A DNA stretch of 64,000 bases. Source: Bacteroidota bacterium (GTDB taxonomy: Bacteria; Bacteroidota; Bacteroidia; Palsa-965). Where the stretch lies: the NCBI GenBank assembly GCA_003153435.1, contig PLYR01000145.1, positions 20,034 to 84,033 on the forward strand, written 5' to 3'. The translations under genes and the position numbers were made by a program. Position 1 is the stretch's first letter. Every line of letters starts with the position of its first letter. Positions 1 to 64,000 of this stretch are shown piece by piece. A model generated the notes under the pieces. That model did not search any database, was not told where the DNA came from, and saw only the letters and a list, made by a program, of their open reading frames with translations.

Positions 1-1
1 G

Positions 2-1165
2 CTTGGGTGCGTAGTGCTGATTCCTACCTATAATAATGAAGCGACACTGGAGCAGGTGATCAAGGGGGTGATGGCTTATACGAGTAAGATCATTGTAGTC
101 AATGACGGTTCAACAGATCATACAGTCGACATCCTTGCGAGCTTTCCGGGGCTTCAGATAATCAACCACGACCGAAACATCGGAAAGGGAATGGCCTTGA
201 GAAATGGATTTAAAGCCGCTCTGGAGGCCGGATACCGATATGTGATTACGATTGACAGCGACGGGCAGCATTTTCCATCCGACTTTCATCTCTTTCTGGA
301 TAAAATAACCCTAGAACCTGATTCGGTGATCATCGGGGCACGAAACATGACGGTGGATCATGTGCCCGGGAAGAGCACCTTCGGAAATAAATTCTCTAAT
401 TTCTGGTTCCTTGTTGAAACAGGAATCCGTCTTCCGGATACACAAAGCGGCTTCCGTCTATATCCGATTGAAAGGATGAAGAAGCTTCGTTTTTTTACCA
501 AACGTTTTGAATTCGAAATTGAAGTACTTGTAAAGGCTGCCTGGAACCAGATCCCGATCACTTCTGTTCCTGTAAATGTTTACTATGCAAAGGAAGGTGA
601 GCGGGTCTCTCATTTCCGGCCAGGGAAAGACTTCACTCGAATCAGCTTCCTCAATACATGGCTGGTTATCCTGGCCTACCTTTGGTATCGCCCGGTAGGC
701 ATTCTAAGAAACCTGAGCCCTTCACATATTCAGACTTTCCTGCAAAAAGCATTTCAAGACCCGGGTGAATCCATACTCCGTAAATCAGTGGCAGTGGGGG
801 TGGGGGTGTTCTTCGGAATACTTCCTATATGGGGATTTCAGCTTGCTGCGGCAATCTTTGCCGCTATCCTTCTTAAATTGAACAAAGCTATTGTAGCACT
901 AAGTGCCAACATCAGTGTTCCTCCCATGATCCCGCTCATCCTCTATGGAAGTCTGAAGACAGGAGAGTTGCTTACGGGTCGGGCAGTAAAACTTGAATTT
1001 AAAGGATTGAATATCGAGCTTCTCAAAGCCAATGCATATAATTTCTATGTATATATTTTCGGAGCAGTAGTATTGTCAGTGGCAGCTGCGGTGTTCTCCG
1101 GATTCTTAACTTACCTCTTACTCCGTATCTGGGGGCGAAAACCAACATCAGCTGCCCGTATATGA
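2..1165 (+). CDS. GT2 glycosyltransferase with a C-terminal DUF2062 membrane domain. It is 5'-partial: the ORF is open to the window edge.
   Basis: It has the IPTYNNE...VVNDGSTD...DSDGQ motifs of GT2 (DPM1/Bactoprenol-glucosyltransferase type). The C-terminus has hydrophobic DUF2062-like helices. The reading frame stays open upstream of the first GTG to base 2. The stop overlaps the next start (ATGA). Confidence 0.8.
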   Translation, partial: LGCVVLIPTYNNEATLEQVIKGVMAYTSKIIVVNDGSTDHTVDILASFPGLQIINHDRNIGKGMALRNGFKAALEAGYRYVITIDSDGQHFPSDFHLFLDKITLEPDSVIIGARNMTVDHVPGKSTFGNKFSNFWFLVETGIRLPDTQSGFRLYPIERMKKLRFFTKRFEFEIEVLVKAAWNQIPITSVPVNVYYAKEGERVSHFRPGKDFTRISFLNTWLVILAYLWYRPVGILRNLSPSHIQTFLQKAFQDPGESILRKSVAVGVGVFFGILPIWGFQLAAAIFAAILLKLNKAIVALSANISVPPMIPLILYGSLKTGELLTGRAVKLEFKGLNIELLKANAYNFYVYIFGAVVLSVAAAVFSGFLTYLLLRIWGRKPTSAARI

Positions 1166-4100
1166 ACCTATCCATCTCCCTCTTTCGTTTTTTAAGAAGA
1201 CATAAGCTCGTTTTTTTTATCGGGGTTATTTCGATCATGGTGGCTAGTGGCTATTTCGGTTCCAGGATTACTCTGGAAGAAGATATCACACGGTTTATCC
1301 CAAAGGATCCCAAAATTGATAAAATCAATTTTGTGCTGCAGAACCTTAAAATAAAAGATAAACTCATCATCAACATCTTTCAGGAAGACACTGCTGCTCC
1401 GGCATCCCCTTCTTCCCTGATGAGTATTGCTGATTCCGTTCACGAGGCCATTACGAAAGTGCTGGGTTCAGCTTATATCAAGGATTTTACCTACAAGGTT
1501 TCTGACGATTTAATGCTGCAGGTATATCATACTTTTTATGAAAACCTTCCTTTATTTCTGGATGAAAATAGTTACTCAAAAATTAACGGTATGCTTCCCG
1601 GAGATAGCATTGACCGTATCCTTAAGGCGGATTATAAGACACTTTTAAGTCCTTCCAGCATTGTCTTTTCCCGCTTTATAAAAAAAGATCCACTGAACAT
1701 TACGCTGCTGGCATTGAAGAAAATGCAGACCCTTCAGTTTGATGAAAATTTTGAGGTGAATGAGGGTTATATAATGACCAAGAACAGAAAGAACCTGCTC
1801 CTTTTTATCACACCGGCTTCTGCCTCTAACGAGACTGCAAAGAATGAACGCCTGATCACCTGTCTTGACAGCATTACTCAGAAAATATCTTCTTTGAATA
1901 AACATGCCGTGCAAGTCCAATATTACGGAGCTACGGCTGTTTCTGTTGGAAACGCCAGGCAGATTAAGAAAGATTCCATCTTTACTACTTTAATCGCTTT
2001 GTTTGGTATTGTATTGGTGTTAAGCCTGTTCTTCCGCAACAAATTGATCATTTTCCTGATTGTTTTGCCAGTAGCCTTTGGAGCTGTGTTCGCTCTGGCT
2101 ATCCTTTACCTCCTGAAAGGGCAGGTCAGTGCTATTGCTCTTGGTGCCGGATCAGTAATCCTTGGGATTGCAATTAATTATTCGATGCACTTCCTTACAC
2201 ATTTCAAGCGGGAGCGGTCGGTAGAAAATGTGATTCGTGATCTCACAGCCCCGATGCTCATTGGTTGTATCACAACTGTAGGTGCCTTTATCAGTCTGGT
2301 GTTTGTTAAATCAGAGGCTCTGCATGACTTCGGTCTATTTGCAGGTTTCAGCCTCGTAGGTTCTGTTCTGTTTACATTGATCGTTCTCCCACATCTTCTG
2401 AAATATGAAGAACCTAAGGAAGCTGGTGTAAGCGAAGAACCGAAGTTGAATTTTGTTGAACGTCTGGTTACCTATCGTCTCGATAAGAATAAATGGGTGC
2501 TGATGATTTCCTTTGCCCTTACCATTCTCTTTGCATATACCGCAAACAATGTAGGGTTCGAAAGTGACATGCTGAAAATCAATTACCAGGATGAAGCATT
2601 GAACAAAGCTCAAAAAAATCTGGATGAAGTAAATAATCTTTCCCTTCGTTCGGTGTACCTGGTTGCCAGCGGGAAGGACCTCAATTCAGCACTCCTGCAT
2701 AGTGAACAAAACATACCCAGGCTGGAGGAACTCAAAAAGCAGGGAATCGTAAAGAAGTATTCCTCTGTAAGCACGTTGTTAATCTCCGATTCTCTGCAGC
2801 ACGTCAGGGTTAGGAGATGGAATGCGTTCTGGACTCAGCAGAAAAAAGATAGCCTGAAAATGAAGCTGGTAACACTTGGCAGAAAATACAAATTCAAGGA
2901 TGAAGCATTCAGCGATTTCTATGCGCTGCTTGACCGCAGCTTCAGTACAAGCGGTGTCAACAGACTTGACACCCTGCGTAAGCTGGTTCTGAACGACTGG
3001 GTGACTGAAAATAAGGCACTTTCTACAGTGGTGACGATGGTGAAGGTGGACGGAAAGGACAAGCAAAAGATCTATGATGCATTTGCAAATAAGCCCGACT
3101 TGGTTGTCTTTGACAAACAGTTTATGACCTCTCAGTTTGTAGATGTCATCAGTTCGGATTTCATGCTGATTCTGGTTATGACCTCCTTACTCGTGCTGGG
3201 CTTTATGCTATTATCGCATGGAAGGATTGAACTTACCCTGATTAATTTCCTCCCCATGTTCATCAGCTGGCTTTGGATTCTGGGTTTGATGGGACTCATC
3301 GGATTGAAGTTTAATATCATCAATATTATTATCTCCACATTTATATTTGGTCTGGGTGATGACTATAGTATCTTCATTATGGACGGACTTCAGAATGAAT
3401 ATAAATACGGACGTAAAAACCTGGACTCCTACAAGACGGCTATTTTCATGTCGGCAGTTACAACCATTATCGGAATCGGCGTATTGATTTTTGCAAAGCA
3501 CCCGGCGCTGCAGTCCATTGCCATCATTACAATTATCGGGATGTTTACAGTCCTTTTTGTTTCCTTCATCACTCAGCCCTTACTCTATAATTTTCTAATC
3601 CTCGACCGGGCAAAACGGAAACTCCTCCCTTATACCGCTCTCAATCTTTTGATTACGTTCTGGGGCTTTCTGATGTTTACGCTCGGAAGTATCCTTGTTA
3701 ACCTGATTGGATTCGCTCTCTTCTTCCTCGTTCCTGCTCCGGTTTCAAAGAAGAAATTATTTTTTCACCGAATCATTCAATGGACCTGCAAAGGAATGAT
3801 CTATATGTTTGTGACCGTTCGGAAAAAAATAATCAATGAACATCATGAAGATTTCTCTAAACCAGCTATCATCATTGCCAATCACCAATCACATATTGAC
3901 CTCGGACTTACCCTGATGCTTCATCCGAAAATCATCGCTTTTACGAGCGACTGGGTATGGAAATCTCCATTTTATGGCAAGATTGCCCGTTTTGCTGATT
4001 ATTATCCTGCCTCGAGAGGGTATGAGACCGGTATTGCACAGGTAAAAGCAATGGTAGAAAAAGGATACTCTGTTCTTATTTTTCCCGAAGGAACACGCTC

Positions 4101-5025
4101 GAGAGATAACGAGATACACCGTTTTCATAAAGGCGCTTTCCTGTTGGCGGAGCAGCTGCAGATCGATATACTTCCTATACTCATCCATGGTGCCGGGGAT
4201 TGTGTGACTAAGGGAGATTTCCATTTCAAGGAGGGACGGCTTACAGTGAAGATCCTGGCTCGGATCAAGCCGGAAGACATGCGCTACGGAATCACCTATG
4301 CGGAGCGGACAAAAGGGATTTGCAGGGAGATGAGAAAAGAATATGCAGAGCTCCGTAAAGAGATTGAAACACCTGATTATTTCAGGGCCAGACTGATTAA
4401 GAACTTCATTTATAAAGGCCCGGTGCTTGAGTGGTACTGCCGGATCAAACTGTCATTGGAAGGCAACTATAAACTCTTTGATTCACTCTTACCAAAGAAA
4501 GGCGTGATTACTGACGTAGGTTGCGGATACGGATTCCTTCCTTACATGCTTTCTTTTACGGCACCTGAACGAATCATTCTAGGTGTTGATTACGATGATG
4601 AAAAAATCGCAGTAGCAGCGGCTTGTGTATCGAGAACAGAAAATTTGTCATTTCAGCAGGGAGATGTAACTTCCTATGATTTCCCGGAGAGTGATGCTTT
4701 CATTATCAGCGATGTTCTTCATTATCTGGAACAGTCTCAACAGGGGGAGCTGGTCAGACATTGTGCTTCAAAGCTCAAGCCCGGTGGAATGATGATCATA
4801 AGAGATGCAAACCGTGATCTGGAGAAACGTCATTGGGGAACACGCTATACCGAATTCTTTTCAACCAAGGTGCTGGGATTTAATAAAACTAGCACTAAAG
4901 GTCTCCACTTTATGTCGGCCCGGATAATGGAAGAGACGCTGAATGAAATTGGAAATGTGACCTATGAAATCATTGATAATACTAAATTGACCTCAAATAT
5001 TATCTTTGTAGTACGGCATAAATAA
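1162..5025 (+). CDS. Triple-fusion protein. Residues ~1-800 form an MMPL/RND-like predicted exporter with two sterol-sensing-type TM bundles. Residues ~830-1010 form a PlsC-type lysophospholipid acyltransferase. Residues ~1060-1287 form a class I SAM-dependent methyltransferase.
   Basis: There are two 6-TM blocks. The acyltransferase motifs NHQSHID (HX4D) and FPEGTR are present. Methyltransferase motif I is VTDVGCGYG, post-I is GVDYDD, and motif II is DAFIISDVLHYL. Translation starts with ATG at 1162 and is coupled to the upstream GT2 gene. Confidence 0.7.
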   Translation: MNLSISLFRFLRRHKLVFFIGVISIMVASGYFGSRITLEEDITRFIPKDPKIDKINFVLQNLKIKDKLIINIFQEDTAAPASPSSLMSIADSVHEAITKVLGSAYIKDFTYKVSDDLMLQVYHTFYENLPLFLDENSYSKINGMLPGDSIDRILKADYKTLLSPSSIVFSRFIKKDPLNITLLALKKMQTLQFDENFEVNEGYIMTKNRKNLLLFITPASASNETAKNERLITCLDSITQKISSLNKHAVQVQYYGATAVSVGNARQIKKDSIFTTLIALFGIVLVLSLFFRNKLIIFLIVLPVAFGAVFALAILYLLKGQVSAIALGAGSVILGIAINYSMHFLTHFKRERSVENVIRDLTAPMLIGCITTVGAFISLVFVKSEALHDFGLFAGFSLVGSVLFTLIVLPHLLKYEEPKEAGVSEEPKLNFVERLVTYRLDKNKWVLMISFALTILFAYTANNVGFESDMLKINYQDEALNKAQKNLDEVNNLSLRSVYLVASGKDLNSALLHSEQNIPRLEELKKQGIVKKYSSVSTLLISDSLQHVRVRRWNAFWTQQKKDSLKMKLVTLGRKYKFKDEAFSDFYALLDRSFSTSGVNRLDTLRKLVLNDWVTENKALSTVVTMVKVDGKDKQKIYDAFANKPDLVVFDKQFMTSQFVDVISSDFMLILVMTSLLVLGFMLLSHGRIELTLINFLPMFISWLWILGLMGLIGLKFNIINIIISTFIFGLGDDYSIFIMDGLQNEYKYGRKNLDSYKTAIFMSAVTTIIGIGVLIFAKHPALQSIAIITIIGMFTVLFVSFITQPLLYNFLILDRAKRKLLPYTALNLLITFWGFLMFTLGSILVNLIGFALFFLVPAPVSKKKLFFHRIIQWTCKGMIYMFVTVRKKIINEHHEDFSKPAIIIANHQSHIDLGLTLMLHPKIIAFTSDWVWKSPFYGKIARFADYYPASRGYETGIAQVKAMVEKGYSVLIFPEGTRSRDNEIHRFHKGAFLLAEQLQIDILPILIHGAGDCVTKGDFHFKEGRLTVKILARIKPEDMRYGITYAERTKGICREMRKEYAELRKEIETPDYFRARLIKNFIYKGPVLEWYCRIKLSLEGNYKLFDSLLPKKGVITDVGCGYGFLPYMLSFTAPERIILGVDYDDEKIAVAAACVSRTENLSFQQGDVTSYDFPESDAFIISDVLHYLEQSQQGELVRHCASKLKPGGMMIIRDANRDLEKRHWGTRYTEFFSTKVLGFNKTSTKGLHFMSARIMEETLNEIGNVTYEIIDNTKLTSNIIFVVRHK

Positions 5026-5051
5026 CTTCTGCACTCATCTGCACTCAATTC

Positions 5052-6575
5052 ATGGCTAAATACGATATTGTTATTGTGGGGAGTGGCCTAGGGGGGCTGT
5101 GCTGTGGATATATCCTCAGCAAGGAAGGCTTTAATGTTTGTATCCTCGAAAAAAACAGACAGCTTGGCGGGAGCCTGCAGATATTTTCCAGAGATAAAGC
5201 CCTCTTTGATACCGGCATTCATTATATCGGAGGTCTTGATGAAGGACAGAACCTAAACCGGTACTTTCAGTATTTTGGTTTGATGGACAAGCTCAAGCTC
5301 AAGCGAATGGATATGGATGCGTTTGATGTCATCACCTTTGAGGGAGACCCTAAGCAGTATCATCATGCTCAGGGTTATGATAATTTTGTGAATGTCCTGG
5401 CTCTTCAATTTCCTGGAGAAAGGGAAAATATACAAAGGTATGCGGATAGGGTCAGAGAGATCTGTGATTATTTTCCTCTATATCGTCTTAGAGAAGATAA
5501 TAAGGACCTGCTCACGAGCAGTAGCTTTCTGGAGACAGACACCAAGCAGTATATTGAATCCATAACCACCAACCCGAAACTTCGGAGTGTGTTGGCAGGT
5601 TCTAACCCCTTATATGCCGGGATCCCGAATCGTACTCCGCTTTATGTACATGCATTGGTTGTGAATACGTATATTGAAAGTTCTTGGAAGTGTATTGATG
5701 GTGGAGCTCAGATCAGTAAACATCTTTCTCAATCCATAAAGGGGATGGGAGGCACTATTCTCAATTACAGTGATGCGAAAAAGTTTCACTTCAACGGTTC
5801 TAACATTGAATCCGTTGAACTTGCGGATGGGTCAAGAGTGGAAGCCAAACATTTTATTTCCAATGCGGATCTTTCAAGGACTCTGGAGATGGTTGAAGGA
5901 AACCAGGTAAGACCCGCTTACCGGTCGCGGATTAATGGATTGGAGAACACGATTTCAGCATTTATAGTCAATATTGTTTTTAAAAAAGAGAGTTTCCCTT
6001 ACCTCAATTATAATTGTTACCACTTTGCGACTGATGATGTCTGGTGCGGCACCACTTATACCCAGGAAACATGGCCTGACGGATTGGCAATTTTTACTGC
6101 GCCGAATTCACGTACCGGTCAGTATGCCGATAGTATGACGGTGATGTGCTATATGCACTATGATGAAACCAAGCAATGGGCTGGTACCCGAAGCACGATT
6201 CCGAATCAAATTGAATTCCGTGGGGAAGGGTATGAAGCTTTCAAACAAGAGAAATCAGAAAAGATGATTGATCTCCTGGAAAAACGGTTTCCCGGAATAC
6301 GTTCAAGCATTCAATCCTACACGTCATCCAGCCCTCTTACCTACAGAGATTATATCGGCTCCCGGGATGGAACACTCTATGGAATTCAAAAAGATTATAG
6401 AGACCCTCTTAAAACATTTATTACTCCCAAAACAAAAATTCCAAACTTGTTACTGACTGGTCAGAACCTGAACTTGCATGGTGTGTTGGGAGTTACAGTG
6501 AGTTCTGTGGTAACCTGTGCAGAGCTTGTCGGACAGAAGGACCTGATCAGGAAAATCAGTGCCGCATCGAGTTAA
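5052..6575 (+). CDS. FAD/NAD(P)-binding oxidoreductase of the phytoene-desaturase (CrtI/COG1233) family
   Basis: The N-terminus has the dinucleotide-binding motif DIVIVGSGLGGLCCGYIL...LEKN..LGG. The length of about 507 aa fits the CrtI-like amine-oxidase fold. Confidence 0.65.
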   Translation: MAKYDIVIVGSGLGGLCCGYILSKEGFNVCILEKNRQLGGSLQIFSRDKALFDTGIHYIGGLDEGQNLNRYFQYFGLMDKLKLKRMDMDAFDVITFEGDPKQYHHAQGYDNFVNVLALQFPGERENIQRYADRVREICDYFPLYRLREDNKDLLTSSSFLETDTKQYIESITTNPKLRSVLAGSNPLYAGIPNRTPLYVHALVVNTYIESSWKCIDGGAQISKHLSQSIKGMGGTILNYSDAKKFHFNGSNIESVELADGSRVEAKHFISNADLSRTLEMVEGNQVRPAYRSRINGLENTISAFIVNIVFKKESFPYLNYNCYHFATDDVWCGTTYTQETWPDGLAIFTAPNSRTGQYADSMTVMCYMHYDETKQWAGTRSTIPNQIEFRGEGYEAFKQEKSEKMIDLLEKRFPGIRSSIQSYTSSSPLTYRDYIGSRDGTLYGIQKDYRDPLKTFITPKTKIPNLLLTGQNLNLHGVLGVTVSSVVTCAELVGQKDLIRKISAASS

Positions 6576-6590
6576 TACCTGACAACCTAT

Positions 6591-7334
6591 TTATAGATTT
6601 TCAAGCATCTTTATCACCTCTGGTCTTTTTCTAGAGGAAACAGGTACTTGGGTGCCGTCCTGCATAATGATGTAACCTCCCTCTGTTTTTACAAATTCCT
6701 TTATAAACCGGGTGTTAATAAGGTGGGAGTTGTGAACCCTGTAAAATCCATGGCCGGAAAGCATTTCTTCAAAATCCTTCATCGTACGAGTCACTACTAG
6801 TTTTTTACCGTTGGTAAAGAAGAATTCGGTATAATTTATGCTCGATTCGCATCGCTGTATCTCAGAAATACTCACTACATGAATTTTGTCCAGAGAATGG
6901 AGTGCTAATTTCTCCTGCTTTTTTTGCCCTCCGTCGATGGTCCTCTTCAGTAATTCCAGACTAAGTTCAGATCCATGCAACGTACCCGACGCTTTTTTGA
7001 CAGCCTGTTTAAGCTCCTCAGGATCGATGGGCTTGAGAAGGTAGTCGACCGCCGAAAACCTAAAAGCCTTGATTGCATGAGCATCAGAGGCGGTGGTAAA
7101 TATAATCCGGAAGGGAATATCTTTCAGGATATCCAACAGGTCAAACCCGCTTCCATCCTGCATCTGAATGTCCAGGAAAACAACATCCGGGTGGAGATTC
7201 TTTAATATTCTTGCGCCTTCTACAACGCCGCCTGCTTCTCCGATAATCTGAACTTCTGGACAAAGATTCTCCAGGTCCTTTCTCAGTGTTTTGCGGGCGT
7301 CTTCAATATCGTCTATAAGAATGGCTTTCAGCAT
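6591..7334 (-). CDS. Two-component response regulator with a CheY-like receiver domain and a LytTR DNA-binding domain
   Basis: It has the receiver motifs ILIDD...D(54)-like FLDIQM...KP. The C-terminus is a LytTR-type beta domain. It lies immediately downstream of the sensor kinase on the same strand. Confidence 0.8.
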   Translation of the reverse strand: MLKAILIDDIEDARKTLRKDLENLCPEVQIIGEAGGVVEGARILKNLHPDVVFLDIQMQDGSGFDLLDILKDIPFRIIFTTASDAHAIKAFRFSAVDYLLKPIDPEELKQAVKKASGTLHGSELSLELLKRTIDGGQKKQEKLALHSLDKIHVVSISEIQRCESSINYTEFFFTNGKKLVVTRTMKDFEEMLSGHGFYRVHNSHLINTRFIKEFVKTEGGYIIMQDGTQVPVSSRKRPEVIKMLENL

Positions 7335-7358
7335 GGGAGTTTTATCAAAGATAATTAC

Positions 7359-10300
7359 TTAATTCCTAATAGGGATCCTTATCAGGATCCGGGTTCCGGC
7401 GGGGTTGCCGGAATCGTCCATAAGGTCGGTGATTTCCAGTGTTCTGATTCCTGAATCGGTGTTCATCAGATCAAGCCTCTCTTGAGTAACCACCAACGCA
7501 GTTGATTTGTGCTGATGATCCTGCTGAGCCCTGTTAAGAGAAGCTGCTTTGACTTGTCCAATGCCATTATCGGTAACACTGCACTCCAGAAAATTTCCTT
7601 CTCTCCTAAAACAGATTGTAATTTTACCTCTGCTCTGAAGATGCCGGAGCCCATGAATGACAGCATTTTCGGCGAACGGTTGTATCATCATCGGTGGGAT
7701 TTGTTCTTCAGAAGGAACCAGGCCCTCTCCGCATATGATTTCGAAATCAAACCGGTTTCCGCTGCTAAACTTTTCGAGCGACAGGTAATTCTCTAGTGTA
7801 CTAATCTCTTCCTCCAGTGAGATATAGGTATTTCTGGAGTTTTCAAGGATCATTCGCATGAGTTTGGAGAACTGGGCCAGGTAGTGTCGGGCGGTTTGTT
7901 CATTATTATCTGTAATCTGCGCTTGTATAGAGTTCAGCGCATTGAAAATAAAATGAGGATTCATCTGCAGTCTCAAAGCCTTTTGTTCAAGCTCCAGGAT
8001 TGACTTTTCGGTCTCCAGAAGCTTCCTCTGGGAAGCTGATTTTTTTCGAATAGTTTGGATTCTTAACCTGAAACTAGCTAAGATCAGAAGTATGAGAAAG
8101 ATGAAACTAGAAACAAGAAACCAGGTTTTAAACCAGAAGGGTTTGAGAATAGTAAAGGGGATCAGGGAACTCTGGTCATTCCAGATACCATCTTCATTGC
8201 ACGACTTTACTTCAAAAATGTATTCTCCTGGAGGGAGGTTTGAATAGGTGGCATTTCTTTGCGATGAAGCCGGCGACCAATCCTTTTCCAAACCCTCTAG
8301 TCTCCAGCGGTATTTTACATTTTCAGGAGAACTGAGGTTAATCCCTGTAAATTCAAAACCAATGTGGTTTTGATTATAGGGAAGTAAGAGGGGATGGAGG
8401 AGTTCTGACCATTTGCCGAATACATCCTTGTACTCAGTCTTTTCTATAGGCTCATAGAAAAGGGTTAGCCCGCTAATATGTAACAGCGGAGGGAGTACAT
8501 TCTTTTTTCTGTTACCGGTACTCAGGGAAGTAAGGCCATTGACCGTGCCGAACCAAATTGTACCCTCAGCATCGGTATAAGCCGCATTCTGGCATGTTTC
8601 TATGCCGGAAAAGCCTTCCTTCTTTCCGAAATGATTGATCTCTGCAATATGTCTGCCTTCAGCAAAAACGATCTTGTCAAGTCCGGTTTCTGAGCCTACA
8701 AAAAGATTGTGCTGATTATCCTGTGCCAGCAAGTAAACATTTAGGGAGTTTAGTCCGTTTTGAAGATTTAAATTTTCGAACCTGAAATCAGGGTTCTTCA
8801 GGTTGAGACAGGAGACCCCTGAACCGGCAGTTCCGATCCAGAGATAACCGGCTTGATCATAACAAAGAGATCGAATCAGTTTGCTGTTTAATCCTTCTTT
8901 CTGTCCAAGACAGGCTTCCACATGATTGGTTCGGATATAGCCAATACCTCCTGTTTCTGCTCCGAACCAGATACGGCCTTGATTATCTTCTGCAAGGCAA
9001 TTGATGCGTTCAAGGCCCGGGAAGTCTGACTTTATATGCAGGACGCTGTATCTCTTCTTTGGGCTATCAGAAACGCTGATCTTATATATTCCGGAACCTG
9101 CTGTGGCAACCCACATGTTATGAAGGGAATCCCGCAAAATATACCGTATATATTTTCCGTGAAGTTCATGAATAGGGGTGAAGGCTTCTCCATCATAGGT
9201 ATAAACACCTTGTCCTTCGGTACCGATCCACAAGTCTCCGAAAGAATCTTCACTAATGGCCTTTACTTTTGTGTCTCTGAATCCGTTTTCTGCACCCAGA
9301 GGTCTGAATTGTTTTCCGTCATAAGTGCAAAGACCTTTATCACCCGTACCGATCCAAAGCAGGCCTTGACCGTCGCGGTAAACGCTATAAACAAAATTAC
9401 TGCTGAGGCCATTGTTCTTGTCATAATGATTGAAAGCCTGCCCCGAATATTCACTGACTCCACCTCCCGAAGTGCCAAACCACAGGTTGCTTCGGGTATC
9501 CTGAAGGATGCATCTCACATGATTATTACCAAGTCCGTCGCTTTCCCGTAGAAAATGACAAGTGCTGTCTTCGGGGTTCCAACGGCAAACACCGTCAGTT
9601 AACGTGGCCACCCAAAGGTTGGATAATTTATCAGCTTTGATGTCGAGCACGATCTCCTGGTCAAGCTCATGTTTGGATTTAAGCCTTGAGAAGGAACTGT
9701 TTTTATAGATGAATATGCCAAGTCCGTAAGTTCCGACCAACAAATGGTGTTTCCTGTCTTCCCCAATAGATTGAATGGCATTGGTGCCAAGGCCGCTTCC
9801 TTTGGAGAAGACTGTTACTGCCCTTCCGGAGGAGAGATCAATACGGCATAAACCACAATCACTACTCCCTGCCCAGATTTTGCCTTCACTGTCTTTAAAA
9901 ATGGAGAGTATATTATGGTGAGCAAAGCATTTTTTAAAAAGACTGAAGCTTTTCCCATCGAAAACATAAATTCCATTGTTGGTAGCCAACCATGCGGTTG
10001 AATGGTTCCCCATGGCAATGGCTTGTATATGAACGATACTGCTGTCTTTGTCGGGATAAAAGTTTGTGAATTTTTCTCCGTCAAACACACTCAGTCCGTT
10101 GCTGGTTCCTATCCAAAGCCGGTGTTCGGCGTCCTCTGAAATACAGGAAATGTAATTGCTGGGCAATCCGTCTCTGACGGTATATGTTTTGAAGTTCAAT
10201 CCATCATAGCGACAGACTCCCCCTCCACGGGTCCCCATCCATACATACCCGCGACTATCTTCAAAGAGGGCATAGACCTGGCTTTGAGCCACACCTTCTT

Positions 10301-10400
10301 CTACAGAAAAGTTTCTGAAATGGTATTGCTGGGATGAGCAAGATGCCGGTATGAGGCAGCAGGCTGCAAGAATGAGCGAAAAGTAAAGTAAGGTTTTCAC
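7359..10400 (-). CDS. Sensor histidine kinase, LytS-type. It has a signal peptide, a periplasmic two-component-regulator beta-propeller (Reg_prop repeats), a Y_Y_Y domain, one TM segment, then His_kinase (PF06580-like) and HATPase_c domains.
   Basis: Translation starts with GTG, and a signal peptide is present. About 12 repeated motifs of the type WIGT..GL..YDG are found. The Y_Y_Y signature (KYRWRLEG...W) is present. The LytS-type H-box is NPHFIFNALNSIQ. The ATPase N/G boxes are near the C-terminus. Confidence 0.75.
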   Translation of the reverse strand: MKTLLYFSLILAACCLIPASCSSQQYHFRNFSVEEGVAQSQVYALFEDSRGYVWMGTRGGGVCRYDGLNFKTYTVRDGLPSNYISCISEDAEHRLWIGTSNGLSVFDGEKFTNFYPDKDSSIVHIQAIAMGNHSTAWLATNNGIYVFDGKSFSLFKKCFAHHNILSIFKDSEGKIWAGSSDCGLCRIDLSSGRAVTVFSKGSGLGTNAIQSIGEDRKHHLLVGTYGLGIFIYKNSSFSRLKSKHELDQEIVLDIKADKLSNLWVATLTDGVCRWNPEDSTCHFLRESDGLGNNHVRCILQDTRSNLWFGTSGGGVSEYSGQAFNHYDKNNGLSSNFVYSVYRDGQGLLWIGTGDKGLCTYDGKQFRPLGAENGFRDTKVKAISEDSFGDLWIGTEGQGVYTYDGEAFTPIHELHGKYIRYILRDSLHNMWVATAGSGIYKISVSDSPKKRYSVLHIKSDFPGLERINCLAEDNQGRIWFGAETGGIGYIRTNHVEACLGQKEGLNSKLIRSLCYDQAGYLWIGTAGSGVSCLNLKNPDFRFENLNLQNGLNSLNVYLLAQDNQHNLFVGSETGLDKIVFAEGRHIAEINHFGKKEGFSGIETCQNAAYTDAEGTIWFGTVNGLTSLSTGNRKKNVLPPLLHISGLTLFYEPIEKTEYKDVFGKWSELLHPLLLPYNQNHIGFEFTGINLSSPENVKYRWRLEGLEKDWSPASSQRNATYSNLPPGEYIFEVKSCNEDGIWNDQSSLIPFTILKPFWFKTWFLVSSFIFLILLILASFRLRIQTIRKKSASQRKLLETEKSILELEQKALRLQMNPHFIFNALNSIQAQITDNNEQTARHYLAQFSKLMRMILENSRNTYISLEEEISTLENYLSLEKFSSGNRFDFEIICGEGLVPSEEQIPPMMIQPFAENAVIHGLRHLQSRGKITICFRREGNFLECSVTDNGIGQVKAASLNRAQQDHQHKSTALVVTQERLDLMNTDSGIRTLEITDLMDDSGNPAGTRILIRIPIRN

Positions 10401-10450
10401 AGACGGATTGTCAGAAAACCAAAGATAGTGAATGTTAAAACGAAAACGGG

Positions 10451-10738
10451 TTAAGACTTCGCGCCGGCCGAAAGATACTTCAAGATAAGGACCTTCTGTT
10501 CATCAGTGAACTGGTGTCCGCCTCTTTTGTTTTGCATTTTATCTACGATTGTTGTCCATTCTGCTGCGGTATGGCCACTTGGAGTCGCACGCTTAATGTT
10601 ATGGCACTTGCTGCAGGCAGTATGCCAGGCTCCTTCTTCAGGGGTGGCAGGGGTATAAGTAGAATCGGTAGCTCCTCCTTTTTTTCCGCAGGAGATGATA
10701 ACTAAGCTTATAATCGAAAGGATAAATAATTTTTTCAT
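10451..10738 (-). CDS. Small lipoprotein with a single CxxCH haem-binding motif (a mini c-type cytochrome). It is a paralogue of the gene at 35616-35900.
   Basis: The likely start is an ATG at 10738, giving MKKLFILSIISLVIISC, which is an SPII lipobox. The mature protein is about 75 aa and contains W..ACSKCHN. A Met candidate for the distal haem ligand (DKMQNK) follows. The longer ORF that starts at 10804 lacks a signal peptide. Confidence 0.5.
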   Translation of the reverse strand: MKKLFILSIISLVIISCGKKGGATDSTYTPATPEEGAWHTACSKCHNIKRATPSGHTAAEWTTIVDKMQNKRGGHQFTDEQKVLILKYLSAGAKS

Positions 10739-10834
10739 TCCTGATGTATTTGTTGTTGAATCAAACAGTGAATCAACACCAAAAATAAGCATTTTTTGAA
10801 GCAAGTCACCTTCTGGAGTGAAAATCAGTCAAGG

Positions 10835-11908
10835 TTAAACACTATGAAGATTTTCATGCAGGAGGAAATTGGAGATAAAGTCGCCTGTAGCAGTAGTTGA
10901 TCTCCCTCCTGAAGGGTTTAGATCTAGGGTCAGGGCTTCTGCTTGAATTGCTTCTTCCACAGCTCTGTGGATCCATGCACTCTCCAGTGGGAGCTGAAAC
11001 GAATATTCCAGCATCATTGCAGTAGAAAGAATTGCCCCGATAGGGTTAGCGATGTTCCGGCCTGCTGCTTCCGGCCAGGAACCATGGACGGGTTCATATA
11101 GAGATACTTTATTCCCTATGCTGGCGGAAGGCAGCATACCTAAGGAACCGGTAAGAACAGAAGCTTCATCACTCAGGATATCACCGAACATATTTTCGGT
11201 CAGAATAACATCAAACTGACGTGGGTTCTGTATGAGTTGCATAGCGGCATTGTCTACATACAAATAATCCACTTCCACACCTGGAAAATTGCCGGAGATT
11301 TCTCGTACCACTTCTCGCCAGAGCCTGGACGTCTCCAGGACGTTAGCCTTATCGACCAGGGTCAGCTTTTTCCTTCTTTGCATGGCTGCTTCAAAAGCCG
11401 GAATAGCGATGCGGATTATTTCTTCCCGGGTATAAAGGCAAAGGTCACTTGCTGAATCAGCACTTCTTTTCTTTTCACCGAAATACAACCCTCCTGTCAG
11501 CTCCCGGAAAATCACCAGATTAGCTCCAGCCAGTACTTGAGCTTTCAGCGGTGATCGGTTATAGAGACCAGGATAGCTCTTAACAGGACGGATATTTGCA
11601 TACAATCCCAATTCTTTTCTCATCCTTAACAAGCCTTGTTCAGGACTCATTCCCGATGGGTGGCGCTGATCAAAACGGGGATCCCCAACTGCTCCCAGAA
11701 GGATTGCATCGGAGGAGCGGCATAATTTCCCGGATTCTGGAGGGAATGGATCACCAACAGAGTCGATAGCTGCTGCACCAATCAGTGCTTCTGTAAAGGT
11801 GAATTTATGATTAAACCGGGTTGCTATTGCCTGGAGGATCTTAACAGCCTCCTTTGTGACCTCTTTTCCAATTCCATCGCCCGGAAGCAGTGCTATATTC
11901 TTTTTCAT
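10835..11908 (-). CDS. leuB: 3-isopropylmalate dehydrogenase
   Basis: It has LPGDGIGKEV and the IDH/IMDH fold motifs. It is 357 aa. The start overlaps the leuD stop by 4 bp. Confidence 0.9.
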   Translation of the reverse strand: MKKNIALLPGDGIGKEVTKEAVKILQAIATRFNHKFTFTEALIGAAAIDSVGDPFPPESGKLCRSSDAILLGAVGDPRFDQRHPSGMSPEQGLLRMRKELGLYANIRPVKSYPGLYNRSPLKAQVLAGANLVIFRELTGGLYFGEKKRSADSASDLCLYTREEIIRIAIPAFEAAMQRRKKLTLVDKANVLETSRLWREVVREISGNFPGVEVDYLYVDNAAMQLIQNPRQFDVILTENMFGDILSDEASVLTGSLGMLPSASIGNKVSLYEPVHGSWPEAAGRNIANPIGAILSTAMMLEYSFQLPLESAWIHRAVEEAIQAEALTLDLNPSGGRSTTATGDFISNFLLHENLHSV

Positions 11909-12522
11909 ATTCTGGAAAGGTTTTCAATAGAGGAAGCTTTTTTTTGCTCAAATAACGCGATCTGATCCCGTATCGAGAGAAGGTAATCTATATCGTCCAA
12001 CCCTTCCAGGAGACATAATTTTTTGTATGGGTTTATTACAAAAGGATAGGAGGTGGACTCACCATCGAAGAGTTCTACAAACTGATCTCTAAGATTAACA
12101 CCGATCTGAGTAGAAGGACTTTTCTTGCATTTTGCAAAGAGTTGTTTGAGGATGTTTTCAGGGAGTGTTATGGTAAGCAGACCGATATTAAGTGCGTTGT
12201 TTCGGAAAATGTCAGCAAAGCTTTCGGCAATGATAGCATCGAAGCCATAGTCTTGTATAGCCCATGCAGCATGCTCCCGACTGCTTCCACAGCCGAAATT
12301 TTTGCCTGTCATAAGAATTTTTCCATGAAAGGAGTCGTTGTTGAGGATGAACCCGGCCTTTTTCTTTCCGGAACTGTCGTACCGAAGATCCCGGAATAAA
12401 TTTTCTCCAAAGCCCGTTCTTCCGGTAGCTTTGAGGAACCGGGCCGGAATGATCTGGTCTGTGTCAATATTATCCGCTTCTAGCGGAACAACGGTGGATC
12501 TGAATGATTGAAATTTATTCAT
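11905..12522 (-). CDS. leuD: 3-isopropylmalate dehydratase small subunit
   Basis: It has the LeuD motifs (DNIDTDQIIPARFL, GCGSSREHAAWA). The start was reassigned to the internal ATG (MNKFQSF) at 12522. The listed 263-aa ORF is an upstream read-through that would overlap leuC. Confidence 0.85.
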   Translation of the reverse strand: MNKFQSFRSTVVPLEADNIDTDQIIPARFLKATGRTGFGENLFRDLRYDSSGKKKAGFILNNDSFHGKILMTGKNFGCGSSREHAAWAIQDYGFDAIIAESFADIFRNNALNIGLLTITLPENILKQLFAKCKKSPSTQIGVNLRDQFVELFDGESTSYPFVINPYKKLCLLEGLDDIDYLLSIRDQIALFEQKKASSIENLSRI

Positions 12523-12532
12523 CGTTTCTGAT

Positions 12533-13921
12533 TTAAGATGCCAACATTCGTATATCTGTGATATATCCATTGATGGCGCTTGCTGCCGCTGTTGCAGGGC
12601 TGGCAAGGATGGTTCTGGCACCAGGTCCTTGTCTTCCTTCAAAATTCCGGTTTGAAGTAGCCATACAATAAGAGAGCGGAGGAATCTTATCTTCATTCAT
12701 ACCCAGGCATGCAGAACATCCGGATTCTCTGAACTCAAATCCCGACTCCAGAAAGATATCTTCCAGACCTTCAGATTTGGCTTGTTGACGAACTCTTTGT
12801 GATCCTGGCACAATGAAGGCAATTACATCCTGTGAAACCTTTTTTCCTTTCACTACGGCTGCAACAATGCGCAGATCTTCGATCCTGGAATTGGTACAGC
12901 TTCCAATGAACACATAATCGAGTTTCTTCCCTGCTACTGGCTCCCCACCTTGCCATCCCATATACTCCAGGGCCTTTCTGTCTGACGGATTATTCAATAC
13001 CGGAATATTTGAATCAACGGCGATACCCATTCCAGGGTTAGTACCATAAGTCACCATTGGAGCAAGTCCTGTGATGTCGAAGTGAAGTTCCCTGGCAAAG
13101 AAGGCTCCTTCATCCGAATGTAATTCCTTCCACCTCTCAAGCGCTGCCTCTAATGCTTTTCCTTTGGGAGCGAAGGGCCTGTTTCGGATATACTCCAGGG
13201 TTTTGTCATCAGGTGCAATGATCCCACCACGGGCACCCATTTCTATACTCATATTGCATACGGTCATTCTTTCTTCAATGCTCAGAGCTGATATGGCACT
13301 TCCCATATATTCCACAAAGTGCCCTGTTGCAGCATCTGTTGAGGCCTGGGAGATAATGTATAAAATCAGATCCTTGGAACTTAACCAAGGACCCATTTCT
13401 CCCGTGACACAAATTTTCATTGCCGGGGGTCTCTCCTGAAGCAGGCACTGAGATGCAAAAACTTGCTCCACCTCTGTTGAACCAATCCCAAAAGCAAGGG
13501 CACCAAGTCCTCCGTGAGTGGAAGTATGACTGTCGCCACATACCATGGTCATTCCAGGGAGAGTTATTCCAAGCTCAGGGGCAATAACATGAACAATGCC
13601 TTGATTGGGATGACCAAGACCGAAGAGTTCGATTTCATGCTTCCTGCAGTTCTCCACTAACCGGCTTACCTGCAGTCGTGACATTTCTTCGCGAATAGGA
13701 AGATGTTGATTTATTGTAGGTACATTATGATCTGCAGTTGCCAGCGTTTGCTCTTTACGGAAAACAGAAATACCTCTTTTCTCCAGTCCGGCAAAGGCCT
13801 GAGGGCTAGTTACTTCATGAATGAGGTGTTTATCAATATAGAGCACATCCGGACCGCCTGGGATGCCTGTCACCTTGTGTTCATCCCAGATTTTATCAAA
13901 GAGTGTTTTAGCCTTCTTCAT
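12533..13921 (-). CDS. leuC: 3-isopropylmalate dehydratase large subunit (aconitase family)
   Basis: It has the aconitase-family Fe-S ligand regions (GDSHT, CTNSR, SCSACLG). It is 462 aa. There is a 4-bp overlap with the upstream leuA-like gene. Confidence 0.9.
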
Positions 13922-15078
13922 CCTTCTACAGCTTTGAACTCTTCAGCGAGTTTATGGAGGTGATCCTGTGTGATTGCTTTGGTAGTATCGGCAAGGATCA
14001 GGAACTGATTGTAAACCTTTGTTAGTTCTTCGGGACTGTATTCATAGCCCAGGGCTTTAAAATGGTGATTTAGGGCAGCTCTTCCACTCCTAGCGGATAG
14101 AACGATACGGGATGGATCAGCACCAACTGTAGAAGGATCAATGATCTCATAAGTCCCTGAATGCTTCAGGAAGCCATCCTGATGAATACCAGAAGAATGA
14201 GCGAATGCATTACTGCCAACGATAGCTTTATTGGGCTGTACAGTCATATTCATAAGCCGGGAGACCAGCTGGCTGAGAGAATAAATGCCGGTCGTTTCAA
14301 TGTTTGAATAAAGATTGAGTGAGGCGTGGCTTTTGAGTATCATAACCACTTCTTCAAGGGAGGTATTACCTGCCCGTTCACCGATTCCGTTGATGGTACA
14401 CTCAATTTGCCGTGCACCGTTTCTGACACCTGCTATGGAGTTGGCAGTGGCTAGCCCCAGATCATTATGGCAGTGACAGGACAAGAGAATGTTTTCTATC
14501 CCCTTTACATTTTCCATAAGATAAGCAATCAGAGCTCCATACTCCTCGGGAAGACAATAGCCAGTGGTATCGGGTATATTGATAACAGTAGCTCCGGCCT
14601 TGATTACCTCGCTAACCATTCTGGAAAGAAAAACTTTATCTGCTCTACCAGCATCCTCAGCGTAGAACTCTACATCCTCGCAAAACTTTTTGGCATACAA
14701 AACTGCTGACACCCCTTGTTCCAGCACTTTATCACGGGTACTTCTGAACTTATGGGCAATATGGATGTCAGAACTCCCGATTCCGGTATGAATCCTCTTT
14801 CGGGCAGCGTACCTTAGAGATTCTGCGGCACAATCGATATCTGCTTTCTGAGCTCTGGTAAGGGCACAAATGATAGGGGCACGGACAGCTTTTGATATTT
14901 CTACCACGGAACGGAAATCACCAGGGCTTGAAACCGGGAACCCCGCTTCGATAATATCCACTCCCAGTCTTTCAAGCCCCAGAGCAATTTGTATCTTTTC
15001 CGTGGTATTGAGCTGTGAACCCGGAACTTGCTCCCCGTCTCGGAGGGTTGTGTCAAAAATGAATACACGGTTGTCCAT
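13918..15078 (-). CDS. Short-form 2-isopropylmalate / (R)-citramalate synthase (LeuA/CimA/NifV family). It has the HMGL-like TIM barrel only and lacks the C-terminal LeuA regulatory domain.
   Basis: It begins [10 protein letters not shown], which is the DRE_TIM metallolyase start. It is 386 aa, compared with about 500 aa for long LeuA. It is the first gene of the leu operon. Confidence 0.75.
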
Positions 15079-15181
15079 GATTTAAATACATTTGTTATGT
15101 AAATGTAGTTCTATGAAATATCGTATTAAAAACTTAAATTGAACTTAAATACGATGCCCAAACCGAAATATCCTCATTTGG

Positions 15182-16786
15182 ATGGGTGTAAAAAGTCTAT
15201 TAACACTATACATTACGATGTCTAAAACAACTTCTGATGATTTGTTTCAATTGATTCATTCGCTAACCAAAAGCGAAAAGAGACATTTTAAGATATACGC
15301 ATCCAGAGTCAGCAGTGAAGAAGGAAAAAAATTCATTCATCTTTTTGATCTGATCCATGCACAGAAGAGGTATGATGAAGCGGCATTAAAAAAGGATTCG
15401 AAACTTAATCCAAGGCAGATCCCAAATCTTAAGGTACATCTCTATAAACAAATCCTCTTGTCCGTTAAAATGATTAATACTTCGGATTGTGTTGAAGTGG
15501 AAATCAGGAATCTTATTGATAGTGCGCAGTTGCTTTATAATAAATGTCTGTATAAACAGTGCATTGCAATGCTCGATAAAGCAAAGAAACTCGCAGTTCT
15601 CACCGACAGAGATGTACTGCATCTCGATATTCTGGAGCTTGAACGGACTGTTTTAAATCAAACGGTTTCTGCGAATAATGAAGATCGGGTGAAAGCGGTG
15701 GTGGCGGAAACGCGAGCTCTTTCGAAGAGCATCCGGAACATCAATATTTTTGCAAATCTTTCCTTGCGTTTGAATTCATTCTATGTGAAAATGGGATTCA
15801 TTCGTGGAGAGAGTGACCTCAAAAAGGTCAAGAAAATATTCATCCGTTATATGCCAGAATATGACGAAGCCAAGCTTTCTTTTTATGAGAAAGTCTATCT
15901 ATACTGTTGCTATACCCAGTATTATTATTTTATTCAAGATTTTCAGAATGTCAGGGTTTATGCTCTTCGATGGGTCGGACTTTTTGAAGCGGACCAGCAA
16001 AAAATCAGAAATAATCTGGAGAGTTATATACGAAGCTTGAATTACCTGCTTATGGCACAGAACAAACTGATGCTTTATGATGAATTCAGCGCCACTTTGA
16101 AAAAGCTCGTTGCTCTAAAGAGGGATAAGAGTATTAATCTGACGGAAAACATTAATCTGGTCATGTTCCGAACGATTTATGTTCATGAAATAAACAGACA
16201 TTTTATGCTTGGGGAGTTTACTTCCGGAACCCGCATCGTCACTCGTCTTGAACACGAGCTTAATGCATTAATTCCAAAACTGGATAAGCATTATCTCCTG
16301 ATCTTCTATTATAAAATAGCATGCCTGTATTTTGGAGCAGGGGAATACAAACGGGCCATTTTCTGGTTGAACAAAATAATCAATTTCCAGGAGGATGACG
16401 TAAGGGTTGATATCAGTTCTTTTGCCCGGATACTTTCACTGATCAGTCACTATGAGCTAAAGAACTATGATCTTTTGGAATATCAGATCAAATCGACCTA
16501 CAGGTTTCTTGCTAAAAACGGAAACCTGGGGCTTTATCAAAAAATCATTCTTGGTTTTATCAGAAAATTATCAGGAGGGATGAATGAGAAAGGCATTCGG
16601 ACTGAATTCATAAAACTTAAGAATTCTCTGGTCAAGCTTCAGGAAGACCCTTTTAACAGGAAGGCCTTTGTTTACTTCGACATCATTTCCTGGCTAGAGA
16701 GTAAAATTGAGTCCAGGCCTGTCCAGGAAATAATAAAAGAAAAAGTAAAAAATAAGCTGCTCTCTAAAAATCTGGTAGAGTTATAA
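15182..16786 (+). CDS. Hypothetical all-alpha (TPR-like) protein
   Basis: It is a long, uninterrupted ORF of 534 aa. It is rich in K/L/Y and has no recognisable catalytic motifs. An alternative ATG lies at 15221. It is divergent from the leu operon and convergent with the DUF4249 gene. Confidence 0.5.
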   Translation: MGVKSLLTLYITMSKTTSDDLFQLIHSLTKSEKRHFKIYASRVSSEEGKKFIHLFDLIHAQKRYDEAALKKDSKLNPRQIPNLKVHLYKQILLSVKMINTSDCVEVEIRNLIDSAQLLYNKCLYKQCIAMLDKAKKLAVLTDRDVLHLDILELERTVLNQTVSANNEDRVKAVVAETRALSKSIRNINIFANLSLRLNSFYVKMGFIRGESDLKKVKKIFIRYMPEYDEAKLSFYEKVYLYCCYTQYYYFIQDFQNVRVYALRWVGLFEADQQKIRNNLESYIRSLNYLLMAQNKLMLYDEFSATLKKLVALKRDKSINLTENINLVMFRTIYVHEINRHFMLGEFTSGTRIVTRLEHELNALIPKLDKHYLLIFYYKIACLYFGAGEYKRAIFWLNKIINFQEDDVRVDISSFARILSLISHYELKNYDLLEYQIKSTYRFLAKNGNLGLYQKIILGFIRKLSGGMNEKGIRTEFIKLKNSLVKLQEDPFNRKAFVYFDIISWLESKIESRPVQEIIKEKVKNKLLSKNLVEL

Positions 16787-16807
16787 CCACTCTTTACTTT
16801 GCAGTTC

Positions 16808-17608
16808 TTAAGGAAGCTGGATGGTTCTCTTTCGATAAGCATAAGCTCCGAAGGATCCCAGTCCCCCATTGCTAATATTCGTCACAGGATTGGCCGAAGG
16901 AGCTGAAAACGGACCACCGGCGGTAAGTGTTCCTTGCAAGGTATTATAGAAATCATAAGAATTTTTATCAAAACAAACCAGGTCCACCCTCACACTATCG
17001 CCGAAGAGCATTTCAGAATTTCGTAACCGTACATGCTGAGCGTTCCCGTTTATAAGCTTATCGCTGATTACCCTGTTATCGACGAGGTCGTTAAGCAGGA
17101 TTCCATTTCGGTAAAGACGAAAACCGTAATAATTTCCCAAGGCCGTTGGATCAGTAAAGGAGAGTGTTACCGAATAGCTTCCGATGTTTCCATTTCTCGG
17201 GGTGCCAGGTCGGTAAGCAGAACTGATAGAATCAATTGACACGGTATCAGGCATAGTGGAGATGGAAGTATAGACTTTTCCCGAGGAAGTCACACTCAGG
17301 GTATAGGTATTACCGATTGTGCCGACAAGCGTTGATGTCATGTAATTCCCGGGAGAGCTTTCATGAAGGGTTTCCGCATGACCAGCATTGTCAGAGATGA
17401 TGACTGTGGCTCCGGAGAGAGGATTAAACCCTGCTGCACCGAAATAATTCGTTGTAGTGCTCAGTTTTATAAGATAGGGGCCTGGATAATTATCTACATG
17501 CCCTTCAATGACCACCTTTGGGGAGACTGAATTCAGATCGATGGTTATCACTTCCTGGCAGGAAAAAAGGCCGCAGATCAAGATGAATAGTGGAATGAGC
17601 TTTTTCAT
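16808..17608 (-). CDS. DUF4249-family lipoprotein. This is the usual partner of non-SusC TonB-dependent receptors in Bacteroidota.
   Basis: The lipoprotein signal is MKKLIPLFILICGLFSC. It is 266 aa. It lies 2 bp downstream of the TonB-dependent receptor on the same strand. Confidence 0.45.
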   Translation of the reverse strand: MKKLIPLFILICGLFSCQEVITIDLNSVSPKVVIEGHVDNYPGPYLIKLSTTTNYFGAAGFNPLSGATVIISDNAGHAETLHESSPGNYMTSTLVGTIGNTYTLSVTSSGKVYTSISTMPDTVSIDSISSAYRPGTPRNGNIGSYSVTLSFTDPTALGNYYGFRLYRNGILLNDLVDNRVISDKLINGNAQHVRLRNSEMLFGDSVRVDLVCFDKNSYDFYNTLQGTLTAGGPFSAPSANPVTNISNGGLGSFGAYAYRKRTIQLP

Positions 17609-17610
17609 TA

Positions 17611-19938
17611 TTAGAACTTAAAATTATAAGTGACAGAAGGTATAACTCCGAAAAGCCAGGTCTTCACGGCTTGTGTTTGTGCAGGGTTGTTAGGATCCTG
17701 TTGGAACTGGATGGAATAAGCATTGTGCCGGTCATAGACATTGTAGACTGAAAAGTCCCACTCTCCTTCAAAATGTTTTCTCTTGGGCCGCTTCCAGGTG
17801 GCGGAGAGGTCAAGTCTGTGATATGCCGGCATACGATATCCATTCCGGTCACTATAATAAGAAACGGTATGGCCCTGGAACTGATATTGGGCAACAGGAA
17901 AAGTAACCGCATTACCGGTTGCATAAACCCATACGGCTCCAAAGCTCCATTTTTTACCGGCATTATACATCAGTACTGTGGATATGTCATGGGTACGGTC
18001 TTGTTTTGCGGGATACCAGGAGTCGTTATTGATATACTGGAATTGACGTTCCGTGCGAGATAAGGTGTAAGCCACCCATCCGGTAAACTTTCCGACATTC
18101 TTGCGAATCAGAAATTCAGCTCCATAGGATCTTCCTTTTCCAAAATAAAGCTGAGATTCCACCACAGGATTAAGTACAATATTAGCTCCGGGTTTATAAT
18201 CAATCTGGTTCTGCATGTCTTTATAATAGACTTCAACGGAAGTTTCAAACATGTTGTCTTTAAGGTTCCGGAAATAGCCTAAGGCATATTGATCACAGAG
18301 CTGTGGCTTAATGACGTTACTAGAAGGAACCCAGAGATCGGTTGGAGTTGACGCGGTAGTATTAGACAGAAGCTGGATAAACTGACTGGTACGGGTATAG
18401 GAGGCCTTTAAGGAACTGACTTTGTTCAGAACATACCTCGCTGAAATCCGTGGTTCAAGACTTCCGTATTGTTGAATAACCGTTGGTTTTTTGTAAACAG
18501 TAGTGTCGGTTATAGCCCCGGTGCTGTCATAGTGAAATACTTTCCCAGGCCCGAGCTGATCGTAGAGGACATAACGGAGTCCTGCAACAATGGTAAGTTT
18601 CGGGGTGATGGTAATCTCATCAGAAACATAGACCGCATCTTCAAGAGCATATTTCTGATCAATATTTAAGTCGTTGATCAATCTGGTGCCGTTGGTCGAG
18701 AGTGTACCAGGGGTGAAAACATGGTAGATTGACTGAAGTCCGAATTTGATTTTATTTTTATCGTTCGGATAATATTCGAACGCTTCTTTCAGAGAGTAAT
18801 CCCTTACGCCAGAGTTGATCGCAAAATTGCTCGAGCCTGCCGTTATGTTAATCGTGTATTGATAATCACTGACGATGGCAGAGGTGTTTAGGAATAACTT
18901 GTCGTTAAAGATATGGTTCCAGCGAAGGGTACCTGTTGCATTCCCCCAGTTGATACCGAAAAGTCCGGAAGCTCCGAACACATCTCTCCCGAAATAGCCT
19001 GAAAGAAAGAGCCTGTCTTTCTCCGTTACTTTATAATTCGCTTTTACATTAAGGTCATAAAAGTATAAGGATGAAGATCGAATAGCTGCGGAGCTGCCAA
19101 AAAGATGGAGGAACACATCCGCATAAGTCCTGCGTCCTGAAATAAGAAATGATCCCCGATCTTTGACAATAGGTCCTTCAATGGTTAGTCTGGAAGCGAT
19201 AAGTCCGATCCCTCCTTTTACGGTGTACTTTTTTTCGTTGCCTTCATTCATATGGACATCGAGGACAGAAGCAAGCCTGCCACCATAATCCGCAGGAATT
19301 CCACCTTTTATGAGGTTCATGTCTTTAACGGCATCCGCATTAAAAACTGAAAAGAACCCAAGAAGGTGTGAGGCATTATAAACGGTTGCATCATCAAGCA
19401 GAATCAGGTTTTGGTCAGAACCTCCTCCACGCACATAAAAGCCGGTATTCCCTTCACCTGCCGACATTACCCCTGGAAGCAGAGTGATTGTTTTCAGAAT
19501 ATCGGTCTCGCCAAATAGCACTGGAATAGCTTTGATGGTTTGCATATCCAGGTGATCTGTACTCATTGTTGTGGAGGTAACATTGTTATCTCTTTTCGTT
19601 GCCAGGATCTCCACACCTTGAAGGGCTACACTTTCATCACTCAATTCAACCGTAAGCTTTTCGTTTTTCTGCAGATCAATACTAAATGTCTTAGGTCTCC
19701 GTCCTACAAAACTGATCTCAATATTATATTTTCCCTGTGGAAGGGTGATGGAAAAAAAGCCATAAGCATTCGTTGTTGTACCTGTTTTCGCTTCCGGGAT
19801 TGCAATGCTTGCTCCGATTACTGTTTCCCCGGTTGCAGAATCTTTGACTATTCCGCTGATAGTAAATTTCTGTTGAGCACTGAGTAGTAAAGGACCTAAT
19901 AAAAAAAAGCTGAAAGCAAGGAAGCGTATCAATTTCAT
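17611..19938 (-). CDS. TonB-dependent outer-membrane receptor. It has an N-terminal carboxypeptidase-regulatory-like domain, a plug and a 22-strand barrel.
   Basis: It has a signal peptide. The CarbopepD_reg-like start is FTISGIVKD..TGE. A plug region is present. The barrel ends with the C-terminal motif ...YNFKF. Confidence 0.8.
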   Translation of the reverse strand: MKLIRFLAFSFFLLGPLLLSAQQKFTISGIVKDSATGETVIGASIAIPEAKTGTTTNAYGFFSITLPQGKYNIEISFVGRRPKTFSIDLQKNEKLTVELSDESVALQGVEILATKRDNNVTSTTMSTDHLDMQTIKAIPVLFGETDILKTITLLPGVMSAGEGNTGFYVRGGGSDQNLILLDDATVYNASHLLGFFSVFNADAVKDMNLIKGGIPADYGGRLASVLDVHMNEGNEKKYTVKGGIGLIASRLTIEGPIVKDRGSFLISGRRTYADVFLHLFGSSAAIRSSSLYFYDLNVKANYKVTEKDRLFLSGYFGRDVFGASGLFGINWGNATGTLRWNHIFNDKLFLNTSAIVSDYQYTINITAGSSNFAINSGVRDYSLKEAFEYYPNDKNKIKFGLQSIYHVFTPGTLSTNGTRLINDLNIDQKYALEDAVYVSDEITITPKLTIVAGLRYVLYDQLGPGKVFHYDSTGAITDTTVYKKPTVIQQYGSLEPRISARYVLNKVSSLKASYTRTSQFIQLLSNTTASTPTDLWVPSSNVIKPQLCDQYALGYFRNLKDNMFETSVEVYYKDMQNQIDYKPGANIVLNPVVESQLYFGKGRSYGAEFLIRKNVGKFTGWVAYTLSRTERQFQYINNDSWYPAKQDRTHDISTVLMYNAGKKWSFGAVWVYATGNAVTFPVAQYQFQGHTVSYYSDRNGYRMPAYHRLDLSATWKRPKRKHFEGEWDFSVYNVYDRHNAYSIQFQQDPNNPAQTQAVKTWLFGVIPSVTYNFKF

Positions 19939-20082
19939 AGTTAGATCGGAATAGTAAAATTTAGGCGGTCAAAGATACGAAAATGCAATAAGGGAAAAGT
20001 TAAGGGCCGATTGGGAAACCTCAAATGAGATCAAATGGGGAAGAAAGGAGATGAGAACTAGGATCAACAGGATCAAACTTAT

Positions 20083-20114
20083 ATAAAAAAGGACCCGTGA
20101 GGGTCCTTTTTTTG
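20083..20114. terminator. Rho-independent terminator, bidirectional in form
   Basis: The sequence is AAAAAA-GGACCC-GTGA-GGGTCC-TTTTTTT. It sits 19 bp downstream of the stop of the giant minus-strand gene. Confidence 0.75.
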
Positions 20115-20132
20115 TATTCAGGAAATATTTTT

Positions 20133-23100
20133 TTATTGGGTCCGAACGAGTGTGATAAATCCTTGCATATCATACACCACTCCATCGTCTCCCTTAGCAT
20201 GAATCACATAGAAGTAGGTGCCATTGGAGCAAACCTCACCAGCCATGGTGTGTCCGTCCCATGCTACACCAGGTGCTATGAGCTGAGCCATGGCTACTCC
20301 CCAACGGTCGTATATTTTGCAATCAAAGTAATCAATGCCGGCATAATTCACGTGCCAGTCGTCATTGATTCCGTCTCCGTTAGGTGTAAAAATGTTAGGT
20401 GCAGATATGAAAGATTTGATCTCTGATACATCAATGACTACACTATGGGTACTGGTACAGCCACTAGCATTGGTGACTGTAAGAAGTACGGTATAAGTTC
20501 CCGGAACGGTATAGAGATCATTCGCTCCGTTCTGTCCGTTTGCAGTGTTTCCGTCTCCGTAATTCCAGCTCCAGGTAGTTGCAGTGGCAGAACTGGAATC
20601 TGTAAATCCAACATAGAGTGGGGGAGTTCCGCTAAGGGTGCTCGGAATAAAGTTTGCGTTCACCGTGTTGACGGTTACGGGGAAGTTGGCACTGGCTGTG
20701 GTTCCGCATCCGTTAGTTGCGCTTACCGAATAGTTGCCTGTAGAATGAACCCAGATGGAGGCATTGCTCGATCCGGTACTCCACAGATATGGGCCTCCTC
20801 CATTTGCAGTTAACTGAACAGAATCTCCGTTACACATACCACTCTGACCGGTAATAGTAGGGGAGGGCTTCGGTAATACCGACATAGCGATGGTGGTAGA
20901 ATCTGTGCCGCATGCATTGGTTACATAAACCACATACACTCCGGCCGTATTAACTGTAATCGAGTCGCTGGTTGAGCCTGTGCTCCAGGAGTAAGTTCCT
21001 CCTCCACCGGCCGACAGGATAACATTGGTGCCTGCACAGAAGTTGGTGTTTCCTCCATTTGTAGAGATGGTAGGCACTGGTTTATTTCCGGTGTTCAATA
21101 TAGTTGTTGTTACAGATGCAGTACAGCCGTGAGCATCAATGACGTTGCAGGTATAGACTCCGGGTGTAAGCGTGGTAGCATTCGCTGTATTTCCTCCGGA
21201 AGGTAACCAGCTCCAGGTATAACCGGAAGTTCCTCCGCTAGGGGTGGCAGAAGCCGAACCGTCAGCTTGACCACATGTTGCTGCCGTAGGTGCAGCTGTT
21301 ACAGCAAGAACAGCAGGCTGGGTAACGGTAAATACCTGAGGAAGGGTACATCCATTCTGGTCAGTTACCGTGCAAGTATAGTTGCCAGCACTAAGCCCGC
21401 TTGCGGTTGCCCCTGAACCTCCTGATGGGGTCCAGTTATAGGTATAGATTGCTGTACCACCGCTTACAGTTGCAGTTCCACTGCCATTGGAGCTGCCGTT
21501 ACAACTTGCATTTGTTTGAGAAGAAACAATAGCGAGGGGGGTAGGCTGAGTGATGGTATAGATGTGTGAGGTCGTACAACCATTTGCATCTGTAACATTA
21601 CAGGTATAAGTACCTGCTGCAAGACCGCTTGCAGTCTGAGCACTTCCACCGGATGGTGTCCAGCTATAGGTATAAGCTGAAGTTCCACCGGCGACTGTAG
21701 CTGTGGCAGATCCTGTATTTCCACCGTTACAAAGGGCATTTGCCTGAGCCGAAGTGATTGAGAGTACGGCAGGCTGAGCAATGATTACAGATTGAGTGGA
21801 GACGCAGTTGCTGGCATCCGTTACAGTGCAGACATAAGTTCCGGCACAAAGAGACGAAGCTGTAGCAGCATTACCACCGCCTCCAGACCAGCTGTAAGCA
21901 AAAGGTGCAGTGCCACCGGTAGCGTTAACTGTAGCAGATCCGTTGCAGGATGCGTTACAAAGAGCCGCGTTATTAGAAGCAATACTCACACTAGGCGCAC
22001 CGGCAGAACTAATTGAAATGAGAGAGTCAAGGGTACAGCCATTAGCATCCTGAACAGTAACCGTATAACTTCCCGCAGCCAGACCAGTCACCGAATTGGT
22101 TCCTTGTCCACCACCTGGAGCAGGTGTCCAGTTATAAGTGTCAGCACCGGTTCCACCACTTGCAGTGACGGAAGCAGTACCGGTAGAGGTACCACAACCC
22201 GTTTGAGTACTTGCAGGTACCATGGAAAGCGAAGATATAGGTTGAGTTACAGAAACCGTGCTGGAGGTCGTACAACCGTTCGCATCAGTGATGTTACAAG
22301 TATAGGTGCCAGCCGCAAGACCTGTGGCAGTCACGGCGGTTTGTCCTCCGCCAATAACCCCGCCGGTCCAGTTATAAGTATATCCTATAGTGCCTCCGGA
22401 TACAGCTACGCTAGCTGTTCCTGAGGAACCACCTTTACAATTAACACTGGTTTGTGAAGGCGCAGCGCTTAGTACAGCAGGCGCAGCGATCGTTACTACC
22501 TGGCTTGTTACACAATTATTATTATCTGTCACGAAGCAGGTATAGCTGGTGTTTGCGCAAAGTGCGGTTGCCGTTGCAGCAGTTCCTCCAATGGGTGACC
22601 AAGAATAGGTATAAGTGCCGGCTCCTCCGCTTGCGGCAACTGTGGCCGATCCGTCACAGGAAGCGTTACACAGTGCAGGAGCTTGAGAAGCGATACTTGC
22701 TGAAGGTCCGCCAGCAGAGACAATATTATAAGTGGTAGACTGAGCACAATTATTTGCATCATTAACAGTTACGGTGTATGCACCTGAAGCAAGACCCGTG
22801 GCTGTTGGCGTTCCTTGTCCACCTCCAGGTGCAGGAGACCATGTATAGGTATCAGCACCTGTTCCGCCGGAAGCAGTAACTGTTGCAGTACCAGTGGCAA
22901 TTCCACAACCTGTATTGGTAGATGAAGGGGTAAGTGAAAGAGCACTCGCCGGTTCAGTTACAGCAATTGAGGCGGAAGTGGTACAACCGTTTGCATCGGT
23001 AATGTTACAGGTATAAGTTCCTGCGGCCAGTCCGGTTGCGGTAGAAGCAGTTTGTCCTCCTCCGATTACACCACCGGTCCAGGCGTAAGTATAGCCCGTT

Positions 23101-26100
23101 GTGCCACCCGATACCGTAACAGAAGCTGTTCCACTGGAACCACCGGTACAAAGTGCACTGGTTTGAGTTGGATTAGCGCTTAAAGCTACAGGGGCTCCGA
23201 TGGTTACATTCTGAGAGGTAACACAATTATTGGCATCGGTTATGGTACAAACATAAGTGGTATTCGCACAAAGTCCTGAAGCGGAGATTCCTGTTCCGCC
23301 TGAAGGTGACCAGGAATAGGTATACGCACCAGTACCACCGCTAGGTGCTACAGTAGCACTTCCATCGCAAGATGCACTACATTTTGCAGGAGCCTGAGAA
23401 GCAATAGATACAGAGGGTCCTCCAGCTGATGTTATGGTATAAAAGGATGTTTGAGGACAAGCATTCGCATCATGCACGGTCAATGTATATGTTCCTCCTC
23501 CAAGTCCTGTTGCAGTACTGGTTCCCTGTCCTCCTCCCGGTGCCGGTGCCCAGGTATAGGTGAAAGCACCGGTCCCGCCAGAGACAACCGCATTGGCTGT
23601 ACCGGTTGAAATTCCACATCCGGTGGTTGTGGAAGAAGGGGTGATTGAAATAACAGGTGGCTGAGTAATATTTATTACCTGAGGATGCGGGCAATTGTGT
23701 GAATCTGTTACTGTACAAGTATAGGTCCCTGCACTCAGGTTACTTGCTGTTGCAGAGTTTCCACCTGAAGGGGTCCACACATATATATACGCAGGTGTAC
23801 CTCCTGAAGGAGTAACGGTCGCGCTGGCTGTGCTGTTACCGCTACAAGATTCATTCAGCTGGGTGGCAGTGGTAGTTAAAGGCCCTGGCTGGACAATGTT
23901 AAAAGTGTGAGAGAGAGGACAACCATTTGCATCATGAATTGTGCAGGTATAGGTTGTTCCTCCAACAAGACCGTTGGCGGAATTAGTTCCTTGTCCACCA
24001 CCCGGTGCAGGAGCCCAGGTATAGGTAATAGCACCAGTACCGCCAGATGCGCTTGCAGTGGCTGTACCGTTGTTGTTTCCGTTACAGGTCACATTATTTT
24101 GAGAGGGAGCGATTGCTAAGGCACTTGGTTGTGTAATTGCAAAAGTTTGTGCAACCGGACAGTTGTTTGCGTCATGAACAGTACAGGTATAAGTAGTTGC
24201 ACCTACCAAGCCAGTAGCAGTGGCTGTGCCTTGTCCACCACCCGGAGCCGGAGCCCAGGTATAAGTATATCCTGCAGTACCACCGGAAGCAGTTGCCGTA
24301 GCGGTTCCATTATTGGAGCCATTACAATTCACATTTGCCTGGGTAGGAGTGATAGAAGGTGATGTACCGGGCTGAGTGATGGCAAAGGTTTGTGCTTTAG
24401 GGCAGCCATTCGCATCGTGAATGGTACAGGTATAGGTTGCGGGTCCGGAAAGTCCGGTCGCTGTGTTGGTTCCTTGTCCTCCTCCGGGTACAGGTGCCCA
24501 GGTGTAAGTGATTGCACCGGTACCGCCTGAAGAAGTTGCAGTGGCGGTTGCATTACTGCCCCCAAAACAACTTACGTTAGCCTGAGTAGGTACAATAGAT
24601 AAGGCGGATGGTTGTGTGATAGCAAAGGTTTGGGCCTTTGGACATCCATTTGCATCATGAATCGTACAAGTATAGGTGGTAGCTCCTGCTAATCCTGTTG
24701 CGGTGTTGGTTCCCTGACCACCACCCGGAGCGGGAGCCCAGGTATACGTTATAGCACCCGTTCCACCGGAGGCTGTTGCTGTTGCTGTTCCATTGGCAGA
24801 ACCGTTACAATTTACATTGGCTTGTGTTGGAGTAATCGATAATGCAGAGGGATTCGAAATTGTATACGTATGCGAAGCGGAGCAGCCGTTTGCTGTAGTT
24901 ACCGTACAAGTATAAGTGCCGGAGCCAAGTCCTGTTGCGGTTGCGGAGCCTTGCCCGCCTCCTCCATATCCAGCCCCAGTCCAATTATAGGTATAAGGGG
25001 CGTTTCCACCAGAAGCAGAAGCTGTAGCTGTTCCATTGCCGGAACCAACGCATGTAACATTAGAAGAGCTTGGTGTTATGGTTGCGGGTACAGCAAATGT
25101 AGCCAGCGTGCTGACGGTATAGCTACAACCATTTCCGGGAGTAACGGTAACCGTATAGGTACCACTTGCGTTGATAGTGATTACAGAGCCGGTAGTCGAT
25201 CCTACAATTCCGGGGCCGGTCCATGAAAAGGTTGTACCGGTCGGGCTTGGAGGAGCCGTAACAGTCATTGTGGAACCAATACAAGCTGCGGGCGTAGAAA
25301 CATTAAGTTGTTTAGGTCCGCAGGATCCATCGATATAAGCGTAACCGAAGTGACCACCGTGACTGCAGCCTGCAGCCGAAAAATAGATAGAGATCGTCTG
25401 ACCTGCAAACCCCGACAAGTCTAAAGTGTTTGACTGCCAGCCGGAAGAATAAACACCTGCGGCTACTGTGGAATATCCAGAAGGCGGTGATCCTGAAGTA
25501 CACTCCTGATAATATTGAAGACAAGGGATGACATGACCTGCTCCGTCGAAAACGTCCACCTCGAAATAAGGCATATCACCTAAGGGATGGCCTCCATCCT
25601 GCAGAATAACTGCATAGTTATAGGTGTAAAGGGCGTTGGTGGCATCCACAGTGAACTGTTGTTCGAGTAACTCTGCTCCGGCGTAAAAGCCTCCGCCTTG
25701 ACTAGCGGTAGTGGAGGTTTGTGCATAGGAATATGGAGGATAAATCCAGTACGGGGGCGTTGGAGAATAAGCTATATTCGGATCAATATACCCCCCACCA
25801 CACGAGCCTCCTTCAAGATTGAAATTATAGCCTCCAAGTCTGCAGGCATAGTTTCCACCACCCGGATCAACCATGGGTAAGCCTGAATAGGGGTCACTGC
25901 CTCCGCTGACAATGGTATGGGCATTACAGGATCCTACAGAGGCATTGGCTCCGCTTGGGCTGTATATTGTCCAGGAATTAACAAACATACTCAGGCCGTT
26001 CGGAATAGCACCTGCATTAAAACCATAGGCACCAGTCCAACCGGTGTAATCACCGGTTTCAAAGTCAGCATTATTACAACCAGCAAGAGGGTGTGGGTTC

Positions 26101-26450
26101 ACATGTGCAGCTCTTTGAGCTTTTACCTCAGCCTCCAGATCTTTGATGTGCTTGGCTTTATCGCGTTTAGGAGGAATGATATTATCGGGAATATGGTATT
26201 TGTCCTTCACGTAATGCGACTGAAGATGAAACATGTAATGCTTCTTCTCCGACTCCGCCATAGAGCCACGGAAGTTCATTGTATTCAATTCTGCTTGTGC
26301 CGCGGCGAAATCAAATCCGTTCAGACTATCACCTGCATAAAAATGATAGTCAACCTGATTCGAGGTAGGACCAATCGGGTTTCTTTCTTGTGCATAAGAA
26401 AAGGCGACAAGAAGGAAGAAGAAAAGTAAGGAGAGTAGTTTTTTATTCAT
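20133..26450 (-). CDS. Giant SprB-like cell-surface adhesin secreted by the T9SS. It has a signal peptide, an N-terminal domain of about 380 aa of unknown function, about 19 SprB-type repeats and PKD-like domains. It ends in a T9SS type-B CTD (gliding-motility-associated C-terminal domain).
   Basis: The start is placed at the ATG at 26450 (MNKKLLSLLFFFLLVAFSYAQ). The listed TTG at 26471 only adds 7 residues. The repeats have the form SGGTG.ITYTWAP.PGGGQGT.TATGL..GTYTCT..DANGC. The last roughly 85 residues match the type-B CTD (NIFTPNGDGINDDW...YDRWG). Confidence 0.8.
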   Translation of the reverse strand: MNKKLLSLLFFFLLVAFSYAQERNPIGPTSNQVDYHFYAGDSLNGFDFAAAQAELNTMNFRGSMAESEKKHYMFHLQSHYVKDKYHIPDNIIPPKRDKAKHIKDLEAEVKAQRAAHVNPHPLAGCNNADFETGDYTGWTGAYGFNAGAIPNGLSMFVNSWTIYSPSGANASVGSCNAHTIVSGGSDPYSGLPMVDPGGGNYACRLGGYNFNLEGGSCGGGYIDPNIAYSPTPPYWIYPPYSYAQTSTTASQGGGFYAGAELLEQQFTVDATNALYTYNYAVILQDGGHPLGDMPYFEVDVFDGAGHVIPCLQYYQECTSGSPPSGYSTVAAGVYSSGWQSNTLDLSGFAGQTISIYFSAAGCSHGGHFGYAYIDGSCGPKQLNVSTPAACIGSTMTVTAPPSPTGTTFSWTGPGIVGSTTGSVITINASGTYTVTVTPGNGCSYTVSTLATFAVPATITPSSSNVTCVGSGNGTATASASGGNAPYTYNWTGAGYGGGGQGSATATGLGSGTYTCTVTTANGCSASHTYTISNPSALSITPTQANVNCNGSANGTATATASGGTGAITYTWAPAPGGGQGTNTATGLAGATTYTCTIHDANGCPKAQTFAITQPSALSIVPTQANVSCFGGSNATATATSSGGTGAITYTWAPVPGGGQGTNTATGLSGPATYTCTIHDANGCPKAQTFAITQPGTSPSITPTQANVNCNGSNNGTATATASGGTAGYTYTWAPAPGGGQGTATATGLVGATTYTCTVHDANNCPVAQTFAITQPSALAIAPSQNNVTCNGNNNGTATASASGGTGAITYTWAPAPGGGQGTNSANGLVGGTTYTCTIHDANGCPLSHTFNIVQPGPLTTTATQLNESCSGNSTASATVTPSGGTPAYIYVWTPSGGNSATASNLSAGTYTCTVTDSHNCPHPQVINITQPPVISITPSSTTTGCGISTGTANAVVSGGTGAFTYTWAPAPGGGQGTSTATGLGGGTYTLTVHDANACPQTSFYTITSAGGPSVSIASQAPAKCSASCDGSATVAPSGGTGAYTYSWSPSGGTGISASGLCANTTYVCTITDANNCVTSQNVTIGAPVALSANPTQTSALCTGGSSGTASVTVSGGTTGYTYAWTGGVIGGGQTASTATGLAAGTYTCNITDANGCTTSASIAVTEPASALSLTPSSTNTGCGIATGTATVTASGGTGADTYTWSPAPGGGQGTPTATGLASGAYTVTVNDANNCAQSTTYNIVSAGGPSASIASQAPALCNASCDGSATVAASGGAGTYTYSWSPIGGTAATATALCANTSYTCFVTDNNNCVTSQVVTIAAPAVLSAAPSQTSVNCKGGSSGTASVAVSGGTIGYTYNWTGGVIGGGQTAVTATGLAAGTYTCNITDANGCTTSSTVSVTQPISSLSMVPASTQTGCGTSTGTASVTASGGTGADTYNWTPAPGGGQGTNSVTGLAAGSYTVTVQDANGCTLDSLISISSAGAPSVSIASNNAALCNASCNGSATVNATGGTAPFAYSWSGGGGNAATASSLCAGTYVCTVTDASNCVSTQSVIIAQPAVLSITSAQANALCNGGNTGSATATVAGGTSAYTYSWTPSGGSAQTASGLAAGTYTCNVTDANGCTTSHIYTITQPTPLAIVSSQTNASCNGSSNGSGTATVSGGTAIYTYNWTPSGGSGATASGLSAGNYTCTVTDQNGCTLPQVFTVTQPAVLAVTAAPTAATCGQADGSASATPSGGTSGYTWSWLPSGGNTANATTLTPGVYTCNVIDAHGCTASVTTTILNTGNKPVPTISTNGGNTNFCAGTNVILSAGGGGTYSWSTGSTSDSITVNTAGVYVVYVTNACGTDSTTIAMSVLPKPSPTITGQSGMCNGDSVQLTANGGGPYLWSTGSSNASIWVHSTGNYSVSATNGCGTTASANFPVTVNTVNANFIPSTLSGTPPLYVGFTDSSSATATTWSWNYGDGNTANGQNGANDLYTVPGTYTVLLTVTNASGCTSTHSVVIDVSEIKSFISAPNIFTPNGDGINDDWHVNYAGIDYFDCKIYDRWGVAMAQLIAPGVAWDGHTMAGEVCSNGTYFYVIHAKGDDGVVYDMQGFITLVRTQ
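20900..25270 (-). repeat. Intragenic tandem array of about 240-bp (about 80-aa) diverged SprB-repeat units, with roughly 17-19 copies
   Basis: The translated product shows periodic recurrence of the TYTW/AP.PGGGQGT and DANGC motifs. The region is Gly/Thr/Ala-rich and high in GC. This generates many spurious open frames on the plus strand. Confidence 0.7.
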
Positions 26451-26988
26451 CGTTGTGTTAATGATTATCAAAGGTTAAATCATAACATTGTAAAGCGTAT
26501 CCAATTCGCAATACACGAATCAAATTAATCCGGCCAAATAACAGATTGGACGATGGAATTACTCTTTTGTACGGAAGATTTCAAGAATAGATATACTTTT
26601 CTTAAAATAAACCTCAAAAACAATAATTATATTTGTAATCAGATCAATATTATAGGATTCCCTAAGCCTTATATTATTGATTAGTAGTGAGTTCTGCAGT
26701 GTGGTTCTTGGCTTTAAATTTCCGAAAAATTCCCGAAACCAGACAGGATAATTTGATAACATTCGACCAAAAGTATTTTATTGTCGACAAATATTATTAA
26801 ATATTCGACTAATATACTAAAAATAACTACTAACTAAAGTTTTTAGGCACATAAATTAGGCTTTTGACTGTATAAAATGGCCTTTCATCCAAAAAATAAT
26901 TTCGGAATTCAAGCGCAGACCTTGTAAGATTTCGGCAGGAAATTGTGATCGACAGGCAGGCCGATTTATGGGAAGAAATGCTAATTTA

Positions 26989-27372
26989 TTAAAGCTTTGA
27001 AAGACTCATTCCTTCTTTATTCTGTTGTTCAAGGCTCCATTTATCAGTGGTGGTAATACTTAACCATTCCTTTCCTGATTTGCGATAGAATCTTACGTTT
27101 AAGCCGAAAACATCTCTGAAATCCTGTTCAAGTTCTGAACTGCTCATTTCAGGAGATATGGTAACAGTACCTTTATTATGCATTATTCTTACCTCCCCAA
27201 GCTTTTGACTATTGCTGGCTACGGATTTGGGGGAGGGAGAAGCCATTGCACCCGAAGCTTTTCCCAAAAATTCAATTTTCAGATAAGGAAACAAATTATT
27301 GAATTCTTCCTGTAATGCATGAATTTTGCGATGGTCATTGATTATGATTTTCATGGAAATTAGAATTTGCAT
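26989..27372 (-). CDS. Hypothetical small protein
   Basis: It is a 127-aa ORF with no recognisable motif. It lies between the AT-rich promoter region of the giant adhesin gene and the REC-CRP regulator gene. Confidence 0.35.
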   Translation of the reverse strand: MQILISMKIIINDHRKIHALQEEFNNLFPYLKIEFLGKASGAMASPSPKSVASNSQKLGEVRIMHNKGTVTISPEMSSSELEQDFRDVFGLNVRFYRKSGKEWLSITTTDKWSLEQQNKEGMSLSKL

Positions 27373-27479
27373 TTAAAATCGAATTTTCATCTTCGATATT
27401 TATCACACAAAAATATCCTGAAATGTTGCGAAAGGAAATGACCTGTGTTGAAAAGGGGATGATTTTAATCAGGCAGGGG

Positions 27480-28541
27480 TTAATTCTTTACACATGAAAG
27501 TTTGTCGTAGTCGAGTACACTTATAAGCCGGCCTTTAATCTCGATAAGCTTTTCATCTTTCAAGTCGCTTAACATCCTGATGGCTGTTTCAGGCGCTGTT
27601 CCGGCCAGGTTTGCCAAATCTTCTCTCGAGATGCTGATACTGAAATTAGCTTCTCCATCTTTCTTGTACCTGTTGTAAAGTGTGACAAGCGCTTCCGCCA
27701 CCCGTTTACGAACGGAATTGTAGGCAAGTTTGAGGAGTTGGTCTTCTTTGTCAATTAAATCATTGGAAAGCATCTTGATAAATTTCTTTGAAACATCAGC
27801 ACTTTTATAAATCAGGGAGAAAAAATTATCTTTCGGAATCATGCAGATTTCAGAGTCTTCCAAAGTCATCGCCTCCTCTGTGTATTTGCTTTCTTCAAGC
27901 AAGGATAAGTGACCGAAAAATTCACCTTCCTTATAAAGACCATTGATGAATTCTTTCCCGAATTCATTTGTTTTAAAGGTTTTCACCTTTCCTTTAATAA
28001 CGAAATAAATTCCTTTAGGGTATCCTCCTGAGCTATATATTGATTCTTTCTTGCGGTAGTGATGAATATCCCGGTCTTCAGAAAGTTTTTTAAGGGTATC
28101 CAACCCTCCTGTTTCATTCATAAAGTCCTGAAGCCCTTCCAGACTTCTTTCGAATTTCTTCTTGAGATTATCAGCCTTTTTCAGTCTGCTGTCAATAGCA
28201 TTTAGCAGTTCCATATCGTCGAAAGGTTTGGTGATATAATCATCGGCTCCCATTTCCATTCCTTTTCTGAAATCATTCCTTTCGGTTTTGGCGGTAAGGA
28301 ATATAAAGGGGATATTGGAAGTTTCAGGGTTTTTGCCAAGCATATGCAATACGCCATAGCCATCCAGATGAGGCATCATGATATCACAAATAATTAAATC
28401 AGGCATTTCCGCAGAAACCATTTCCATACCTTCTTTTCCATTTGAAGCAGCCCTTACCTTATATCTGGCAAGTTCAAGCATTTCAGTCGTATTTTCCCGA
28501 AGTTCCGTGTTATCTTCGATTAAGAGGATTTTTTTGTGCAT
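27480..28541 (-). CDS. Fusion regulator with a CheY-like receiver domain, a cNMP-binding (CRP/FNR effector) domain and a Crp-type HTH
   Basis: The receiver motifs are LLIEDN...DLIICDIMMP...LTAK. A cNMP beta-roll with G-rich motifs follows. The C-terminal HTH is REDLANLAGTAPETAIRML. The start is placed at the ATG at 28541, 6 bp inside the listed TTG. It is a paralogue of the gene at 39439-40500. Confidence 0.75.
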   Translation of the reverse strand: MHKKILLIEDNTELRENTTEMLELARYKVRAASNGKEGMEMVSAEMPDLIICDIMMPHLDGYGVLHMLGKNPETSNIPFIFLTAKTERNDFRKGMEMGADDYITKPFDDMELLNAIDSRLKKADNLKKKFERSLEGLQDFMNETGGLDTLKKLSEDRDIHHYRKKESIYSSGGYPKGIYFVIKGKVKTFKTNEFGKEFINGLYKEGEFFGHLSLLEESKYTEEAMTLEDSEICMIPKDNFFSLIYKSADVSKKFIKMLSNDLIDKEDQLLKLAYNSVRKRVAEALVTLYNRYKKDGEANFSISISREDLANLAGTAPETAIRMLSDLKDEKLIEIKGRLISVLDYDKLSCVKN

Positions 28542-28637
28542 ATTCAAGTTGTTAATTATGATTGGCTCCTCTTTAAATTAAACAAATGTTAAGAATTCTT
28601 GCGATACCAAAATTAGGGAATGGATCCTTGGTAAACA

Positions 28638-28649
28638 TGATGAATATCA
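28638..28649. promoter_or_regulatory. Candidate CRP/FNR-type operator, the palindrome TGAT-GAAT-ATCA
   Basis: It is a perfect 4-4-4 inverted repeat in the divergent intergenic region. It lies about 80 bp upstream of the terB-like operon and about 100 bp upstream of the divergent REC-CRP gene. Confidence 0.3.
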
Positions 28650-28728
28650 GTTAATCTCTGGATATAGGTCATTCCAGGAAAACAATAGGCGAATTAGATT
28701 TGTCTTGTAATCAACTAATACCATAAAA

Positions 28729-29151
28729 ATGTCTGATATGAACCCTCTTCAAAACCTACATTACGCCCTCGGTGAATTGGCCTATTCGATAGCCCGGGCA
28801 GATGGAAAAGTACAGGAATCGGAAAAAAAACGTTTTCATAGCATTGTGGCCGCCGAACTTCGTTTGGGAAACTATGACTTCGACCTCAGCGATATCATAT
28901 TTCAGATTATGGACAAGGAGCATATTGATACGGAAACTTCCTACCATTGGGCCATGAATGAGATTCGTCTAAACAGCCATTATCTGAGCCCGGAACTAAA
29001 GCAAACATTCATCCGGGTGATGGAAAAGGTGGCCAGAGCCTACCCACCGGTTACCATTCAGGAAAAAGAATTATTGGATAAATTTAAAACGGATATTGCA
29101 ACCATTAATGGTGATCCTGTTTTTTATGAAAAACATAATAAACGCGTCTGA
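28729..29151 (+). CDS. TerB-like (tellurite-resistance / DjlA-N-like) domain protein
   Basis: It has LGELAYSIARADGKVQESEKKRF, which is typical of the TerB helical bundle. It is 140 aa and cytoplasmic. Confidence 0.45.
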   Translation: MSDMNPLQNLHYALGELAYSIARADGKVQESEKKRFHSIVAAELRLGNYDFDLSDIIFQIMDKEHIDTETSYHWAMNEIRLNSHYLSPELKQTFIRVMEKVARAYPPVTIQEKELLDKFKTDIATINGDPVFYEKHNKRV

Positions 29152-29196
29152 GGACGATTAAGAAACGGAATTAGTAAATAGTAAATAAAAATAGCG

Positions 29197-29739
29197 ATGT
29201 TAAATTATAATCCTGTTAACTTTAAGGAAATGAGCCCTTCTGAGCTTTGTGATTACATTGCTAAAAGGCACCATAAATATGTAAGGGAAGAATTTGGGAA
29301 GATCTCAGACCATCTGAAAACAGCTCTGAATGTGGATGTTAATTCAGGCCCCGAGCTGAGAGCAATCATCAAGCTCTTTCATGAATTGCATGACGAACTT
29401 GAGCAACATTTCAATAAGGAGGAGGAAATTCTTTTTCCTTTAGTTCAACAACTGATTATATCTGAGGAGACTGAGCGCGCCAAGAAGAATTTATCTGTAA
29501 GTATCATTGATAAGCCTTTGGAAGAAATGAACAAGGATCATAAAAAGATTGAACGAATTCTCTCTGAGATACGCCGGCTGAGTCATGATTATTTTCTGGA
29601 TCCGATGAGTTCGCCTACTCATAAATTGTGTTTAAATGAATTATTCGCACTGGAAGATGATCTTCACAAACAGTTTTACCTGGAAGAAAATATATTGACA
29701 CCGAAGCTGATTACCTGGGAACAAACCATATTATCATGA
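29197..29739 (+). CDS. Hemerythrin-like HHE cation-binding domain protein
   Basis: It has H/E-rich helices (HHKYVREEF, HELHDELEQHFNKEEEILFP). It is 180 aa. It overlaps the next gene by 4 bp (ATGA). Confidence 0.45.
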   Translation: MLNYNPVNFKEMSPSELCDYIAKRHHKYVREEFGKISDHLKTALNVDVNSGPELRAIIKLFHELHDELEQHFNKEEEILFPLVQQLIISEETERAKKNLSVSIIDKPLEEMNKDHKKIERILSEIRRLSHDYFLDPMSSPTHKLCLNELFALEDDLHKQFYLEENILTPKLITWEQTILS

Positions 29740-30179
29740 TAGCCACACATTCTTATATTGCCGCAGAAGCATTTACCCGGATTTCTCTGGGGATTATCTT
29801 CTTCTCTCAGGGTTATGATAAGGTTTTCAACCTTGGAATTCCCAGTGTCATTAATAATTTTGAATACCCGGTGAGATTGAAGCATCTCCCCAGGTTTCCC
29901 CTTGTTTTTGCAGCATACTTTACATCCATTGTCGAACTCATCGGAGGATTTCTGCTGATTCTCGGCTTCATGAAGTATTATGCCCTCTATTTTTTAGGAA
30001 TAGACCTCCTTATAGTGGTTGCATCGCTCTCTATGCTTGAACCCCTGTGGGATATGAAGCATGTATTTCCAAGAATGCTCCTCCTTGTTATTTTGTTGAT
30101 TATGCCTTCTTCGTGGGGAGTCGTTTCAGTTGATTACCTTTGGTCCATCATACGATTTATACGACATTTCCTATCCTAA
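29736..30179 (+). CDS. DoxX-family integral membrane protein
   Basis: It has four predicted TM helices. The DoxX-like start is RISLGIIFFSQGYDKV. It is 147 aa. Confidence 0.6.
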   Translation: MIATHSYIAAEAFTRISLGIIFFSQGYDKVFNLGIPSVINNFEYPVRLKHLPRFPLVFAAYFTSIVELIGGFLLILGFMKYYALYFLGIDLLIVVASLSMLEPLWDMKHVFPRMLLLVILLIMPSSWGVVSVDYLWSIIRFIRHFLS

Positions 30180-30190
30180 AATATAGTATC

Positions 30191-31021
30191 ATGAAGAGCC
30201 CTCAAATCCTTGTCCCTACTGATTTCTCTGACTCATCTAATAACGCTGCGGAGTATGCATGGTCCCTTGCAAAGGTGATGAAAGCTTCATTGCTCCTTTA
30301 TCACGCCTATCACATCCCAATTCCGACCACAGAAATGCCAATGATGATCGTTTCCTTAGAGCAGCTGGAAAAGGAGAATATCGATCGCCTCCATTCTTAC
30401 CGTGCACAATTGAGAAAAAAATTGGGTAACGATATTACTATAGATTGCATTGCAAGTCCCGGTTTTGCAGTCGAAGAAATTGCAGCACTGGTGAAGGACA
30501 AACAAATTGATTTTGTGATTATGGGAATATCCGGAGCAGGAAAGATTTCCCAAGCTCTCCTGGGTAGTGTTACTACCGGAGTGTTGAATGAAGTAAAGGT
30601 GCCTTTGCTGATTGTTCCGGAAGGTGCGAAGTTCCGTCCACTGACTAAGGTTGGCCTTGCTTACGACTATCAGAGTGAGATCAGTCCCAAAATTGTGGCA
30701 GAACTTAAAGCGGTTACTGCCTTGTTTAAATCCAAGCTCTTTATTATTGATGTAGAATCTCCGAAAGAAAAAGTGAATATCTCCAAGGCTGTAAGCGGAA
30801 TCAAGCTTGAGCAGGCCCTTGAAAGTATAGAACATACCCTTCATTTTCCTAAGAACAGTGATATCGTAACAGGGCTTATTGAATTTGATGAAAATCACAA
30901 AGTGGATCTCCTCATCATGATTCCAAAGAGGCATTCTCTGCTGTCGAGAATCTTCAATGCGAGCAGCACCAAACGGATGGCTTTTCATTCTCATACTCCT
31001 ATACTGGCCCTCCACGAATAA
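30191..31021 (+). CDS. Universal stress protein with tandem UspA domains
   Basis: The start is at the ATG at 30191 (MKSPQILVPTDFSDSS). There are two Usp repeats with G..G(9x)G(S/T)-like ATP motifs (VIMGISGAG). The stop overlaps the next start by 1 nt. Confidence 0.65.
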   Translation: MKSPQILVPTDFSDSSNNAAEYAWSLAKVMKASLLLYHAYHIPIPTTEMPMMIVSLEQLEKENIDRLHSYRAQLRKKLGNDITIDCIASPGFAVEEIAALVKDKQIDFVIMGISGAGKISQALLGSVTTGVLNEVKVPLLIVPEGAKFRPLTKVGLAYDYQSEISPKIVAELKAVTALFKSKLFIIDVESPKEKVNISKAVSGIKLEQALESIEHTLHFPKNSDIVTGLIEFDENHKVDLLIMIPKRHSLLSRIFNASSTKRMAFHSHTPILALHE

Positions 31022-32286
31022 TGGCGGTCATAAAAAGTAAGGAGAAAAAAGTGTGGAGTTTCACTAGGTTCTGGAAATCACTCGGTCCAGGATTAGTTAC
31101 CGGGGCCAGTGATGACGATCCTTCTGGTATCGCCACATATTCTCAGGCTGGAGCGGCTTTTGGCCTGTCTACACTTTGGACTGCTCTGATCACCTTTCCA
31201 TTGATGGCAGCTATTCAGGGTATGTGCGCCAGAATTGGTTTGGTTACTTCCAATGGCCTTACCTATACCTTAAAGAAGCACTATTCGAAACCCCTGCTGT
31301 ATGTCATGGTCCTTATTTCCCTCCCTGCTATTATCCTTAACATCGGGGCAGATATTGCAGGAATGGGTGCTGTTGCCAATCTGCTAGTTCCTTCTGTACC
31401 CGCTATTGTATTTGCTCTTTTGCTGGTATTCTTTCTGATCGTCAGCCTTATTTATTTTCCTTATCGAAAAATTGCCGCTGTTCTCAAATGGCTTTGCCTG
31501 ACTCTGCTGCTTTATGCAATCGTGCCTTTTCTGGTCAAGAACGACTGGTGGGAAGTGGCGAAAGCCTCCGTCATTCCTCAAATCCACTTTTCAAAAACAT
31601 ACCTCACCATCCTGGTTGGGATTCTTGGAACCACTATTTCTCCCTATCTCTTTTTCTGGCAGGCTTCCATGGAAAAGGAGGATCAGGAAAGTAAGAAAAG
31701 AACTATCATGGTAGGCTCCAAAGACCTTAGTGAAATGAAGGTTGATGTGAATGTCGGCATGTTTTTTTCAAACATTGTGATGTACTTTATTATCCTTACC
31801 ACTGGAAGTGTTCTTTTCAGAAACGGAGTCACCAATATCAATACTGTGCAGGAAGCGGCATCTGCCTTAAAACCTCTGGCAGGAAATTCAGCGTATCTTC
31901 TTTTTGCAATTGGAGTGATCGGAACAGGTTTTCTGGCTATTCCCGTACTGGCAGGTTCAGCATCTTATATCCTTTCAGAAACTCTGGGTTGGAAAGAAGG
32001 TCTGAATAAAAAGTGGAGTGAAGCCAAAGGCTTTTATTTAATTATAGCAGTTTCAATTATTATCGGCTTCCTGATAAACCTTCTGAACATAAATCCCATC
32101 AAAGCTCTTCTCTTCACTGCTGTTGCCTATGGTATTACCGCACCTGTGTTGATAGGTATGATCCTGCATATCTGCAACAATAAGAAGATTATGGGGGAAC
32201 ATACCAATACCCGGCTTTCCAATGTGCTGGGCTGGTTTGCCTTATTGCTGATGGCATTTGCGGCAGTGGCTTTGTTTATTATCTGA
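31021..32286 (+). CDS. NRAMP-family divalent metal (Mn2+/Fe2+) transporter
   Basis: It has GPGLVTGASDDDPSGIATYSQAGA, the NRAMP DPGN-type motif region. It has about 11 TM segments and is 421 aa. Confidence 0.75.
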   Translation: MAVIKSKEKKVWSFTRFWKSLGPGLVTGASDDDPSGIATYSQAGAAFGLSTLWTALITFPLMAAIQGMCARIGLVTSNGLTYTLKKHYSKPLLYVMVLISLPAIILNIGADIAGMGAVANLLVPSVPAIVFALLLVFFLIVSLIYFPYRKIAAVLKWLCLTLLLYAIVPFLVKNDWWEVAKASVIPQIHFSKTYLTILVGILGTTISPYLFFWQASMEKEDQESKKRTIMVGSKDLSEMKVDVNVGMFFSNIVMYFIILTTGSVLFRNGVTNINTVQEAASALKPLAGNSAYLLFAIGVIGTGFLAIPVLAGSASYILSETLGWKEGLNKKWSEAKGFYLIIAVSIIIGFLINLLNINPIKALLFTAVAYGITAPVLIGMILHICNNKKIMGEHTNTRLSNVLGWFALLLMAFAAVALFII

Positions 32287-32333
32287 AGAAGATTCAATTA
32301 TCCGCGGTTATTGACAATTGTTATTTTATGCAT

Positions 32334-33425
32334 TCATGGATTAGCCGTCTGAAATGGAATTGTAAAGTAAAGGGTACTACCAAAACCTATTCGGCTCTCC
32401 ACCCAGATCCTGCCACGAGCCTTCTCGACAATTTTCCTCACTATGGAAAGGCCCACTCCTGTACTTTCCACATCTTTCCGGTGGTGGGCCTTCACAAAGA
32501 CGTCAAATATTTTTTCAAAATAGCGTTCTTCTATCCCCATTCCGTTATCCTCTACAAAGAACATCCATTCATTCCCTTTCTTGTCCCACCCAATCTTTAT
32601 TACTCCATCCGGTTTGTCCATGAATTTTACGGCATTCCCAATCAGGTTTTCAAAAACCTCTCTAAGGTGCGTCTTATTGAAAAGCACAGTTGGAAACCGT
32701 TCGGATAAAATGAATTTGATCTTAATCCTGCTGGTATAGCGCTTTGCAATTTCATCCAGCAAATCATTTAAGTTAATCGTTTCAGCCTCCTCCTGGTTGT
32801 TCCCCACCCTGAAATACTCCAGGAGGTCAACGATAAGTGCATTCATGTAGTTGGCTTCCTTTTGTGCTAAATGAAACAGGGTTATAAATTCTTCATCCAT
32901 TTGAGCGGAATATTTTGCAAGACTCAGGTCAAGCACGCCTTTGATTCCATTCAAAGGGTTTTTGAGATCATGAGCTGCAACCCTGGTCAACATTTCCAAT
33001 TCCTTGTTGGCTCTTTCAAGATCCTCCACCAATTGCTTAAGCTGCTCCTCATACCTGATTCGTTCGGTGATATCCTTACCGGATGAGACAAAATGAGTGA
33101 TCTCCCCGGTATCATCACATACCGGAGTAATAGTCTTTTCTTCGAAATAGATCTCTCCGTTCTTTTTTTTGTTACAAACTACTGCGCGAAAGGGTTTCTT
33201 GGCTAGGATCGTCTCCCACATACCTCGGTAGTAATCTTTAGTAGCCCTGCCTGACTGAAGGAATCGTGGATTCTTCCCTAATACCTCCTCAGAAGTATAT
33301 CCTGTTATGGTCTCAAAAGCAGGATTTACGTAGGTTATAGCTCCATCTTTGGTTGTAAAAAATATATTATCGGAGGTGATCTTAATCGCAGAGTCAAACC
33401 CAATGGGGACTGTACTGATATTCAT
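32334..33425 (-). CDS. PAS-domain sensor histidine kinase (cytoplasmic)
   Basis: The PAS motifs are ITYVNPAFETITGY, EEVLGKNPRFLQS. The HisKA H-box is AAHDLKNPLNGI. The HATPase_c boxes N (LIGNAVKF) and G1/G2 (DNGMGI, GVGLSI) are present. Confidence 0.75.
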   Translation of the reverse strand: MNISTVPIGFDSAIKITSDNIFFTTKDGAITYVNPAFETITGYTSEEVLGKNPRFLQSGRATKDYYRGMWETILAKKPFRAVVCNKKKNGEIYFEEKTITPVCDDTGEITHFVSSGKDITERIRYEEQLKQLVEDLERANKELEMLTRVAAHDLKNPLNGIKGVLDLSLAKYSAQMDEEFITLFHLAQKEANYMNALIVDLLEYFRVGNNQEEAETINLNDLLDEIAKRYTSRIKIKFILSERFPTVLFNKTHLREVFENLIGNAVKFMDKPDGVIKIGWDKKGNEWMFFVEDNGMGIEERYFEKIFDVFVKAHHRKDVESTGVGLSIVRKIVEKARGRIWVESRIGFGSTLYFTIPFQTANP

Positions 33426-33466
33426 TTTCTTGTTGTTTATAAAAATGAAAAGTCAGAAACACACAC

Positions 33467-34009
33467 CTATTTTCGAACGCTTGACATCAATTTTAGCGTT
33501 GAACAAAGAACATAGATTACTACAACCATAAATATTAGGGCTGCAAACAAAAGGTATTCAGACATGCTGAACTGATTCAAAATGGAAGCGCTCTGGATTT
33601 TTGGTTCAGCCGAATTTATTGAAGCAGAGCTTACGGGTGTCTCCGTAGGGACGGGCTTAACGGCTTGTGCTGCACCTTCTACCTGAATGAAAGCCAATAC
33701 AGATTTTATCTCTGAATCCTTCAAAGGCTGGTCGGTCATTGGCATTCCATTGTTTTCATTGAATAGACGTACAGCTTCCGGATCACCTGCCTGAACCATC
33801 TTCTGGGATGATTTTATCCATTTTAATGACCAGCTCTCCGGATGCCGGTCATTCACTCCTAAAAGATCCGGACCAACCAATTTGCCTTTGCCGATGGTGT
33901 GACAAGCTCCGCAATTGGCTTTGAATAAAGTTCCTCCATCCTGTCCGGATGAAAGCTGGGCGTAATGCAGAAGGAAAATTGTTGCGATAAATGTGAGTTT
34001 GGTTTTCAT
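33467..34009 (-). CDS. Class I c-type cytochrome with a C-terminal membrane anchor
   Basis: It has a signal peptide. The haem-binding motif is CGACH, and a Met-rich distal region (NGMPM) follows. The C-terminus has a hydrophobic helix (YLLFAALIFMVVVIYVL). Confidence 0.65.
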   Translation of the reverse strand: MKTKLTFIATIFLLHYAQLSSGQDGGTLFKANCGACHTIGKGKLVGPDLLGVNDRHPESWSLKWIKSSQKMVQAGDPEAVRLFNENNGMPMTDQPLKDSEIKSVLAFIQVEGAAQAVKPVPTETPVSSASINSAEPKIQSASILNQFSMSEYLLFAALIFMVVVIYVLCSTLKLMSSVRK

Positions 34010-34153
34010 ACTTGTGTTGATTTAATATGTCTCGAAAGTATTGTGAATACGCAGGGTCGGGAATGACATTTGGCAGATCCCGGGATGATAATTATCAGTG
34101 ATTCGCATTTTAGGGTCTTAAGCCTCCCGAGGTGACATGAATCATGCTCCCAT

Positions 34154-34166
34154 TTGACGTTGATCA
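34154..34166. promoter_or_regulatory. Candidate FNR-type box TTGAC-GTTG-ATCA
   Basis: It matches TTGAT-N4-ATCAA at 8 of 10 positions. It lies in the 360-bp divergent intergenic region between the anchored cytochrome c gene and the porin-like gene. Confidence 0.25.
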
Positions 34167-34368
34167 TTAAGGTAAGACTTGGTTCGGTGCATATTTGTGC
34201 AATCTTAATTCCGAACAATACCAAAACCAAGCAAGATGAAAAAGACAAGAAAAGTTCACTTATCTGGAAGATTACCAACGGACGGCCTCCCAGGGTTGGA
34301 TATACCAAAGTATACAGTGGTTAACGGAAATAAATTGTCAATCAATTAACGAGTTAAAAGTCAAAAAA

Positions 34369-35595
34369 ATGAAAACAGGATACAAAGCACAAACGATGAT
34401 CGTCTTAGGTGGATTGCTGCTACAATCATTATGCACCATTCCCCTTCATGCACAATCAGATTCAACCGGAACGGCTCCAAGTGAAATCCCCAACAAAGCC
34501 AAAGGGGGAGGTACGAAATTTCTTTTGGCAGGAAAAGCGCAGCAGTCGTGGACAAATACCAAAGTAGATGGAAGTCCTAATTCTCATACCTTCTATCCGG
34601 ATGCATTAATGCTGATGCCTTTGGTAAAGTTGAACGATCGGCTCTTTTTAGATGCACAAATCGAGGTGGACCCCAACACTACCGGAGGGGCGGCCATCAA
34701 TCTGAACGAAATGATCGTGTATTTCCGTGCCACCAATTGCCTAAATATCTTCGCCGGAGATTTCAGTCCGAAGTACGGAATGTACATGGGTGTTTTGGAT
34801 GATTTTACAAACCGTTATGCTACTAACCCGATAGGAATGAACAGGGGGCCTGGTACTCAAACAGGAATCGGGGTTCAAGGAGGCATTCAAGCAGGGACCA
34901 CAAAGCTAAATTACCAGTTCTATCTTGCTAATGGTCCTCAGTTATTGGTTGACAGCACGACCCAGGGTAATTCTAACCCAACGGGGCAGCTTAGTTATGG
35001 AAATTACGCGGATAACAACAACAACAAAGCAATTGGAGGATCTATCGGTTTTCTTCCATTATCCAACTCCAATCTGCAGATTGATATATCTGGACAAGTA
35101 GCCGCTAAAACGGGAAATCTGGGAACGATGTATGAAAATGTAAGCAGCACCTCCTGGGCAGCGGATCTTAACTATTATCACTTGTTTAATCCTCTTATGG
35201 TCAGGGTACAAGCTGAATATAACAGCACCGTTACCCAAAATAAGACCTATCCCTGGAAGTCAACGGCAGACAGCACTAAATCACTGGTTCCTGCATTTAA
35301 CAATCAACTCAGTGGCTGGTTTGTGGGTGCCACACTTCGTCTTGCAGGTGTAAAAAGTGTCATCCTTAGCAATTTTGAATTAGGAGCACGGGTTGGTGGG
35401 TATACCCCTCCACAGTATACAGGACTTGGAACTACTCCTGCCGTGTGGGGTGAGAATCCGGAACAGCAAACCACTATATGTCTTACCTATTGGTTCACCT
35501 GGAAAACGCCGCTCAACTTTGCTTATGATGTATTGAAAACAACCGGCGGACCTACGATAACCACCTACACTGCACGATTAATTTATTTCTTCTAA
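34369..35595 (+). CDS. Outer-membrane beta-barrel (porin-like) protein
   Basis: It has a signal peptide. Amphipathic beta-strand periodicity runs throughout. The C-terminus ends ...ARLIYFF with a terminal Phe. A small cytochrome c gene follows after 20 bp. Confidence 0.45.
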   Translation: MKTGYKAQTMIVLGGLLLQSLCTIPLHAQSDSTGTAPSEIPNKAKGGGTKFLLAGKAQQSWTNTKVDGSPNSHTFYPDALMLMPLVKLNDRLFLDAQIEVDPNTTGGAAINLNEMIVYFRATNCLNIFAGDFSPKYGMYMGVLDDFTNRYATNPIGMNRGPGTQTGIGVQGGIQAGTTKLNYQFYLANGPQLLVDSTTQGNSNPTGQLSYGNYADNNNNKAIGGSIGFLPLSNSNLQIDISGQVAAKTGNLGTMYENVSSTSWAADLNYYHLFNPLMVRVQAEYNSTVTQNKTYPWKSTADSTKSLVPAFNNQLSGWFVGATLRLAGVKSVILSNFELGARVGGYTPPQYTGLGTTPAVWGENPEQQTTICLTYWFTWKTPLNFAYDVLKTTGGPTITTYTARLIYFF

Positions 35596-35615
35596 CCCTC
35601 CATAAAAACATACTT

Positions 35616-35900
35616 ATGAAAAATATCAGAGTTCCGAAAACATTCACAATTATCATGATACTTTCAATCACGATCGTCTCTTTTGTAATGATGGATGGTT
35701 GCAAAGTTCCTGAATCTATAACCAGCAAGTCTGGCGCTCAATTGTGGGGCGAGAACTGTATCCGTTGTCACAACTCACCTGATCCAAAAGGATACAGCGA
35801 CGATCAGTGGGATGCTGCTGCAGAGCATATGCGCCAAAAAGCGATTTTAACAAATCTGGAAATAACCAAAATCAGGGATTTCCTGAAGTCTGCGAATTAA
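35616..35900 (+). CDS. Small lipoprotein with a CxxCH motif (mini cytochrome c). It is a paralogue of the gene at 10451-10738.
   Basis: The lipobox is ...VMMDGC. The haem motif is W.ENCIRCHN. The motif order W-x2-C-x2-CHN...W...M..K...L..YL is shared with the 10451-10738 protein. Confidence 0.5.
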   Translation: MKNIRVPKTFTIIMILSITIVSFVMMDGCKVPESITSKSGAQLWGENCIRCHNSPDPKGYSDDQWDAAAEHMRQKAILTNLEITKIRDFLKSAN

Positions 35901-35949
35901 AAGGTATTGTTATTGCGTATCGAGATTAAACTTTAAGATTCAGACCGAG

Positions 35950-35985
35950 CGGTTGAATAGTGCTATCACAGGCAATATTCAACCG
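35950..35985. terminator. Stem-loop (10-bp stem, 16-nt loop) followed by a T-tract. It is a candidate terminator for the small cytochrome c operon.
   Basis: The sequence is CGGTTGAATA...TATTCAACCG followed by CAATAGTTTT. Confidence 0.35.
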
Positions 35986-36007
35986 CAATAGTTTTAAAGA
36001 TCTTCAC

Positions 36008-36050
36008 AAAAGGGGAGGTGAACATACAGCGTCTCACCTCCCTTTTCATT
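36008..36050. terminator. Rho-independent terminator, usable in both directions
   Basis: The sequence is AAAGGGGAGGTGA-(loop)-TCACCTCCCTTTT. It lies between convergent genes (35616-35900 on + and 36196-37596 on -). Confidence 0.65.
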
Positions 36051-36195
36051 TGATAGTCGAAAGGTGTTATTTGTTCCCTGTTTCCAATTTTCGGGACAAG
36101 GTTAAAGCTCCAATAAGGAATGGTGGGGTATAGGTTTATTTTAGACCCGGAACATGGTATGTAGTGAAGAGAGTGGATGAGATCGAGTCTCAATC

Positions 36196-37596
36196 CTATT
36201 TGATAATTCTGGACTTGCTTTCAATTGTTTCCACTAAAGATGGCATTTCCTTCTTTACCTGGGCTATTCCACCTCTCACGTTAGCAACATTCGTAAATCC
36301 TTTTCCTTTTAGTATAGAGGCGGCAATCATCGACCGGTACCCTCCCGCACAATAGATAAGATATTTGGATGCGGAATTGAGTTGGGCTAGCTGCTGTGGC
36401 AATACCTCAAGCGGAATATTAAGCGAGTGCTTTATTCTATTTTCTGATGCCTCTGCGGCGGTCCTTACATCCAACGGTATGTAACCCTCATCCAAGTAGA
36501 GTTCAAGTTGATGTTCGGAGATCGTTTCAACATGGTCGAGGGTATATTGTGCTTTAATCCAACCCATCAGATTATCTTTCTGATATCCTTTAACATTATC
36601 AAATCCAATTCTTGCCAGCCGTATAACTGCATCCCGTTCTTTCTGTTCATTTACAACCAGTACAATTGGTTTGTCGGCAGGAATCAGGTTCCCTACCCAT
36701 ACGGCAAAAGCACCATCGAGTCCGATGTTCAATGATCCTTTGATGAAACCAATACCAAATTCCGTAGAGTTTCTAACATCCAGAACCACAGCCCCTTTAT
36801 TCATTTCTGCACGAAAGTCCTCCAAATTCAGAGGCATTATCGCTTTTTGAATCACAGTTTCAAGCATTTCATAACCATTTTTATTAGCATTTACATCATG
36901 AGAGAAATAAGGAGGAGGTGCAGGCAAATCTTCAATAACCTTTTTAATAAACAGTTCTCTGTTCATCGGTTGCAGTGCGTAATTTTTGTTCTTCTGCACG
37001 CCGACAGTCGACCAAGTTTCTTTCCCTAGACTTTTCCCGCATGCTGAACCAGCCCCATGACCGGGGTATATGATCACACTATCGGGCAACCCGCTTATCA
37101 ATTTGTTTAGAGAATCGTAAAGCATGGAAGCCAATGCTTCTTTTCCAAGGTTTCCGCTTCCCAGATCAGGTCGGCCGACATCCCCGACAAAAAGGGTATC
37201 TCCCGTAAATACTACGTATGGATGATCTTCCTCATTATAAGCCAGAAAACAAGATGACTCCAAGGTGTGCCCAGGAGTGTGAATCAGTTTAATTTTTATT
37301 TTTCCAAGATTAACGGTATTTCCATCCTTCGCCACCATAGCTTTGAAAGCGGGCTTAGCAGTAGGGCCAAAAATGATGACGGCACCGGTTTTTTCTGCCA
37401 GTTCCAGATGGCCGGAAACAAAGTCAGCATGAAAATGAGTTTCAAGCACGTATTGAATAGTTGCGTTTCTTTCCTTAGCCAACTTTAAGTAGACCTCCGT
37501 ATCTCGTATAGGATCAATAACAGCAGCGACCCCTTGAGATTCTATGAAATAGGAGGCTTGAGAAATGGAGGACGTATATATTTGCTTGATGTACAT
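36196..37596 (-). CDS. Persulfide dioxygenase-rhodanese fusion (ETHE1-like MBL-fold hydrolase plus two rhodanese domains, CstB/PRF type)
   Basis: The MBL motif is ETHFHADFVSG. Two rhodanese modules follow. The second carries the catalytic Cys loop (LIYCAGGYRS). Confidence 0.7.
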   Translation of the reverse strand: MYIKQIYTSSISQASYFIESQGVAAVIDPIRDTEVYLKLAKERNATIQYVLETHFHADFVSGHLELAEKTGAVIIFGPTAKPAFKAMVAKDGNTVNLGKIKIKLIHTPGHTLESSCFLAYNEEDHPYVVFTGDTLFVGDVGRPDLGSGNLGKEALASMLYDSLNKLISGLPDSVIIYPGHGAGSACGKSLGKETWSTVGVQKNKNYALQPMNRELFIKKVIEDLPAPPPYFSHDVNANKNGYEMLETVIQKAIMPLNLEDFRAEMNKGAVVLDVRNSTEFGIGFIKGSLNIGLDGAFAVWVGNLIPADKPIVLVVNEQKERDAVIRLARIGFDNVKGYQKDNLMGWIKAQYTLDHVETISEHQLELYLDEGYIPLDVRTAAEASENRIKHSLNIPLEVLPQQLAQLNSASKYLIYCAGGYRSMIAASILKGKGFTNVANVRGGIAQVKKEMPSLVETIESKSRIIK

Positions 37597-37624
37597 TCTA
37601 TATTGTAATTGGTTTTTTATGCTG

Positions 37625-37855
37625 TTAAGCCGCCTCTTTGCGGTTCTGATCTTTTGCCGTTTCGACAGTCATTTCAACTTTCTTCTTACTATCACCTGAA
37701 AGAAGCGCCCCAAATATTGCACAACCAACTAACGTCAAAAGGAAGTAGATAAGACTCAAGTGAAACGATTCCGGTTGATTGACATAAGCAAGTCGAAAAG
37801 GAAACAAAATGGTCAAAACAATGATGATGAAGGCGGCAATTTTACGTGGTGTCAT
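37625..37855 (-). CDS. Small two-TM membrane protein, probably co-transcribed with the persulfide dioxygenase gene
   Basis: It is 76 aa with two hydrophobic helices. It lies 28 bp upstream of the PDO-rhodanese gene on the same strand. Confidence 0.4.
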   Translation of the reverse strand: MTPRKIAAFIIIVLTILFPFRLAYVNQPESFHLSLIYFLLTLVGCAIFGALLSGDSKKKVEMTVETAKDQNRKEAA

Positions 37856-37876
37856 AATTTTAAGTTTTGAGGGTGA

Positions 37877-37891
37877 ATTGATATGACATCA
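37877..37891. promoter_or_regulatory. CRP/FNR-like inverted repeat TTGAT-ATGAC-ATCAA with a 5-nt spacer
   Basis: The 5-bp arms are perfect. It lies 22 bp upstream of the start codon of 37625-37855. It also lies in the upstream region of the divergent HK/REC-CRP pair. Confidence 0.3.
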
Positions 37892-38142
37892 AAAGTAAAT
37901 GACCTCCTGTTTGTCATGAATGACTTTTGTCAGGCATTGAGGTGAGCTTTGGTCCCAGGTGGTAAATTCCCTGTAGCCAGTTAGAATATGCATAATTCAG
38001 GGTGTAATTAAAGAAAATGTATTTGAGGCAAGAGCCTCTGATAATCAGGCCAAAGGGCCATATATGTCACCCCTGGACATGATAAAAGTCAGTATTTAAG
38101 AACGGGAAAGCTCTCATTTTTGCTAAGTCACTGATATCCATA

Positions 38143-39414
38143 ATGCAACACGTATCACTCTTATTCCATAAATTAGCTGGTAAAATAGACCAGTATATGA
38201 TCAAGAATCTTGAAAGTAATGACATTTTCAAAATATTGTTCGATTCAGCCGGAGAAGGCTTAGTGCTTGCAGACAAGAAAGGAACGATGTTGATGGTCAA
38301 TACCAGGATGGAGGAGATGTTTGGATATGGAAAGGATGAGCTTATCGGTCAACAAGTAGAAGTTTTGATTCCCGAATCTCTTCATTCCCGGCACACTGCC
38401 CATCGGGAAAACTATAATAAACAGCCCAAAAAACGTTCAATGGGTGAAGGCATGGATCTGGTCGGCTGCCGGAAAGACAAAACGACATTACCGATAGAGA
38501 TCAGCCTTAACTATTTCTATTCCGGAGATGAAATGGTTGTGATGGGACTTGTCACCGATATTACCGAAAGAAAAAATACTCAAACACAATTGCTCCAGTT
38601 GAATACGGATCTTGAACAAAGAGTAACGGAACGGACCCAAATGCTAGCCGGTGCCATCAAGGAGTTGGAATATTCAAATAAAAGTCTGGAGAAAGCAGAA
38701 GAAGACCTGAAAAAAGCCCTGGAAGTTGAAAAAGAATTGGGTGAGCTGAAATCCCGATTTGTGTCTACCGCTTCCCATGAATTCCGGACTCCCCTCGCAA
38801 CGATTTTATCATCCGTTTCTCTGATTGCCAGATACGACAAACCAGAAGATAACGAAAAACGACAAAGGCATATTGAGCAGATTAAATTATCGGTAAGTGA
38901 ACTTCGGGAGATCTTAGATGATTTCCTCTCATTGAGTAAACTGGAGGAAGGCAAGATGAGAAATTCCCCGGATACTTTTGAGCTGACCGCTTTTTGCAAA
39001 AATATTGCTGGCGAAATGCAGATGCATGCAAAGTCAGATCAAAAAATTGAATACGTGCATGAAGGTCCAACGGAGATCCATCTCGACCATCAATTACTCA
39101 AAAATGTATTGGTCAATCTGCTTTCCAATGCCATTAAGTTCTCCGGAGAAGGATTGGAAATAACTATAACTTCGATTGTAAAAAATGGAATGCTTGAGAT
39201 TGCAGTGAAGGATAAGGGGCTCGGTATGTCAACGGAAGACCAAAAGCATTTATTTGAGCGTTTCTTCCGGGGGAAAAATGTAGCCGCGATCCAGGGAACT
39301 GGCCTGGGCCTCAATATTGTAAAAAAGTATGTGGAGTTGATGGAAGGCGAAATAAACTTTCAAAGCGAAATTAACAAAGGAACTACCTTTACAGTGTCAT
39401 TTAAATTAGCCTAA
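38143..39414 (+). CDS. PAS-domain sensor histidine kinase (cytoplasmic)
   Basis: It has a PAS domain (GTMLMVNTRMEEMFGYGKDELIGQ), a coiled-coil linker and an H-box (ASHEFRTPLATI). The HATPase_c N/G boxes are present. A REC-CRP regulator gene follows after 24 bp. Confidence 0.75.
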   Translation: MQHVSLLFHKLAGKIDQYMIKNLESNDIFKILFDSAGEGLVLADKKGTMLMVNTRMEEMFGYGKDELIGQQVEVLIPESLHSRHTAHRENYNKQPKKRSMGEGMDLVGCRKDKTTLPIEISLNYFYSGDEMVVMGLVTDITERKNTQTQLLQLNTDLEQRVTERTQMLAGAIKELEYSNKSLEKAEEDLKKALEVEKELGELKSRFVSTASHEFRTPLATILSSVSLIARYDKPEDNEKRQRHIEQIKLSVSELREILDDFLSLSKLEEGKMRNSPDTFELTAFCKNIAGEMQMHAKSDQKIEYVHEGPTEIHLDHQLLKNVLVNLLSNAIKFSGEGLEITITSIVKNGMLEIAVKDKGLGMSTEDQKHLFERFFRGKNVAAIQGTGLGLNIVKKYVELMEGEINFQSEINKGTTFTVSFKLA

Positions 39415-39438
39415 TAAAAACCTAATAATTCTAAACAC

Positions 39439-40500
39439 ATGTCAAGCACCATTTTACTCATTGAGGACAACACGGCTATGCGGAATAATATTTCAGAAAT
39501 ATTAGAGCTGGCTGGGTATAAGGTATTTCTTGCAGAAAATGGCAAGGTTGGTGTTGATTTAGCTAAAAAGGAAAAGCCGGATTTGATTGTTTGTGATATC
39601 TCCATGCCAGAGTTAGATGGTTATGGCGTTTTGCATATCCTGGGAAAGACTGCCGAGACCTCGGGTATTCCATTCATTTTCCTGACGGCAAAAACCGAGA
39701 AAGCTGATTTTCGAAAGGGTATGACCTTGGGTGCAGATGATTACCTGACTAAACCTTTCGACGATGTGGAACTGTTGGATGTGGTGGCCATTCGATTAAA
39801 AAAAGCATCCCTGCTTAAAAAGGAGTTTGAGAAAACTGCCAAAGGACTCAATGAGTTTATTGATAATGTGAGTGAAAGTCAGGGAATAAGCACCTTTACA
39901 AACAGTCGGAGCCTTAAAACACATAAGAAGAAAGAACTTGTTTTTTCGGAAGGGAATTACCCGATTGGAATCTACCTGGTTAATAAAGGAAAAGTTAAGA
40001 CGTTCAAATCGAATGAAGCCGGAAAAGAACTGATTACCGGTATTCACAAAGAAGGTGATTTTCTAGGCTATGTTCCGCTCTTGGAGGACATTGCTTACAA
40101 TGAATCTGCTGAGGTGCTGGAGGATGCAGAAATTTACATGATTCCCAAACAGGATTTCTTTACTTTGGTTTATAACAATAAAGAAGTATCAAGAAAATTT
40201 ATTCAGTTACTATCCAACAATCTTTCTGAACGAGAAGACCGGCTCATCAAACTGGCTTATAACTCCGTACGAAAAAGAGTGGCAGAAGCCCTGGTCATGC
40301 TTCATGACCGGTACCAGAGTACAAACTCAGCCAAAACCCCAATCTCCATTAATCGTGAAGACCTGGCAGGAATTGTTGGAACGGCTACAGAATCGGTCAT
40401 CCGTACCTTAGGTGATTTTAAAGATGAAAAGCTGATTGAAATTCAAAAAGGAGATATATCTGTTCTGAATATCGATAAATTAACAAAGCTGAAAAATTAA
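39439..40500 (+). CDS. Receiver / cNMP-binding / Crp-HTH fusion regulator. It is a paralogue of the gene at 27480-28541.
   Basis: It has the same three-domain order. The receiver motifs are LLIEDN, DLIVCDISMP, LTAK. The HTH is REDLAGIVGTATESVIRTL. It shares about 55-60% identity with the other copy by eye. Confidence 0.75.
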   Translation: MSSTILLIEDNTAMRNNISEILELAGYKVFLAENGKVGVDLAKKEKPDLIVCDISMPELDGYGVLHILGKTAETSGIPFIFLTAKTEKADFRKGMTLGADDYLTKPFDDVELLDVVAIRLKKASLLKKEFEKTAKGLNEFIDNVSESQGISTFTNSRSLKTHKKKELVFSEGNYPIGIYLVNKGKVKTFKSNEAGKELITGIHKEGDFLGYVPLLEDIAYNESAEVLEDAEIYMIPKQDFFTLVYNNKEVSRKFIQLLSNNLSEREDRLIKLAYNSVRKRVAEALVMLHDRYQSTNSAKTPISINREDLAGIVGTATESVIRTLGDFKDEKLIEIQKGDISVLNIDKLTKLKN

Positions 40501-40512
40501 CTCGATAATGGA

Positions 40513-40545
40513 TTCGGAACTCTGAATAGCACTTAGAGTACCGAA
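40513..40545. terminator. Stem-loop terminator candidate
   Basis: The sequence is TTCGGAACTCT-(11 nt)-AGAGTACCGAA, followed by a T-rich tract (TTGCTTATATTCTTT). It lies 13 bp after the stop of 39439-40500. Confidence 0.45.
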
Positions 40546-40695
40546 TTGCTTATATTCTTTGATTCTATCTCTCTCCTGATTTATCCTGCTTTAAATCATA
40601 CTTATCAATGAGTCCGGTCATTTTACCAGATTGACAATGGAACTAGATTTGTTTAGTTAACAAATTTATGTTTCACATTGATTAAGTATATAAAA

Positions 40696-40962
40696 ATGAA
40701 AACAAGGCAACTTTTATTAAGAGTTCTATTCAGCGCGATACTCATCAATTTTGTCAGTTGTAAAGCCCTTAAGGATTCGCCAAGTACTATGGCCGTTGAT
40801 CCTTTGTGTCCTGTATGTCATATGAAGGTTAGCACCTCAGAGGGATTTAAGTGGAAATATAATGGGCAAACCTATTATTTTGATTCTTACTCTTGCAGGG
40901 AGTCCTTTAAAATGGATCCTGAAAGCATCCTGAAGAAAAATAATTGCGACGTGAAGAAGTAG
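40696..40962 (+). CDS. YHS/TRASH-type metal-binding domain lipoprotein
   Basis: The lipoprotein signal is ...NFVSC. It has DPLCPVCHMKV...YYFDSYSC, which matches the YHS motif (DPVCGM.V...YYFCS..C). The start is placed at the ATG at 40696 rather than the upstream TTG. Confidence 0.55.
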   Translation: MKTRQLLLRVLFSAILINFVSCKALKDSPSTMAVDPLCPVCHMKVSTSEGFKWKYNGQTYYFDSYSCRESFKMDPESILKKNNCDVKK

Positions 40963-41028
40963 GTTGAAAAAACAAGAGAGTTAAAAAGAATCTGTTACTC
41001 CTTTAATTGCAACAGGATAAATAAGAGG

Positions 41029-42306
41029 CTAAGCATTTATCAAGCCGAAAATTTCAGCCGACAACTTTTCCCGAAAATCAGGATGAGCAATTTGGATGAG
41101 TTCCTTTGCCCGGTCTCTCATAGCCTTTCCATACAGATTGGCAATTCCGTATTCGGTAACGACGTAATGAACATGGGCCCGGGTAGTGACAATTCCTGAG
41201 CCGGGCTTGAGCAAGCTTACAATCCTTGACATACCTTTGGAAGTGGTAGCATGAAGGGCGATAATAGGCCTTCCTCCCTCCGATAAAGAGGCGGCACGGA
41301 TAAAATCCATCTGTCCTCCAACACCAGAATACATCCTCGTGCCTATGCTGTCGGCACACACTTGTCCGCTGAGATCAACTTCCAGTGCACTGTTTATGGC
41401 CACCACTTTGGGATTTTGCCGGATGATGTGCGTGTCATTTACATAGGCAGCATCTTCCATTTGGATGAGGGGGTTATCATCTACAAAGTCATATAGCTTG
41501 CGGCTGCCCAGCAGGAACCCGGCCACAATTTTTCCCGGATGTTTTTTCTTCAATTCCCCGGTTATAACCCCTCTTTCTACAAGATCAATAACTCCATCAG
41601 AAATCATCTCGCTGTGAATGCCCAGTTGTTTATGATTTTTGAGTTCTCCCAGAACAGCATCGGGAATTTTCCCGATACCCATCTGAAGAGTAGAGCCATT
41701 TTCAATAAGGCTGGCTATGTATTGGGCAATGCGCTTGTCTTTTTCGTTCGGTTTGGAGGAAGGGCCTTCCGGAATGTCGTCGTTTGATTCTACCAGATGC
41801 TTGAAACGGGAAATGTGTAGCATGCCGGCACCATGTGTTCGCGGCATTTTGGGGTTTATCTGAGCGATCAGACACTTGGCGGTTTCGGCAGCAGCCACAC
41901 CAATATCAATGGATGTTCCCATGCTGCAGTATCCATGTTTGTCGGGAGGAGAAACATGCAGTAAGGCAATATCCAGAGGAATCACCTTTTTCCTGAAGAG
42001 TGACGGCACTTCACTTAAGAAGACGGGAATATAATCTGCCATTCCATTGCTTACGGCCACCCGCATATTGCTGCCAATAAAAAAACAATAGGTCTTAAAA
42101 TGACCTCGGTACTGCTCATCAGCATAGGGGGCATCTCCTTCGGTGTGCATATGATAAATGCTGATGTTTTCAAGTCCTTTGCCTTTTTCAACCATGGCAC
42201 GGATCAGTTGCGATGGAGCCGCCGCGGCCGACTGAATAAAAACACGGGATCCCGATTTCAGTTCGGAAAGGGCCTCTTCTGCCGAGGAGAAAGATGTGTT
42301 ATTCAT
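41029..42306 (-). CDS. Acetyl-CoA hydrolase/transferase family protein (succinyl-CoA:acetate / 4-hydroxybutyrate CoA-transferase-like)
   Basis: It shows family-wide similarity. The N-terminus is SAEEALSELKSGSRVF. The C-terminal region is GGQMDFIRAAS. The start is placed at the ATG at 42306 to limit overlap with the upstream gene. Confidence 0.7.
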   Translation of the reverse strand: MNNTSFSSAEEALSELKSGSRVFIQSAAAAPSQLIRAMVEKGKGLENISIYHMHTEGDAPYADEQYRGHFKTYCFFIGSNMRVAVSNGMADYIPVFLSEVPSLFRKKVIPLDIALLHVSPPDKHGYCSMGTSIDIGVAAAETAKCLIAQINPKMPRTHGAGMLHISRFKHLVESNDDIPEGPSSKPNEKDKRIAQYIASLIENGSTLQMGIGKIPDAVLGELKNHKQLGIHSEMISDGVIDLVERGVITGELKKKHPGKIVAGFLLGSRKLYDFVDDNPLIQMEDAAYVNDTHIIRQNPKVVAINSALEVDLSGQVCADSIGTRMYSGVGGQMDFIRAASLSEGGRPIIALHATTSKGMSRIVSLLKPGSGIVTTRAHVHYVVTEYGIANLYGKAMRDRAKELIQIAHPDFREKLSAEIFGLINA

Positions 42307-43333
42307 TGGATGGATTCTTTGATTCATCTGGATGCATATACCCGGTTTCGTACATCATGACCAACAGGATAAAATAAGACAGCAAAAGAGGGCCGATAAC
42401 AAGCCCCAATAATCCAAAGATCGGAACACCAATAACTACCCCAATAATAGTTATAAGGGGATGTGTATGGGCAATTTTCTTAGAAATATAGGACCTCAAA
42501 AAATTATCAACTACCACTACCAGAGCCAGTCCCCAGATCATGATCCCAACCCCAGCTACGGTATGGCCATAAGCAAGCTCAATAATTCCAGCTGGAATAA
42601 GAATGATGGGGGCGCCAACTACCGGAAGAAAACAAACAAAAATAGAAATGATGCTCCAGAAAAAAGGGTCAGGAATGCTAAAGATTTCAAAACCAATCCC
42701 AACAATGAGTCCCTGACAAACGGCAATCAAACTTTGTCCCAGTACATTCGAATAGGTTACATTTTTCAGCTCTTTGCTGAAGCGTTTGCTCTGTTCAGGG
42801 GAAAATGGAAGATATTTTATGAGTGTATTTTCAAATTCGCGATGTGATACAAGCATAAAGTATAGAAGAAAATAGAGAATTGTTAACATGATAAATAAAT
42901 TAAAGGATTCATTTATCACCGAAGTAAAAGAGCCCAGCGCCCAATCAGAGATATTTTCAAGCCCTTTTTGAATTAGATCCAGCTTGCCGAAATTTGCTCC
43001 CGAATAAGCATTTATCTTGTTTACGATAGCTGCAATTCCGGAAGGATCCTTTTGAAAGAGAATTATTTTACTGAATAACATATACATGAGCAACAGTAGA
43101 GGTAAAATAATCATCAGAAATGAAAGCAGGATGATAATGGCTCCTCCAATTGATTTTCGGATTCGGTGGCGTTCGGTTAGCCAAATAAACATCGGCTTGA
43201 AAAGCGTATATAAAATAACAGCTCCAAGAATGGCTGTAAAAGTGCCTTTTAGGGAGTACAGCAGAAATACTCCAAGAATCAGGATCAGGGCAAAGAAAAG
43301 GTTTTTACGTTGTATGGTGTTGTAAAGAGGCAT
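42299..43333 (-). CDS. AI-2E family (UPF0118/PerM-like) membrane transporter
   Basis: It has eight predicted TM helices. The family motifs are GLALVVVVDNFL..ISKK. The start is placed at the ATG at 43333 (MPLYNT), downstream of the listed GTG. Confidence 0.65.
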   Translation of the reverse strand: MPLYNTIQRKNLFFALILILGVFLLYSLKGTFTAILGAVILYTLFKPMFIWLTERHRIRKSIGGAIIILLSFLMIILPLLLLMYMLFSKIILFQKDPSGIAAIVNKINAYSGANFGKLDLIQKGLENISDWALGSFTSVINESFNLFIMLTILYFLLYFMLVSHREFENTLIKYLPFSPEQSKRFSKELKNVTYSNVLGQSLIAVCQGLIVGIGFEIFSIPDPFFWSIISIFVCFLPVVGAPIILIPAGIIELAYGHTVAGVGIMIWGLALVVVVDNFLRSYISKKIAHTHPLITIIGVVIGVPIFGLLGLVIGPLLLSYFILLVMMYETGYMHPDESKNPSNE

Positions 43334-43529
43334 CGCCTTATTTAAGATTTTTGTTCCCCGCACTTAGGAAGCACAGGAACAAATATATGGTTTACACGGC
43401 ATTCCAGGTATGAGGATAATCAGAATATGGATGATTAATATCATAATTCCCCATATAGTAATTGAAGACATTTATAAGGATTTAAAAAGCATCAATAATT
43501 GAAAACATTTAATTAGCAATCGTGAACCC

Positions 43530-44279
43530 TTGAGCACATTCGAAAAATACAGTCATGCTTGTTTTAAAAGGCTAGACGGACAGCTAAAAAAATACGCCTA
43601 TTCAGATGAACAGGAAGTTTTGCATAGCATTCGTATAGAGCTTAAAAAAATAAAAATGCTGTTTTACTTAATAGCATTTTGTGTTCAGGAATTTGACGCC
43701 CGCAAAAAGTACAAATCCTTTCGAAAAGTGTTTCTGAAAGCCGCCCCAATACGGAAATTGGACGTGATCCATAAACTGCTTATTCAGTTTAATGTGAAAG
43801 ATCCTGATCATATCATTTCAGGAATAAATGGAAAGCAGAAATTGGTTAAAAAGTTCAGGAAGAATATTGGACCATACCGGAAGACCATTCGCAGGACTGA
43901 TGAAAAAATGAAATTGTATTATCGTAAAATAAAAGCAGGTTGTTTTCAAAAATACAGACGCCTGAAAGAATCTGAATTGCGTAAAGAGTTATCCTTAGAT
44001 TTGAGGCAGGATCAATTACACAATATGCGGAAAATGTGTAAGGAAGTGATTTATCTTTCCAATCTGAAAAAGAACGCTGGTTTGAAAAGTGGGAATTATG
44101 ACAAACTTCAGAAACTCATTGGCGATTGGCATGATAAGCAACTGGTTCTTAAAATTCTAAATCCGAAGAGCGGTAATTTCGAATCCAGCGTGACTAAGAA
44201 ATTAAAACGGGTAGCCACCTGGGACGTTAAAAATATACGTAACTTACTAGTGGAGATCAGAAAGAATGGAGACGGGTGA
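43530..44279 (+). CDS. CHAD-domain (conserved histidine alpha-helical domain) protein
   Basis: It is all-alpha and rich in K/R. The conserved His-containing helices are LHSIRIELKKIKMLFYL, IGDWHDKQLVLK. It is 249 aa. Confidence 0.4.
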   Translation: MSTFEKYSHACFKRLDGQLKKYAYSDEQEVLHSIRIELKKIKMLFYLIAFCVQEFDARKKYKSFRKVFLKAAPIRKLDVIHKLLIQFNVKDPDHIISGINGKQKLVKKFRKNIGPYRKTIRRTDEKMKLYYRKIKAGCFQKYRRLKESELRKELSLDLRQDQLHNMRKMCKEVIYLSNLKKNAGLKSGNYDKLQKLIGDWHDKQLVLKILNPKSGNFESSVTKKLKRVATWDVKNIRNLLVEIRKNGDG

Positions 44280-44418
44280 CAAGGACCTTATTCCTTCATG
44301 ACTATTATCATGAGATCAGAAAAAGAAGTATAGGATATTTGTTTAACACCAATATAGTTTAGAATAATTATAAAGCAATTGTACTCAAATCATCAACATC
44401 TTAAAGACCAAAGTAGCT

Positions 44419-45090
44419 ATGGAACAAGAAGAATCTCATTTACATGACATTACCCAAAAAGCGAATGAATATCTCAATTCAAAGTTGGAGTTGGGCCGAT
44501 TGCAGGCTATAGAATACACTTCTATTGCATATGGAACCATAATAAGCAAACTGGTTTTGTTGGGAATCGGTTTTTTGGTTCTTCTCTTTTTAAGCCTTGG
44601 CTTAGCAGCTCTGATTTCGATGTATTCAGGAATAGCCTGGTTAGGTTATATGGTTATCACAGGGACCTATCTGCTTATTTTCATCATCCTTTATACTAGC
44701 CACAAAAGAGGGCTCTTTGCTCGTTTCACGAATCAGTTTATTCAGAATTTTAATGAAAATAAGGATTCTGATATAGACAGTTTACCAAGGTTAAAGAAAC
44801 GGATTTTGGAGTCGGAATCACAAGCGGAGGCGGGACAAGCAGCACTTCAATTGGCTGTGGGGAAATTTGCGGAGAGCCTGAAACCTGAGAATATCATCTT
44901 TAGTATGGTGAGCAATATGATCAGCCGTTTCCTTCATAAGCATCATAAAGAAGAGGAGAAGCACACTTCAGAAGAAAAAAACCGCTCTGAATTCAAGGAT
45001 TCGCTATTGGAACTCTTAACAAAACTTTCTTCTCAGGCTATTTCCAAAGGAGTTGACTTGTTATCGAAAAAAGTATTCAAGAAGGAGTAG
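44419..45090 (+). CDS. Membrane protein with a central TM hairpin (holin-X / DUF1469-like)
   Basis: An N-terminal amphipathic helix is followed by two adjacent TM helices (LVLLGIGFLVLLFLSLGLAALI, GYMVITGTYLLIFIILY). The C-terminal tail is charged. Confidence 0.3.
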   Translation: MEQEESHLHDITQKANEYLNSKLELGRLQAIEYTSIAYGTIISKLVLLGIGFLVLLFLSLGLAALISMYSGIAWLGYMVITGTYLLIFIILYTSHKRGLFARFTNQFIQNFNENKDSDIDSLPRLKKRILESESQAEAGQAALQLAVGKFAESLKPENIIFSMVSNMISRFLHKHHKEEEKHTSEEKNRSEFKDSLLELLTKLSSQAISKGVDLLSKKVFKKE

Positions 45091-45152
45091 GAGTATCATC
45101 TAGATATTTCGAACGGAGATAAATCCCGTGTGCTTCATGCAAGCATAAAATG

Positions 45153-45190
45153 ATAAAGCCCATTGCTTAGATGGGCTTTATCATTTTCGG
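45153..45190. terminator. Bidirectional rho-independent terminator
   Basis: The sequence is ATAAAGCCCAT-TGCTTAG-ATGGGCTTTAT followed by CATTTT. It lies between convergent genes (44419-45090 on + and 45214-46200 on -). Confidence 0.7.
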
Positions 45191-45213
45191 TTTCTGCGAA
45201 TAAGATATTTAGT

Positions 45214-46200
45214 TCACTTATTGGATTTGTCTGAACTGGATTTATTTTCTTTCTCTTGTCTGCGAAAGTAACCCCTTAGAAGGAAATTATGCTTCAATGC
45301 CACCATGCTTGTATCGAAATTGGCAGCACCACTATTAAACTCTATTATAGCCTGGTCTACCTTGTGAACAAGGTTCGTATCCTCAATAAGTGTTTTTATA
45401 CTGCCATTTCCCCGAACGAGTTTGTCTGACATTTCACTTAAATCCCCACTTATATGTGCAAGTTGTTTTCCCGTTGTCCGGATGTCGATGGCAGCATGCT
45501 GCAAATTGCCAGAGAAAGACGTGTCACGGAGGAGTAAGCCAATGCTCCCTTCTCCATTATTAATCCCCCCAACTATTTTATTCAAATTCTTTGTCAACAC
45601 TACCGTATTGTTAGCGGTAAGGCTGATGCTAGTTAATGCCTGTTTTACATTACCAGCAACACTGGTGTCCATTAAAACACTCCAAAGTGAGTTTTTAGAG
45701 CTAATCCGGTTCATCACTATTCTGGCATCTTCAGAAATTACTTCCAGATTATCATTTGTTTTATTCACGGTCCTCATTGCATTGTCAAGTTCAACGAGGG
45801 GCAAGGTTTTAATAACACCCCCTTCTTTAAGGGAAGTTCCTTCCCTGTTTCCTGGAGCAATATTTACAATTTTGTTTCCCATCAGGCCATCTGTTCCGAT
45901 AGAAGCGATCGAGGTAGAAGTAATATAGTTAGCCGACTTATGATCGATTGAAAATTCAGCTCTGATGGCCGTATCTGAAATAATCTCAATTCTGGAAACA
46001 GTACCGATATCGATTCCTCCAAATCTGACGTTATTACCTGCCAGCAAGCCATTGACATTTTTGAAAATGGCACTGAGTTTTACGGTAGATTCGAATACCC
46101 GTCGTTTGCCACCAATGTTATACAAACCGACGATGAAAAAGAGTAATGTTACAATAACAAATACCCCTGTTTTGATGTGCTTTCCTGTTGTAGCTTCCAT
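45214..46200 (-). CDS. mlaD: MCE-family (MlaD-like) lipid-transport substrate-binding protein
   Basis: An N-terminal TM anchor is followed by an MCE domain (VKLSAIFKNVNGLLAGNNVRFGGIDIGTV). It is the last gene of the mlaE-mlaF-mlaD-like operon. Confidence 0.75.
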   Translation of the reverse strand: MEATTGKHIKTGVFVIVTLLFFIVGLYNIGGKRRVFESTVKLSAIFKNVNGLLAGNNVRFGGIDIGTVSRIEIISDTAIRAEFSIDHKSANYITSTSIASIGTDGLMGNKIVNIAPGNREGTSLKEGGVIKTLPLVELDNAMRTVNKTNDNLEVISEDARIVMNRISSKNSLWSVLMDTSVAGNVKQALTSISLTANNTVVLTKNLNKIVGGINNGEGSIGLLLRDTSFSGNLQHAAIDIRTTGKQLAHISGDLSEMSDKLVRGNGSIKTLIEDTNLVHKVDQAIIEFNSGAANFDTSMVALKHNFLLRGYFRRQEKENKSSSDKSNK

Positions 46201-46203
46201 AGT

Positions 46204-46956
46204 TTAATCAAAAAATTGTTTCACATTTTTGTCCTGACTTTGTTTTAATTCGGCATAGGTACCTTCCGCATAACATTTCCCTCCAATAAGTACGACGATC
46301 CTGTTTGCGGTCATCCGCGCACAGTTCATGTCATGAGAGATGATGATAGAAGAGGTATTAAATTTTTCCTGGACATCCAGTATAAGATGATTGATTTCTC
46401 TGGCGGTCACAGGGTCCAGTCCGGTGGTGGGTTCATCATAAAGCATCACTTCGGGGTTAAGAATCAGCGTGCGGGCAATACCTATCCTTTTACGCATACC
46501 CCCTGACAACTCAGCGGGTGACATTTTCTGAGTGCCATTCAGGCCAACGCTTTCGAGGGCATCACTCACCAATTTGTTGACATCGTAGTGCATGTTTTTT
46601 TTCCGGTGTCTTCGAAGTGGAAACTCAAGATTTTCTCCTACGGTCATGGAGTCGTATAGTGCACTGCTTTGGAAAAGAAAACCAATTTTAGACCGCATCG
46701 CATCCAAAGCATCGCGCTTAAGACTTGGTATATCTGTTCCCAGTACTTGAATGGAGCCTCTATCTGCATCAACCAACCTGACGATGCATTTAATAAGTAC
46801 CGATTTACCGGTACCCGACCTGCCCAGAACCACCACATTTTCACCTTTGTTAACGGTCAGGTTAAATCCAGTAAGCACATGATTTTCCCCAAAAGATTTA
46901 CTGACATCTTTGATGATGATCACTGGTGAATTTGTATTTGATGAACCTGTATTCAT
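46204..46956 (-). CDS. mlaF: ABC transporter ATP-binding protein (MlaF-like)
   Basis: The Walker A is GRSGTGKS. The signature is LSGGMRKR. The Walker B is LYDEPTTGLD. The H-loop is present. Confidence 0.8.
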   Translation of the reverse strand: MNTGSSNTNSPVIIIKDVSKSFGENHVLTGFNLTVNKGENVVVLGRSGTGKSVLIKCIVRLVDADRGSIQVLGTDIPSLKRDALDAMRSKIGFLFQSSALYDSMTVGENLEFPLRRHRKKNMHYDVNKLVSDALESVGLNGTQKMSPAELSGGMRKRIGIARTLILNPEVMLYDEPTTGLDPVTAREINHLILDVQEKFNTSSIIISHDMNCARMTANRIVVLIGGKCYAEGTYAELKQSQDKNVKQFFD

Positions 46957-47729
46957 GTAAGATGGAGTAAGTCGGCAATCTGGGCTGCCAGAAGGTCGAC
47001 GATGAAAATAACAAAGGAGGATATGACCACAGCCGCATTGGCCGATCGGCCTACCCCTTCGGTTCCGTTGGTTGTAGTATAACCCTTATAGGAACCTATA
47101 ATTCCAATAACGAAACCGAAAAAAACAGATTTAATAACGGAAGGGAAAACGTCGCCAAAAGTCAATTTGTTAAACACCTGGGTCCAGAACAAATGCATGC
47201 TGGTCACTCCTTTCATATTAACACCTAGATACCCTCCATAGAGTGCAACTACATCACCGAAAATAACAAGCAGGGGAAGCATCAGCGTTGTAGAAAGGAC
47301 CCGGGTGGCTACCAGAAATTTAAAAGGATTTGTGCCGGAAACTTCCATTGCATCAATCTGCTCCGTTACTTTCATGGAACCAATCTCCGCACCAATACTC
47401 GATCCAACCTTTCCTGCGCAGATCAGAGCCGTGATAACGGGGGTAATCTCTCTGACAAGCGATTCGGAAACAATGGAAGGCAGCCATGATTCTGCTCCGA
47501 ACACTTCCAGGGCGGGATGTGATTGGATGGTAATTACAAGTCCCATGATAAATGCTGTAAAAGCAACCAATGGAATAGAGCGGTATCCTATTTCAAAGGA
47601 TTGCCTTAATAACTCTCCATATTCATAGGGAGGCTTAAAGCCTTCCTTTAGAAATCTCCATGAGAACATGGAGATTTCTCCTGCTTCATTCAGGAAATTC
47701 CTAATCGGACGAGTGAACACATTTTCCAT
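46953..47729 (-). CDS. mlaE: ABC transporter permease (MlaE-like)
   Basis: It has an MlaE/Ttg2B-like TM topology. It is 258 aa. There is a 4-bp overlap with the ATPase gene. Confidence 0.75.
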   Translation of the reverse strand: MENVFTRPIRNFLNEAGEISMFSWRFLKEGFKPPYEYGELLRQSFEIGYRSIPLVAFTAFIMGLVITIQSHPALEVFGAESWLPSIVSESLVREITPVITALICAGKVGSSIGAEIGSMKVTEQIDAMEVSGTNPFKFLVATRVLSTTLMLPLLVIFGDVVALYGGYLGVNMKGVTSMHLFWTQVFNKLTFGDVFPSVIKSVFFGFVIGIIGSYKGYTTTNGTEGVGRSANAAVVISSFVIFIVDLLAAQIADLLHLT

Positions 47730-47769
47730 TCCAATGAATCCTTTAATTTTTAAACCAATACCAGGACGG

Positions 47770-48123
47770 CTATTCCAGCCCTGTGGCTTGGTTTTTCAAT
47801 AGTTCAATCTGCTTTCTGGCAACATTTGGGTTTGCGGCACTCCCATTGAGACAAACCATCTGAAATGCAAGGACCGATAGCTTCCAGTCGTAAATGATTC
47901 CTTTATAGGAACATTTATAAACACGTTTGAAGTTCATGTCGAGCGGTATCCCGGCATGCAAACAAAGCTCCATTGCCCGTTTCACAGCTTCATGAAACTC
48001 TTCTATGTCTTCAAAATCCATTTTAGCCGCAGCCTCCGAGGCAAAAAAAACCAAATTGTGTTCCCGGACCTGTTCTCGAAGAAAATCTTCCTGGTTTGAT
48101 AGATATAACTGAATCTCCTCCAT
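47770..48123 (-). CDS. Hypothetical protein at the head of the mla-like operon
   Basis: It is a 117-aa ORF with no recognisable motif. It lies 40 bp upstream of mlaE on the same strand. Confidence 0.4.
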   Translation of the reverse strand: MEEIQLYLSNQEDFLREQVREHNLVFFASEAAAKMDFEDIEEFHEAVKRAMELCLHAGIPLDMNFKRVYKCSYKGIIYDWKLSVLAFQMVCLNGSAANPNVARKQIELLKNQATGLE

Positions 48124-48360
48124 GTTGTTGGGGTTTTAGGTTTCCTGTAATATAATTTTCACCATGCATCATAAAGTGATCGCATGTTTTTAAGGTTTTT
48201 TTGTTTACGAAACAAAGGTATCTGCCTGATTTTGACCTGAAATGATCTTACACGGTAATCTGACTGACCTTCGTCATACTTATATTCAAACAAAAAAATA
48301 CCTAATACAGCTGAAAACAGGGAGGGTATCTTTATTATTTTAATTATAGAATGATAACGC

Positions 48361-48409
48361 TCTTTGAAAAACGGAACCCAATCAATCTGATTGGGTTCCG
48401 TTTTTCAAA
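48361..48409. terminator. Perfect 23-bp-stem hairpin with a 3-nt loop. It is probably the relic terminator of a decayed hsp20 gene.
   Basis: The sequence is CTTTGAAAAACGGAACCCAATCA-ATC-TGATTGGGTTCCGTTTTTCAAAG. The stop codon of the Hsp20 remnant lies inside the stem. Confidence 0.5.
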
Positions 48410-48519
48410 GACACTTGAATTTCTTTCTCGGAAAGAACTTTGCTGATTTCTTTCTTGGGAATTGTTAGGTGCAGGACACCATCCGTGTATTTAGCGTCAA
48501 TTTTATCGGCATTTACAGT
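48381..48519 (-). pseudogene. Remnant of a small heat-shock protein (Hsp20/alpha-crystallin family). Only the C-terminal roughly 45 codons are left, with no start codon.
   Basis: The minus-strand translation is TVNADKIDAKYTDGVLHLTIPKKEISKVLSEKEIQVSLKNGTQSD*. This matches the conserved sHSP C-terminus (..A.Y.DGVL.LT.PKKE..). An in-frame TAA sits immediately upstream, and all frames are closed beyond it. Confidence 0.45.
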
Positions 48520-48711
48520 TTATAGAACAAAACTACTTCACCTGTTAGCTATTCAAAGGGCTGGTCTCAATGCTCAGGATGATTGTTGTCAGAATTGACA
48601 ATTGGCCCAATAAAAGTGCCAGAATGACAGCCTGATTTCTTGCTCAATCTTTAAATAAGACTTCTAATAAAGGATAAAGAGCAAAGGTCCGCCAGAGTTT
48701 GCACTTTCAAC

Positions 48712-49160
48712 TTGATTACGTGTACTCCTACAATACTCGGAGTAACTATTACAAGAGTAGGAGTAACTATTACAATACTCGGAGTAACTATTACAAGAGT
48801 AAAAGTAACTCTTACAAGAGTAGGAGTTACTATTACTAGACTCGGAGTAACAATTACAAGAGTAAAAGTAACTTTTATAAGAGTAAAAGTAACTCTTACA
48901 ATTGTAGGAGTGACTTTTACAAGAGTAAGAGTAACTATTACTACACTCGGAGTAACAATTACAAGAGTAAAAGTAACTTTTACAGTAGTAAGGTGTACTC
49001 CTACAATACTCGGAGTAACTTTTACTATTGTAGGAGTAACTCCTACTACACTCGGAGTAACTATTACTATTGTAGGAGTACACCTTATTACTTCCGAAGT
49101 CACTTTTACAACATCGGAAGGTACTCTTACGAGCTTCGGAGCATCTCCGAAGCTACCCGG
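48712..49160. repeat. Tandem array of about 21 copies of a 21-bp unit. The consensus is approximately TAACTATTACAAGAGTAGGAG, with variable 3' heptamers CTCGGAG, GTAGGAG and GTAAAAG.
   Basis: The period is directly visible. Two frames on each strand are free of stops. This yields heptad translations VTITRVG (+) or TPTLVIV / YSYNSKS (-). It accounts for four overlapping predicted ORFs at 48651-49505. Confidence 0.8.
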
Positions 49161-49234
49161 AAGGAGTCTATTCGAAAAATGATGCGCTCCTGGTCTATAA
49201 GTTTGATTACCAATAAAGAAGAGAGGAACTTCTA

Positions 49235-49444
49235 CTACATTTTCTTTAAAAAGCAGGTTTTCAACACCATATGTGTTTTCTCAACCCGTCCTTCAATCTC
49301 TTCTTCACTGTCGGTAAGTTTGATGTTCTTAACCACTGTCCCACGTTTGATGATACCGGAACCACCCTTGACCTTTAAATCTTTAATAACCGATACTGAA
49401 TCGCCCTCGCTGAGAAGGGTTCCGTTGCTGTCTTTTACATCCAT
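49235..49444 (-). CDS. PhnA/YjdC C-terminal domain protein, lacking the Zn-ribbon
   Basis: VKDSNGTLLSEGDSVSVIKDLKVKGGSGIIKRGTVVKNIKL aligns with the C-terminal half of E. coli PhnA (YjdC) (VKDANGN.L.DGDSVT.IKDLKVKGSS...G.KVKNIRL). Confidence 0.6.
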   Translation of the reverse strand: MDVKDSNGTLLSEGDSVSVIKDLKVKGGSGIIKRGTVVKNIKLTDSEEEIEGRVEKTHMVLKTCFLKKM

Positions 49445-49538
49445 GAGTTGGGGTGCTTTTGAATTATTAGATTGTAAATATACTTTTTTACACGTTTCAT
49501 CCTAAATACACTATTAGGAAGCAATTGATTTTCGACCC

Positions 49539-50978
49539 CTATTTCTGAACCACACTGAGCTTCAGGACCTGGTTATGGCCATCATGGGTTAGCAGTACAA
49601 AATAAACACCGCTGGCCTGATCGGACATTTGCAGTAAGATTGTATCGGATCCTCTGGCTATATAAGCAGAAATAGATTCGCCCAGGCAATTGTATATCCT
49701 GACTTCATCTAATGGATTTGTATTTCTGATCTGAAAACTCCCATCAACTGAAGGGTTCGGGAAAATGAAAACTTGCTTAATTGAAGTCATCTCCAGAATT
49801 CCTGTATTCAGAGGTTGCGATTTGAACTGAATTTCATCAATTTTCAGATCAGAGCCTACATAGGTGAGAGAAGAATCCTGCCAGGATGAGGAGCCAATCT
49901 GAACAATAACAGAATCCGGGGTTTGGCCAAGCTGCAGTGGTATTTCAACATAAGTGTAACTTGCTGAAGCATGCAGGTTTTTCCCCATACTGAAAATCGA
50001 AGAGCCATTTTTCTTAAACTGGAGACTCAGGTTTGCGCTGTCATTTCCTGAAGGAATATATTTATAGTAAAAGGACAATGTATCTGTCATATTTGTGAAA
50101 GGATAACCGCCTTTCCATATGCAGTTGTTTCCACTACAAAAGCCTGTACTTACCTGACCGGGTGCTGCCACAACAGTATTATTGTTATTACCCAAATAGG
50201 TTTTCAATTCCAATGCGTAATTGCCTTTTGCAGCATCGGTAGTCCGATAAATGCCATCACCCTGATCGTCGGTATTGAGATACCAGCTGTTGGGGCTATT
50301 AATTGTTTTGCTCTGCCAGAGTTCGAAATCCCCATTCATGAGTGCTGGTTGCGAAGTTACTCCGGTGAAGGAAACACTGTCTATCTGCAGCATGCTTCCA
50401 TTCAAGGGGAGGTTCTTGTTCATAAAATCGCTTGAAGCTGCGGCAAAGATTACCGTATCGGGAGTTACGGTGAGTGCCGGACTAAACGTGAAGGCAAAAG
50501 GGGTATAAGATCCGTGTGTACCGTATAGGGCGAAAACATATGCCCCAATTGGATGTCCGCCTGATTTGAAATAAGCCAGAATCCTGGCTGTATCGCCTGC
50601 AGGCACTGTCGATTTATAATAACCCCTGATACCATGTGGTTTTTGGGTGTAAGGCATGCCGCCTGGCCAAAAGGAGGTGGGACTGCCATTCGGAAATCCG
50701 CTGATGAAATAGCCTGTGCATGCATTATTTCCGGAACCTATCGTAGTTAGTTTTACCGCGGTTGCACCGTGGTAAGCATCGGTAGTCTTCACACAATTAA
50801 ATCCCGAATTACATCTAATTACTGCCGAAGGATTTGAGGTGGTTGGATAATTTTGTGGATAATCAAAAACTGCCGTATTCCAGTTTTCGAAACTCCCGTT
50901 AGGGATCGCATTTTGCGATAATGCCAGGTTGCTGAGTAAACAGCAGGAAGCCGCGAGTAAGTATAGATTTGTTTTCAT
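49539..50978 (-). CDS. Secreted protein with a T9SS type-A C-terminal sorting domain. The N-terminal roughly 390 aa have no known function.
   Basis: It has a signal peptide. The C-terminal roughly 80 aa match the Por_Secre_tail pattern (FPNPS...Y.L.G......QAS.GVYFV..T.DG......KL...). There is no catalytic motif. Confidence 0.65.
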   Translation of the reverse strand: MKTNLYLLAASCCLLSNLALSQNAIPNGSFENWNTAVFDYPQNYPTTSNPSAVIRCNSGFNCVKTTDAYHGATAVKLTTIGSGNNACTGYFISGFPNGSPTSFWPGGMPYTQKPHGIRGYYKSTVPAGDTARILAYFKSGGHPIGAYVFALYGTHGSYTPFAFTFSPALTVTPDTVIFAAASSDFMNKNLPLNGSMLQIDSVSFTGVTSQPALMNGDFELWQSKTINSPNSWYLNTDDQGDGIYRTTDAAKGNYALELKTYLGNNNNTVVAAPGQVSTGFCSGNNCIWKGGYPFTNMTDTLSFYYKYIPSGNDSANLSLQFKKNGSSIFSMGKNLHASASYTYVEIPLQLGQTPDSVIVQIGSSSWQDSSLTYVGSDLKIDEIQFKSQPLNTGILEMTSIKQVFIFPNPSVDGSFQIRNTNPLDEVRIYNCLGESISAYIARGSDTILLQMSDQASGVYFVLLTHDGHNQVLKLSVVQK

Positions 50979-51263
50979 GTTTGGAGTTTTAATTGCGAAT
51001 GAGCAAAAGTGAGACTAACCAATCAATGAAACAATGATTGGGCTTAGTGTACCATCTGATTTTTGTCACCCGGGCCTTTTCGCGTTCTCCTTTGGAGTTA
51101 GGTAATCTGGTAAATGTCATTTTCAGATCTGATTTTGATCATCAATTTTGAGCTATAAATCCTGTTGATTTGCCTTATAAATGAATTCCGAAAGACGAAA
51201 GCAACAAAATCATCAATGTCCGAAGTTGTTTTTCCAAAGTATAGAGTTACATAATCAGGTTAA

Positions 51264-52676
<1,413 letters not shown>

Positions 52677-52842
52677 GTAATCAGCAGAAATATTTCAATT
52701 TAAGAACGATTTGTGTGCAACTATGACTAAAATCAGTATTTAGTAAGCAAAAAGAAGATAGTTTTGTCACCATAATAAAACAGAGGTTTAGATCTCTTTT
52801 AATCCAATGTTCTGTTTTTAGAAATGAAAACAATTTAATTAT

Positions 52843-53304
52843 ATGAAAACTATAAACCTACAGTTCGCGCTTAAGAGTCTTCTCGTTATTGGTGGAGCCA
52901 TAGTTCTGGGATCAGCGACCCTTAACACTGAGATAAAATCCAAGTCGATCGTATCCCCCGTAACAGGAGAATGGATAGCCCCCGCATCTGCTGATACGAT
53001 TAAGAACCCTTTGAAAGGTAATGCGGCTTCTATAGATGACGGAAAAAAACTATACGCAAAATTTTGTGTAGTCTGTCATGGAGAGAAGGGGAAAGGAGAT
53101 GGAGTTGCTGCTGCGGGTCTGACTCCTCGACCGGCAGACCACTCGTCGGAAAAAATTCAAAAGCAATCGGATGGAGCTCTTTTTTGGAAACTTACTACCG
53201 GACGTGCACCAATGGCCTCCTATAAACAATTCAGTGCCGAACAACGATGGGCTCTAGTTAACTTTATGCGTACTCTAAAAGCACCTGTTAAATCAAAAAA
53301 ATAA
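52843..53304 (+). CDS. Class I cytochrome c (periplasmic)
   Basis: It has a signal peptide. The haem motif is CVVCHGEKGKGDG. A Met ligand region (RAPMASY) follows. Confidence 0.6.
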   Translation: MKTINLQFALKSLLVIGGAIVLGSATLNTEIKSKSIVSPVTGEWIAPASADTIKNPLKGNAASIDDGKKLYAKFCVVCHGEKGKGDGVAAAGLTPRPADHSSEKIQKQSDGALFWKLTTGRAPMASYKQFSAEQRWALVNFMRTLKAPVKSKK

Positions 53305-53345
53305 AATTTCAGATCAGTTTAAATTTTATATCAAAGCACTTAATT

Positions 53346-53846
53346 ATGAATAAGAAAACATTCCTTCTGCTGGCAACCTTTTCGGTTTTATTGACTTTCG
53401 GTTGCTCTAATAATAATGGAACGGTTAATAAGGAAACTGTTAATACGGAAGCAGCACCAGATGTCAAACCTAAGACAGATTCATTAGTTGTTTCACCTGG
53501 TAACGCCAGCAAAGGTATCGGACGGTTTAAAGATGTTCAGTTGTCGCACCCAATTGATGCGGCAATGGCTTCTAAGGGACAATCAATTTTTGATGCAAAA
53601 TGTATGGCTTGCCATAAAACGGATGATGAAAAATTAGTCGGTCCAGGGTGGAAAGGTGTTACAGACAGGCATTCGCCAGAATGGCTAATGAATTTTATTA
53701 CAAATACCCAGGTAATGCTTGATAAGGATCTTACAGCCCAGCAGGAACTTGCTGTGTGTGTGGTCAGAATGCCGAATCAGGATCTAACCGATGAACAGGC
53801 ACGACAGATTTTGGAGTTTATGCGCCAAAATGATGGGAAAAAATAG
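53346..53846 (+). CDS. Cytochrome c lipoprotein
   Basis: The lipobox is LLTFGC. The haem motif is CMACHKTDDEKLVGP. It lies 40 bp downstream of the preceding cytochrome gene. Confidence 0.6.
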   Translation: MNKKTFLLLATFSVLLTFGCSNNNGTVNKETVNTEAAPDVKPKTDSLVVSPGNASKGIGRFKDVQLSHPIDAAMASKGQSIFDAKCMACHKTDDEKLVGPGWKGVTDRHSPEWLMNFITNTQVMLDKDLTAQQELAVCVVRMPNQDLTDEQARQILEFMRQNDGKK

Positions 53847-53860
53847 GAATACCTTGTTCT

Positions 53861-55222
53861 TTAAATGGTTTGACTCAATCGAACTTTATTGGATTCATTG
53901 TTCCGCATTCTTGCATCAAATGCCATGCAGATATTCCTGATAAAAGGTAAACCATTTTGAAGTATTTGAACACCATATTTCTCGGTTCTCAATAAACCAT
54001 CTTTTTCAAATTCCTTTAGTTCTTGAACAGTTCTTTCGAGAGTCTCAAACTGTTCATGTTCTTGTTCCCACGAAGTATAGCCATAGCACATAATGTTCAG
54101 AATGTGTTTCCGGAGAATAGTATCCTCTTTAGAAAGAAGATGCCCCTTGAAGAAAGGAAGGGTATTTTCATCGACTCTTTTGTAATAATCTTCTACTTTC
54201 TTCTCATTTTGTATAAATGCTGTCCACGAGTCGCTGATAGAGGAGACTCCCAGTCCGATAAGTAAACGGGTTGAATGGGAGTTATATCCCATAAAGTTCC
54301 GGTGAAGATGTTTCTCTATTTTGGCATGGTAGAGGCTATCCGTAGGCAGTGCAAAATGATCCATCCCAATTTCCTCGTACCCTTTCAGAGCAAGCATTTG
54401 CCGCCCTGTTTCATATAATTCAAGCTTCTCCTCATTTGCAGGAAGATCAGCTTCAGTAAATTTTCTTTGCCCGGGTTTTATCCAGGGTATGTGAGCGTAG
54501 CTGTAAAATGCAATTCTATCGGGTAGCAAAGTACTGACCTTCTCTATGGTTGTAATAATGCCAGCTTTCGTTTGTTTTGGAAGACCATAGATCAGATCAA
54601 AGTTAATAGATGTAAAACCTATTTTACGGCTCCAGTCGGTTAATCGTTTTACATGTTCAAAAGGTTGTACCCTGTTTACTATTTCCTGCACAACAGGATC
54701 AAAATCCTGAACACCAATACTTATTCTCTTAAAGCCAAGTGCATATAATGTTTTCAAATGTTCTTCCGTAGTATTATTTGGATGTGCCTCAAAGCTAAAT
54801 TCACTTTCAGGGCATCTGGTAGCGGATGAAAGGATGCTATGGATAAGCATTTGCAGATTTTCAGGGCTGAAAAACGTCGGAGTTCCACCACCCAGATGAA
54901 GTTCTTTTATCCGCGGTTTTTCCTCAAACAGTTCAAGATATAGCGCCCATTCTTTAAGAACAGCATTAATATACATCTTCTCTACTGCATGGTTCACTGT
55001 GATACGGGTATTACAGCCACAATACGTACAAAGACTCTCGCAAAAGGGCAAATGAATATATATACTAATACCTTCCTTACTGTTTGTTTTCTGGAAAGTA
55101 AATTTTACTTCATTTTCCCATTCACTTTTGGAAGGAGGTTCGGTCCAAAATGGAACCGTTGGGTAACTGGTATACCTAGGCCCTGGAATATTGTATTTGG
55201 AAAAAAGATTTTTTACTGGCAT
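53861..55222 (-). CDS. hemN: Oxygen-independent coproporphyrinogen III oxidase (radical SAM)
   Basis: It has the radical-SAM CxxxCxYC motif (CESLCTYCGC). The HemN N- and C-domains are present. It is 453 aa. Confidence 0.8.
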   Translation of the reverse strand: MPVKNLFSKYNIPGPRYTSYPTVPFWTEPPSKSEWENEVKFTFQKTNSKEGISIYIHLPFCESLCTYCGCNTRITVNHAVEKMYINAVLKEWALYLELFEEKPRIKELHLGGGTPTFFSPENLQMLIHSILSSATRCPESEFSFEAHPNNTTEEHLKTLYALGFKRISIGVQDFDPVVQEIVNRVQPFEHVKRLTDWSRKIGFTSINFDLIYGLPKQTKAGIITTIEKVSTLLPDRIAFYSYAHIPWIKPGQRKFTEADLPANEEKLELYETGRQMLALKGYEEIGMDHFALPTDSLYHAKIEKHLHRNFMGYNSHSTRLLIGLGVSSISDSWTAFIQNEKKVEDYYKRVDENTLPFFKGHLLSKEDTILRKHILNIMCYGYTSWEQEHEQFETLERTVQELKEFEKDGLLRTEKYGVQILQNGLPFIRNICMAFDARMRNNESNKVRLSQTI

Positions 55223-55256
55223 AGATACAAAAGTATGGTGAGCTTAGAAGAGCATT

Positions 55257-55272
55257 CATGACTTTTGTCATG
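55257..55272. promoter_or_regulatory. Perfect 16-bp palindrome CATGAC-TTTT-GTCATG (TGAC-N4-GTCA core). It is a CRP/FNR/Dnr-type site upstream of hemN.
   Basis: Its centre is about 42 bp upstream of the hemN start codon. Both arms are fully complementary. Confidence 0.35.
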
Positions 55273-55363
55273 AGCTCACATGACCTTGAAGATCATAGCA
55301 ATGTCGGTTGCCATATGAATCGGGGTGGAAGGGTACTAGTATACGCAAATAAGATGTAGCCTT

Positions 55364-55987
55364 CTAAGCAATTTCTCTTCCAGGAGTAAACAGGATTTCA
55401 AAATCCTTTTGAAGGGAGATTCCTTTATCTTGCGAATACCAAAGATGAAGGTTATTGAGAAATTCCTCATGTAAAACATCCGGTTTCTTTGCTTTAAACT
55501 CTTTTACCAATTGTTGAATAAGAGAAGATCTCGGGCCCCAGCTGGCTATCTGGCGACCAGACTCCCTTTCAATACAGATCAATTTTGGAATTGAACGTGA
55601 GCCGTTGGTTAAATAGTTATCCATTAGATCCAAATTTTGATCTCTGAGCAGGATCCGGAGTTCAATATTTTTAGAATAAGAGGCAATATTTGCAATTATG
55701 GGAATATTTTGCGCCCCATCTCCGCACCAGGATTCCGCGAAAAGCACCCATACTTGAGGAGTGCTTATGGCGCTAATATTTCTGATTAGTTTCTGATTTG
55801 AAATCCCTTGTTTTGAAATACGCTTCATGCGTGTTGCGTTTAATCTTGTGGCTGCAATCCGTTCTACGGGTTGGTCTTTACCTGTTGTCAGTCCATATTC
55901 GGCGCACATCACTACAAGATCGCTGTATTCCTCATAAGGGTAGGAAATTTTATTTTCAATTTTATTTAAAGTTGCGGATGGGCTCAT
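55364..55987 (-). CDS. Thioredoxin-fold protein with a WCGDG (CxxC-like) motif
   Basis: It has VLFAESWCGDGAQN. The start is placed at the internal ATG (MSPSATL) at 55987. It is 208 aa. Confidence 0.45.
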   Translation of the reverse strand: MSPSATLNKIENKISYPYEEYSDLVVMCAEYGLTTGKDQPVERIAATRLNATRMKRISKQGISNQKLIRNISAISTPQVWVLFAESWCGDGAQNIPIIANIASYSKNIELRILLRDQNLDLMDNYLTNGSRSIPKLICIERESGRQIASWGPRSSLIQQLVKEFKAKKPDVLHEEFLNNLHLWYSQDKGISLQKDFEILFTPGREIA

Positions 55988-56066
55988 GTCGAATAGATTA
56001 TTTAGACAAATGAACTCAAAAGACAGCCTCCATACTATGAGGATGCTCATAGTATGGAACTATTTG

Positions 56067-56831
56067 CTAATCGGTCAGATTTGCAATTTCGATTAACTCC
56101 TGAAGATTGATGATTTTTATTTTTTTCCCTATAAGGTCAATGTATTTTCTTTTTTTGAGGTCCGAAAGGGTACGAATAGCTGTTTCAGTAGTTGTTCCTG
56201 CAATGTTTGCTATGTTTTCCCGGGTGATTTTAGAATTTAGGGTGCAACCATCTGCTTCACACCCAAAAAAATCTTTCAACATTAGAATTGTTTCAGCAAT
56301 TCTTTCATGAACATTTTTTTGGGCAAGGTCCATCGCTTTCTGCTCCGCTGATTTCAGATCAGATGACAATAATCGCATGATTTGCGATATGACCAGTGGA
56401 TTTGTTACAATCAGGTTTTGATAAGTCGCTTTAGGAAAGAAACAAATAGTGGAGTCCTCCAGGGCAGTTGCAGAAGCATGATAGCAATCATCGCTTAGGA
56501 GGGCTCTATAACCTATTACCTGACCTTTTTTAGCAAGCCTTAATATCTGATCTTTCCCGTCATGGCCAAGTTTGTGTATTTTTACCTTTCCCGAGTAGAT
56601 ACAATGCAATCCGAGGGGATGATTGCGTTCAAAAAATATGACTTGGCCTTTTTTATAGGTATTGAACGATTTTGAGTGAGAAAGTTCTTGTAAATCAAGT
56701 TTGCTCAAGGCACAGAAAATAGAATCTTTGGCGCTATCACACTTCTCACACGGTGTAGCTTCGTAAAGTGTTCTTGATGAAATGTTCATGGTGTTTGAAA
56801 TAGGTTGAGTGAAGATCCAACTATTGCTCAT
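56067..56831 (-). CDS. CRP/FNR-family transcription regulator with an N-terminal Cys cluster (FNR-like, putative Fe-S oxygen sensor)
   Basis: The N-terminus is ..TPCEKCDSAKDSIFC.. The cNMP-like beta-roll follows. The C-terminal HTH is RENIANIAGTTTETAIRTL. An alternative ATG lies at 56789. Confidence 0.7.
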   Translation of the reverse strand: MSNSWIFTQPISNTMNISSRTLYEATPCEKCDSAKDSIFCALSKLDLQELSHSKSFNTYKKGQVIFFERNHPLGLHCIYSGKVKIHKLGHDGKDQILRLAKKGQVIGYRALLSDDCYHASATALEDSTICFFPKATYQNLIVTNPLVISQIMRLLSSDLKSAEQKAMDLAQKNVHERIAETILMLKDFFGCEADGCTLNSKITRENIANIAGTTTETAIRTLSDLKKRKYIDLIGKKIKIINLQELIEIANLTD

Positions 56832-56840
56832 ACTATTAAA

Positions 56841-56852
56841 TGACGAAGATCA
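56841..56852. promoter_or_regulatory. Candidate FNR box TGAC-GAAG-ATCA in the fnr / nnrS-like divergent intergenic region
   Basis: It matches TTGAT-N4-ATCAA with one arm mismatch. It lies 49 bp upstream of the ATG at 56901. Confidence 0.3.
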
Positions 56853-56900
56853 TATTGAGAACTGAGGTTTTCAGCATATTTGTGGAAGATTTGAAAGAAA

Positions 56901-58154
56901 TTGTTCTGTATGGCAGATAAGGAGATAAGGAGAAGGAAAAACTTTTGGCTTGCGATAGTCCTGTTTAATCTGGTTGTCGTGGCATTGTTAGGCGCTCTTT
57001 TAAGAAGTAAGAGCCTCTTTCCAATAAAATTTCTTAACTATAAGAACATTCTAAATGCGCACTCCAATTTTGCTTTCGCCGGTTGGCTCACATTAGTCAT
57101 ATTTGTTCTTCTCGTTTATGAGGTTCTTCCCAAAGAGAAAGCAGGAAAATTAATTTACCAACGACTGTTTGGAGGAATCTTAATTTGCGCATCTGGGATG
57201 CTTTTAAGTTTTCCTTTTCAAGGGTATGGTTTTTATTCCATATTATTTTCCACGTTATTTATCCTTGTGACTTATGTGTTTTGTTATGTGTTTATCAAGG
57301 ATGTATTGGCTGTCAAACCTGGTAAGGCTGTTACAATTCTAGTTGTGGGTGCTTTACTTTGTTTAGCCCTTTCTTCACTTGGAGCTTTTAATATCGTATA
57401 CCTTATTCGATCACATTCAAAAGATACATTCTTATATCAGGATTCTGTTTACACGTATCTACATCTACAGTACAATGGATTTTTCAGCCTTTCTGTTTTT
57501 GGGTTAATGGTTAACAAATATGTTCGGAATATCAAAACCGATATCAATAATAAAGATGTCCGTTTTGCGAGAATGGCTGTAATTGCAGTTCTGCCTACTA
57601 TGTTTCTAACATTTCTCTGGCATTACCCAAACCCATTCGTGCATATTGTTGCAAGTGCGGGATGGATCTGTCTATTACTTTCTCTTTTTTGGTTGATCGG
57701 TTTGTTGCGTAGCCTCAAAGAACAAATATTGGGTTTACCGCGAATTATAAAGATACTTCTGTTATTTTCTCTGCTTTCTTTCGGAATTAAAGTGATCATG
57801 CAGGGTGGATTAGCCATATCGACTGTTGGTGATATGGTTTTTTCTGACCGGCCAATTATTATTGGCTATCTACACCTGGTTTTACTGGGATTTGTGTCAT
57901 TGTATCTGCTCAGTCACGTATGCGCTTCCGATTCAGCAAACGTTAAAAGTAGGTTATCTAAAAGCGCAATTCTTGTGTTTTTGTTTGCAGTCATAATCAA
58001 CGAGGCCATTCTTATTACACAAGGAATATGTGCTTTCTTTGTGTTTGGAAGCTCCATATTTCAGTGGTTATTATGGGGCGCTGCGATTTGTCTCTTTGTT
58101 GGAGCCCTGCTGATGTTTGTTTCATTTATTAGGTCCCGTGACCGTTTAGTATAA
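56901..58154 (+). CDS. Polytopic membrane protein (about 12 TM), possibly NnrS-family (NO-response haem-copper membrane protein)
   Basis: It is 417 aa with about 12 hydrophobic helices. Conserved His sit in the TM segments. It is next to the FNR-like gene and hemN. The family assignment is by context and is weak. Confidence 0.35.
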   Translation: MFCMADKEIRRRKNFWLAIVLFNLVVVALLGALLRSKSLFPIKFLNYKNILNAHSNFAFAGWLTLVIFVLLVYEVLPKEKAGKLIYQRLFGGILICASGMLLSFPFQGYGFYSILFSTLFILVTYVFCYVFIKDVLAVKPGKAVTILVVGALLCLALSSLGAFNIVYLIRSHSKDTFLYQDSVYTYLHLQYNGFFSLSVFGLMVNKYVRNIKTDINNKDVRFARMAVIAVLPTMFLTFLWHYPNPFVHIVASAGWICLLLSLFWLIGLLRSLKEQILGLPRIIKILLLFSLLSFGIKVIMQGGLAISTVGDMVFSDRPIIIGYLHLVLLGFVSLYLLSHVCASDSANVKSRLSKSAILVFLFAVIINEAILITQGICAFFVFGSSIFQWLLWGAAICLFVGALLMFVSFIRSRDRLV

Positions 58155-58392
58155 AAGAGATTGTTAAACGGGAATATGGACCGGCTTTCGGGAATTATAT
58201 GAAAGAAATAGCAAAAGCAAGCATTGCAATGCCGCATAGGAAGGAGAAGAAAATAAGGCGAAAGGCAAATACATAACTTGACTGAGCATTCATATGGATG
58301 CTTCTGATCAGCGAAACAATGAATAAGGCAGCCAAGAGCCATACTATTAGGAAGAAAACAGTCAATGTATTATGATTTACTTAAAGTAGTAC

Positions 58393-60207
58393 TTAAGAAG
58401 CTACAATAGGGCTCGAAAATTCCATCTCCAGAATAGAGCTTTTTAATGCTTCTAGTTGTTCCTGCATTTTGGCCATCTTGTCATCCCATTCTAATCCCAT
58501 CCTATTAATTAAGGTTTTGTAATAACTAATACCATCTATCAGATTAGTTTGAAAAGCATTGAAATAGGTTAATTGCTTATTAGAAACATTCCTGGAACAC
58601 TTTTGCATCTGATCACGCAGGTAATCAGCATACATTTTTAGCTCATTTACAAACACATGGGGTCGGTAAACACTATTGGAAAGATTTTGTTTTCCATAAA
58701 TATGACCCACCATTTCTTTAAGAGAAGAGATTTTTGAAAAATAAGCCAGATTTGGTCCCGGACATATGTTAACGGCCTTTAGTTTGTGAGGGTCAGGAAT
58801 ATGATTTTGAAGTAACACACTGACAGAAAGCCCCTCACAAAGGCAGTCTTTCCCGGTTATCTTTTCAAATTCTTCGCTGTATTCTTCTTTTGTCAAGTCG
58901 CGCTTACCAAGTTGCTTTAGTTTCTTTTCTTGGTATTCACGTGAAGAAACGCAGATGGGTTGTTTTGTAAACTCTGTATTGGAGGATAAAAATTTCAGAT
59001 AACACGGGCTTCCTGCTCTGTTTTTTGCTATCCTGTTTTTTCTTTGAGTTTCTGAAGAGCTTTTTCTGAAATTGTTAAAGGGTGTCTCCAATGGGGAAGC
59101 ATCACTCAAAAAATAATCTTCCTGCTTAGCCTGTGATAGGGCTAACAGCGTTTCCTTATCTACATTCGTAACTTCTGGAACAAGAAGAAAAGGACTTCCC
59201 CAGCCAGTGCCATCCAGGTTGTAATAATTCCTTAAAAATTGATCTTCTTTGAAAGTACCAATACCTCCTTGGACGGTAATTCTGATTTGTTTTTGTTTGC
59301 TTGGATGATGGTTTTTTTTGCTAATTAAAGCATTTGAGTACAAGTCATGCATTTCAGTTTGTAGGGCTTCCTTCCTGAGCTTGAATTCTTCCAAAATCGG
59401 ACCCAGAAGGTATCCCTGTGTTGGAAAGGCATGCCCGCCACAATTTAAGCCAGATTCCACCCGGAACTCAGAGACCCACAATCCCTTTTTAGCAAGAAAC
59501 TTACCTTGAATAAAGGCGGAGCGGAAGTCGCTTACTTTTAAAATAATGTTCTTTTTAATATGACCATTTGAGTCGGGATAGAAATCGGGGAACTCCTCTA
59601 AGAATGAATATAACCGCGGATTCAAACCAGCAGAAAAGATAATGGAAGACATCAGATTACTTTTTGCATAGCCTCTAAGTGCAGAAACAGCATCATCGTA
59701 TTCCATCGGCAGCATTTCTCCTTCAGCAGTATAATTGCTGTTATTTAATTTGGTCATAATATTTACATCGATAGACCCTGGGCAAATAAGTTTTCGTAAT
59801 TCATTTTGCATGATTTCCTTCTGGTGCCCAACTGACCGTGTCATTTGAAGATATAACCGTTTTAAGGGAGCGGAATCAGGTAATAAGTGAAAATATTTAT
59901 CAAGTTCATTTCCTTCTTCAAAAGGCAATGTTTTTAATTCTTCCATCTGTTTGTTAACAATCCGTTGTACCAAATTCAGATAAGCGGTAATTCTTTTTGC
60001 TCTGTGGTCTATATCCCGCGAAGAAATTGGGATATATTCCTCTCCACTCTTGTGGCAATGAAAAGCCCTGATCTGTTCAATGAGATGATCCTGGATGATC
60101 GAAATGACGGAAGAAATCCCAAAGCGCGCTACTTTGACAGGGGTATCGATTGTGTAGCCCAACCCCATAACGGGAATGTGGAAAGTGTGTCCTGAGGAAT
60201 TATTCAT
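58393..60207 (-). CDS. Hypothetical 604-aa protein with Gly-rich motifs reminiscent of an FMN TIM barrel (PVMGLGYT, LNCGGHAFP, VQGGIGT)
   Basis: It is a long ORF. The start is placed at the ATG at 60207 (MNNSSGHTF) rather than the listed TTG. No confident family is assigned. Confidence 0.5.
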   Translation of the reverse strand: MNNSSGHTFHIPVMGLGYTIDTPVKVARFGISSVISIIQDHLIEQIRAFHCHKSGEEYIPISSRDIDHRAKRITAYLNLVQRIVNKQMEELKTLPFEEGNELDKYFHLLPDSAPLKRLYLQMTRSVGHQKEIMQNELRKLICPGSIDVNIMTKLNNSNYTAEGEMLPMEYDDAVSALRGYAKSNLMSSIIFSAGLNPRLYSFLEEFPDFYPDSNGHIKKNIILKVSDFRSAFIQGKFLAKKGLWVSEFRVESGLNCGGHAFPTQGYLLGPILEEFKLRKEALQTEMHDLYSNALISKKNHHPSKQKQIRITVQGGIGTFKEDQFLRNYYNLDGTGWGSPFLLVPEVTNVDKETLLALSQAKQEDYFLSDASPLETPFNNFRKSSSETQRKNRIAKNRAGSPCYLKFLSSNTEFTKQPICVSSREYQEKKLKQLGKRDLTKEEYSEEFEKITGKDCLCEGLSVSVLLQNHIPDPHKLKAVNICPGPNLAYFSKISSLKEMVGHIYGKQNLSNSVYRPHVFVNELKMYADYLRDQMQKCSRNVSNKQLTYFNAFQTNLIDGISYYKTLINRMGLEWDDKMAKMQEQLEALKSSILEMEFSSPIVAS

Positions 60208-60327
60208 GTAAAATAGCTTGGAGTGATGAACATTGACTAATCTTTCTGTCAAATTTTACACGAAATTAAATTTAATGGTCATAACAAACTATGATGCCGC
60301 TCATTGTTTCCGGTGTTTAAAGTGAGC

Positions 60328-62898
60328 CTAACCGCATTTTGCGTCACCACAATTTTTGCATTTAATACAACCTTCTTCAAATATCAAACCATCAGGACTT
60401 CCACATTCCAGGCATTTATGATCGACAGGTTGTGTGCCATCCGGGATATATTTTTTAAGCGCACGTTCTACACCCGCTCTCCAGGTATTGATACTCTCGT
60501 TGTGTAGGTTCAGGTTTTCAATAAGGTTGACTACGTGTGGAAGGGGCATTCCATGCCGAAGAACTCCGGAAATCAGTTTCGCGTAATTCCAGTATTCCTT
60601 ATTGAATGAGCGTGATAATCCCTCAATGCTGACTCTATAACCTTCCCTATCCATATATTGGAAATCATATCTTTTTGTACCGATATCGGTCCGATTTTTT
60701 ATGACCCAACCTTTTTCAACCCATTTGGGAATATTGAATGAATCTTCGGCCCGGCCAGTAAATACTTCGTAAGGTTTCCCATTCAATAAGCCTACGACTG
60801 CAATCCATTTTTCTTCATGATTTACAAAACGTACCACTTCTGCCTCTAAAGTCTGAGGTCTTTTGGGAGGGCGGGATTCAATTATTTCACTGGCTTCTTT
60901 CTTCTCATTTACAGCGACCAATACTCCTGTTCTGGAACCGTCACGATAAACGGTAATTCCTTTCAAACCCTTTTTCCAGGCTTCGAGGTAGATAAGGCCG
61001 ACGCTGTCAATCGAGACAGCATTGGCAAGGTTAATGGTAGAGCTGATGGAGTGTGTTGTATATTTTTGAACGATGGCTTGTAAATCAATGCGCTTACTCC
61101 AGTCAATTTCAGAGGCTGTTGAGCCTGCATAAGGGCTCTTTGTTATATCTGTTTTTCCAGTAACATCCATCCATGTTTTTAATTTAGGATGATAAACAGT
61201 AAACTCCTGCCAGGAATCTCCTTGTGGGTCGACGAAATCAACACGTGCGTTTTTGTCCTGAGGATTTACTTTTCTTCTTCTTTTGTAGGATAGCATAAAT
61301 ACAGGCTCTAATCCGGATGAGGATTGTGCCAGCATGCTCAAGGTTCCTGTGGGAGCAACCGTACTGATGGATATGTTGCGTCTTCCATGACGCATCATGC
61401 GGGAGTACACCTGTGGCAAATCTGTTTCTAGCATTTGAATAAACTCTGAGGAGTTTTCGATTTTGGGATTGAATCCTAAAAACTTACCTCGTTCAATGGC
61501 CATGTCTATGGAACTGTCAAACTCAGCTTCACATTTACATTTCATAATAGCTTCAACCTCTTTAAGAGCTTCAGGGGAATCGAATTTATGACCCAGCCCG
61601 GCCAGAGTATCTCCCAATGCTGTAAAACCCAGGCCTGTCCTTCTGCCTTTCTTACCAGTGTCATAAAGAAGTTTCCAGGTTTTTAATTCAACCTCCTTGA
61701 TATAATCAGGCTCTGCATCTTCTTTTATTTTTCCCAGAATGCGCTCAATAGCTTCTAGTTCCAGGTCTACCAGATCGTCCATAAGCCTTTGAGCTTCATA
61801 AGTTACTTCGTAGAATTTTTTAAAATCAAACTTTGCTTGGGGAGTGAAAGCATTATCGATGAAATTGAATAAGTTTAGAGCAATTAGTCTGCAGCTGTCC
61901 CCACCTTGCATGGCAATTTCTGAGCATGGATTTGTTGAAACATTTTTGAATCCGGGATAAAGGGAGGAAGTGGAGTGCAGATGTTGTCTATCCCAGAAAA
62001 TGAGCCCAGGCTCAGCAGTCTGGTGCGCGCATTTAATAATTGTATTCCATAATTCACTTGCTTTGACAACTTTTGAATATTTTGGTTCTGATGAATCAAT
62101 AGGCCATTTCAGAGTAAATTCCGAATCGCTGATTACAGCTTTCATGAATTGATCTGTGAGACGGATTGAGATATTCGCTCCAGTGATGCGGGACAAGTCC
62201 TGTTTGCTGGAAATAAATTGTTCAATATCCGGATGCGTAATATCGAGTGTAATCATTAAAGCTCCTCTTCTTCCATTTTGAGCCACCTCGCGTGTGGTAT
62301 TAGAGAACCTATCCATAAAAGAAACAGCCCCGGTTGTCGTACCTGCAGCATTTGAAACGGATGTGCCTGCGGGTCTTAATGAAGAAATATCAATCCCGAC
62401 CCCGCATCTTCTTTTAAATAGCTGCGCCAATTGCTGATCGGTGTAAAATATCCCACTATAAGAATCATATATTTCAGGAAGTACAATGCAGTTAGATAAT
62501 GAAGCAATCAAATTGGGATTACCCAGAGTGGACATTACGCTTCCCTGAGGAATGATATATTTAAAATCTTTGAAATAACTGAATATTTTAGATTCATCCA
62601 GAAAATCTCGTTTCTGGCCATATGTGGAAAGAAATCTAAAACTGCCATTCAGATGGGATTTAGCTCTATATTCTTTTTCTTTTCTCGCGAATTGATGTGC
62701 CATCCGGTGATGCATGTCATCAGGAGATAGCTCAAGTAATTGCCCCTTCTTGTTTTTCATTGCATATTTATTTATCCAGCTGGAAGCTGCAAGGTCATCT
62801 CCATGAAAATATTCTATGCACTTCTTTAGCACTGTGTCGTAAGAGAAATGGTCGGCTACCTTCTTTTTGGTTGTTTCTAATGGTTGCAGGGTTTTCAT
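60328..62898 (-). CDS. nrdJ: Ribonucleotide reductase catalytic subunit, class II-like (adenosylcobalamin-dependent), with a C-terminal CxxC...CxxC zinc ribbon
   Basis: It has the RNR active-site motif TNPCSEI. It is 856 aa and single-chain. No nrdB/nrdF is adjacent. The C-terminus is CLECGSPDGLIFEEGCIKCKNCG. Confidence 0.6.
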   Translation of the reverse strand: MKTLQPLETTKKKVADHFSYDTVLKKCIEYFHGDDLAASSWINKYAMKNKKGQLLELSPDDMHHRMAHQFARKEKEYRAKSHLNGSFRFLSTYGQKRDFLDESKIFSYFKDFKYIIPQGSVMSTLGNPNLIASLSNCIVLPEIYDSYSGIFYTDQQLAQLFKRRCGVGIDISSLRPAGTSVSNAAGTTTGAVSFMDRFSNTTREVAQNGRRGALMITLDITHPDIEQFISSKQDLSRITGANISIRLTDQFMKAVISDSEFTLKWPIDSSEPKYSKVVKASELWNTIIKCAHQTAEPGLIFWDRQHLHSTSSLYPGFKNVSTNPCSEIAMQGGDSCRLIALNLFNFIDNAFTPQAKFDFKKFYEVTYEAQRLMDDLVDLELEAIERILGKIKEDAEPDYIKEVELKTWKLLYDTGKKGRRTGLGFTALGDTLAGLGHKFDSPEALKEVEAIMKCKCEAEFDSSIDMAIERGKFLGFNPKIENSSEFIQMLETDLPQVYSRMMRHGRRNISISTVAPTGTLSMLAQSSSGLEPVFMLSYKRRRKVNPQDKNARVDFVDPQGDSWQEFTVYHPKLKTWMDVTGKTDITKSPYAGSTASEIDWSKRIDLQAIVQKYTTHSISSTINLANAVSIDSVGLIYLEAWKKGLKGITVYRDGSRTGVLVAVNEKKEASEIIESRPPKRPQTLEAEVVRFVNHEEKWIAVVGLLNGKPYEVFTGRAEDSFNIPKWVEKGWVIKNRTDIGTKRYDFQYMDREGYRVSIEGLSRSFNKEYWNYAKLISGVLRHGMPLPHVVNLIENLNLHNESINTWRAGVERALKKYIPDGTQPVDHKCLECGSPDGLIFEEGCIKCKNCGDAKCG

Positions 62899-63108
62899 GA
62901 TTCTTTTTTATTTGTTTTTAAGATATCGGTGAATTTCGGATGCAAGGTATAGATGGAAATTCCAGTTCCGAATTTCAATTTTTAACATTCCATTCTACTT
63001 GTAAACAAAAGTATTTTTGCTCATAAAAAAGTATGAGCAGAGTCATGTTATTTTCATAAGGCATGTGTTTGGATTTTGTGAACTTGATTCTAATGGAAAA
63101 TAAAAATC

Positions 63109-64000
63109 TCAAGCTTCAAGCAAACGGGATTGTTCGCGTCTTTTTCTTTCTTCAGTTAACATGCTCAATTCACGTCCAATCTGGCCTTCGATGGATGTAT
63201 TTTCCTGAGCTCTTCGGATGAGGTAGGGGATAACGGATTTAATGGGACCGTAGGGAAGATATTTTGTTACGTTATAACCAGCATCAGCTAGGTTAAAGGT
63301 AATGTGATCACTCATTCCATAGAGTTGTGAAAAATAAACATGTGGGTGATCCGGCGGAATAGATAACTCTCGCATTCTTTTGATGACATACAGAGTGCTT
63401 GCTTCATTATGGGTTCCTGCGCAAAGTGTCACCATTTCAATATTCTCCAAGCAGAGGTCTATTGCCGAATCAAAGTCTCTGTCAGTATCTTCTTTTCGAA
63501 TGTGAATGGGAGATGTATAACTCAGTTTGATTGCACGGGCATTTTCTTTTTCCAGATATGCACCACGGACTAATTTGATACCTATAAGAAAATGTCTCTC
63601 TTTAGCCTTTTGGATCAACTTGCTTAGATAATCCAGTTTGTCGCGCCTGTACATTTGAAGAGTGGTTAAGACAATGGCATTTTCTTTGTTATATTTTTCC
63701 ATTAGTTCCTCACTTAAAATGTCGATGATATTTTGCACCCAGGTTTCTTCGGCATCAAAATAAATTGGAACGATTTTGTTCATTGCAGCTTTACAAATGG
63801 AGTCTAGTCGGGCATAAAACCACGCATACTCAACTTCCTCTGAAATGGTTAATGGGGAGAATCCTCCTTTTTTTTCAAGGAGTTCACTACGACCAATTCC
63901 GGTTAACTTTAGACTAGTATATGGAATAGCCTTATTTCCAGAAGCAATGGAAATAATTTTAATAAGTTCATCTTTACAGTGTTCAAAATCTTCCTCGTTC
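63109..64000 (-). CDS. Proline dehydrogenase. It is 5'-truncated by the window edge: the frame is open to base 64000.
   Basis: It has LYGMSDHITFNLADAGYNVTKYLPYGPIKSVIPYLIRRAQEN, the PRODH C-terminal signature. The ORF continues upstream of the listed Met through to the window end. Confidence 0.75.
   Translation of the reverse strand, partial: NEEDFEHCKDELIKIISIASGNKAIPYTSLKLTGIGRSELLEKKGGFSPLTISEEVEYAWFYARLDSICKAAMNKIVPIYFDAEETWVQNIIDILSEELMEKYNKENAIVLTTLQMYRRDKLDYLSKLIQKAKERHFLIGIKLVRGAYLEKENARAIKLSYTSPIHIRKEDTDRDFDSAIDLCLENIEMVTLCAGTHNEASTLYVIKRMRELSIPPDHPHVYFSQLYGMSDHITFNLADAGYNVTKYLPYGPIKSVIPYLIRRAQENTSIEGQIGRELSMLTEERKRREQSRLLEA

Follow-up and report, generated by a model that had tools for sequence, protein, structure and literature searches.

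Two paralogous genes in the analysed stretch of Bacteroidota DNA, a window of 64,000 nucleotides, code for response regulators that join a phospho-receiver to an output module which, judged by its sequence, is of the FNR/FixK type. These proteins, here called RR-A and RR-B, probably activate, together with a FixL-like haem kinase (HK-B), a closely packed group of low-oxygen genes. They would represent a large Bacteroidota response-regulator family in which a receiver and a helical linker (residues 1-149) take the place of the FNR-type Cys-rich sensory arm, and to this reading, taken jointly with the whole low-oxygen circuit that leads from HK-B through RR-B and RR-A to a palindromic DNA box, we assign a probability of about 0.6. 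The corresponding coordinates are collected in Table 1.

Table 1. Regulators, kinases, boxes and predicted promoters, in positions of the window; strand is given where it applies.
Feature	Position	Strand	Remarks
RR-A	27480-28541	-	353 aa; receiver, degenerate cNMP fold, Crp-HTH; orphan, no neighbouring kinase
RR-B	39439-40500	+	353 aa; receiver, degenerate cNMP fold, Crp-HTH; 24 nt 3' of FixL-like kinase
HK-B	38143-39414	+	Cytoplasmic FixL-like haem-PAS histidine kinase; Pfam PAS/HisKA/HATPase_c; predicted cognate sensor of RR-B
HK2	32334-33425	-	PAS-HisKA-HATPase kinase; PAS of NifL/MmoS (flavin) type
FNR-like paralogue	56067-56831	-	Stand-alone; N-terminal C-x2-C-x8-C
Box ATGATTTTAATCAG	27459..27472		5' of 127-aa ORF 26989-27372 (-)
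RR-A promoter	-7 element TAATTTTG at 28615	-	In register with boxes 28637/28659
Tandem boxes ATGATGAATATCAG / TGGATATAGGTCAT	28637..28672 (28637, 28659; 22 bp apart)		Common to two divergent promoters
TerB-like/hemerythrin/DoxX/Usp/Nramp operon promoter	-7 at 28695	+	Boxes 28637/28659
Tandem boxes	34063..34098 (34063, 34085)		In register with -7 at 34040 (-); cytochrome c 33467-34009 and HK2
Tandem boxes	34132..34167 (34132, 34154)		In register with -7 at 34190 (+); 408-aa gene 34369-35595, function unassigned
Box ATGACTTTTGTCAG	37920..37933		29 nt from -7 TACTTTTG (37897, -); small ORF and MBL-rhodanese 36196-37596
Box ATGATAAAAGTCAG	38079..38092		29 nt from -7-like CATTTTTG (38115, +); HK-B/RR-B operon
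Tandem boxes	40586..40621		YHS-domain gene 40678-40962
Tandem boxes	43410..43444		AI-2E-family transporter 42299-43363 (-) and acetyl-CoA hydrolase/transferase 41029-42327 (-)
Box ATGACTATTATCAT	44298..44311		223-aa gene 44419-45090, function unassigned
Tandem boxes	51107..51142		Beta-eliminating lyase gene 51273-52676
Box ATGACTAAAATCAG	52723..52736		29 nt from TAGTTTTG; two c-type cytochrome genes 52843-53304, 53346-53846
Perfect box ATGACTTTTGTCAT	55258..55271		29 nt from TACTTTTG (-); hemN 53861-55222
Perfect box ATGACGAAGATCAT	56840..56853		Between FNR-like gene (-) and 417-aa gene 56901-58154 (+); -7-like element on plus side

The order of receiver, cNMP-binding domain and Crp-type HTH in two paralogues, proposed earlier in a sequence-only reading of this DNA, is borne out by Pfam, whose matches in RR-A and RR-B lie above the gathering scores for Response_reg (residues 5-116, E 2e-29 and 5e-28, respectively), cNMP_binding (160-244, 1.5e-19 and 1.7e-17) and HTH_Crp_2 (279-349, 1e-16 and 2e-15). 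Over their 353 residues RR-A and RR-B align without a gap at 59% identity; the start codon of RR-A is the ATG at 28541, with a TTG in frame at 28547. The AlphaFold2 model of the receiver-Crp protein (pLDDT 83) shows a (beta-alpha)5 pattern at 4-127, strands at 158-236, a helix at 263-292 and a winged HTH at 301-349, and Foldseek searches with it yield a CRP/FNR fold at about 150-350, the best 50 matches all being CRP, FNR, NtcA or GlxR, which together with the Pfam match upholds the cNMP-binding fold that had been assigned to the middle domain. The acceptor pocket of the receiver, also described earlier as having its conserved Asp, is kept in both copies (E9, D10, D53, T83 and K105), and among 58-70 relatives no substitution occurs at E9, D10, D53 or K105, while T83 is retained in at least 90%. 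Conservation across the family extends to the recognition helix, where E318 and R322 are invariant, and to the beta-roll, where G206, F208, G210, Y211 and A224 are near-invariant around the pocket. With a 50% identity threshold the family falls into about 1,800 clusters, and a scan of genome contigs by generic receiver peptides gave full-length members at 11 of 80 loci, the remaining loci being set aside. Reading the sequences against that of PhoB, D100, D101 and E111 of the PhoB-type alpha4-beta5-alpha5 salt-bridge set are kept and equivalents of R91 and R115 are absent; concerning the route from phosphorylation to the Crp module, this partial set counts against the low-oxygen model.

Whether the pocket retains the cAMP-contacting residues, a question raised by the sequence-only reading, is answered in the negative. 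In the alignment with E. coli CRP (whose reference sequence agrees with the PDB CRP matches) neither copy has the contacts E72, R82, T127 or S128, and S83 is lost from RR-A but kept in RR-B; at E72, R82, S83, T127 and S128, in that order, RR-B shows Y, E, S, R and E, and at E72, R82 and S83 RR-A shows H, E and E. The phosphate-binding Arg is absent at its position in all 16 diverse family members compared. Because the CRP contacts are replaced, the cNMP-like beta-roll of RR-A and RR-B is, on this residue comparison, no cAMP receptor, and within the earlier suggestion that phosphorylation replaces or supplements ligand binding it is replacement that the lost contacts and the missing Arg support. 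Residues 47-246 of the stand-alone FNR-like paralogue align with 150-348 of RR-A at 35% identity with one gap, the receiver of RR-A standing where the Cys-rich arm of the paralogue stands, and E318 and R322 align with the E-x-x-S-R motif of FNR. An FNR-type N-terminal Cys cluster is absent: the only Cys of RR-B is C52, within the receiver, and RR-A has three at scattered positions. Judged by these alignments, the output of both proteins is an FNR/FixK-type module whose Cys-rich arm is swapped for a receiver, so the description of it as a complete CRP/FNR unit is misleading as regards CRP.

Concerning the sensors, RR-B indeed follows a PAS kinase at the 24 bp noticed before, and this kinase, HK-B, resembles FixL. 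Its PAS domain alone retrieves FixL haem domains from the PDB as all of the top seven matches (best E 6e-18, ungapped), followed by one unrelated PAS and then DosP, and one HK-B homologue is named FixL by JGI. In BjFixL, Arg220 hydrogen-bonds the bound O2, and Arg206 and His214 are located on the haem propionates. The His aligned to the proximal haem His, H200, is invariant in 22 HK-B orthologues; the Arg220 position shows Met, Ile, Tyr, Thr or Ala, mostly Met; R206 aligns with N; and the H214 position is occupied by a near-invariant Arg, with a further near-invariant Arg (R88) close by. Because Arg220 is replaced and Arg206 is unmatched, the ligand specificity of HK-B, and even haem binding, stand as predictions.

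The further PAS kinase reported for this region, HK2, is present on the minus strand. The best PDB matches of its PAS are the MmoS FAD-PAS 3ewk (1.5e-26) and NifL PAS1 2gj3, then LOV domains, and its identity to the kinases 5' of receiver-Crp genes in other loci is no more than 22-27%. A role for it as partner of RR-A was set aside as less likely, since the kinases beside family members in related loci are FixL-like and not of this NifL/MmoS-like flavin-PAS type; HK2 is possibly a second input to the circuit, outside the conserved partner type, and it is probably co-transcribed with its neighbouring cytochrome c gene from a box-controlled promoter. RR-A is best described as an orphan paralogue. 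That it stands without an adjacent kinase counts against the circuit.

A FixL-like kinase directly 5' of the receiver-Crp gene was found at 14 of 16 related loci and at two further ones, that is, at 16 of 18 Bacteroidota loci, which gives weight to the kinase partner earlier ascribed to the second copy; one locus (L002) is like RR-A in having no neighbouring kinase. In relatives the pair usually has cbb3 oxidase, N2O reductase, HemN, Usp, globin or hemerythrin genes for neighbours, the fuller list comprising ccoS/ccoNO/ccoP/fixG/fixH/fixI, truncated globins, hemerythrin/ScdA, Usp, HemN, PFOR, U32 peptidase and clade-II nos; stand-alone Crp/Fnr genes lie near some of these loci.

When up to 2 mismatches are allowed, the canonical FNR box TTGAT-N4-ATCAA shows no enrichment across the window (77 matches against 66 +/- 8.6 expected), and it was dropped as a candidate site for that reason in favour of de novo dyad counting, the loci for motif discovery being chosen solely for carrying a receiver-Crp gene. 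The result is a 14-bp palindrome, ATGAY-N4-RTCAT: the ATGA-N6-TCAT dyad was observed 16 times against 0.68 expected, and ATGAC-N4-GTCAT 6 times against 0.06. The window holds 26 box matches compared with 11.5 +/- 3.3 in shuffles (26 or more in 0 of 100), and the core density of 2.09 per kb in intergenic versus 0.105 per kb in coding DNA amounts to a 20-fold intergenic enrichment. Tandem boxes keep a spacing of 22 bp (19 pairs, every other spacing occurring at most 3 times), and the offset from box to TAnnTTTG peaks at 29 and 51. Of the window's 20 exact cores, 16 stand in register with a -7 element, against a background of 7% and 0-1 at control offsets (binomial P ~2e-15); relative to the Bacteroidota promoter, with starts deduced from the consensus, the boxes fall at about -41 and -63. 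No clear co-variation with the recognition-helix residues was seen for the flank of the box, which is A in most loci and C in Hymenobacter.

At least 15 promoters within 27-60 kb carry the box, those of both regulator genes included, and on this wholly computational evidence the predicted regulon is of low-oxygen kind and runs from 27 to about 60 kb. The circuit had previously been tied to a block of stress, redox and sulfide genes between the two copies; such genes do lie there (TerB-like, hemerythrin, DoxX, Usp, Nramp, cytochrome c and a persulfide-dioxygenase-like MBL+rhodanese gene), but the predicted regulon is wider. It takes in hemN, the oxygen-independent coproporphyrinogen oxidase gene, whose assignment is above the NCBIfam cut-off, and the HK-B/RR-B operon, which is predicted to be autoregulated via the box at 38079. 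In relatives, boxes precede both the kinase-regulator operon and cbb3 operons, and equivalents of the HK-B box lie 5' of the kinase genes in L082, L084, L085, L086 and L087.

In the circuit that we propose, HK-B, a soluble kinase with a FixL-type haem-PAS, would sense a fall in O2 and autophosphorylate, the phosphate then passing to Asp53 of RR-B and perhaps also to the orphan RR-A, whose gene has boxes upstream. The phosphorylated receiver would render the dimeric FNR-like module fit for DNA binding, in parallel to the [4Fe-4S] cluster in FNR, the cNMP-like beta-roll acting as a dimerisation and relay scaffold without cAMP. The regulator would bind ATGAY-N4-RTCAT centred about 41 bp 5' of the start, in front of the -7 element TAnnTTTG, often with a second dimer 22 bp further upstream, and would activate in the class-II manner. 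Candidate targets in the window are the HK-B/RR-B operon, RR-A, the Usp/hemerythrin/Nramp operon, three c-type cytochromes, the persulfide-dioxygenase-like gene, hemN and others, and in relatives they would include the cbb3 oxidase and its assembly genes. FixJ and FixK would thus in effect be merged in one polypeptide.

The identity of the regulator that binds the boxes has to be weighed against the stand-alone FNR-like paralogue, whose match to the FNR model begins at position 17 and whose recognition helix, ETAIR, is that of RR-A. Because this helix is shared, the box is not assignable to the fused regulators alone, and it could belong wholly or partly to the FNR-like protein. Were the boxes sites of this Fe-S regulator only, the receiver-Crp proteins would use other sites or modulate it, for example by heterodimerising or competing, and the regulon would not be theirs, a reading that agrees with the Cys motif and FNR-model match of the paralogue and with the stand-alone Crp/Fnr genes near some related loci. 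We consider it unlikely: those loci were picked only by their receiver-Crp gene, yet the boxes are strongly enriched in them and stand directly 5' of the kinase-regulator operon in several lineages, the invariance of E318 and R322 leads one to expect the same DNA specificity throughout the receiver-Crp family, and the fixed 22-bp tandem arrangement is not known to be typical of FNR.

The circuit could also operate as proposed with a signal at HK-B other than O2, namely NO, CO, redox via a six-coordinate haem, or a non-haem ligand. The Met that mostly replaces Arg220 could serve as a ligand of the haem iron, a role that a nearby Met has in EcDOS, DosP appears among the PDB matches, and the ScdA, hemerythrin and globin neighbours fit nitrosative stress as well; the conserved targets, however, compose the classical O2-limitation set (cbb3 oxidase, HemN, a B12-dependent RNR nearby, PFOR and Usp), which makes a different signal rather improbable. 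Phosphorylation may, on the other hand, supplement a small-molecule signal, the beta-roll binding an effector (a cyclic nucleotide in another mode, 2-oxoglutarate, haem or other) and two inputs being integrated. The well conserved pocket surroundings and the presence of NtcA among the structural and PDB matches would suit this, NtcA and CooA being CRP/FNR members with non-nucleotide effectors, but with CRP positions 72, 82, 127 and 128 replaced in both copies and the phosphate-binding Arg gone from the members compared, and given that many FNR/FixK-type proteins have no pocket ligand, we regard such dual control as very unlikely.

Among known systems, the closest is the FixL-FixJ-FixK cascade of the alpha-proteobacteria, where a haem-PAS kinase acts upstream of a receiver and the final effector belongs to the FNR/CRP family (PMC7888657, PMC9104804). 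The circuit proposed here shares with it a predicted haem-PAS kinase, a palindrome with a TGA-N6-TCA core at about -41, and targets such as cbb3 oxidase (fixNOQP/GHIS), hemN and stress proteins. It differs in that receiver and FNR module form one polypeptide, with neither a LuxR-type FixJ output domain nor a transcriptional relay, in the box (ATGAY-N4-RTCAT, commonly in 22-bp tandems at Bacteroidota -7 promoters, instead of TTGAT-N4-ATCAA) and in a kinase that does without the distal Arg220 of BjFixL. Functional resemblance to FixK is strong, although FixK stands alone, has no sensory cofactor and is under FixJ or FxkR transcription, whereas the module here bears its own receiver; and where FixJ/NarL proteins join a receiver to a LuxR-type GerE HTH, the output here is cNMP_binding plus HTH_Crp_2. 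With FNR of E. coli and Aliivibrio fischeri the regulators have in common the beta-roll, the long dimer helix, the winged HTH with its E-x-x-x-R helix, the class-II position and a sensory element N-terminal to the beta-roll, but they carry a complete receiver for the N-terminal arm, lack the Cys cluster and would sense O2 indirectly via the kinase. E. coli CRP shows the same domain order and fold at about 150-350 (26% identity), unlike the present proteins in its cAMP contacts (S83 differing in RR-A only), in having no receiver and in its DNA half-site. Among solved structures, 2GAU (E 4e-22), a Crp/Fnr-family protein of Porphyromonas gingivalis, from the same phylum, comes nearest to the output module; unlike RR-A and RR-B it is stand-alone without receiver, and its entry name gives no function.

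A full-text literature search, beyond whose reach lie the Galperin response-regulator surveys, found no study of regulators combining receiver, cNMP_binding and HTH_Crp, and one large CRP/FNR survey was limited to proteins of 190-280 residues, which leaves the receiver-Crp proteins out. The characterisation of this architecture as poor, made on first sight of the sequence, is in line with both. Gene control in response to O2 is understood in detail for Proteobacteria and Firmicutes and barely so for aerobic or microaerobic Bacteroidota, among which the Chitinophagia, Cytophagia, Sphingobacteriia and Flavobacteriia are plentiful in soil, water and sludge and on plants. If the proposed circuit is correct, sensor, regulator, box and promoter geometry would make low-oxygen regulons predictable from sequence phylum-wide, including those of cbb3 oxidase and of the genes beside clade-II N2O reductase; it would also offer a natural case of a receiver in the role of the FNR iron-sulfur arm, and a compact kinase-regulator-box set reusable as an oxygen switch in Bacteroidota genetics. 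A bolder extension, which we put forward tentatively and with more doubt than conviction, is a Bacteroidota microoxic module, undescribed so far, in which a FixL-like kinase with Met for the distal Arg acts on the receiver-FNR fusion, phospho-receivers may hold two dimers together as a tetramer where boxes are paired exactly 22 bp apart, at -41/-63 of -7-type promoters, and the whole would serve as the master microoxic regulon of the phylum (cbb3 oxidase, N2O reductase neighbourhood, HemN, Usp); such bridging would be an activation mode new for CRP/FNR proteins.

Some minor observations concern the window and its surroundings. Nowhere in the window does an Rfam family attain its gathering score, hence no rRNA accounts for the GC-rich stretch at 20-26 kb, and no B12 riboswitch attains that score either, the upstream region of nrdJ included. 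A protein identical to RR-B occurs with the same neighbours on metagenome contigs, and a metagenome gene call places the start of HK-B 54 nt further on, at 38197.

RR-A and RR-B, the two regulators in which a receiver is fused to a cNMP-binding fold and a Crp-type HTH, are both encoded by open reading frames at the stated positions. For each protein Pfam recovers the domain order that the sequence-only reading had described, with all scores well above curated cut-offs (Response_reg at residues 5-116, cNMP_binding at 160-244 and HTH_Crp_2 at 279-349). They align without gaps at 59% identity. Both receivers carry the acidic pocket E9 and D10, the phosphoacceptor D53, T83 and K105, all invariant or nearly so in alignments of 18, 58 and 70 relatives. 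The AlphaFold2 model of RR-B (mean pLDDT 83, pTM 0.60) displays a receiver of (beta-alpha)5 type, a linker that is helical at 134-148, a beta-roll at 158-236, a helix of 30 residues (263-292) and a winged HTH. The middle domain thus has a cNMP-type fold and the acceptor Asp is in place, so that neither of the two outcomes named as refuting the sequence-only reading was seen. Every one of its best 50 Foldseek matches in the PDB is CRP, FNR, NtcA or GlxR, aligned over about 200 columns; none of these 50 covers receiver and Crp module together, and a PDB sequence search gave no entry matching both halves.

The family of proteins with this architecture, hereafter REC-Crp, is large. At least 8,000 homologue candidates are obtained at E <= 1e-20, a threshold that receiver-only proteins would also pass; the best 120 of them all show the full domain set, and their only annotations are 'response regulator' or 'CRP-like cAMP-binding protein'. 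Among 1.84 billion cluster representatives there are 1,779 matches at E <= 1e-30, the best 150 of which are all collinear and mostly about 350 residues long, with a few shorter fragments. Domain-architecture databases and censuses of response regulators probably include the domain combination, and the fusion itself would not astonish a specialist. A literature search found no paper on the REC + cNMP_binding + HTH_Crp architecture, and a 2022 CRP/FNR sequence-similarity survey kept only proteins of 190-280 residues, so that those of RR length were excluded (PMC9603854). What appears to be new is the functional reading, which takes in a FixL-like partner, the box with its promoter geometry, and the regulon; a coherent, testable, phylum-wide low-oxygen circuit and its 22-bp tandem architecture merit experiment.

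Concerning the cNMP pocket, whose retention of cAMP-contacting residues had been proposed as a check, most of the contacts known from E. coli CRP are replaced: RR-B shows E72->Y, R82->E, T127->R and S128->E, keeping only S83 of the five, and RR-A has H, E and E at the first three positions (E72, R82, S83). The relationship with CRP itself is confirmed by CRP matches in the PDB. The phosphate-binding Arg is missing from all 16 of 16 diverse REC-Crp members. Judged from sequence, the output module is not a cAMP receptor and is nearest to FNR-type proteins. The stand-alone third Crp/Fnr paralogue of the window, termed FNR-like, matches the FNR model from position 17, and its residues 47-246 align with 150-348 of RR-A (35% identity, one gap), hence receiver and linker sit exactly where the Cys-rich sensory arm would be. 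REC-Crp proteins have the recognition helix E-(T/S)-x-I-R, whose residues E318 and R322 do not vary across the family; it corresponds to E-x-x-S-R of FNR in the PDB-match alignment. The helix reads ETAIR in RR-A and in the FNR-like protein, and ESVIR in RR-B. The organism seems to pair a direct Fe-S oxygen sensor, the FNR-like protein, with kinase-driven fused regulators.

The kinase adjoining RR-B, HK-B, was confirmed as its immediate upstream neighbour. Pfam finds no membrane domain in it, and no hydrophobic segment was noticed in its N-terminus. When its PAS domain alone is compared with the PDB, FixL haem domains take the top seven places (E 6e-18 for the best, aligned without gaps), followed by one unrelated PAS and then by DosP and EcDOS, also haem PAS domains. 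In an alignment of HK-B, 21 orthologues and BjFixL, the His that aligns with the proximal haem ligand H200 is invariant. Arg takes the place of H214, and a further Arg, one Tyr, one Pro and a Gly-x-Gly motif are almost invariant. This PAS domain is, on sequence grounds, FixL-like, and its ligand chemistry may differ from that of FixL, since the O2-binding R220 is replaced by Met (Ile, Tyr, Thr or Ala in some orthologues) and R206 is unaligned. In 14/16 related loci (Chitinophaga relatives, Larkinella, Jiulongibacter, Niabella, Mucilaginibacter, Flavobacteriales, Hymenobacter, Runella and metagenomes) the gene immediately upstream of the regulator's encodes a kinase with 35-71% identity to HK-B, and the pair also occurs in both loci that hold the closest relatives of RR-A.

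The second PAS kinase, HK2, is indeed present in the region of RR-A, but it is not of the conserved partner type: it is only 22-27% identical to the kinases upstream of REC-Crp genes in related loci, and its PAS domain best matches the FAD-binding PAS of MmoS (3ewk, E 1.5e-26), NifL (2gj3) and then LOV domains. Its PAS motif GKNPRFLQSG has a Pro at the position of the LOV photoactive Cys. HK2 and a c-type cytochrome seem to share a transcript that starts at a box-controlled promoter, and HK2 may be a second, redox-type input. RR-A is best described as an orphan paralogue.

In relatives, the neighbours of the kinase-regulator pair comprise cbb3 oxidase and its assembly genes (ccoI-ccoS-ccoNO-ccoQ-ccoP-fixG-fixH), truncated globins, hemerythrin, ScdA, Usp, persulfide-dioxygenase/rhodanese, hemN, pyruvate:ferredoxin oxidoreductase and U32 peptidase. 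Such genes are the classical target set of FixK, FNR and Anr. For these regulons we refer to PMC7888657 and PMC9104804. One relative (L087, 9162-17059) has a clade-II nos cluster beside the pair (nos_propeller, NosL, NosD, ABC transporter), a hint that N2O respiration may be under the control of the module as well; directly at the nos genes, the available stretch of that locus shows no box in register.

The window shows no enrichment of the canonical FNR box. A count of every inverted dyad between genes, taken over 17 loci that each carry a REC-Crp member, yields ATGA-N6-TCAT 16 times (0.68 expected), TGAC-N4-GTCA 12 times (0.31 expected) and ATGAC-N4-GTCAT 6 times (0.06 expected), and the density of the core TGAY-N4-RTCA is 2.09 per kb for intergenic DNA and 0.105 per kb for coding DNA. 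The full box, ATGAY-N4-RTCAT, occurs 26 times in the window with at most one mismatch, compared to 11.5 +/- 3.3 in shuffles (0/100 reach 26). Boxes are paired exactly 22 bp apart in 19 cases and 23 bp in 3, while no other spacing from 12 to 60 bp is found more than twice. Distances between the centre of a box and TAnnTTTG, the -7 element of Bacteroidota promoters, show sharp maxima at 29 and 51 nt (29 + 22), and 16 of the 20 exact cores in the window have this element at 28-30 or 50-52 nt, compared with 7% at random positions and 0-1 at control offsets (binomial P ~2e-15). In Bacteroides promoters the first T of the element lies near -11/-12; if this holds here, the box centres fall at about -41 and -63, where a class-II activator and a helper upstream of it would sit. 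Relatives have these box pairs, in unchanged register, ahead of ccoS/ccoN, of ccoI and of the kinase-regulator operon.

Taken functionally, RR-A and RR-B resemble FixJ and FixK fused, a two-component regulator with FNR-type output. At low O2, deoxy-haem HK-B would phosphorylate D53, and the phosphorylated receiver would enable the FNR-type dimer to occupy the box and to switch on transcription from about -41, either by promoting dimerisation via the linker and the long helix or through the loss of an inhibitory contact. Since boxes precede both regulator genes, self-amplification is predicted, with RR-A as an output of a second tier or one acting in parallel. Box pairs spaced so strictly at 22 bp suggest that two dimers lie on one DNA face; that receivers bridge them is speculation. 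As read from the sequences, the receivers keep the PhoB-type alpha4-beta5-alpha5 contacts only in part. The observation of the sequence-only reading is confirmed by these results, and its interpretation, a two-component/CRP hybrid circuit, partly supported.

The box may also be common to the REC-Crp regulators and the FNR-like protein, as FNR and FixK boxes are to both regulators in Proteobacteria, or be the latter's alone. The recognition helix shared by the FNR-like protein and RR-A speaks for this, as do similar genes near some related loci; however, the loci were chosen only for their REC-Crp gene, which argues, short of proof, that the box goes with that family.

The predicted circuit is not confined to the block between the two regulator copies, as box-bearing promoters are distributed over 27-60 kb. 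Their targets, as predicted from sequence, are collected in the table.

Regulators, kinases and predicted targets of box-bearing promoters in the window
Feature	Position	Strand	Description
RR-A	27480-28541	-	ORF, 353 residues
RR-B	39439-40500	+	ORF, 353 residues
HK-B	38143-39414	+	PAS-HisKA-HATPase kinase, 24 nt upstream of RR-B gene
HK2	32334-33425	-	second PAS kinase
FNR-like gene	56067-56831	-	stand-alone Crp/Fnr, 254 aa, N-terminal C-x2-C-x8-C plus internal Cys residues
Target	26989-27372	-	127-aa ORF
Targets			RR-A and TerB-like/hemerythrin/DoxX/Usp/Nramp operon; divergent promoters, one box pair
Target	33467-34009		cytochrome c, with HK2
Target	34369-35595	+	408-aa gene, no assigned family
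Target			small ORF + MBL-rhodanese gene
Target			HK-B/RR-B operon
Target			YHS gene
Target			AI-2E transporter + acetyl-CoA transferase
Target	44419-45090	+	223-aa gene, no assigned family
Target			beta-eliminating lyase
Target			two further c-type cytochromes
Target			hemN (perfect box)
Target	56901-58154	+	417-aa gene, no assigned family, beside FNR-like gene
Probable target	58393-60252	-	619-aa gene, no assigned family

The 408-, 223-, 417-, 619- and 127-aa products have no Pfam or NCBIfam match and are candidates for new low-oxygen functions; those of 223 and 127 aa recur beside the regulator pair in other loci. A 100-aa, TTG-start ORF without family match (34006-34308, -) is probably a regulatory region rather than a gene, because four boxes and a divergent pair of -7 elements take up its length. 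At the edge of the low-oxygen island lies NrdJ, a B12-dependent class II ribonucleotide reductase (60328-62898, -; above the NCBIfam cut-off). The one-mismatch box near it, at 63033, has no -7 element in register, and no cobalamin riboswitch reaches the Rfam threshold.

Elsewhere in the window, a 2112-aa SprB-repeat protein that also has a PKD domain and, as type-IX secretion signal, CHU_C is encoded at 20133-26471 (-), with a GC content of ~0.50, clearly above the window background of ~0.42. The 1287-aa ORF at 1162-5025 (+) joins an MMPL-type transporter region to acyltransferase and SAM-methyltransferase domains, an unusual fusion.

Follow-up and report, generated by a model that had tools for sequence, protein, structure and literature searches.

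A conserved two-box promoter ahead of a TerB-hemerythrin-DoxX-Usp operon in a Bacteroidota bacterium, and its apparent place in a low-oxygen regulon

What does a short palindrome do in front of a run of stress-type genes, and which protein reads it? The question arises within the window, the 64,000-nucleotide stretch of Bacteroidota DNA analysed here. An earlier note had pointed out an inverted repeat, TGATGAATATCA, upstream of five plus-strand genes, taken together as a hypoxia/NO-like stress operon, with the product of a divergent REC-CRP gene as the proposed binder. The palindrome lies at 28638-28649, the REC-CRP gene does share the intergenic region, the five genes are as described, with all their domain calls confirmed by Pfam, and both of the described gene overlaps are present. 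The features are:

27480-28541, minus strand: REC-CRP1, with REC, cNMP_binding and HTH_Crp domains (Pfam), a candidate binder of the boxes
28608-28615, minus strand: -7 box of the REC-CRP gene, TAATTTTG, in the divergent promoter
28638-28649: box 1, TGATGAATATCA, a perfect TGAT-N4-ATCA inverted repeat
28660-28671: box 2, GGATATAGGTCA (reverse complement TGACCTATATCC), degenerate
28695-28702, plus strand: -7 box of the operon, TAGATTTG (TAnnTTTG), beginning 57 nt past the start of box 1
28729-29151, plus strand: TerB-like protein, encoded by the operon's first gene (PF05099, E 1.6e-6)
29197-29739, plus strand: RIC/YtfE-type hemerythrin (di-iron) domain protein (PF01814, E 9e-15)
29736-30179, plus strand: DoxX membrane protein (PF07681, E 1.1e-10), 4-nt ATGA overlap with the hemerythrin gene
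30191-31021, plus strand: tandem-domain Usp (PF00582 in two stretches, E 4.6e-28)
31021-32286, plus strand: NRAMP-family transporter, NRMT (Mg2+-type) clade, 1-nt overlap with usp (TAATG)

One reading is that a 4+4 inverted repeat has turned up by chance in AT-rich intergenic DNA and serves no function. Just eight bases are specified, about 2.5 copies are expected per window, and one copy, inside usp at 30886, does look accidental: it has no -7 box at a fitting distance, is not kept in a 90%-identical relative and is a coding coincidence. We nevertheless consider this reading highly improbable for box 1. The window contains eight copies of TGAT-N4-ATCA against 2.55 +/- 1.70 expected, a count reached in none of 100 dinucleotide shuffles of the window, and 80 related Bacteroidota loci (1.11 Mb) contain 136 against about 33 expected, an enrichment that refers to regulator neighbourhoods rather than to genome-wide density, the loci having been gathered by similarity to the regulator. 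Five of the eight window copies are intergenic. At four of these a -7 box follows 56-57 nt past the box start, as an exact TAnnTTTG in three and as TACTTTCG in the fourth, while at the fifth (51130) a PWM scan puts the -7 box, here TGnnTTTG (TGATTTGC), 35 nt past the box start. In the related loci the distance from box start to TAnnTTTG is exactly +57 in 37 cases and +35 in 14. Box 1 also has a partner box 22 bp away (centre-to-centre). With the matrix trained on other genomes only and the window left out, the promoter scores 36.2, against a maximum of 14.3 in shuffled windows. Two related loci, L081 and L087, keep the arrangement, box 1 being identical in the former and carrying one mismatch in the latter, with the geometry retained in both. 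The comparative data effectively refute the chance reading; that the palindrome is a genuine operator is very probable.

As a CRP/FNR-type operator the site had been described as a single palindrome; the type stands, as a conserved promoter class, with two boxes rather than one and an action in both directions. The conserved layout is box(12)-N10-box(12)-N23-TAnnTTTG, and 84 such two-box promoters occur in 50 of the 80 related loci, compared with none in five shuffles. A logo of 73 + 51 promoters shows information nowhere but in the box pair and the -7 box, and the family box consensus is cTGATaAaaATCAT. Across these 124 promoters the outermost T and A of TTGAT-N4-ATCAA are not conserved: the 5' side shows c/a and the 3' side T; box 1 itself is flanked by A...G. 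Box 1 is the stronger member of the tandem pair, and box 2 fits the second-box pattern TGAy-N4-vTCAT found family-wide. The second box and both flanking -7 boxes are absent from the earlier note.

Both divergent promoters use one and the same box pair, and the bidirectional layout with its divergent -7 box is also present in L081 and L087. The centre of box 1 lies 85.5 nt from the ATG of the TerB-like gene at 28729. From the -7 box positions, transcription is predicted to start at about 28707 for the operon and at about 28603 for the REC-CRP gene. Relative to the predicted operon start, box 2 would be centred near -41.5 and box 1 near -63.5, values that follow from the published position of the -7 box, which in Flavobacterium promoters that have been mapped (PMC9723704) spans -12 to -5. 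At the regulator promoter the order is reversed, with predicted centres at about -40.5 for box 1 and -62.5 for box 2.

This geometry bears on the direction of control. At the regulator promoter, box 1 overlaps the -33 region, and in model organisms FixK2 and FNR are negatively autoregulated. Negative auto-repression of fixK2 is mentioned in PMC9104804. The boxes could on these grounds be mainly repressor operators, through negative REC-CRP autoregulation and roadblocking of the operon for example, a reading to which we give little credence. In about 80 promoters there is no conserved TTG at the -33 position and the -41.5 box takes its place, which is the classic class II activator arrangement. 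Furthermore, genes of the kinds found behind these promoters go up, not down, at low oxygen in a Flavobacterium.

Which genes does the promoter serve? The intergenic gap between the TerB-like and hemerythrin genes is 45 nt, and the most likely usp start is the ATG at 30191, 11 nt past doxX; the mechanically called usp ORF begins at a TTG at 30140. Taken by itself, the spacing of the five genes suggests that they may be co-transcribed and translationally coupled. The TerB-RIC-DoxX-Usp order is kept in L081 and L087, while the NRAMP gene is missing from the L081 operon and stands separately, without boxes, in L087. TerB-RIC-DoxX-Usp is the conserved unit, to which the NRAMP gene is a lineage-specific addition. 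More distant genomes have the operon genes in shuffled order, and tandem boxes lie upstream of TerB orthologues in five of nine other loci. The L087 cluster neighbours RIC and nos genes, a setting also compatible with an NO or denitrification signal.

Two of the operon's proteins need a more exact description than they had been given. The hemerythrin-like protein is of the RIC/YtfE type, aligning with the C-terminal two thirds of the RIC/YtfE/ScdA/DnrN model TIGR03652 (positions 61-215 of 216, E 9e-33), but it is without ScdA_N and its 113.8 bits fall below the NCBIfam cut-off of 204.7. Full-length RIC genes in L055, L058 and L087 encode proteins just ~31% identical to it. The transporter had been called a Mn/Fe importer, an assignment that gives way to an NRMT-like one. 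Its best PDB match is 7qia, the NRAMP-related Mg2+ transporter EleNRMT of Eggerthella lenta (E 6e-53, compared with about 1e-19 for MntH), and it reaches 127 bits against the MntH model, whose cut-off is 430. Neither the Met nor the His of a Mn/Fe site is present, with DPSG in place of DPGN in helix 1 and TTISPY in place of A..MPH in helix 6. EleNRMT has DAGG and TTIAPW at these positions; the two proteins share the helix 1 Asn-to-Gly change, the helix 6 Thr and the loss of the soft-metal Met.

Beyond the operon, the genes found after two-box promoters in the related loci are most often hyp127 (17), the PAS kinase (16), Usp (15), CcoS/FixS (14) and CcoN (13), followed by DoxX (11), Hsp20 (8), a CcoI-like Cu-type P-type ATPase (6) and TerB (2). 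The kinase-regulator operon is thus itself preceded by such a promoter 16 times. In the window, HemN, cytochromes c and a YHS-domain protein are encoded behind promoters of this kind. The gene most commonly found in this position has a promoter of this class in the window as well:

26989-27372, minus strand: hyp127, an uncharacterised 127-aa protein with no match in Pfam or NCBIfam
27460-27471: box of the hyp127 promoter, TGATTTTAATCA
27408-27415: -7 box of the hyp127 promoter

The proposal of a co-regulated stress operon therefore survives in a modified form: the same promoter class precedes cbb3, ccoS, CcoI-like ATPase, Hsp20, Usp, DoxX and TerB genes in related genomes and hemN in the window, and the NRAMP gene is not a conserved member. 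Judged by these genes, the promoter class defines a putative FNR/FixK-like microaerobic regulon. The alphaproteobacterial FNR core regulon includes matching functions (PMC2908626), and Flavobacterium psychrophilum responds to oxygen limitation by inducing cbb3, HemN and a monohaem cytochrome c, with no regulator named. The stress operon apparently belongs to a conserved low-oxygen regulon of Bacteroidota, controlled by a receiver-Crp fusion together with a haem kinase of the FixL kind.

The same architecture might instead answer to nitric oxide or to redox or nitrosative stress. The operon encodes a RIC/YtfE-type di-iron protein, the L087 cluster adjoins full-length RIC and nosD/F/Y, and the kinases do not conserve Arg220 of FixL, a residue that aids oxygen discrimination. 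We regard this signal as unlikely, since the commonest targets of known function, namely cbb3 oxidase, its maturation genes and HemN, are hallmarks of low-oxygen regulons (PMC2908626), and in a Flavobacterium cbb3 and HemN genes are induced when oxygen is limiting.

Three Crp-family proteins encoded in the window have to be considered as readers of the boxes. Besides REC-CRP1, the relevant features are:

38143-39414, plus strand: FixL-like haem-PAS histidine kinase (Pfam; PAS against FixL haem domains, E 1e-17)
39439-40500, plus strand: REC-CRP2, a second regulator, directly after the kinase
56067-56831, minus strand: FNR-like one-component protein with N-terminal CxxCx8C and a central Cys

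REC-CRP1 has at least 572 relatives. Its receiver covers the full domain length (PF00072, E 1.9e-29), and the motifs IEDN, ICDIMMP, LTAKT and TKPF supply the acidic pocket, the phospho-acceptor Asp and the conserved Thr and Lys. The recognition helix, PETAIR, is of the FNR type (E..R). Where CRP has the cAMP-contacting residues E72, R82 and S83 and recognition-helix R180, REC-CRP1 has H, T, E and P respectively; it lacks the cAMP ligands. Both REC-CRPs have a receiver domain where E. coli-type FNR has its N-terminal Cys cluster. No kinase gene adjoins REC-CRP1 in this genome or in L081. The kinase and REC-CRP2 (38143-40500) represent the canonical operon form of the system: in 75 of 76 loci the gene immediately before the regulator encodes such a kinase. 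By homology to the FixL haem domain, the kinase PAS is a putative haem binder: the proximal haem His of FixL structures is aligned in the window kinase and conserved in at least 90% of 67 kinases. The distal-pocket Arg (BjFixL R220) is replaced by Met in the window kinase, and because this column is not conserved across the kinases, their ligand selectivity may differ from that of FixL. We found no description in the literature of a receiver-Crp fusion regulator run by a FixL-like kinase.

REC-CRP1, the binder proposed earlier, is thus a candidate, though not the sole one, since REC-CRP2 and the FNR-like protein carry the same helix (PETAIRMLSDL in the REC-CRPs and TETAIRTLSDL in the FNR-like protein). 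It is conceivable, if doubtful, that the boxes are bound mainly by the one-component FNR-like protein, with a possible Fe-S cluster, and that the REC-CRP genes are mere members of the regulon. Apart from its nearly identical helix, this protein has the Cys pattern given above and matches Fnr at 94.9 bits, hemN lies directly downstream of its gene and carries its own two-box promoter, and the box specificities of FNR, FixK and Dnr are well known to overlap (PMC2908626). However, among the 80 box-rich loci centred on REC-CRP genes only one has a true orthologue, the boxes recur ahead of the kinase-REC-CRP operon, and no box was found in the 69 bp upstream of the FNR-like gene; each of these points is still compatible with binding in trans. 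The assignment of the boxes to the REC-CRPs is itself a tentative one, made entirely from gene neighbourhood.

We are now able to propose a model in which the tandem boxes would be bound by a Crp/Fnr-family activator, most likely the adjacent REC-CRP1 or its paralogue REC-CRP2, each combining an FNR/FixK-like module with a receiver. The regulator would probably be phosphorylated by the kinase with the FixL-like haem PAS. The signal would be low oxygen, or else a different haem ligand or redox state, and the operon would be turned on along with a wider regulon, which comprises cbb3 oxidase with its maturation genes, HemN, c-type cytochromes, Hsp20, Usp, DoxX, TerB-like proteins and hyp127. On the opposite strand the pair would swap roles ahead of the -7 box of the regulator gene, which would make the region a bidirectional, autoregulated promoter. 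We infer activation rather than repression, the identity of the paralogue, and oxygen as the signal. Taken as a whole, the model of a two-box, bidirectional operator with low-oxygen REC-CRP regulation is one we consider probable, with appreciable room for doubt.

The closest known counterpart is the FixL-FixJ-FixK cascade of rhizobia and Caulobacter, together with FNR/FnrL. The systems are alike in a kinase PAS related by homology to the haem domain of FixL, its proximal His conserved, in a Crp/Fnr-family dimer-type output with an E..R recognition helix, in a box of which TGAT-N4-ATCA forms the inner 12 bases (TTGAT-N4-ATCAA), and in the placing of one box at about -41.5, here from a predicted start. 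The alphaproteobacterial core regulon is matched in ccoN, ccoS/fixS, the CcoI-like P-type ATPase, hemN, usp and the regulator's own gene. Unlike the FixLJ-FixK system, the one described here has no separate FixJ (REC plus a LuxR-type HTH); the receiver is fused to the Crp-like module, two tiers become one protein, and the cascade would in effect be collapsed into a single two-component step. Further differences are the loss of Arg220 conservation, boxes whose outer T/A is not conserved and which come in tandem at a constant 22-bp spacing, and the host phylum, Bacteroidota, with its sigma-A -7 box TAnnTTTG.

In Mycobacterium tuberculosis, the haem-sensor kinases DosS and DosT and the response regulator DosR (DevR) govern a hypoxia/NO stimulon rich in Usp and alpha-crystallin/Hsp20 proteins. 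The plan of a haem-sensor-type kinase and a response regulator is shared, as are Usp and Hsp20 among the targets. DosS and DosT, however, use GAF domains for sensing, and the output of DosR is of the NarL/LuxR type and has another box, whereas the present system combines PAS with a Crp-type output and a cbb3-centred regulon. Finally, in E. coli class II and tandem CRP/FNR promoters a dimer at -41.5 overlaps the -35/-33 region, and a second dimer, about two helical turns further upstream, lies on that same side of the DNA. By its predicted positions the two-box layout matches this geometry, but the tandem pair that is the exception in E. coli is the rule here, and it serves two divergent promoters symmetrically.

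The palindrome TGATGAATATCA is at 28638-28649, and downstream of it are five plus-strand genes with both of the overlaps described in the earlier note, ATGA (hemerythrin/DoxX) and TAATG (Usp/NRAMP). The divergent regulator gene, REC-CRP1, carries REC, cNMP_binding and HTH_Crp domains. T9SS sorting domains, TAnnTTTG promoter boxes and relatives of the regulator that are all from Bacteroidota indicate that the host belongs to this phylum.

27480-28541, minus strand: REC-CRP1, divergent regulator gene
28729-29151, plus strand: TerB-like gene, operon gene 1
29197-29739, plus strand: hemerythrin gene, operon gene 2
29736-30179, plus strand: DoxX gene, ATGA overlap with the hemerythrin gene
30191 (likeliest ATG) to 31021, plus strand: two-domain Usp gene, operon gene 4
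31021-32286, plus strand: NRAMP-family gene, TAATG overlap with usp

Spacing and the absence of terminator-like sites suggest that the five genes are co-transcribed. An E. coli-type scan of 26800-34400, which is uninformative for a Bacteroidota host, found no terminators between them and gave promoter and terminator counts not above those of shuffles. The hemerythrin aligns with the C-terminal two thirds of the model for RIC (the YtfE-type di-iron protein) at a score below cut-off, and lacks ScdA_N. A metagenome scan for this short RIC protein returned one close relative (in the related Bacteroidota locus L081) and four remote ones, which serve synteny but are too few for statistics.

The label of Mn/Fe importer previously attached to the NRAMP protein is unsupported, because its nearest solved structure is the Mg2+ transporter EleNRMT (7qia; E 6e-53, versus ~1e-19 for MntH) and its metal-site motifs, DPSG and TTISPY, contain neither Met nor His. 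Judged from gene order, NRAMP is a late arrival in the operon. In L081, a gap of 278 bp separates TerB-RIC-DoxX-Usp from other genes downstream, while a further related locus, L087, keeps the same four genes, with NRAMP close by yet separate and without boxes. The contexts of the remaining NRAMP homologues are unrelated beyond the nearest lineage, and NRAMP was therefore dropped as a hallmark of the regulon. Distant genomes carry the regulon genes in new order, for example TerB-Usp-cytochrome c-porin-like-cytochrome c in locus L017. In the L087 region 6360-11335, the operon adjoins nosD/F/Y-type genes and a RIC of full length (ScdA_N + hemerythrin), neighbours that in some genomes tie the system to the metabolism of N2O or NO. 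The TerB-RIC-DoxX-Usp(-NRAMP) operon is itself ordinary stress hardware; its interest is the regulatory system that it exposes.

TGAT-N4-ATCA occurs eight times in the window, against an expected 2.55 +/- 1.70 (none of 100 shuffles reaches eight), and five of these copies lie between genes. At the perfect boxes at 27460, 28638, 34086 and 43432, a -7 box (the Bacteroidota sigma-A element TAnnTTTG) begins 56-57 nt past the start of the box; three of these match exactly and the 34086 copy reads TACTTTCG. All four have a weaker second box 22 bp downstream of the perfect one. The sequence TGATGAAAATCA inside usp (30886-30897, plus strand), 130 nt before the NRAMP start, was considered as an internal NRAMP promoter and rejected as a coding coincidence, since no -7 box stands at the required distance from it and a synonymous-type coding change removes it in L081.

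The same arrangement recurs in 80 loci (1.11 Mb, all Bacteroidota) that surround genes related to the one for the REC-Crp regulator, drawn from at least 572 matching stretches counted in GTDB species-representative genomes. Here the perfect box was observed 136 times against ~33 expected, and TAnnTTTG lay exactly +57 from the box start in 37 cases and +35 in 14, with one or two cases at any other offset. Allowing at most three mismatches in 16 positions, we counted 84 two-box promoters (tandem boxes plus -7 box), and 50 of the 80 loci contained at least one; none arose in five shuffles. In a logo of 73 + 51 promoters, information is confined to the two boxes and the -7 box, with the consensus cTGATaAaaATCAT - N8 - TGAy-N4-vTCATt - N21 - TAnnTTTG, equivalent to box(12)-N10-box(12)-N23-box. 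As the spacers are not conserved, the two-box promoter is not a repeated element.

Mapped promoters of Flavobacterium psychrophilum place TAnnTTTG at -12 to -5 (PMC9723704). By transfer of this position, the two boxes are predicted to centre at -41.5, where the site would overlap the -33 region in class II fashion, and at -63.5, two turns of the helix further upstream.

28638-28649: box 1, distal site for the plus-strand operon promoter
28660-28671: box 2, GGATATAGGTCA, proximal site for the plus-strand operon promoter
28695-28702, plus strand: -7 box TAGATTTG of the operon promoter
28615 to 28608, minus strand: -7 box TAATTTTG of the promoter facing the regulator gene

Operon transcription is predicted to start near 28707, ~22 nt upstream of the ATG, and a predicted minus-strand start near 28603 would drive REC-CRP1 from the same two boxes with their roles exchanged. 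With a matrix trained on other genomes only, the plus-strand promoter scores 36.2, compared with a shuffled-window maximum of 14.3. The bidirectional layout is kept in L081 (~90% protein identity) and in the more distant L087, where the divergent unit is a kinase-regulator operon. Where there had been only a plausible guess, the window now has a specific prediction of two transcription starts and two operator boxes.

The genes behind two-box promoters in the related loci, with family identities checked separately, are as follows.

Genes behind two-box promoters in the related loci
hyp127, uncharacterised 127-aa protein (window counterpart 26989-27372): 17 cases, the commonest
PAS kinase of the REC-CRP system: 16 cases
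Tandem Usp: 15 cases
CcoS/FixS: 14 cases
Uncharacterised 139-aa coiled-coil protein: 14 cases
CcoN (cbb3 oxidase subunit I/II): 13 cases
DoxX: 11 cases
Hsp20: 8 cases
Cu-type (CcoI-like) P-type ATPase: 6 cases
TerB-like: 2 cases
AI-2E transporter: 2 cases

Tandem boxes precede five of nine TerB orthologues; three others are internal to Usp-hyp127-TerB operons, and that of locus L003 is without boxes. Orthologues of hyp127, which has no Pfam or NCBIfam match, occur in ~45 of the 80 loci, usually beside Usp and DoxX. The predicted coiled-coil protein (for example in locus L056, minus strand) has no Pfam match, and we noticed none in the window. This gene content matches the alphaproteobacterial FNR/FixK core regulon of cbb3 oxidase, P-type ATPase, UspA, HemN and the regulator itself (PMC2908626). 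It also matches the set induced under oxygen limitation in F. psychrophilum, namely cbb3 oxidase, HemN and a monohaem cytochrome c, with strong induction of cbb3 and HemN (PMC9723704); no regulator of this response is named in the study text or the searched supplements.

Within the window, promoters were located with the matrix, and the null maximum was taken from shuffled windows.

Genes behind two-box promoters in the window
27460: hyp127; 56-nt spacing
34086 and 52723: cytochrome c genes; matrix match
34133, plus strand: porin-like gene and small cytochrome c; matrix match
40587, plus strand: YHS-domain (copper-type) lipoprotein, 88 aa, gene ~40696-40962; best window score, 39.6
43432: AI-2E/CoA-transferase pair; 56-nt spacing
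44277: 223-aa membrane protein; matrix match
48265: uncharacterised 117-aa protein; 56-nt spacing
51057: T9SS protein; matrix match
51108, plus strand: tyrosine phenol-lyase, region 51108-52676; score 27.2; TIGR02618 767 bits, above cut-off
55281: hemN; matrix match; TIGR00538 453 bits, above cut-off

No two-box-class site in the first 27 kb of the window scores above the null maximum. The YHS lipoprotein region (40587-40962) sits directly after the gene for REC-CRP2, a paralogue of REC-CRP1. Tyrosine phenol-lyase would be a surprising member of a low-oxygen regulon, and its two-box promoter is an apparent one only. At hemN the -7 box ends only ~6 nt upstream of the ATG as annotated, which may mean a leaderless mRNA or a wrongly placed start codon; this gene lies in series with those for a thioredoxin-like protein and an FNR-like regulator (CxxCx8C) at 53861-56831 on the minus strand. 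The porin-like protein (408 aa, no family match) and the 94-aa cytochrome c behind it (weak SorB-like match) occupy 34133-35900 on the plus strand, and the pair recurs, with a two-box promoter upstream, in L017 and another related locus, L050. An MBL-fold/rhodanese fusion nearby (36196-37596) hints at sulfur chemistry. Converging on the NRAMP gene is a PAS histidine kinase (32334-33425, minus strand) with a LOV-like motif, GKNPRFLQSG, in which Pro replaces the photoactive Cys. As it lies 41 nt downstream of the cytochrome c gene 33467-34009, whose two-box promoter has its box at 34086, it may be co-transcribed with that gene and belong to the regulon. At 20133-26471 (minus strand) lies a SprB-adhesin-like protein of 2112 aa, with many ~75-80-aa repeats in which Gly, Thr and Cys abound and with a C-terminal region of gliding/T9SS type; it has no connection to the stress operon promoter.

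Three Crp-family proteins in the window have almost identical recognition helices, and one of them, the classical FNR-like protein at 56067-56831 with its CxxCx8C motif, could by this likeness to both REC-CRPs bind the same boxes. However, boxes cluster around the REC-CRP genes and precede the REC-CRP operon, and an orthologue of the FNR-like protein is present in only one of the 80 loci. We tentatively assign the boxes to REC-CRP on this evidence of neighbourhood, which falls short of proof.

Of the loci that extend far enough upstream, 76 in number, 75 have the REC-Crp gene directly behind a PAS histidine kinase like that at 38143-39414. The window's other pair (38143-40500) is of this canonical form; REC-CRP1 has no adjoining kinase gene, either here or in L081. 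In a match of the kinase PAS domain to haem-domain structures of FixL (E 1e-17), the proximal His is aligned, and this His and the next Arg are at least 90% conserved among 67 kinases. The FixL Arg220 position is not conserved. The window kinase has Met there, and an EcDOS-like distal haem ligand was considered and dropped because 66 orthologues do not conserve this column. In the regulator the receiver domain is complete, the Crp-like module is without the cAMP ligands E72, R82 and S83, and the recognition helix, PETAIR, is of FNR (E..SR) rather than CRP (RE...R) type. With this REC-Crp architecture, the protein matches no NCBIfam model at or above cut-off.

In our reading, a FixL-like sensor would feed a fused FixJ-receiver/FixK-like regulator. 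We tentatively suggest, as a possibility that we hold with some doubt, that the receiver-Crp fusion, with its FixL-like haem kinase as partner, might be the master regulator, as yet unnamed, that governs both microaerobic respiration and hypoxic stress throughout Bacteroidota. Phosphorylation would drive receiver-receiver contacts, and these would join the Crp-type dimer on the box at -41.5 to another on the box at -63.5, over a distance of 22 bp. If so, joined dimers would give a switch-like response, the symmetric two-box module would fire two divergent promoters at once, and this mode of joining would be one not described for Crp/Fnr proteins. The system offers a concrete candidate for low-oxygen control (kinase, regulator, operator sequence and promoter geometry) in Bacteroidota, a phylum prominent among the aerobes and microaerobes that live in soil, water and animal hosts. 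Its predicted regulon takes in several conserved uncharacterised proteins (hyp127, the 139-aa coiled-coil protein, the TerB-like protein and short RIC) whose connection with oxygen limitation had not been evident until now.

The literature searched takes in few subscription-only papers; in it we found no earlier account of Bacteroidota with a regulator of the receiver-Crp class or with a FixL-type system. In content the regulon resembles that of DosR (Usp, Hsp20), although the parts differ. The system would operate like FixLJ-FixK/FNR in its control of microaerobic genes, and suggests that the three-protein cascade of FixL, FixJ and FixK is compressible into two proteins. Nonetheless, it is not a member of FixLJ-FixK as defined, because it has no separate FixJ, its kinases lack the Arg220 of FixL, its boxes differ from the FNR/FixK box at the outer positions, and tandem boxes are its rule.

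Follow-up and report, generated by a model that had tools for sequence, protein, structure and literature searches.

Recurring palindromes in the intergenic regions

Do the short palindromes that recur in front of the stress and anaerobic genes of this locus represent operators, and which regulators would then act on them in response to which signal? The first-pass annotation had collected five of them by eye as FNR/CRP-type sites. All five strings are present, and four are exact copies of one motif, TGAY-N4-RTCA (at 28638, 34155, 55259, and 56841, the second and third having been placed at 34154 and 55257). The remaining string at 37877 (TTGAT-ATGAC-ATCAA, with a 5-nt spacer) does not match this motif and shares bases with the -7 box TACTTTTG in the small-membrane-protein/PDO-rhodanese promoter. 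It was rejected as operator, and the true box of this promoter is TGACTTTTGTCA at 37921. The inventory had to be extended, because the intergenic sites number at least 16, several of them in 22-bp tandems. The matrix proposed at that time, TTGAY-N4-RTCAA, is not enriched (6 matches at up to one mismatch versus 13 expected). The consensus of the recurring palindromes is the 12-base box TGAY-N4-RTCA with the extended form ATGAY-N4-RTCAT, the outer base being A in 56-75% and T in 6-11% of the sites.

In the window, which is the whole 64-kb stretch of DNA analysed, the box is found 20 times compared to 5.3 +/- 2.4 expected copies, and no shuffle out of 100 gave as many as 20. The intergenic DNA, which with its 5829 bp comprises 9.1% of the window, contains 16 of these copies (binomial 8e-14), all of them within 27.4-56.9 kb. 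A first-order Markov model of the intergenic DNA predicts 0.45 copies (Poisson 8e-20), and the intergenic enrichment is about 40-fold (Fisher odds ratio about 40). A similar density in coding DNA, named by the first-pass annotation as evidence against a regulon, was looked for and not seen; the copies are concentrated between the genes. Among spacers of 0-10 nt the enrichment in the window is confined to 4 nt, the identical half-sites with control spacers of 0-3 or 5-10 nt giving 2-9 matches each, of which 0-2 are intergenic.

Short palindromes are common in AT-rich DNA such as the intergenic DNA here, and boxes with one mismatch are not enriched overall in the window (13 intergenic versus 101 coding). 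It is nevertheless hardly conceivable that the boxes are chance palindromes or structural elements like terminators and repeats. This is refuted by the Markov expectation, the spacer specificity, the fixed distance to the -7 box, and the conservation over 138 loci (see below). In addition, a stem of only 4 bp around a 4-nt loop is too weak for a terminator, and Rfam gave no matches. Judged by their sequence, the palindromes are real candidate binding sites for FNR/CRP-type regulators.

Position of the boxes relative to the promoters

The sites in the window are listed by coordinate. Boxes are given without strand, and offsets are counted from the box centre.
27460..27471: box TGATTTTAATCA, distal (about -63.5), 127-aa gene 26989-27372 (-); -7 box TATTTTTG (TTTG +54, TCAT half-site +22; - strand)
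28638..28649: box TGATGAATATCA (first-pass site 1), common to two divergent promoters, proximal (-41.5) for REC-CRP1 and distal for the terB-hemerythrin-doxX-usp-nramp operon; -7 boxes TAATTTTG (TTTG +32, - strand) and TAGATTTG (TTTG +55, + strand)
28660..28671: one-mismatch box GGATATAGGTCA, 22 bp from 28638, proximal for the terB operon; TAGATTTG TTTG +33, + strand
34064..34075: one-mismatch box TGACATTTGGCA, 22 bp from 34086, proximal, cytochrome c/PAS-kinase-1 operon (-)
34086..34097: box TGATAATTATCA, distal, cytochrome c (33467-34009, -)/PAS-kinase-1 operon; by our reading of the offsets the -7 box variant TACTTTCG starts at +51
34133..34144: box TGACATGAATCA, distal, 408-aa gene at 34369 (+), forms a perfect 22-bp tandem with 34155; CATATTTG TTTG +55, + strand
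34155..34166: box TGACGTTGATCA (first-pass site 2), proximal tandem partner of 34133; CATATTTG TTTG +33
37921..37932: box TGACTTTTGTCA, small-membrane-protein/PDO-rhodanese operon (-); TACTTTTG TTTG +33, - strand
38080..38091: box TGATAAAAGTCA, proximal, PAS-kinase-2/REC-CRP2 operon; CATTTTTG at 38115-38122
40587..40620: boxes TGCTTTAAATCA and TGAGTCCGGTCA, each with one mismatch and spaced by 22 bp, a candidate tandem upstream of YHS-domain gene 40678 (+); TAGATTTG TTTG at +55 and +33 from the respective centres
43411..43443: one-mismatch box TGAGGATAATCA (43411) and box TGATTAATATCA (43432), 21 bp apart, upstream of the AI-2E transporter/acetyl-CoA hydrolase operon (-); TATATTTG TTTG +54 and +33, - strand
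44299..44310: box TGACTATTATCA, proximal, 223-aa membrane-protein gene 44419 (+); GATATTTG TTTG +33
48265..48276: box TGACCTTCGTCA, distal, 117-aa gene/mlaEFD operon (-); TACCTTTG TTTG +54, ATCAT half-site +22
48580..48591: box TGATTGTTGTCA, upstream of an Hsp20 gene remnant (-); TAGTTTTG TTTG +54
51057..51068: box TGATTTTTGTCA, distal, gene of a T9SS-sorted 479-aa protein (49539-50978, -); CACTTTTG TTTG +55, ATCAT half-site +22
51108..51141: one-mismatch box TGGTAAATGTCA (51108) and box TGATTTTGATCA (51130), 22 bp apart, upstream of beta-eliminating lyase gene 51273 (+); TTGATTTG TTTG +33 from 51130
52724..52735: box TGACTAAAATCA, proximal, operon of two cytochrome c genes (52843, +); TAGTTTTG TTTG +33
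55228..55235, - strand: predicted sigma-A -7 box TACTTTTG of the hemN promoter, offset +29, which puts the 55259 box at -41.5
55259..55270: box TGACTTTTGTCA within CATGACTTTTGTCATG (first-pass site 4), proximal, hemN (-)
56841..56852: box TGACGAAGATCA (first-pass site 5), proximal, 417-aa membrane-protein gene (+); CATATTTG TTTG +32, + strand

The Bacteroidota -7 box (TAnnTTTG) begins about 29 or about 51 bp from the centre at 15 of the 16 intergenic sites but at none of the four coding sites (P about 2e-12). Because the sigma-A -7 box occupies -12 to -5 (PMC9723704), the site centres are placed at about -41.5 and -63.5, the classical activator positions. Six tandem pairs with a spacing of 21-22 bp are found in the window, and in a pool of 232 sites TAnnTTTG is most frequent at +29 and +51, a second site at +22. 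The boxes appear to serve about 15 operons of a 30-kb "low-oxygen island" at a fixed activator distance from the promoters. The T9SS protein, mla, the beta-eliminating lyase, and the CHAD neighbourhood are targets outside the classical low-oxygen gene set.

The box at 56841 lies 15 bp upstream of the start codon of the gene for the FNR-like regulator, which is therefore likely autoregulated, by either activation or repression. The "nnrS-like" label of the first-pass annotation, assigned to a gene next to this box, has no support from Pfam or NCBIfam. hemN scores above its NCBIfam equivalog cut-off (453 > 325 bits). For the PAS-kinase-2/REC-CRP2 operon autoregulation through the 38080 box is predicted. 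The core of this site is invariant across the orthologous kinase promoters of the homologous loci L002-L004, which have otherwise diverged (footprint), and PDO-rhodanese has orthologous upstream boxes in the same loci.

Regulators and kinases

The window encodes three CRP-family regulators, as had been proposed, two REC-cNMP-HTH_Crp fusions and one Cys-rich FNR-like protein, and two PAS histidine kinases.
27480..28547, - strand: REC-CRP1, receiver, cNMP-like domain, and Crp-type HTH (Pfam), recognition helix PETAIR
32334..33425, - strand: PAS histidine kinase 1, NifL/LOV-like PAS without photoactive Cys, co-transcribed with cytochrome c
38143..39414, + strand: PAS histidine kinase 2, PAS domain akin to the haem-binding PAS of FixL (BjFixL 7e-18; the proximal His aligns)
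39439..40500, + strand: REC-CRP2, encoded in the kinase-2 operon, recognition helix TESVIR
56067..56831, - strand: FNR-like regulator, conserved Cys28, Cys31, Cys77, and Cys130, recognition helix TETAIR

The E-x2-I-R recognition helix is common to all three regulators and present in 79 of the 79 REC-CRP homologues read and in most FNR-like homologues. Since the DNA-reading residues (T/P-E-x-x-I-R) are the same, both kinds of regulators probably act on the same box. The FNR-like protein scores below the NCBIfam Fnr cut-off (95 versus 228 bits) and has no residue aligned to E. coli Cys29. REC-CRP2 does not retain the residues with which E. coli CRP contacts cAMP (E72->Y, R82->E). Homologues of the REC-CRP fusions comprise at least 8000 protein clusters with generic names throughout, and the fusions represent a class of response regulators that is very common across the Bacteroidota but uncharacterised. 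A kinase gene is located directly upstream of the REC-CRP gene in 74 of 79 loci, the partner kinase of the Hymenobacteraceae differing in its N-terminal architecture. Kinase 1 is a possible partner of the orphan REC-CRP1, a pairing that we infer. When the kinase-2 PAS domain alone was compared to the PDB, every match was a haem-PAS domain or an unnamed multi-sensor kinase. The distal Arg220 of FixL is replaced by Met, and the ligand could therefore be other than O2.

Homologous loci in other Bacteroidota

The motif is enriched near both regulator types in 138 unrelated loci from different genera. The 80 loci around REC-CRP homologues (1.44 Mb) contain 304 boxes, of which 228 are intergenic, compared to only 9-27 intergenic matches for other spacers, and the density is maximal within 2 kb of the REC-CRP gene. 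Boxes are found upstream of usp (48 sites, 51 genes), PAS kinases, hemA-like genes (32/34), ccoN (8/13), ccoI, ccoG, and hemerythrin; a strict box within 300 bp upstream is present in only 23 of 79 kinase/REC-CRP operons. The 58 loci around homologues of the FNR-like protein contain 142 boxes (86 intergenic), which peak within 1 kb of the FNR-like gene and precede ccoN (12/15), ccoI, and the FNR-like gene itself. In these loci ATGAY-N4-RTCAT has 62 matches (52 intergenic) versus 7 (2 intergenic) for TTGAY-N4-RTCAA. Across the homologous loci hemN and the regulator genes also bear boxes, and the site logos near REC-CRP and FNR-like genes are nearly identical.

It could be that the FNR-like Fe-S protein is the sole binder and that the REC-CRP fusions, using a different, undetected motif, are merely co-located. 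A REC-CRP gene within 10 kb is absent from 56 of the 58 FNR-like loci, in spite of which the box is enriched, with its maximum at the FNR-like gene, and ccoNOQP and ccoGHIS in these loci are classical FNR targets. However, the box is equally enriched in the 80 REC-CRP loci, only two of which have an FNR-like gene, it peaks next to the REC-CRP genes and precedes kinase/REC-CRP operons, the recognition helix does not vary among the REC-CRPs and is the same as in the FNR-like family, and other spacers revealed no further enriched palindrome in the window. An FNR-like protein acting alone is thus very unlikely. The reverse, that only the REC-CRP fusions bind, preferring tandems, and that the FNR-like protein is their target with its own specificity, could explain why full 22-bp tandem pairs account for 38% of the sites in REC-CRP loci versus 13% in FNR-like loci (Fisher 1.5e-5), an excess that fits a receiver-mediated dimer-of-dimers. 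We consider this very unlikely as well, because boxes cluster tightly at FNR-like genes on contigs without REC-CRP, the DNA-reading residues are identical in both types, and single boxes at -41.5 are common (e.g. hemN and the two-cytochrome-c operon).

A putative low-oxygen regulon

The earlier suggestion that one or more CRP/FNR regulons span the stress and anaerobic loci is borne out by every in-silico test available, namely the intergenic enrichment of the motif, its 4-nt spacer specificity, its phasing with the promoters, the conservation of its core, and its co-localisation with both regulator families. From these observations and the domain and residue features of the proteins we infer binding, activation, the O2 signal, and the usage of sites by the regulators. 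The palindromes are quite probably the operators of a low-oxygen (microaerobic/hypoxia) regulon with CRP/FNR-family activators, an Fe-S FNR-like protein and REC-CRP fusions controlled by phosphorylation. ATGAY-N4-RTCAT would be a Bacteroidota form of the FNR/FixK "anaerobox". The promoters would have class II geometry, with a dimer at about -41.5 in place of the sigma-A -33 element, and at many of them a second dimer would bind 22 bp upstream at about -63.5. The FNR-like protein would sense O2 directly via a Cys-ligated Fe-S cluster. In the REC-CRP fusions, phosphorylation of the N-terminal receiver would turn on the Crp-type DNA-binding module, the phosphodonor of REC-CRP2 presumably being the co-transcribed kinase with the FixL-like haem-PAS domain. 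Such a fusion would amount to FixJ and FixK in a single protein. Predicted to be induced are stress and persistence genes (usp, hemerythrin, terB, doxX, nramp, and the Hsp20 remnant), the genes of c-type cytochromes and acetyl-CoA hydrolase, hemN for oxygen-independent haem synthesis, PDO-rhodanese for sulfide detoxification, mla for lipid transport, and the regulator genes; hemA, ccoNOQP, and ccoGHIS would join the regulon in related genomes.

The regulon might also be real but respond to a signal other than O2 limitation, like NO or nitrosative stress, CO, the redox state, or general stationary-phase stress. Haem-PAS and Fe-S sensors also sense NO and CO, the distal Arg is replaced as described, the PAS of kinase 1 probably binds flavin, and general stress genes (usp, terB, Hsp20) are numerous among the targets. 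Such a signal is nonetheless unlikely, because the conserved core targets are the hallmark microaerobic set (cbb3 oxidase with its assembly genes, hemN, and hemA), NO reductase, hcp, and nir genes were not seen among the targets, and cbb3 oxidase and haem synthesis are induced by low O2 in Flavobacterium psychrophilum (PMC9723704).

Comparison with known systems

The putative low-oxygen regulon shares with E. coli FNR (box TTGAT-N4-ATCAA; also Pseudomonas Anr) the TGA-N6-TCA core, the location at the class II position -41.5, hemN and high-affinity oxidases among the targets, and a box at the regulator gene. The FNR-like protein has the Cys-rich N-terminus and the central Cys (E. coli C20, C23, and C122 align), but Cys77 is conserved instead of a fourth ligand at C29, and its recognition helix reads T-E-x-x-I-R where FNR has V-E-T-I-S-R. 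The outer base of the box is A and not T, the canonical matrix not being enriched, and the promoters are of the Bacteroidota sigma-A type (-7 TAnnTTTG). A haem-PAS histidine kinase, a Crp-type activator, and the targets fixNOQP/ccoNOQP, fixGHIS/ccoGHIS, hemN, and hemA are reminiscent of rhizobial FixL-FixJ-FixK. However, there is neither a FixJ-type (LuxR-HTH) regulator nor a separate FixK, the receiver being fused to the Crp-type module, the distal Arg220 is not conserved, and the FixL and FixK NCBIfam models score far below their cut-offs.

Burkholderia cenocepacia's lxa locus, named for its activation by low oxygen, is a similar island of intergenic TGA-N6-TCA boxes (17 versus 16 here) with several usp genes, class II ribonucleotide reductase, alpha-crystallin/Hsp20, Anr-like CRP regulators, and two-component systems, and its regulator has likewise not been assigned (PMC3721108). 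It differs in phylum and promoter type, and its regulators are separate CRP proteins and classical response regulators and not REC-CRP fusions (PMC3721108). Bacteroides thetaiotaomicron Crp/Cur/MalR (BT4338) belongs to the same family and phylum, and JGI names some REC-CRP homologues after it, but it has no receiver domain, and its motif is TATGTTnTAnAACATA with a sugar-utilisation regulon (PMC3878776). Paralogous regulators with near-identical boxes and overlapping regulons are described for Dinoroseobacter shibae FnrL/Dnr (PMC5398030). In such multi-paralogue CRP/FNR cascades one member senses O2 by an Fe-S cluster and others take other inputs, but the secondary regulators here would receive theirs by phosphotransfer to the fused receiver. 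Pseudomonas Anr/Dnr and Rhizobium FnrN/FixK are likewise paralogues sharing one box. Mycobacterium tuberculosis DosS/DosT-DosR also combines haem-sensor kinases, a response regulator, and many hypoxia-induced usp genes, but its sensors are of the GAF-haem type, its output domain is LuxR-type, and its DNA motif is unrelated.

The box and its distribution in the window

The inverted repeat TGAY-N4-RTCA, a candidate operator of the CRP/FNR type that we call the box, occurs 20 times in the window, compared with 5.3 +/- 2.4 matches expected from dinucleotide-preserving shuffles, and none of 100 shuffled windows reached 20 matches. All 20 boxes are located between 27460 and 62708. In a gene map derived from listed ORFs and Pfam domains, intergenic DNA amounts to 5829 bp or 9.1% of the window, and it contains 16 of the 20 boxes (binomial P 8e-14), compared with 0.45 predicted when this DNA is described by a first-order Markov model (Poisson 8e-20). 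The motif is thus not found at equal density in coding or random DNA, and the proposal of the first-pass annotation that one or more CRP/FNR regulons span these loci is supported in silico. Only the 4-nt spacer is enriched: the same half-sites separated by 0-3 or 5-10 nt have two to nine matches each in the window, zero to two of them intergenic, and show no enrichment. One-mismatch boxes are as a class not enriched in the window either (13 intergenic, 101 coding), and were retained only if they were 21-22 bp from a strict box or phased with a -7 box.

The first-pass annotation had picked out five palindromes by eye, at 28638, 34154, 37877, 55257, and 56841, and had proposed the matrix TTGAY-N4-RTCAA. 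All five strings are present at these positions, and four of them contain the box (starting at 28638, 34155, 55259, and 56841). The palindrome at 37877 does not, and was rejected as a regulator site: its spacer is 5 nt long, and it coincides in part with TACTTTTG, the -7 box of the promoter to which it had been assigned; the real box of this promoter is TGACTTTTGTCA at 37921. The matrix had to be replaced by TGAY-N4-RTCA, since at up to one mismatch it gives 6 matches in the window versus 13 expected and is not enriched. The observation of recurring palindromes is real, and had been understated. The box has the inverted repeat with the TGA-N6-TCA core of the FNR-type operator class, and does not match the canonical FNR consensus TTGAT-N4-ATCAA with its outer T.

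Genes next to the boxes

Three genes of the CRP/FNR family are present in the window, together with two genes for PAS histidine kinases. Two of the regulators are REC-CRP fusions, which share 59% identity.

Regulator and kinase genes of the window (domains from Pfam)
27480-28547, minus strand: REC-CRP1, receiver, cNMP-like and Crp-HTH domains
32334-33425, minus strand: kinase 1, PAS histidine kinase
38143-39414: kinase 2, PAS histidine kinase, immediately 5' of the REC-CRP2 gene
39439-40500, plus strand: REC-CRP2, receiver, cNMP-like and Crp-HTH domains
56067-56831, minus strand: FNR-like protein

Boxes precede the terB-hemerythrin-doxX-usp-nramp operon, three cytochrome c loci, the operon of the small membrane protein and the persulfide dioxygenase-rhodanese, the AI-2E transporter/acetyl-CoA hydrolase operon, the mla operon, the genes of a beta-eliminating lyase and of a T9SS-sorted protein, and hemN (an NCBIfam equivalog with 453 bits at a cut-off of 325 bits). 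They also precede the regulator genes themselves. From the boxes that stand before the kinase/REC-CRP operon, before REC-CRP1, and before the FNR-like gene, auto- or cross-regulation is predicted; at the FNR-like genes the site-to-start distances are too variable, and the start codons too uncertain, to indicate its sign. The earlier gene calls were confirmed by Pfam. Even at E<=1, no Pfam or NCBIfam family matches the polytopic membrane protein of 417 residues (56901-58154, plus strand) whose gene is apparently driven by the box at 56841, and its label nnrS-like had to be dropped.

Promoter geometry

The primary sigma factor of the Bacteroidota reads a -7 box, TAnnTTTG, that spans -12 to -5 (PMC9723704). 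Counting from the box centre towards a gene, 15 of the 16 intergenic boxes have a TTTG at +31 to +35 or +53 to +57, as opposed to none of the four boxes in coding regions; the chance of such phasing is 0.14 per site, resulting in P about 2e-12 for the window. At the sixteenth intergenic box (34086), reading the sequence by eye reveals a variant -7 box, TACTTTCG, starting at +51. Pooling 232 sites from the window and the related loci described below, TAnnTTTG peaks sharply at +29 and +51, and there is a further peak for a second box 22 bp away, centre to centre (ATGAC at +15, GTCAT at +24). Because the -7 box covers -12 to -5, the boxes are centred at -41.5 and -63.5 relative to the predicted start sites. 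Class II activators are centred at -41.5, and class I activators at about -61.5 or further upstream. With respect to the predicted starts, the proximal box thus has the placement that is classical for CRP/FNR activators of class II, and the -63.5 position is another 22-bp step, or two helical turns, upstream of it.

Allowing one-mismatch partners, the window contains six tandem pairs with a distance of 21-22 bp.

Tandem pairs of boxes in the window
28638/28660
34064/34086
34133/34155
40587/40609
43411/43432
51108/51130

Full tandem pairs account for 38% of the sites in the loci related to REC-CRP2 versus 13% in those related to the FNR-like gene (Fisher 1.5e-5). This hints at a preference of the fusions for tandems, which might, speculatively, be mediated by receiver-receiver contacts between two Crp-type dimers.

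At hemN (window 55222-55270) only 42.5 bp separate the box centre from the annotated ATG, with 5 bp between this codon and the end of the predicted -7 box. The hemN mRNA would therefore have no leader, or almost none, unless a start codon further downstream is the true one.

Conservation in related loci

Relatives of REC-CRP2 were collected with one genome per species, and the best 80 loci (1.44 Mb) of at least 474 confirmed relatives were kept. They derive from Pontibacter, Rufibacter, Adhaeribacter, Nibribacter, Imperialibacter, Chitinophagaceae, Sphingobacteriia, and many uncultured lineages; the closest relatives among the matches listed belong to uncultured Bacteroidia. In these best 80 of at least 474 loci the box is present in 304 copies, of which 228 are intergenic, compared with 9-27 intergenic matches, without enrichment, for every other spacer. 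The density of boxes is highest within 2 kb of the fusion gene, and in 74 of 79 loci the next gene on its 5' side encodes a PAS kinase. The genes that boxes precede most often in the same best 80 loci encode usp proteins (48 sites for 51 genes), PAS kinases (68 sites for 131 genes), hemA-like proteins (32 of 34), and ccoN (8 of 13), and further ccoI, ccoG, hemJ-like proteins, hemerythrin, and a conserved protein of 127 residues. The hemA, cco, and hemJ assignments are based on reading representative sequences and not on a Pfam scan. In the closest of these relatives (L002-L004) the orthologous kinase promoter has a mean column identity of only 47%, yet the core of the proximal box is invariant; a half-site and a full box, located 22 and 44 bp upstream of it, respectively, have been kept as well.

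Relatives of the FNR-like gene were obtained by a metagenome scan, which provided 58 loci. These contain 142 boxes, 86 of them intergenic, while other spacers have at most nine intergenic matches. The extended form ATGAY-N4-RTCAT is found 62 times (52 intergenic) versus seven times (two intergenic) for TTGAY-N4-RTCAA. Here, the boxes are densest within 1 kb of the FNR-like gene, and in 56 of the 58 loci no fusion gene is nearby. The targets are ccoN (12 of 15), ccoI, ccoP, hemerythrin, and the FNR-like gene itself. The CRP-type repeat TGTGA-N6-TCACA (four matches, one intergenic) and the HcpR2-type repeat GTAAC-N4-GTTAC, both counted in the 58 FNR-like loci only, are not enriched there. Boxes cluster near homologues of both regulator types, in 138 loci altogether; because of this clustering in both sets, the two families co-localise with the same box. 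A conserved box is present at activator positions before conserved respiratory, haem-synthesis, and stress genes.

Consensus and reading of the DNA

The 5' flanks of the boxes are A-rich. In REC-CRP loci the base beside TGA is A at 56% and T at 11% of the sites; the corresponding values for FNR-like loci are 75% and 6%. With ATGAY fixed and the other half read unbiased, ATCAT (116) and GTCAT (114) come first, followed by RTCAG, RTCAC, and RTCAA, with CTCA as a minor variant of the second half-site. The consensus is therefore ATGAY-N4-RTCAT.

In FNR, S212 contacts the outer T of the half-site. At the positions of FNR V208-E209-x-x-S212-R213 the three regulators of the window read P/T-E-x-x-I-R, and E-x-x-I-R is present in all 79 REC-CRP homologues read and in most FNR-like homologues; the box co-localises with two regulator families that have DNA-reading residues in common. 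The recognition helix of the FNR-like protein is T-E-T-A-I-R instead of E209-x2-S212-R213, with S212 replaced by Ile in 48 and V208 by Thr in 44 of 51 homologues. Rodionov et al. (PMC1274295) showed co-variation between residue 180 of CRP and the outer base of the half-site. Given this co-variation and the contact of S212 with the T, the outer base may plausibly have switched from T to A because Thr/Ile replaced Val/Ser. Sites of the fusions could not be told from sites of the FNR-like proteins, because the logos are nearly identical and the recognition helices the same; only the frequency of tandems differs.

The FNR-like protein

The product of 56067-56831 consists of a cNMP-like beta-roll and a C-terminal Crp-type HTH (Pfam PF00027, PF13545, PF00325). 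Where E. coli FNR has C20, C23, and C122, this protein keeps Cys, as do 47-49 of 51 homologues. The position of E. coli C29 is a Ser, and Cys77, conserved in 50 of 51 homologues, could be the fourth cluster ligand. The protein scores 94.9 bits against the NCBIfam model NF008365 (Fnr), which is below the cut-off of 228. Judged from these residues and scores, it is better called an FNR-like regulator, probably of the Fe-S type, than an FNR orthologue.

The REC-CRP fusions and the PAS kinases

The receiver domains of the fusions match PF00072 with 98-102 bits, and both fusions contain the motifs DLI(I/V)CD, FLTAK, and TKPF, which comprise the acidic pocket, the Thr, and the Lys. With these motifs and, for REC-CRP2, the co-transcribed histidine kinase, the fusions are predicted to be response regulators. 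REC-CRP2 does not fit the CRP class, which is characterised by E72 and R82 and by R180-E181-R185 reading TGTGA: compared with E. coli CRP, the cAMP contacts E72 and R82 are replaced by Tyr and Glu, and R180 by Thr. The PDB matches include no structure of a whole fusion, the halves matching CRP/FNR and receiver structures separately, and no NCBIfam model scored above its cut-off on REC-CRP. Homologues comprise at least 8000 protein clusters, which carry generic names only ('response regulator', 'CRP-like cAMP-binding protein/CheY-like').

The best PDB matches of the PAS domain of kinase 2 alone are the FixL haem domains of Bradyrhizobium and Rhizobium (7e-18) and DosP, and the 14 matches comprise nothing but haem-PAS proteins and one unnamed kinase of the multi-sensor type. 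The proximal His (in 'SRH'; FixL His200) aligns and is kept in close homologues. The domain is thus predicted to bind haem and to be FixL-like. The distal Arg220 of FixL stabilises bound O2; this position is Met in kinase 2 and M/K/Q/E/R across homologues. In the Hymenobacteraceae (L013, L014, and other loci; Pontibacter, Rufibacter, Nibribacter) the partner kinase of REC-CRP has another N-terminal architecture, in which a receiver-like segment appears to stand at the start instead of the FixL-like PAS domain. Because of this different N-terminus, the sensory input may differ between lineages.

The PAS domain of kinase 1 is NifL/LOV-like. It reads NPRFLQ where LOV domains have NCRFLQ, and the photoactive Cys is therefore absent. 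Kinase 1 may be a flavin redox sensor. Its gene is in an operon with a cytochrome c gene, and the orphan REC-CRP1 is a possible partner of this kinase.

Comparison with known systems

The FNR/Anr box has the TGA-N6-TCA core and the class II placement in common with the box described here, but has an outer T instead of A, and the FNR-like protein differs from FNR/Anr in its cysteines, helix, and NCBIfam score. The phylum's characterised Crp-family regulator, Crp/Cur (BT4338) of Bacteroides, recognises another motif, TATGTTnTAnAACATA, and controls a sugar-utilisation regulon (PMC3878776), in contrast to the respiratory and stress targets found here. The HcpR2 box, GTAAC-N4-GTTAC (PMC1274295), also differs from ATGAY-N4-RTCAT. 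In Flavobacterium psychrophilum, cbb3 oxidase and haem synthesis are induced at O2 limitation according to the transcriptome in PMC9723704, the available part of which names no regulator for this response.

The FixLJ-FixK cascade resembles the present system in its haem-PAS kinase (predicted here), its Crp-type activator, and its cco, hemN, and hemA targets. However, FixJ (REC and LuxR-type HTH) and a separate FixK are missing here, and receiver, cNMP-like domain, and Crp-HTH are combined in one chain encoded beside the kinase.

Regarded as an island, the region has its best described analogue in the lxa locus of Burkholderia cenocepacia, which comprises 50 genes, 17 intergenic TGA-N6-TCA boxes, six usp genes, a class II ribonucleotide reductase, an alpha-crystallin, Anr-like regulators, and two-component systems (PMC3721108). 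The window, too, has a ribonucleotide reductase gene and an Hsp20 remnant.

Proposed mechanism

At low O2, the FNR-like protein with its Fe-S cluster and the phosphorylated fusions would bind the box and recruit RNA polymerase, the phosphodonor of REC-CRP2 being the deoxy form of the haem-PAS kinase 2. The proximal dimer at -41.5 would take the place of a -33 element, and at many promoters a second dimer would bind two helical turns upstream. More broadly, the pair of REC-CRP and haem-PAS (FixL-like) kinase might constitute a phylum-wide, one-step O2-sensing pathway of the Bacteroidota, in which the FixJ and FixK steps are merged into a phosphorylation-gated Crp-type activator that binds ATGAY-N4-RTCAT boxes phased by 22 bp as a receiver-bridged dimer of dimers. 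By sharing these boxes with a parallel Fe-S sensor, the FNR-like protein, it would control a two-input low-oxygen regulon of cbb3 oxidase, haem synthesis, and usp/hemerythrin persistence. We propose this broader pathway tentatively and give it somewhat less than an even chance.

The box itself belongs to an operator type already known, of which it is a variant, and the most interesting element is the widespread REC-CRP paired with a FixL-like kinase. A literature search for REC-CRP fusions or the ATGAY-N4-RTCAT box in Bacteroidota found nothing relevant, and low-O2 sensing appears essentially uncharacterised in the aerobic and microaerophilic members of the phylum (Cytophagales, Chitinophagales, Sphingobacteriales, and uncultured lineages). 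For these, the analysis offers an operator consensus, a promoter architecture, a conserved target set, and two candidate sensor-regulator pairs. If confirmed, REC-CRP would be a new output class of two-component signalling, and hypoxia regulons could be predicted directly from Bacteroidota genomes and metagenomes.

Other features of the window

A C-terminal remnant of an Hsp20/alpha-crystallin gene (...IDAKYTDGVLHLTIPKKE...) is located at about 48350-48490 on the minus strand. The box at 48580, together with a phased -7 box, lies before this remnant and a hairpin lies after it; stop codons are found upstream, and the N-terminal part is absent. It looks like a decayed member of the regulon. The one-mismatch boxes ATGATGCCGCTCAT (60292-60303) and ATGAGCAGAGTCAT (63034-63045), neither of which has a phased TTTG, are upstream of an unknown gene of 619 residues and of the ribonucleotide reductase gene, respectively. 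Because a class II reductase belongs to the lxa island of Burkholderia, these genes may be weak members of the regulon.

Just upstream of the island, a T9SS-sorted surface protein of 2112 residues with SprB-repeat, PKD, and CHU_C domains is encoded at 20133-26471 (minus strand). The GC content is about 0.50 at this gene versus 0.37-0.43 in the island, and the first 27 kb of the window contain no boxes. The SprB, CHU_C, and Por_Secre_tail domains encoded in the window assign the organism to the Bacteroidota. Rfam and tRNA scans of the window revealed neither structured RNAs nor tRNAs.

A 21-bp unit, GGAGTAACTATTACAAGAGTA, is repeated in sixteen tandem copies at 48739-49080, each with the palindrome GTAA-N3-TTAC. 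The array is part of a 1.4-kb stretch without a convincing gene, in which ORFs are open in several frames, probably as artefacts of the repeat. A similar cluster was found in none of the 138 related loci. One possibility is that the units form a phased array of protein-binding sites.
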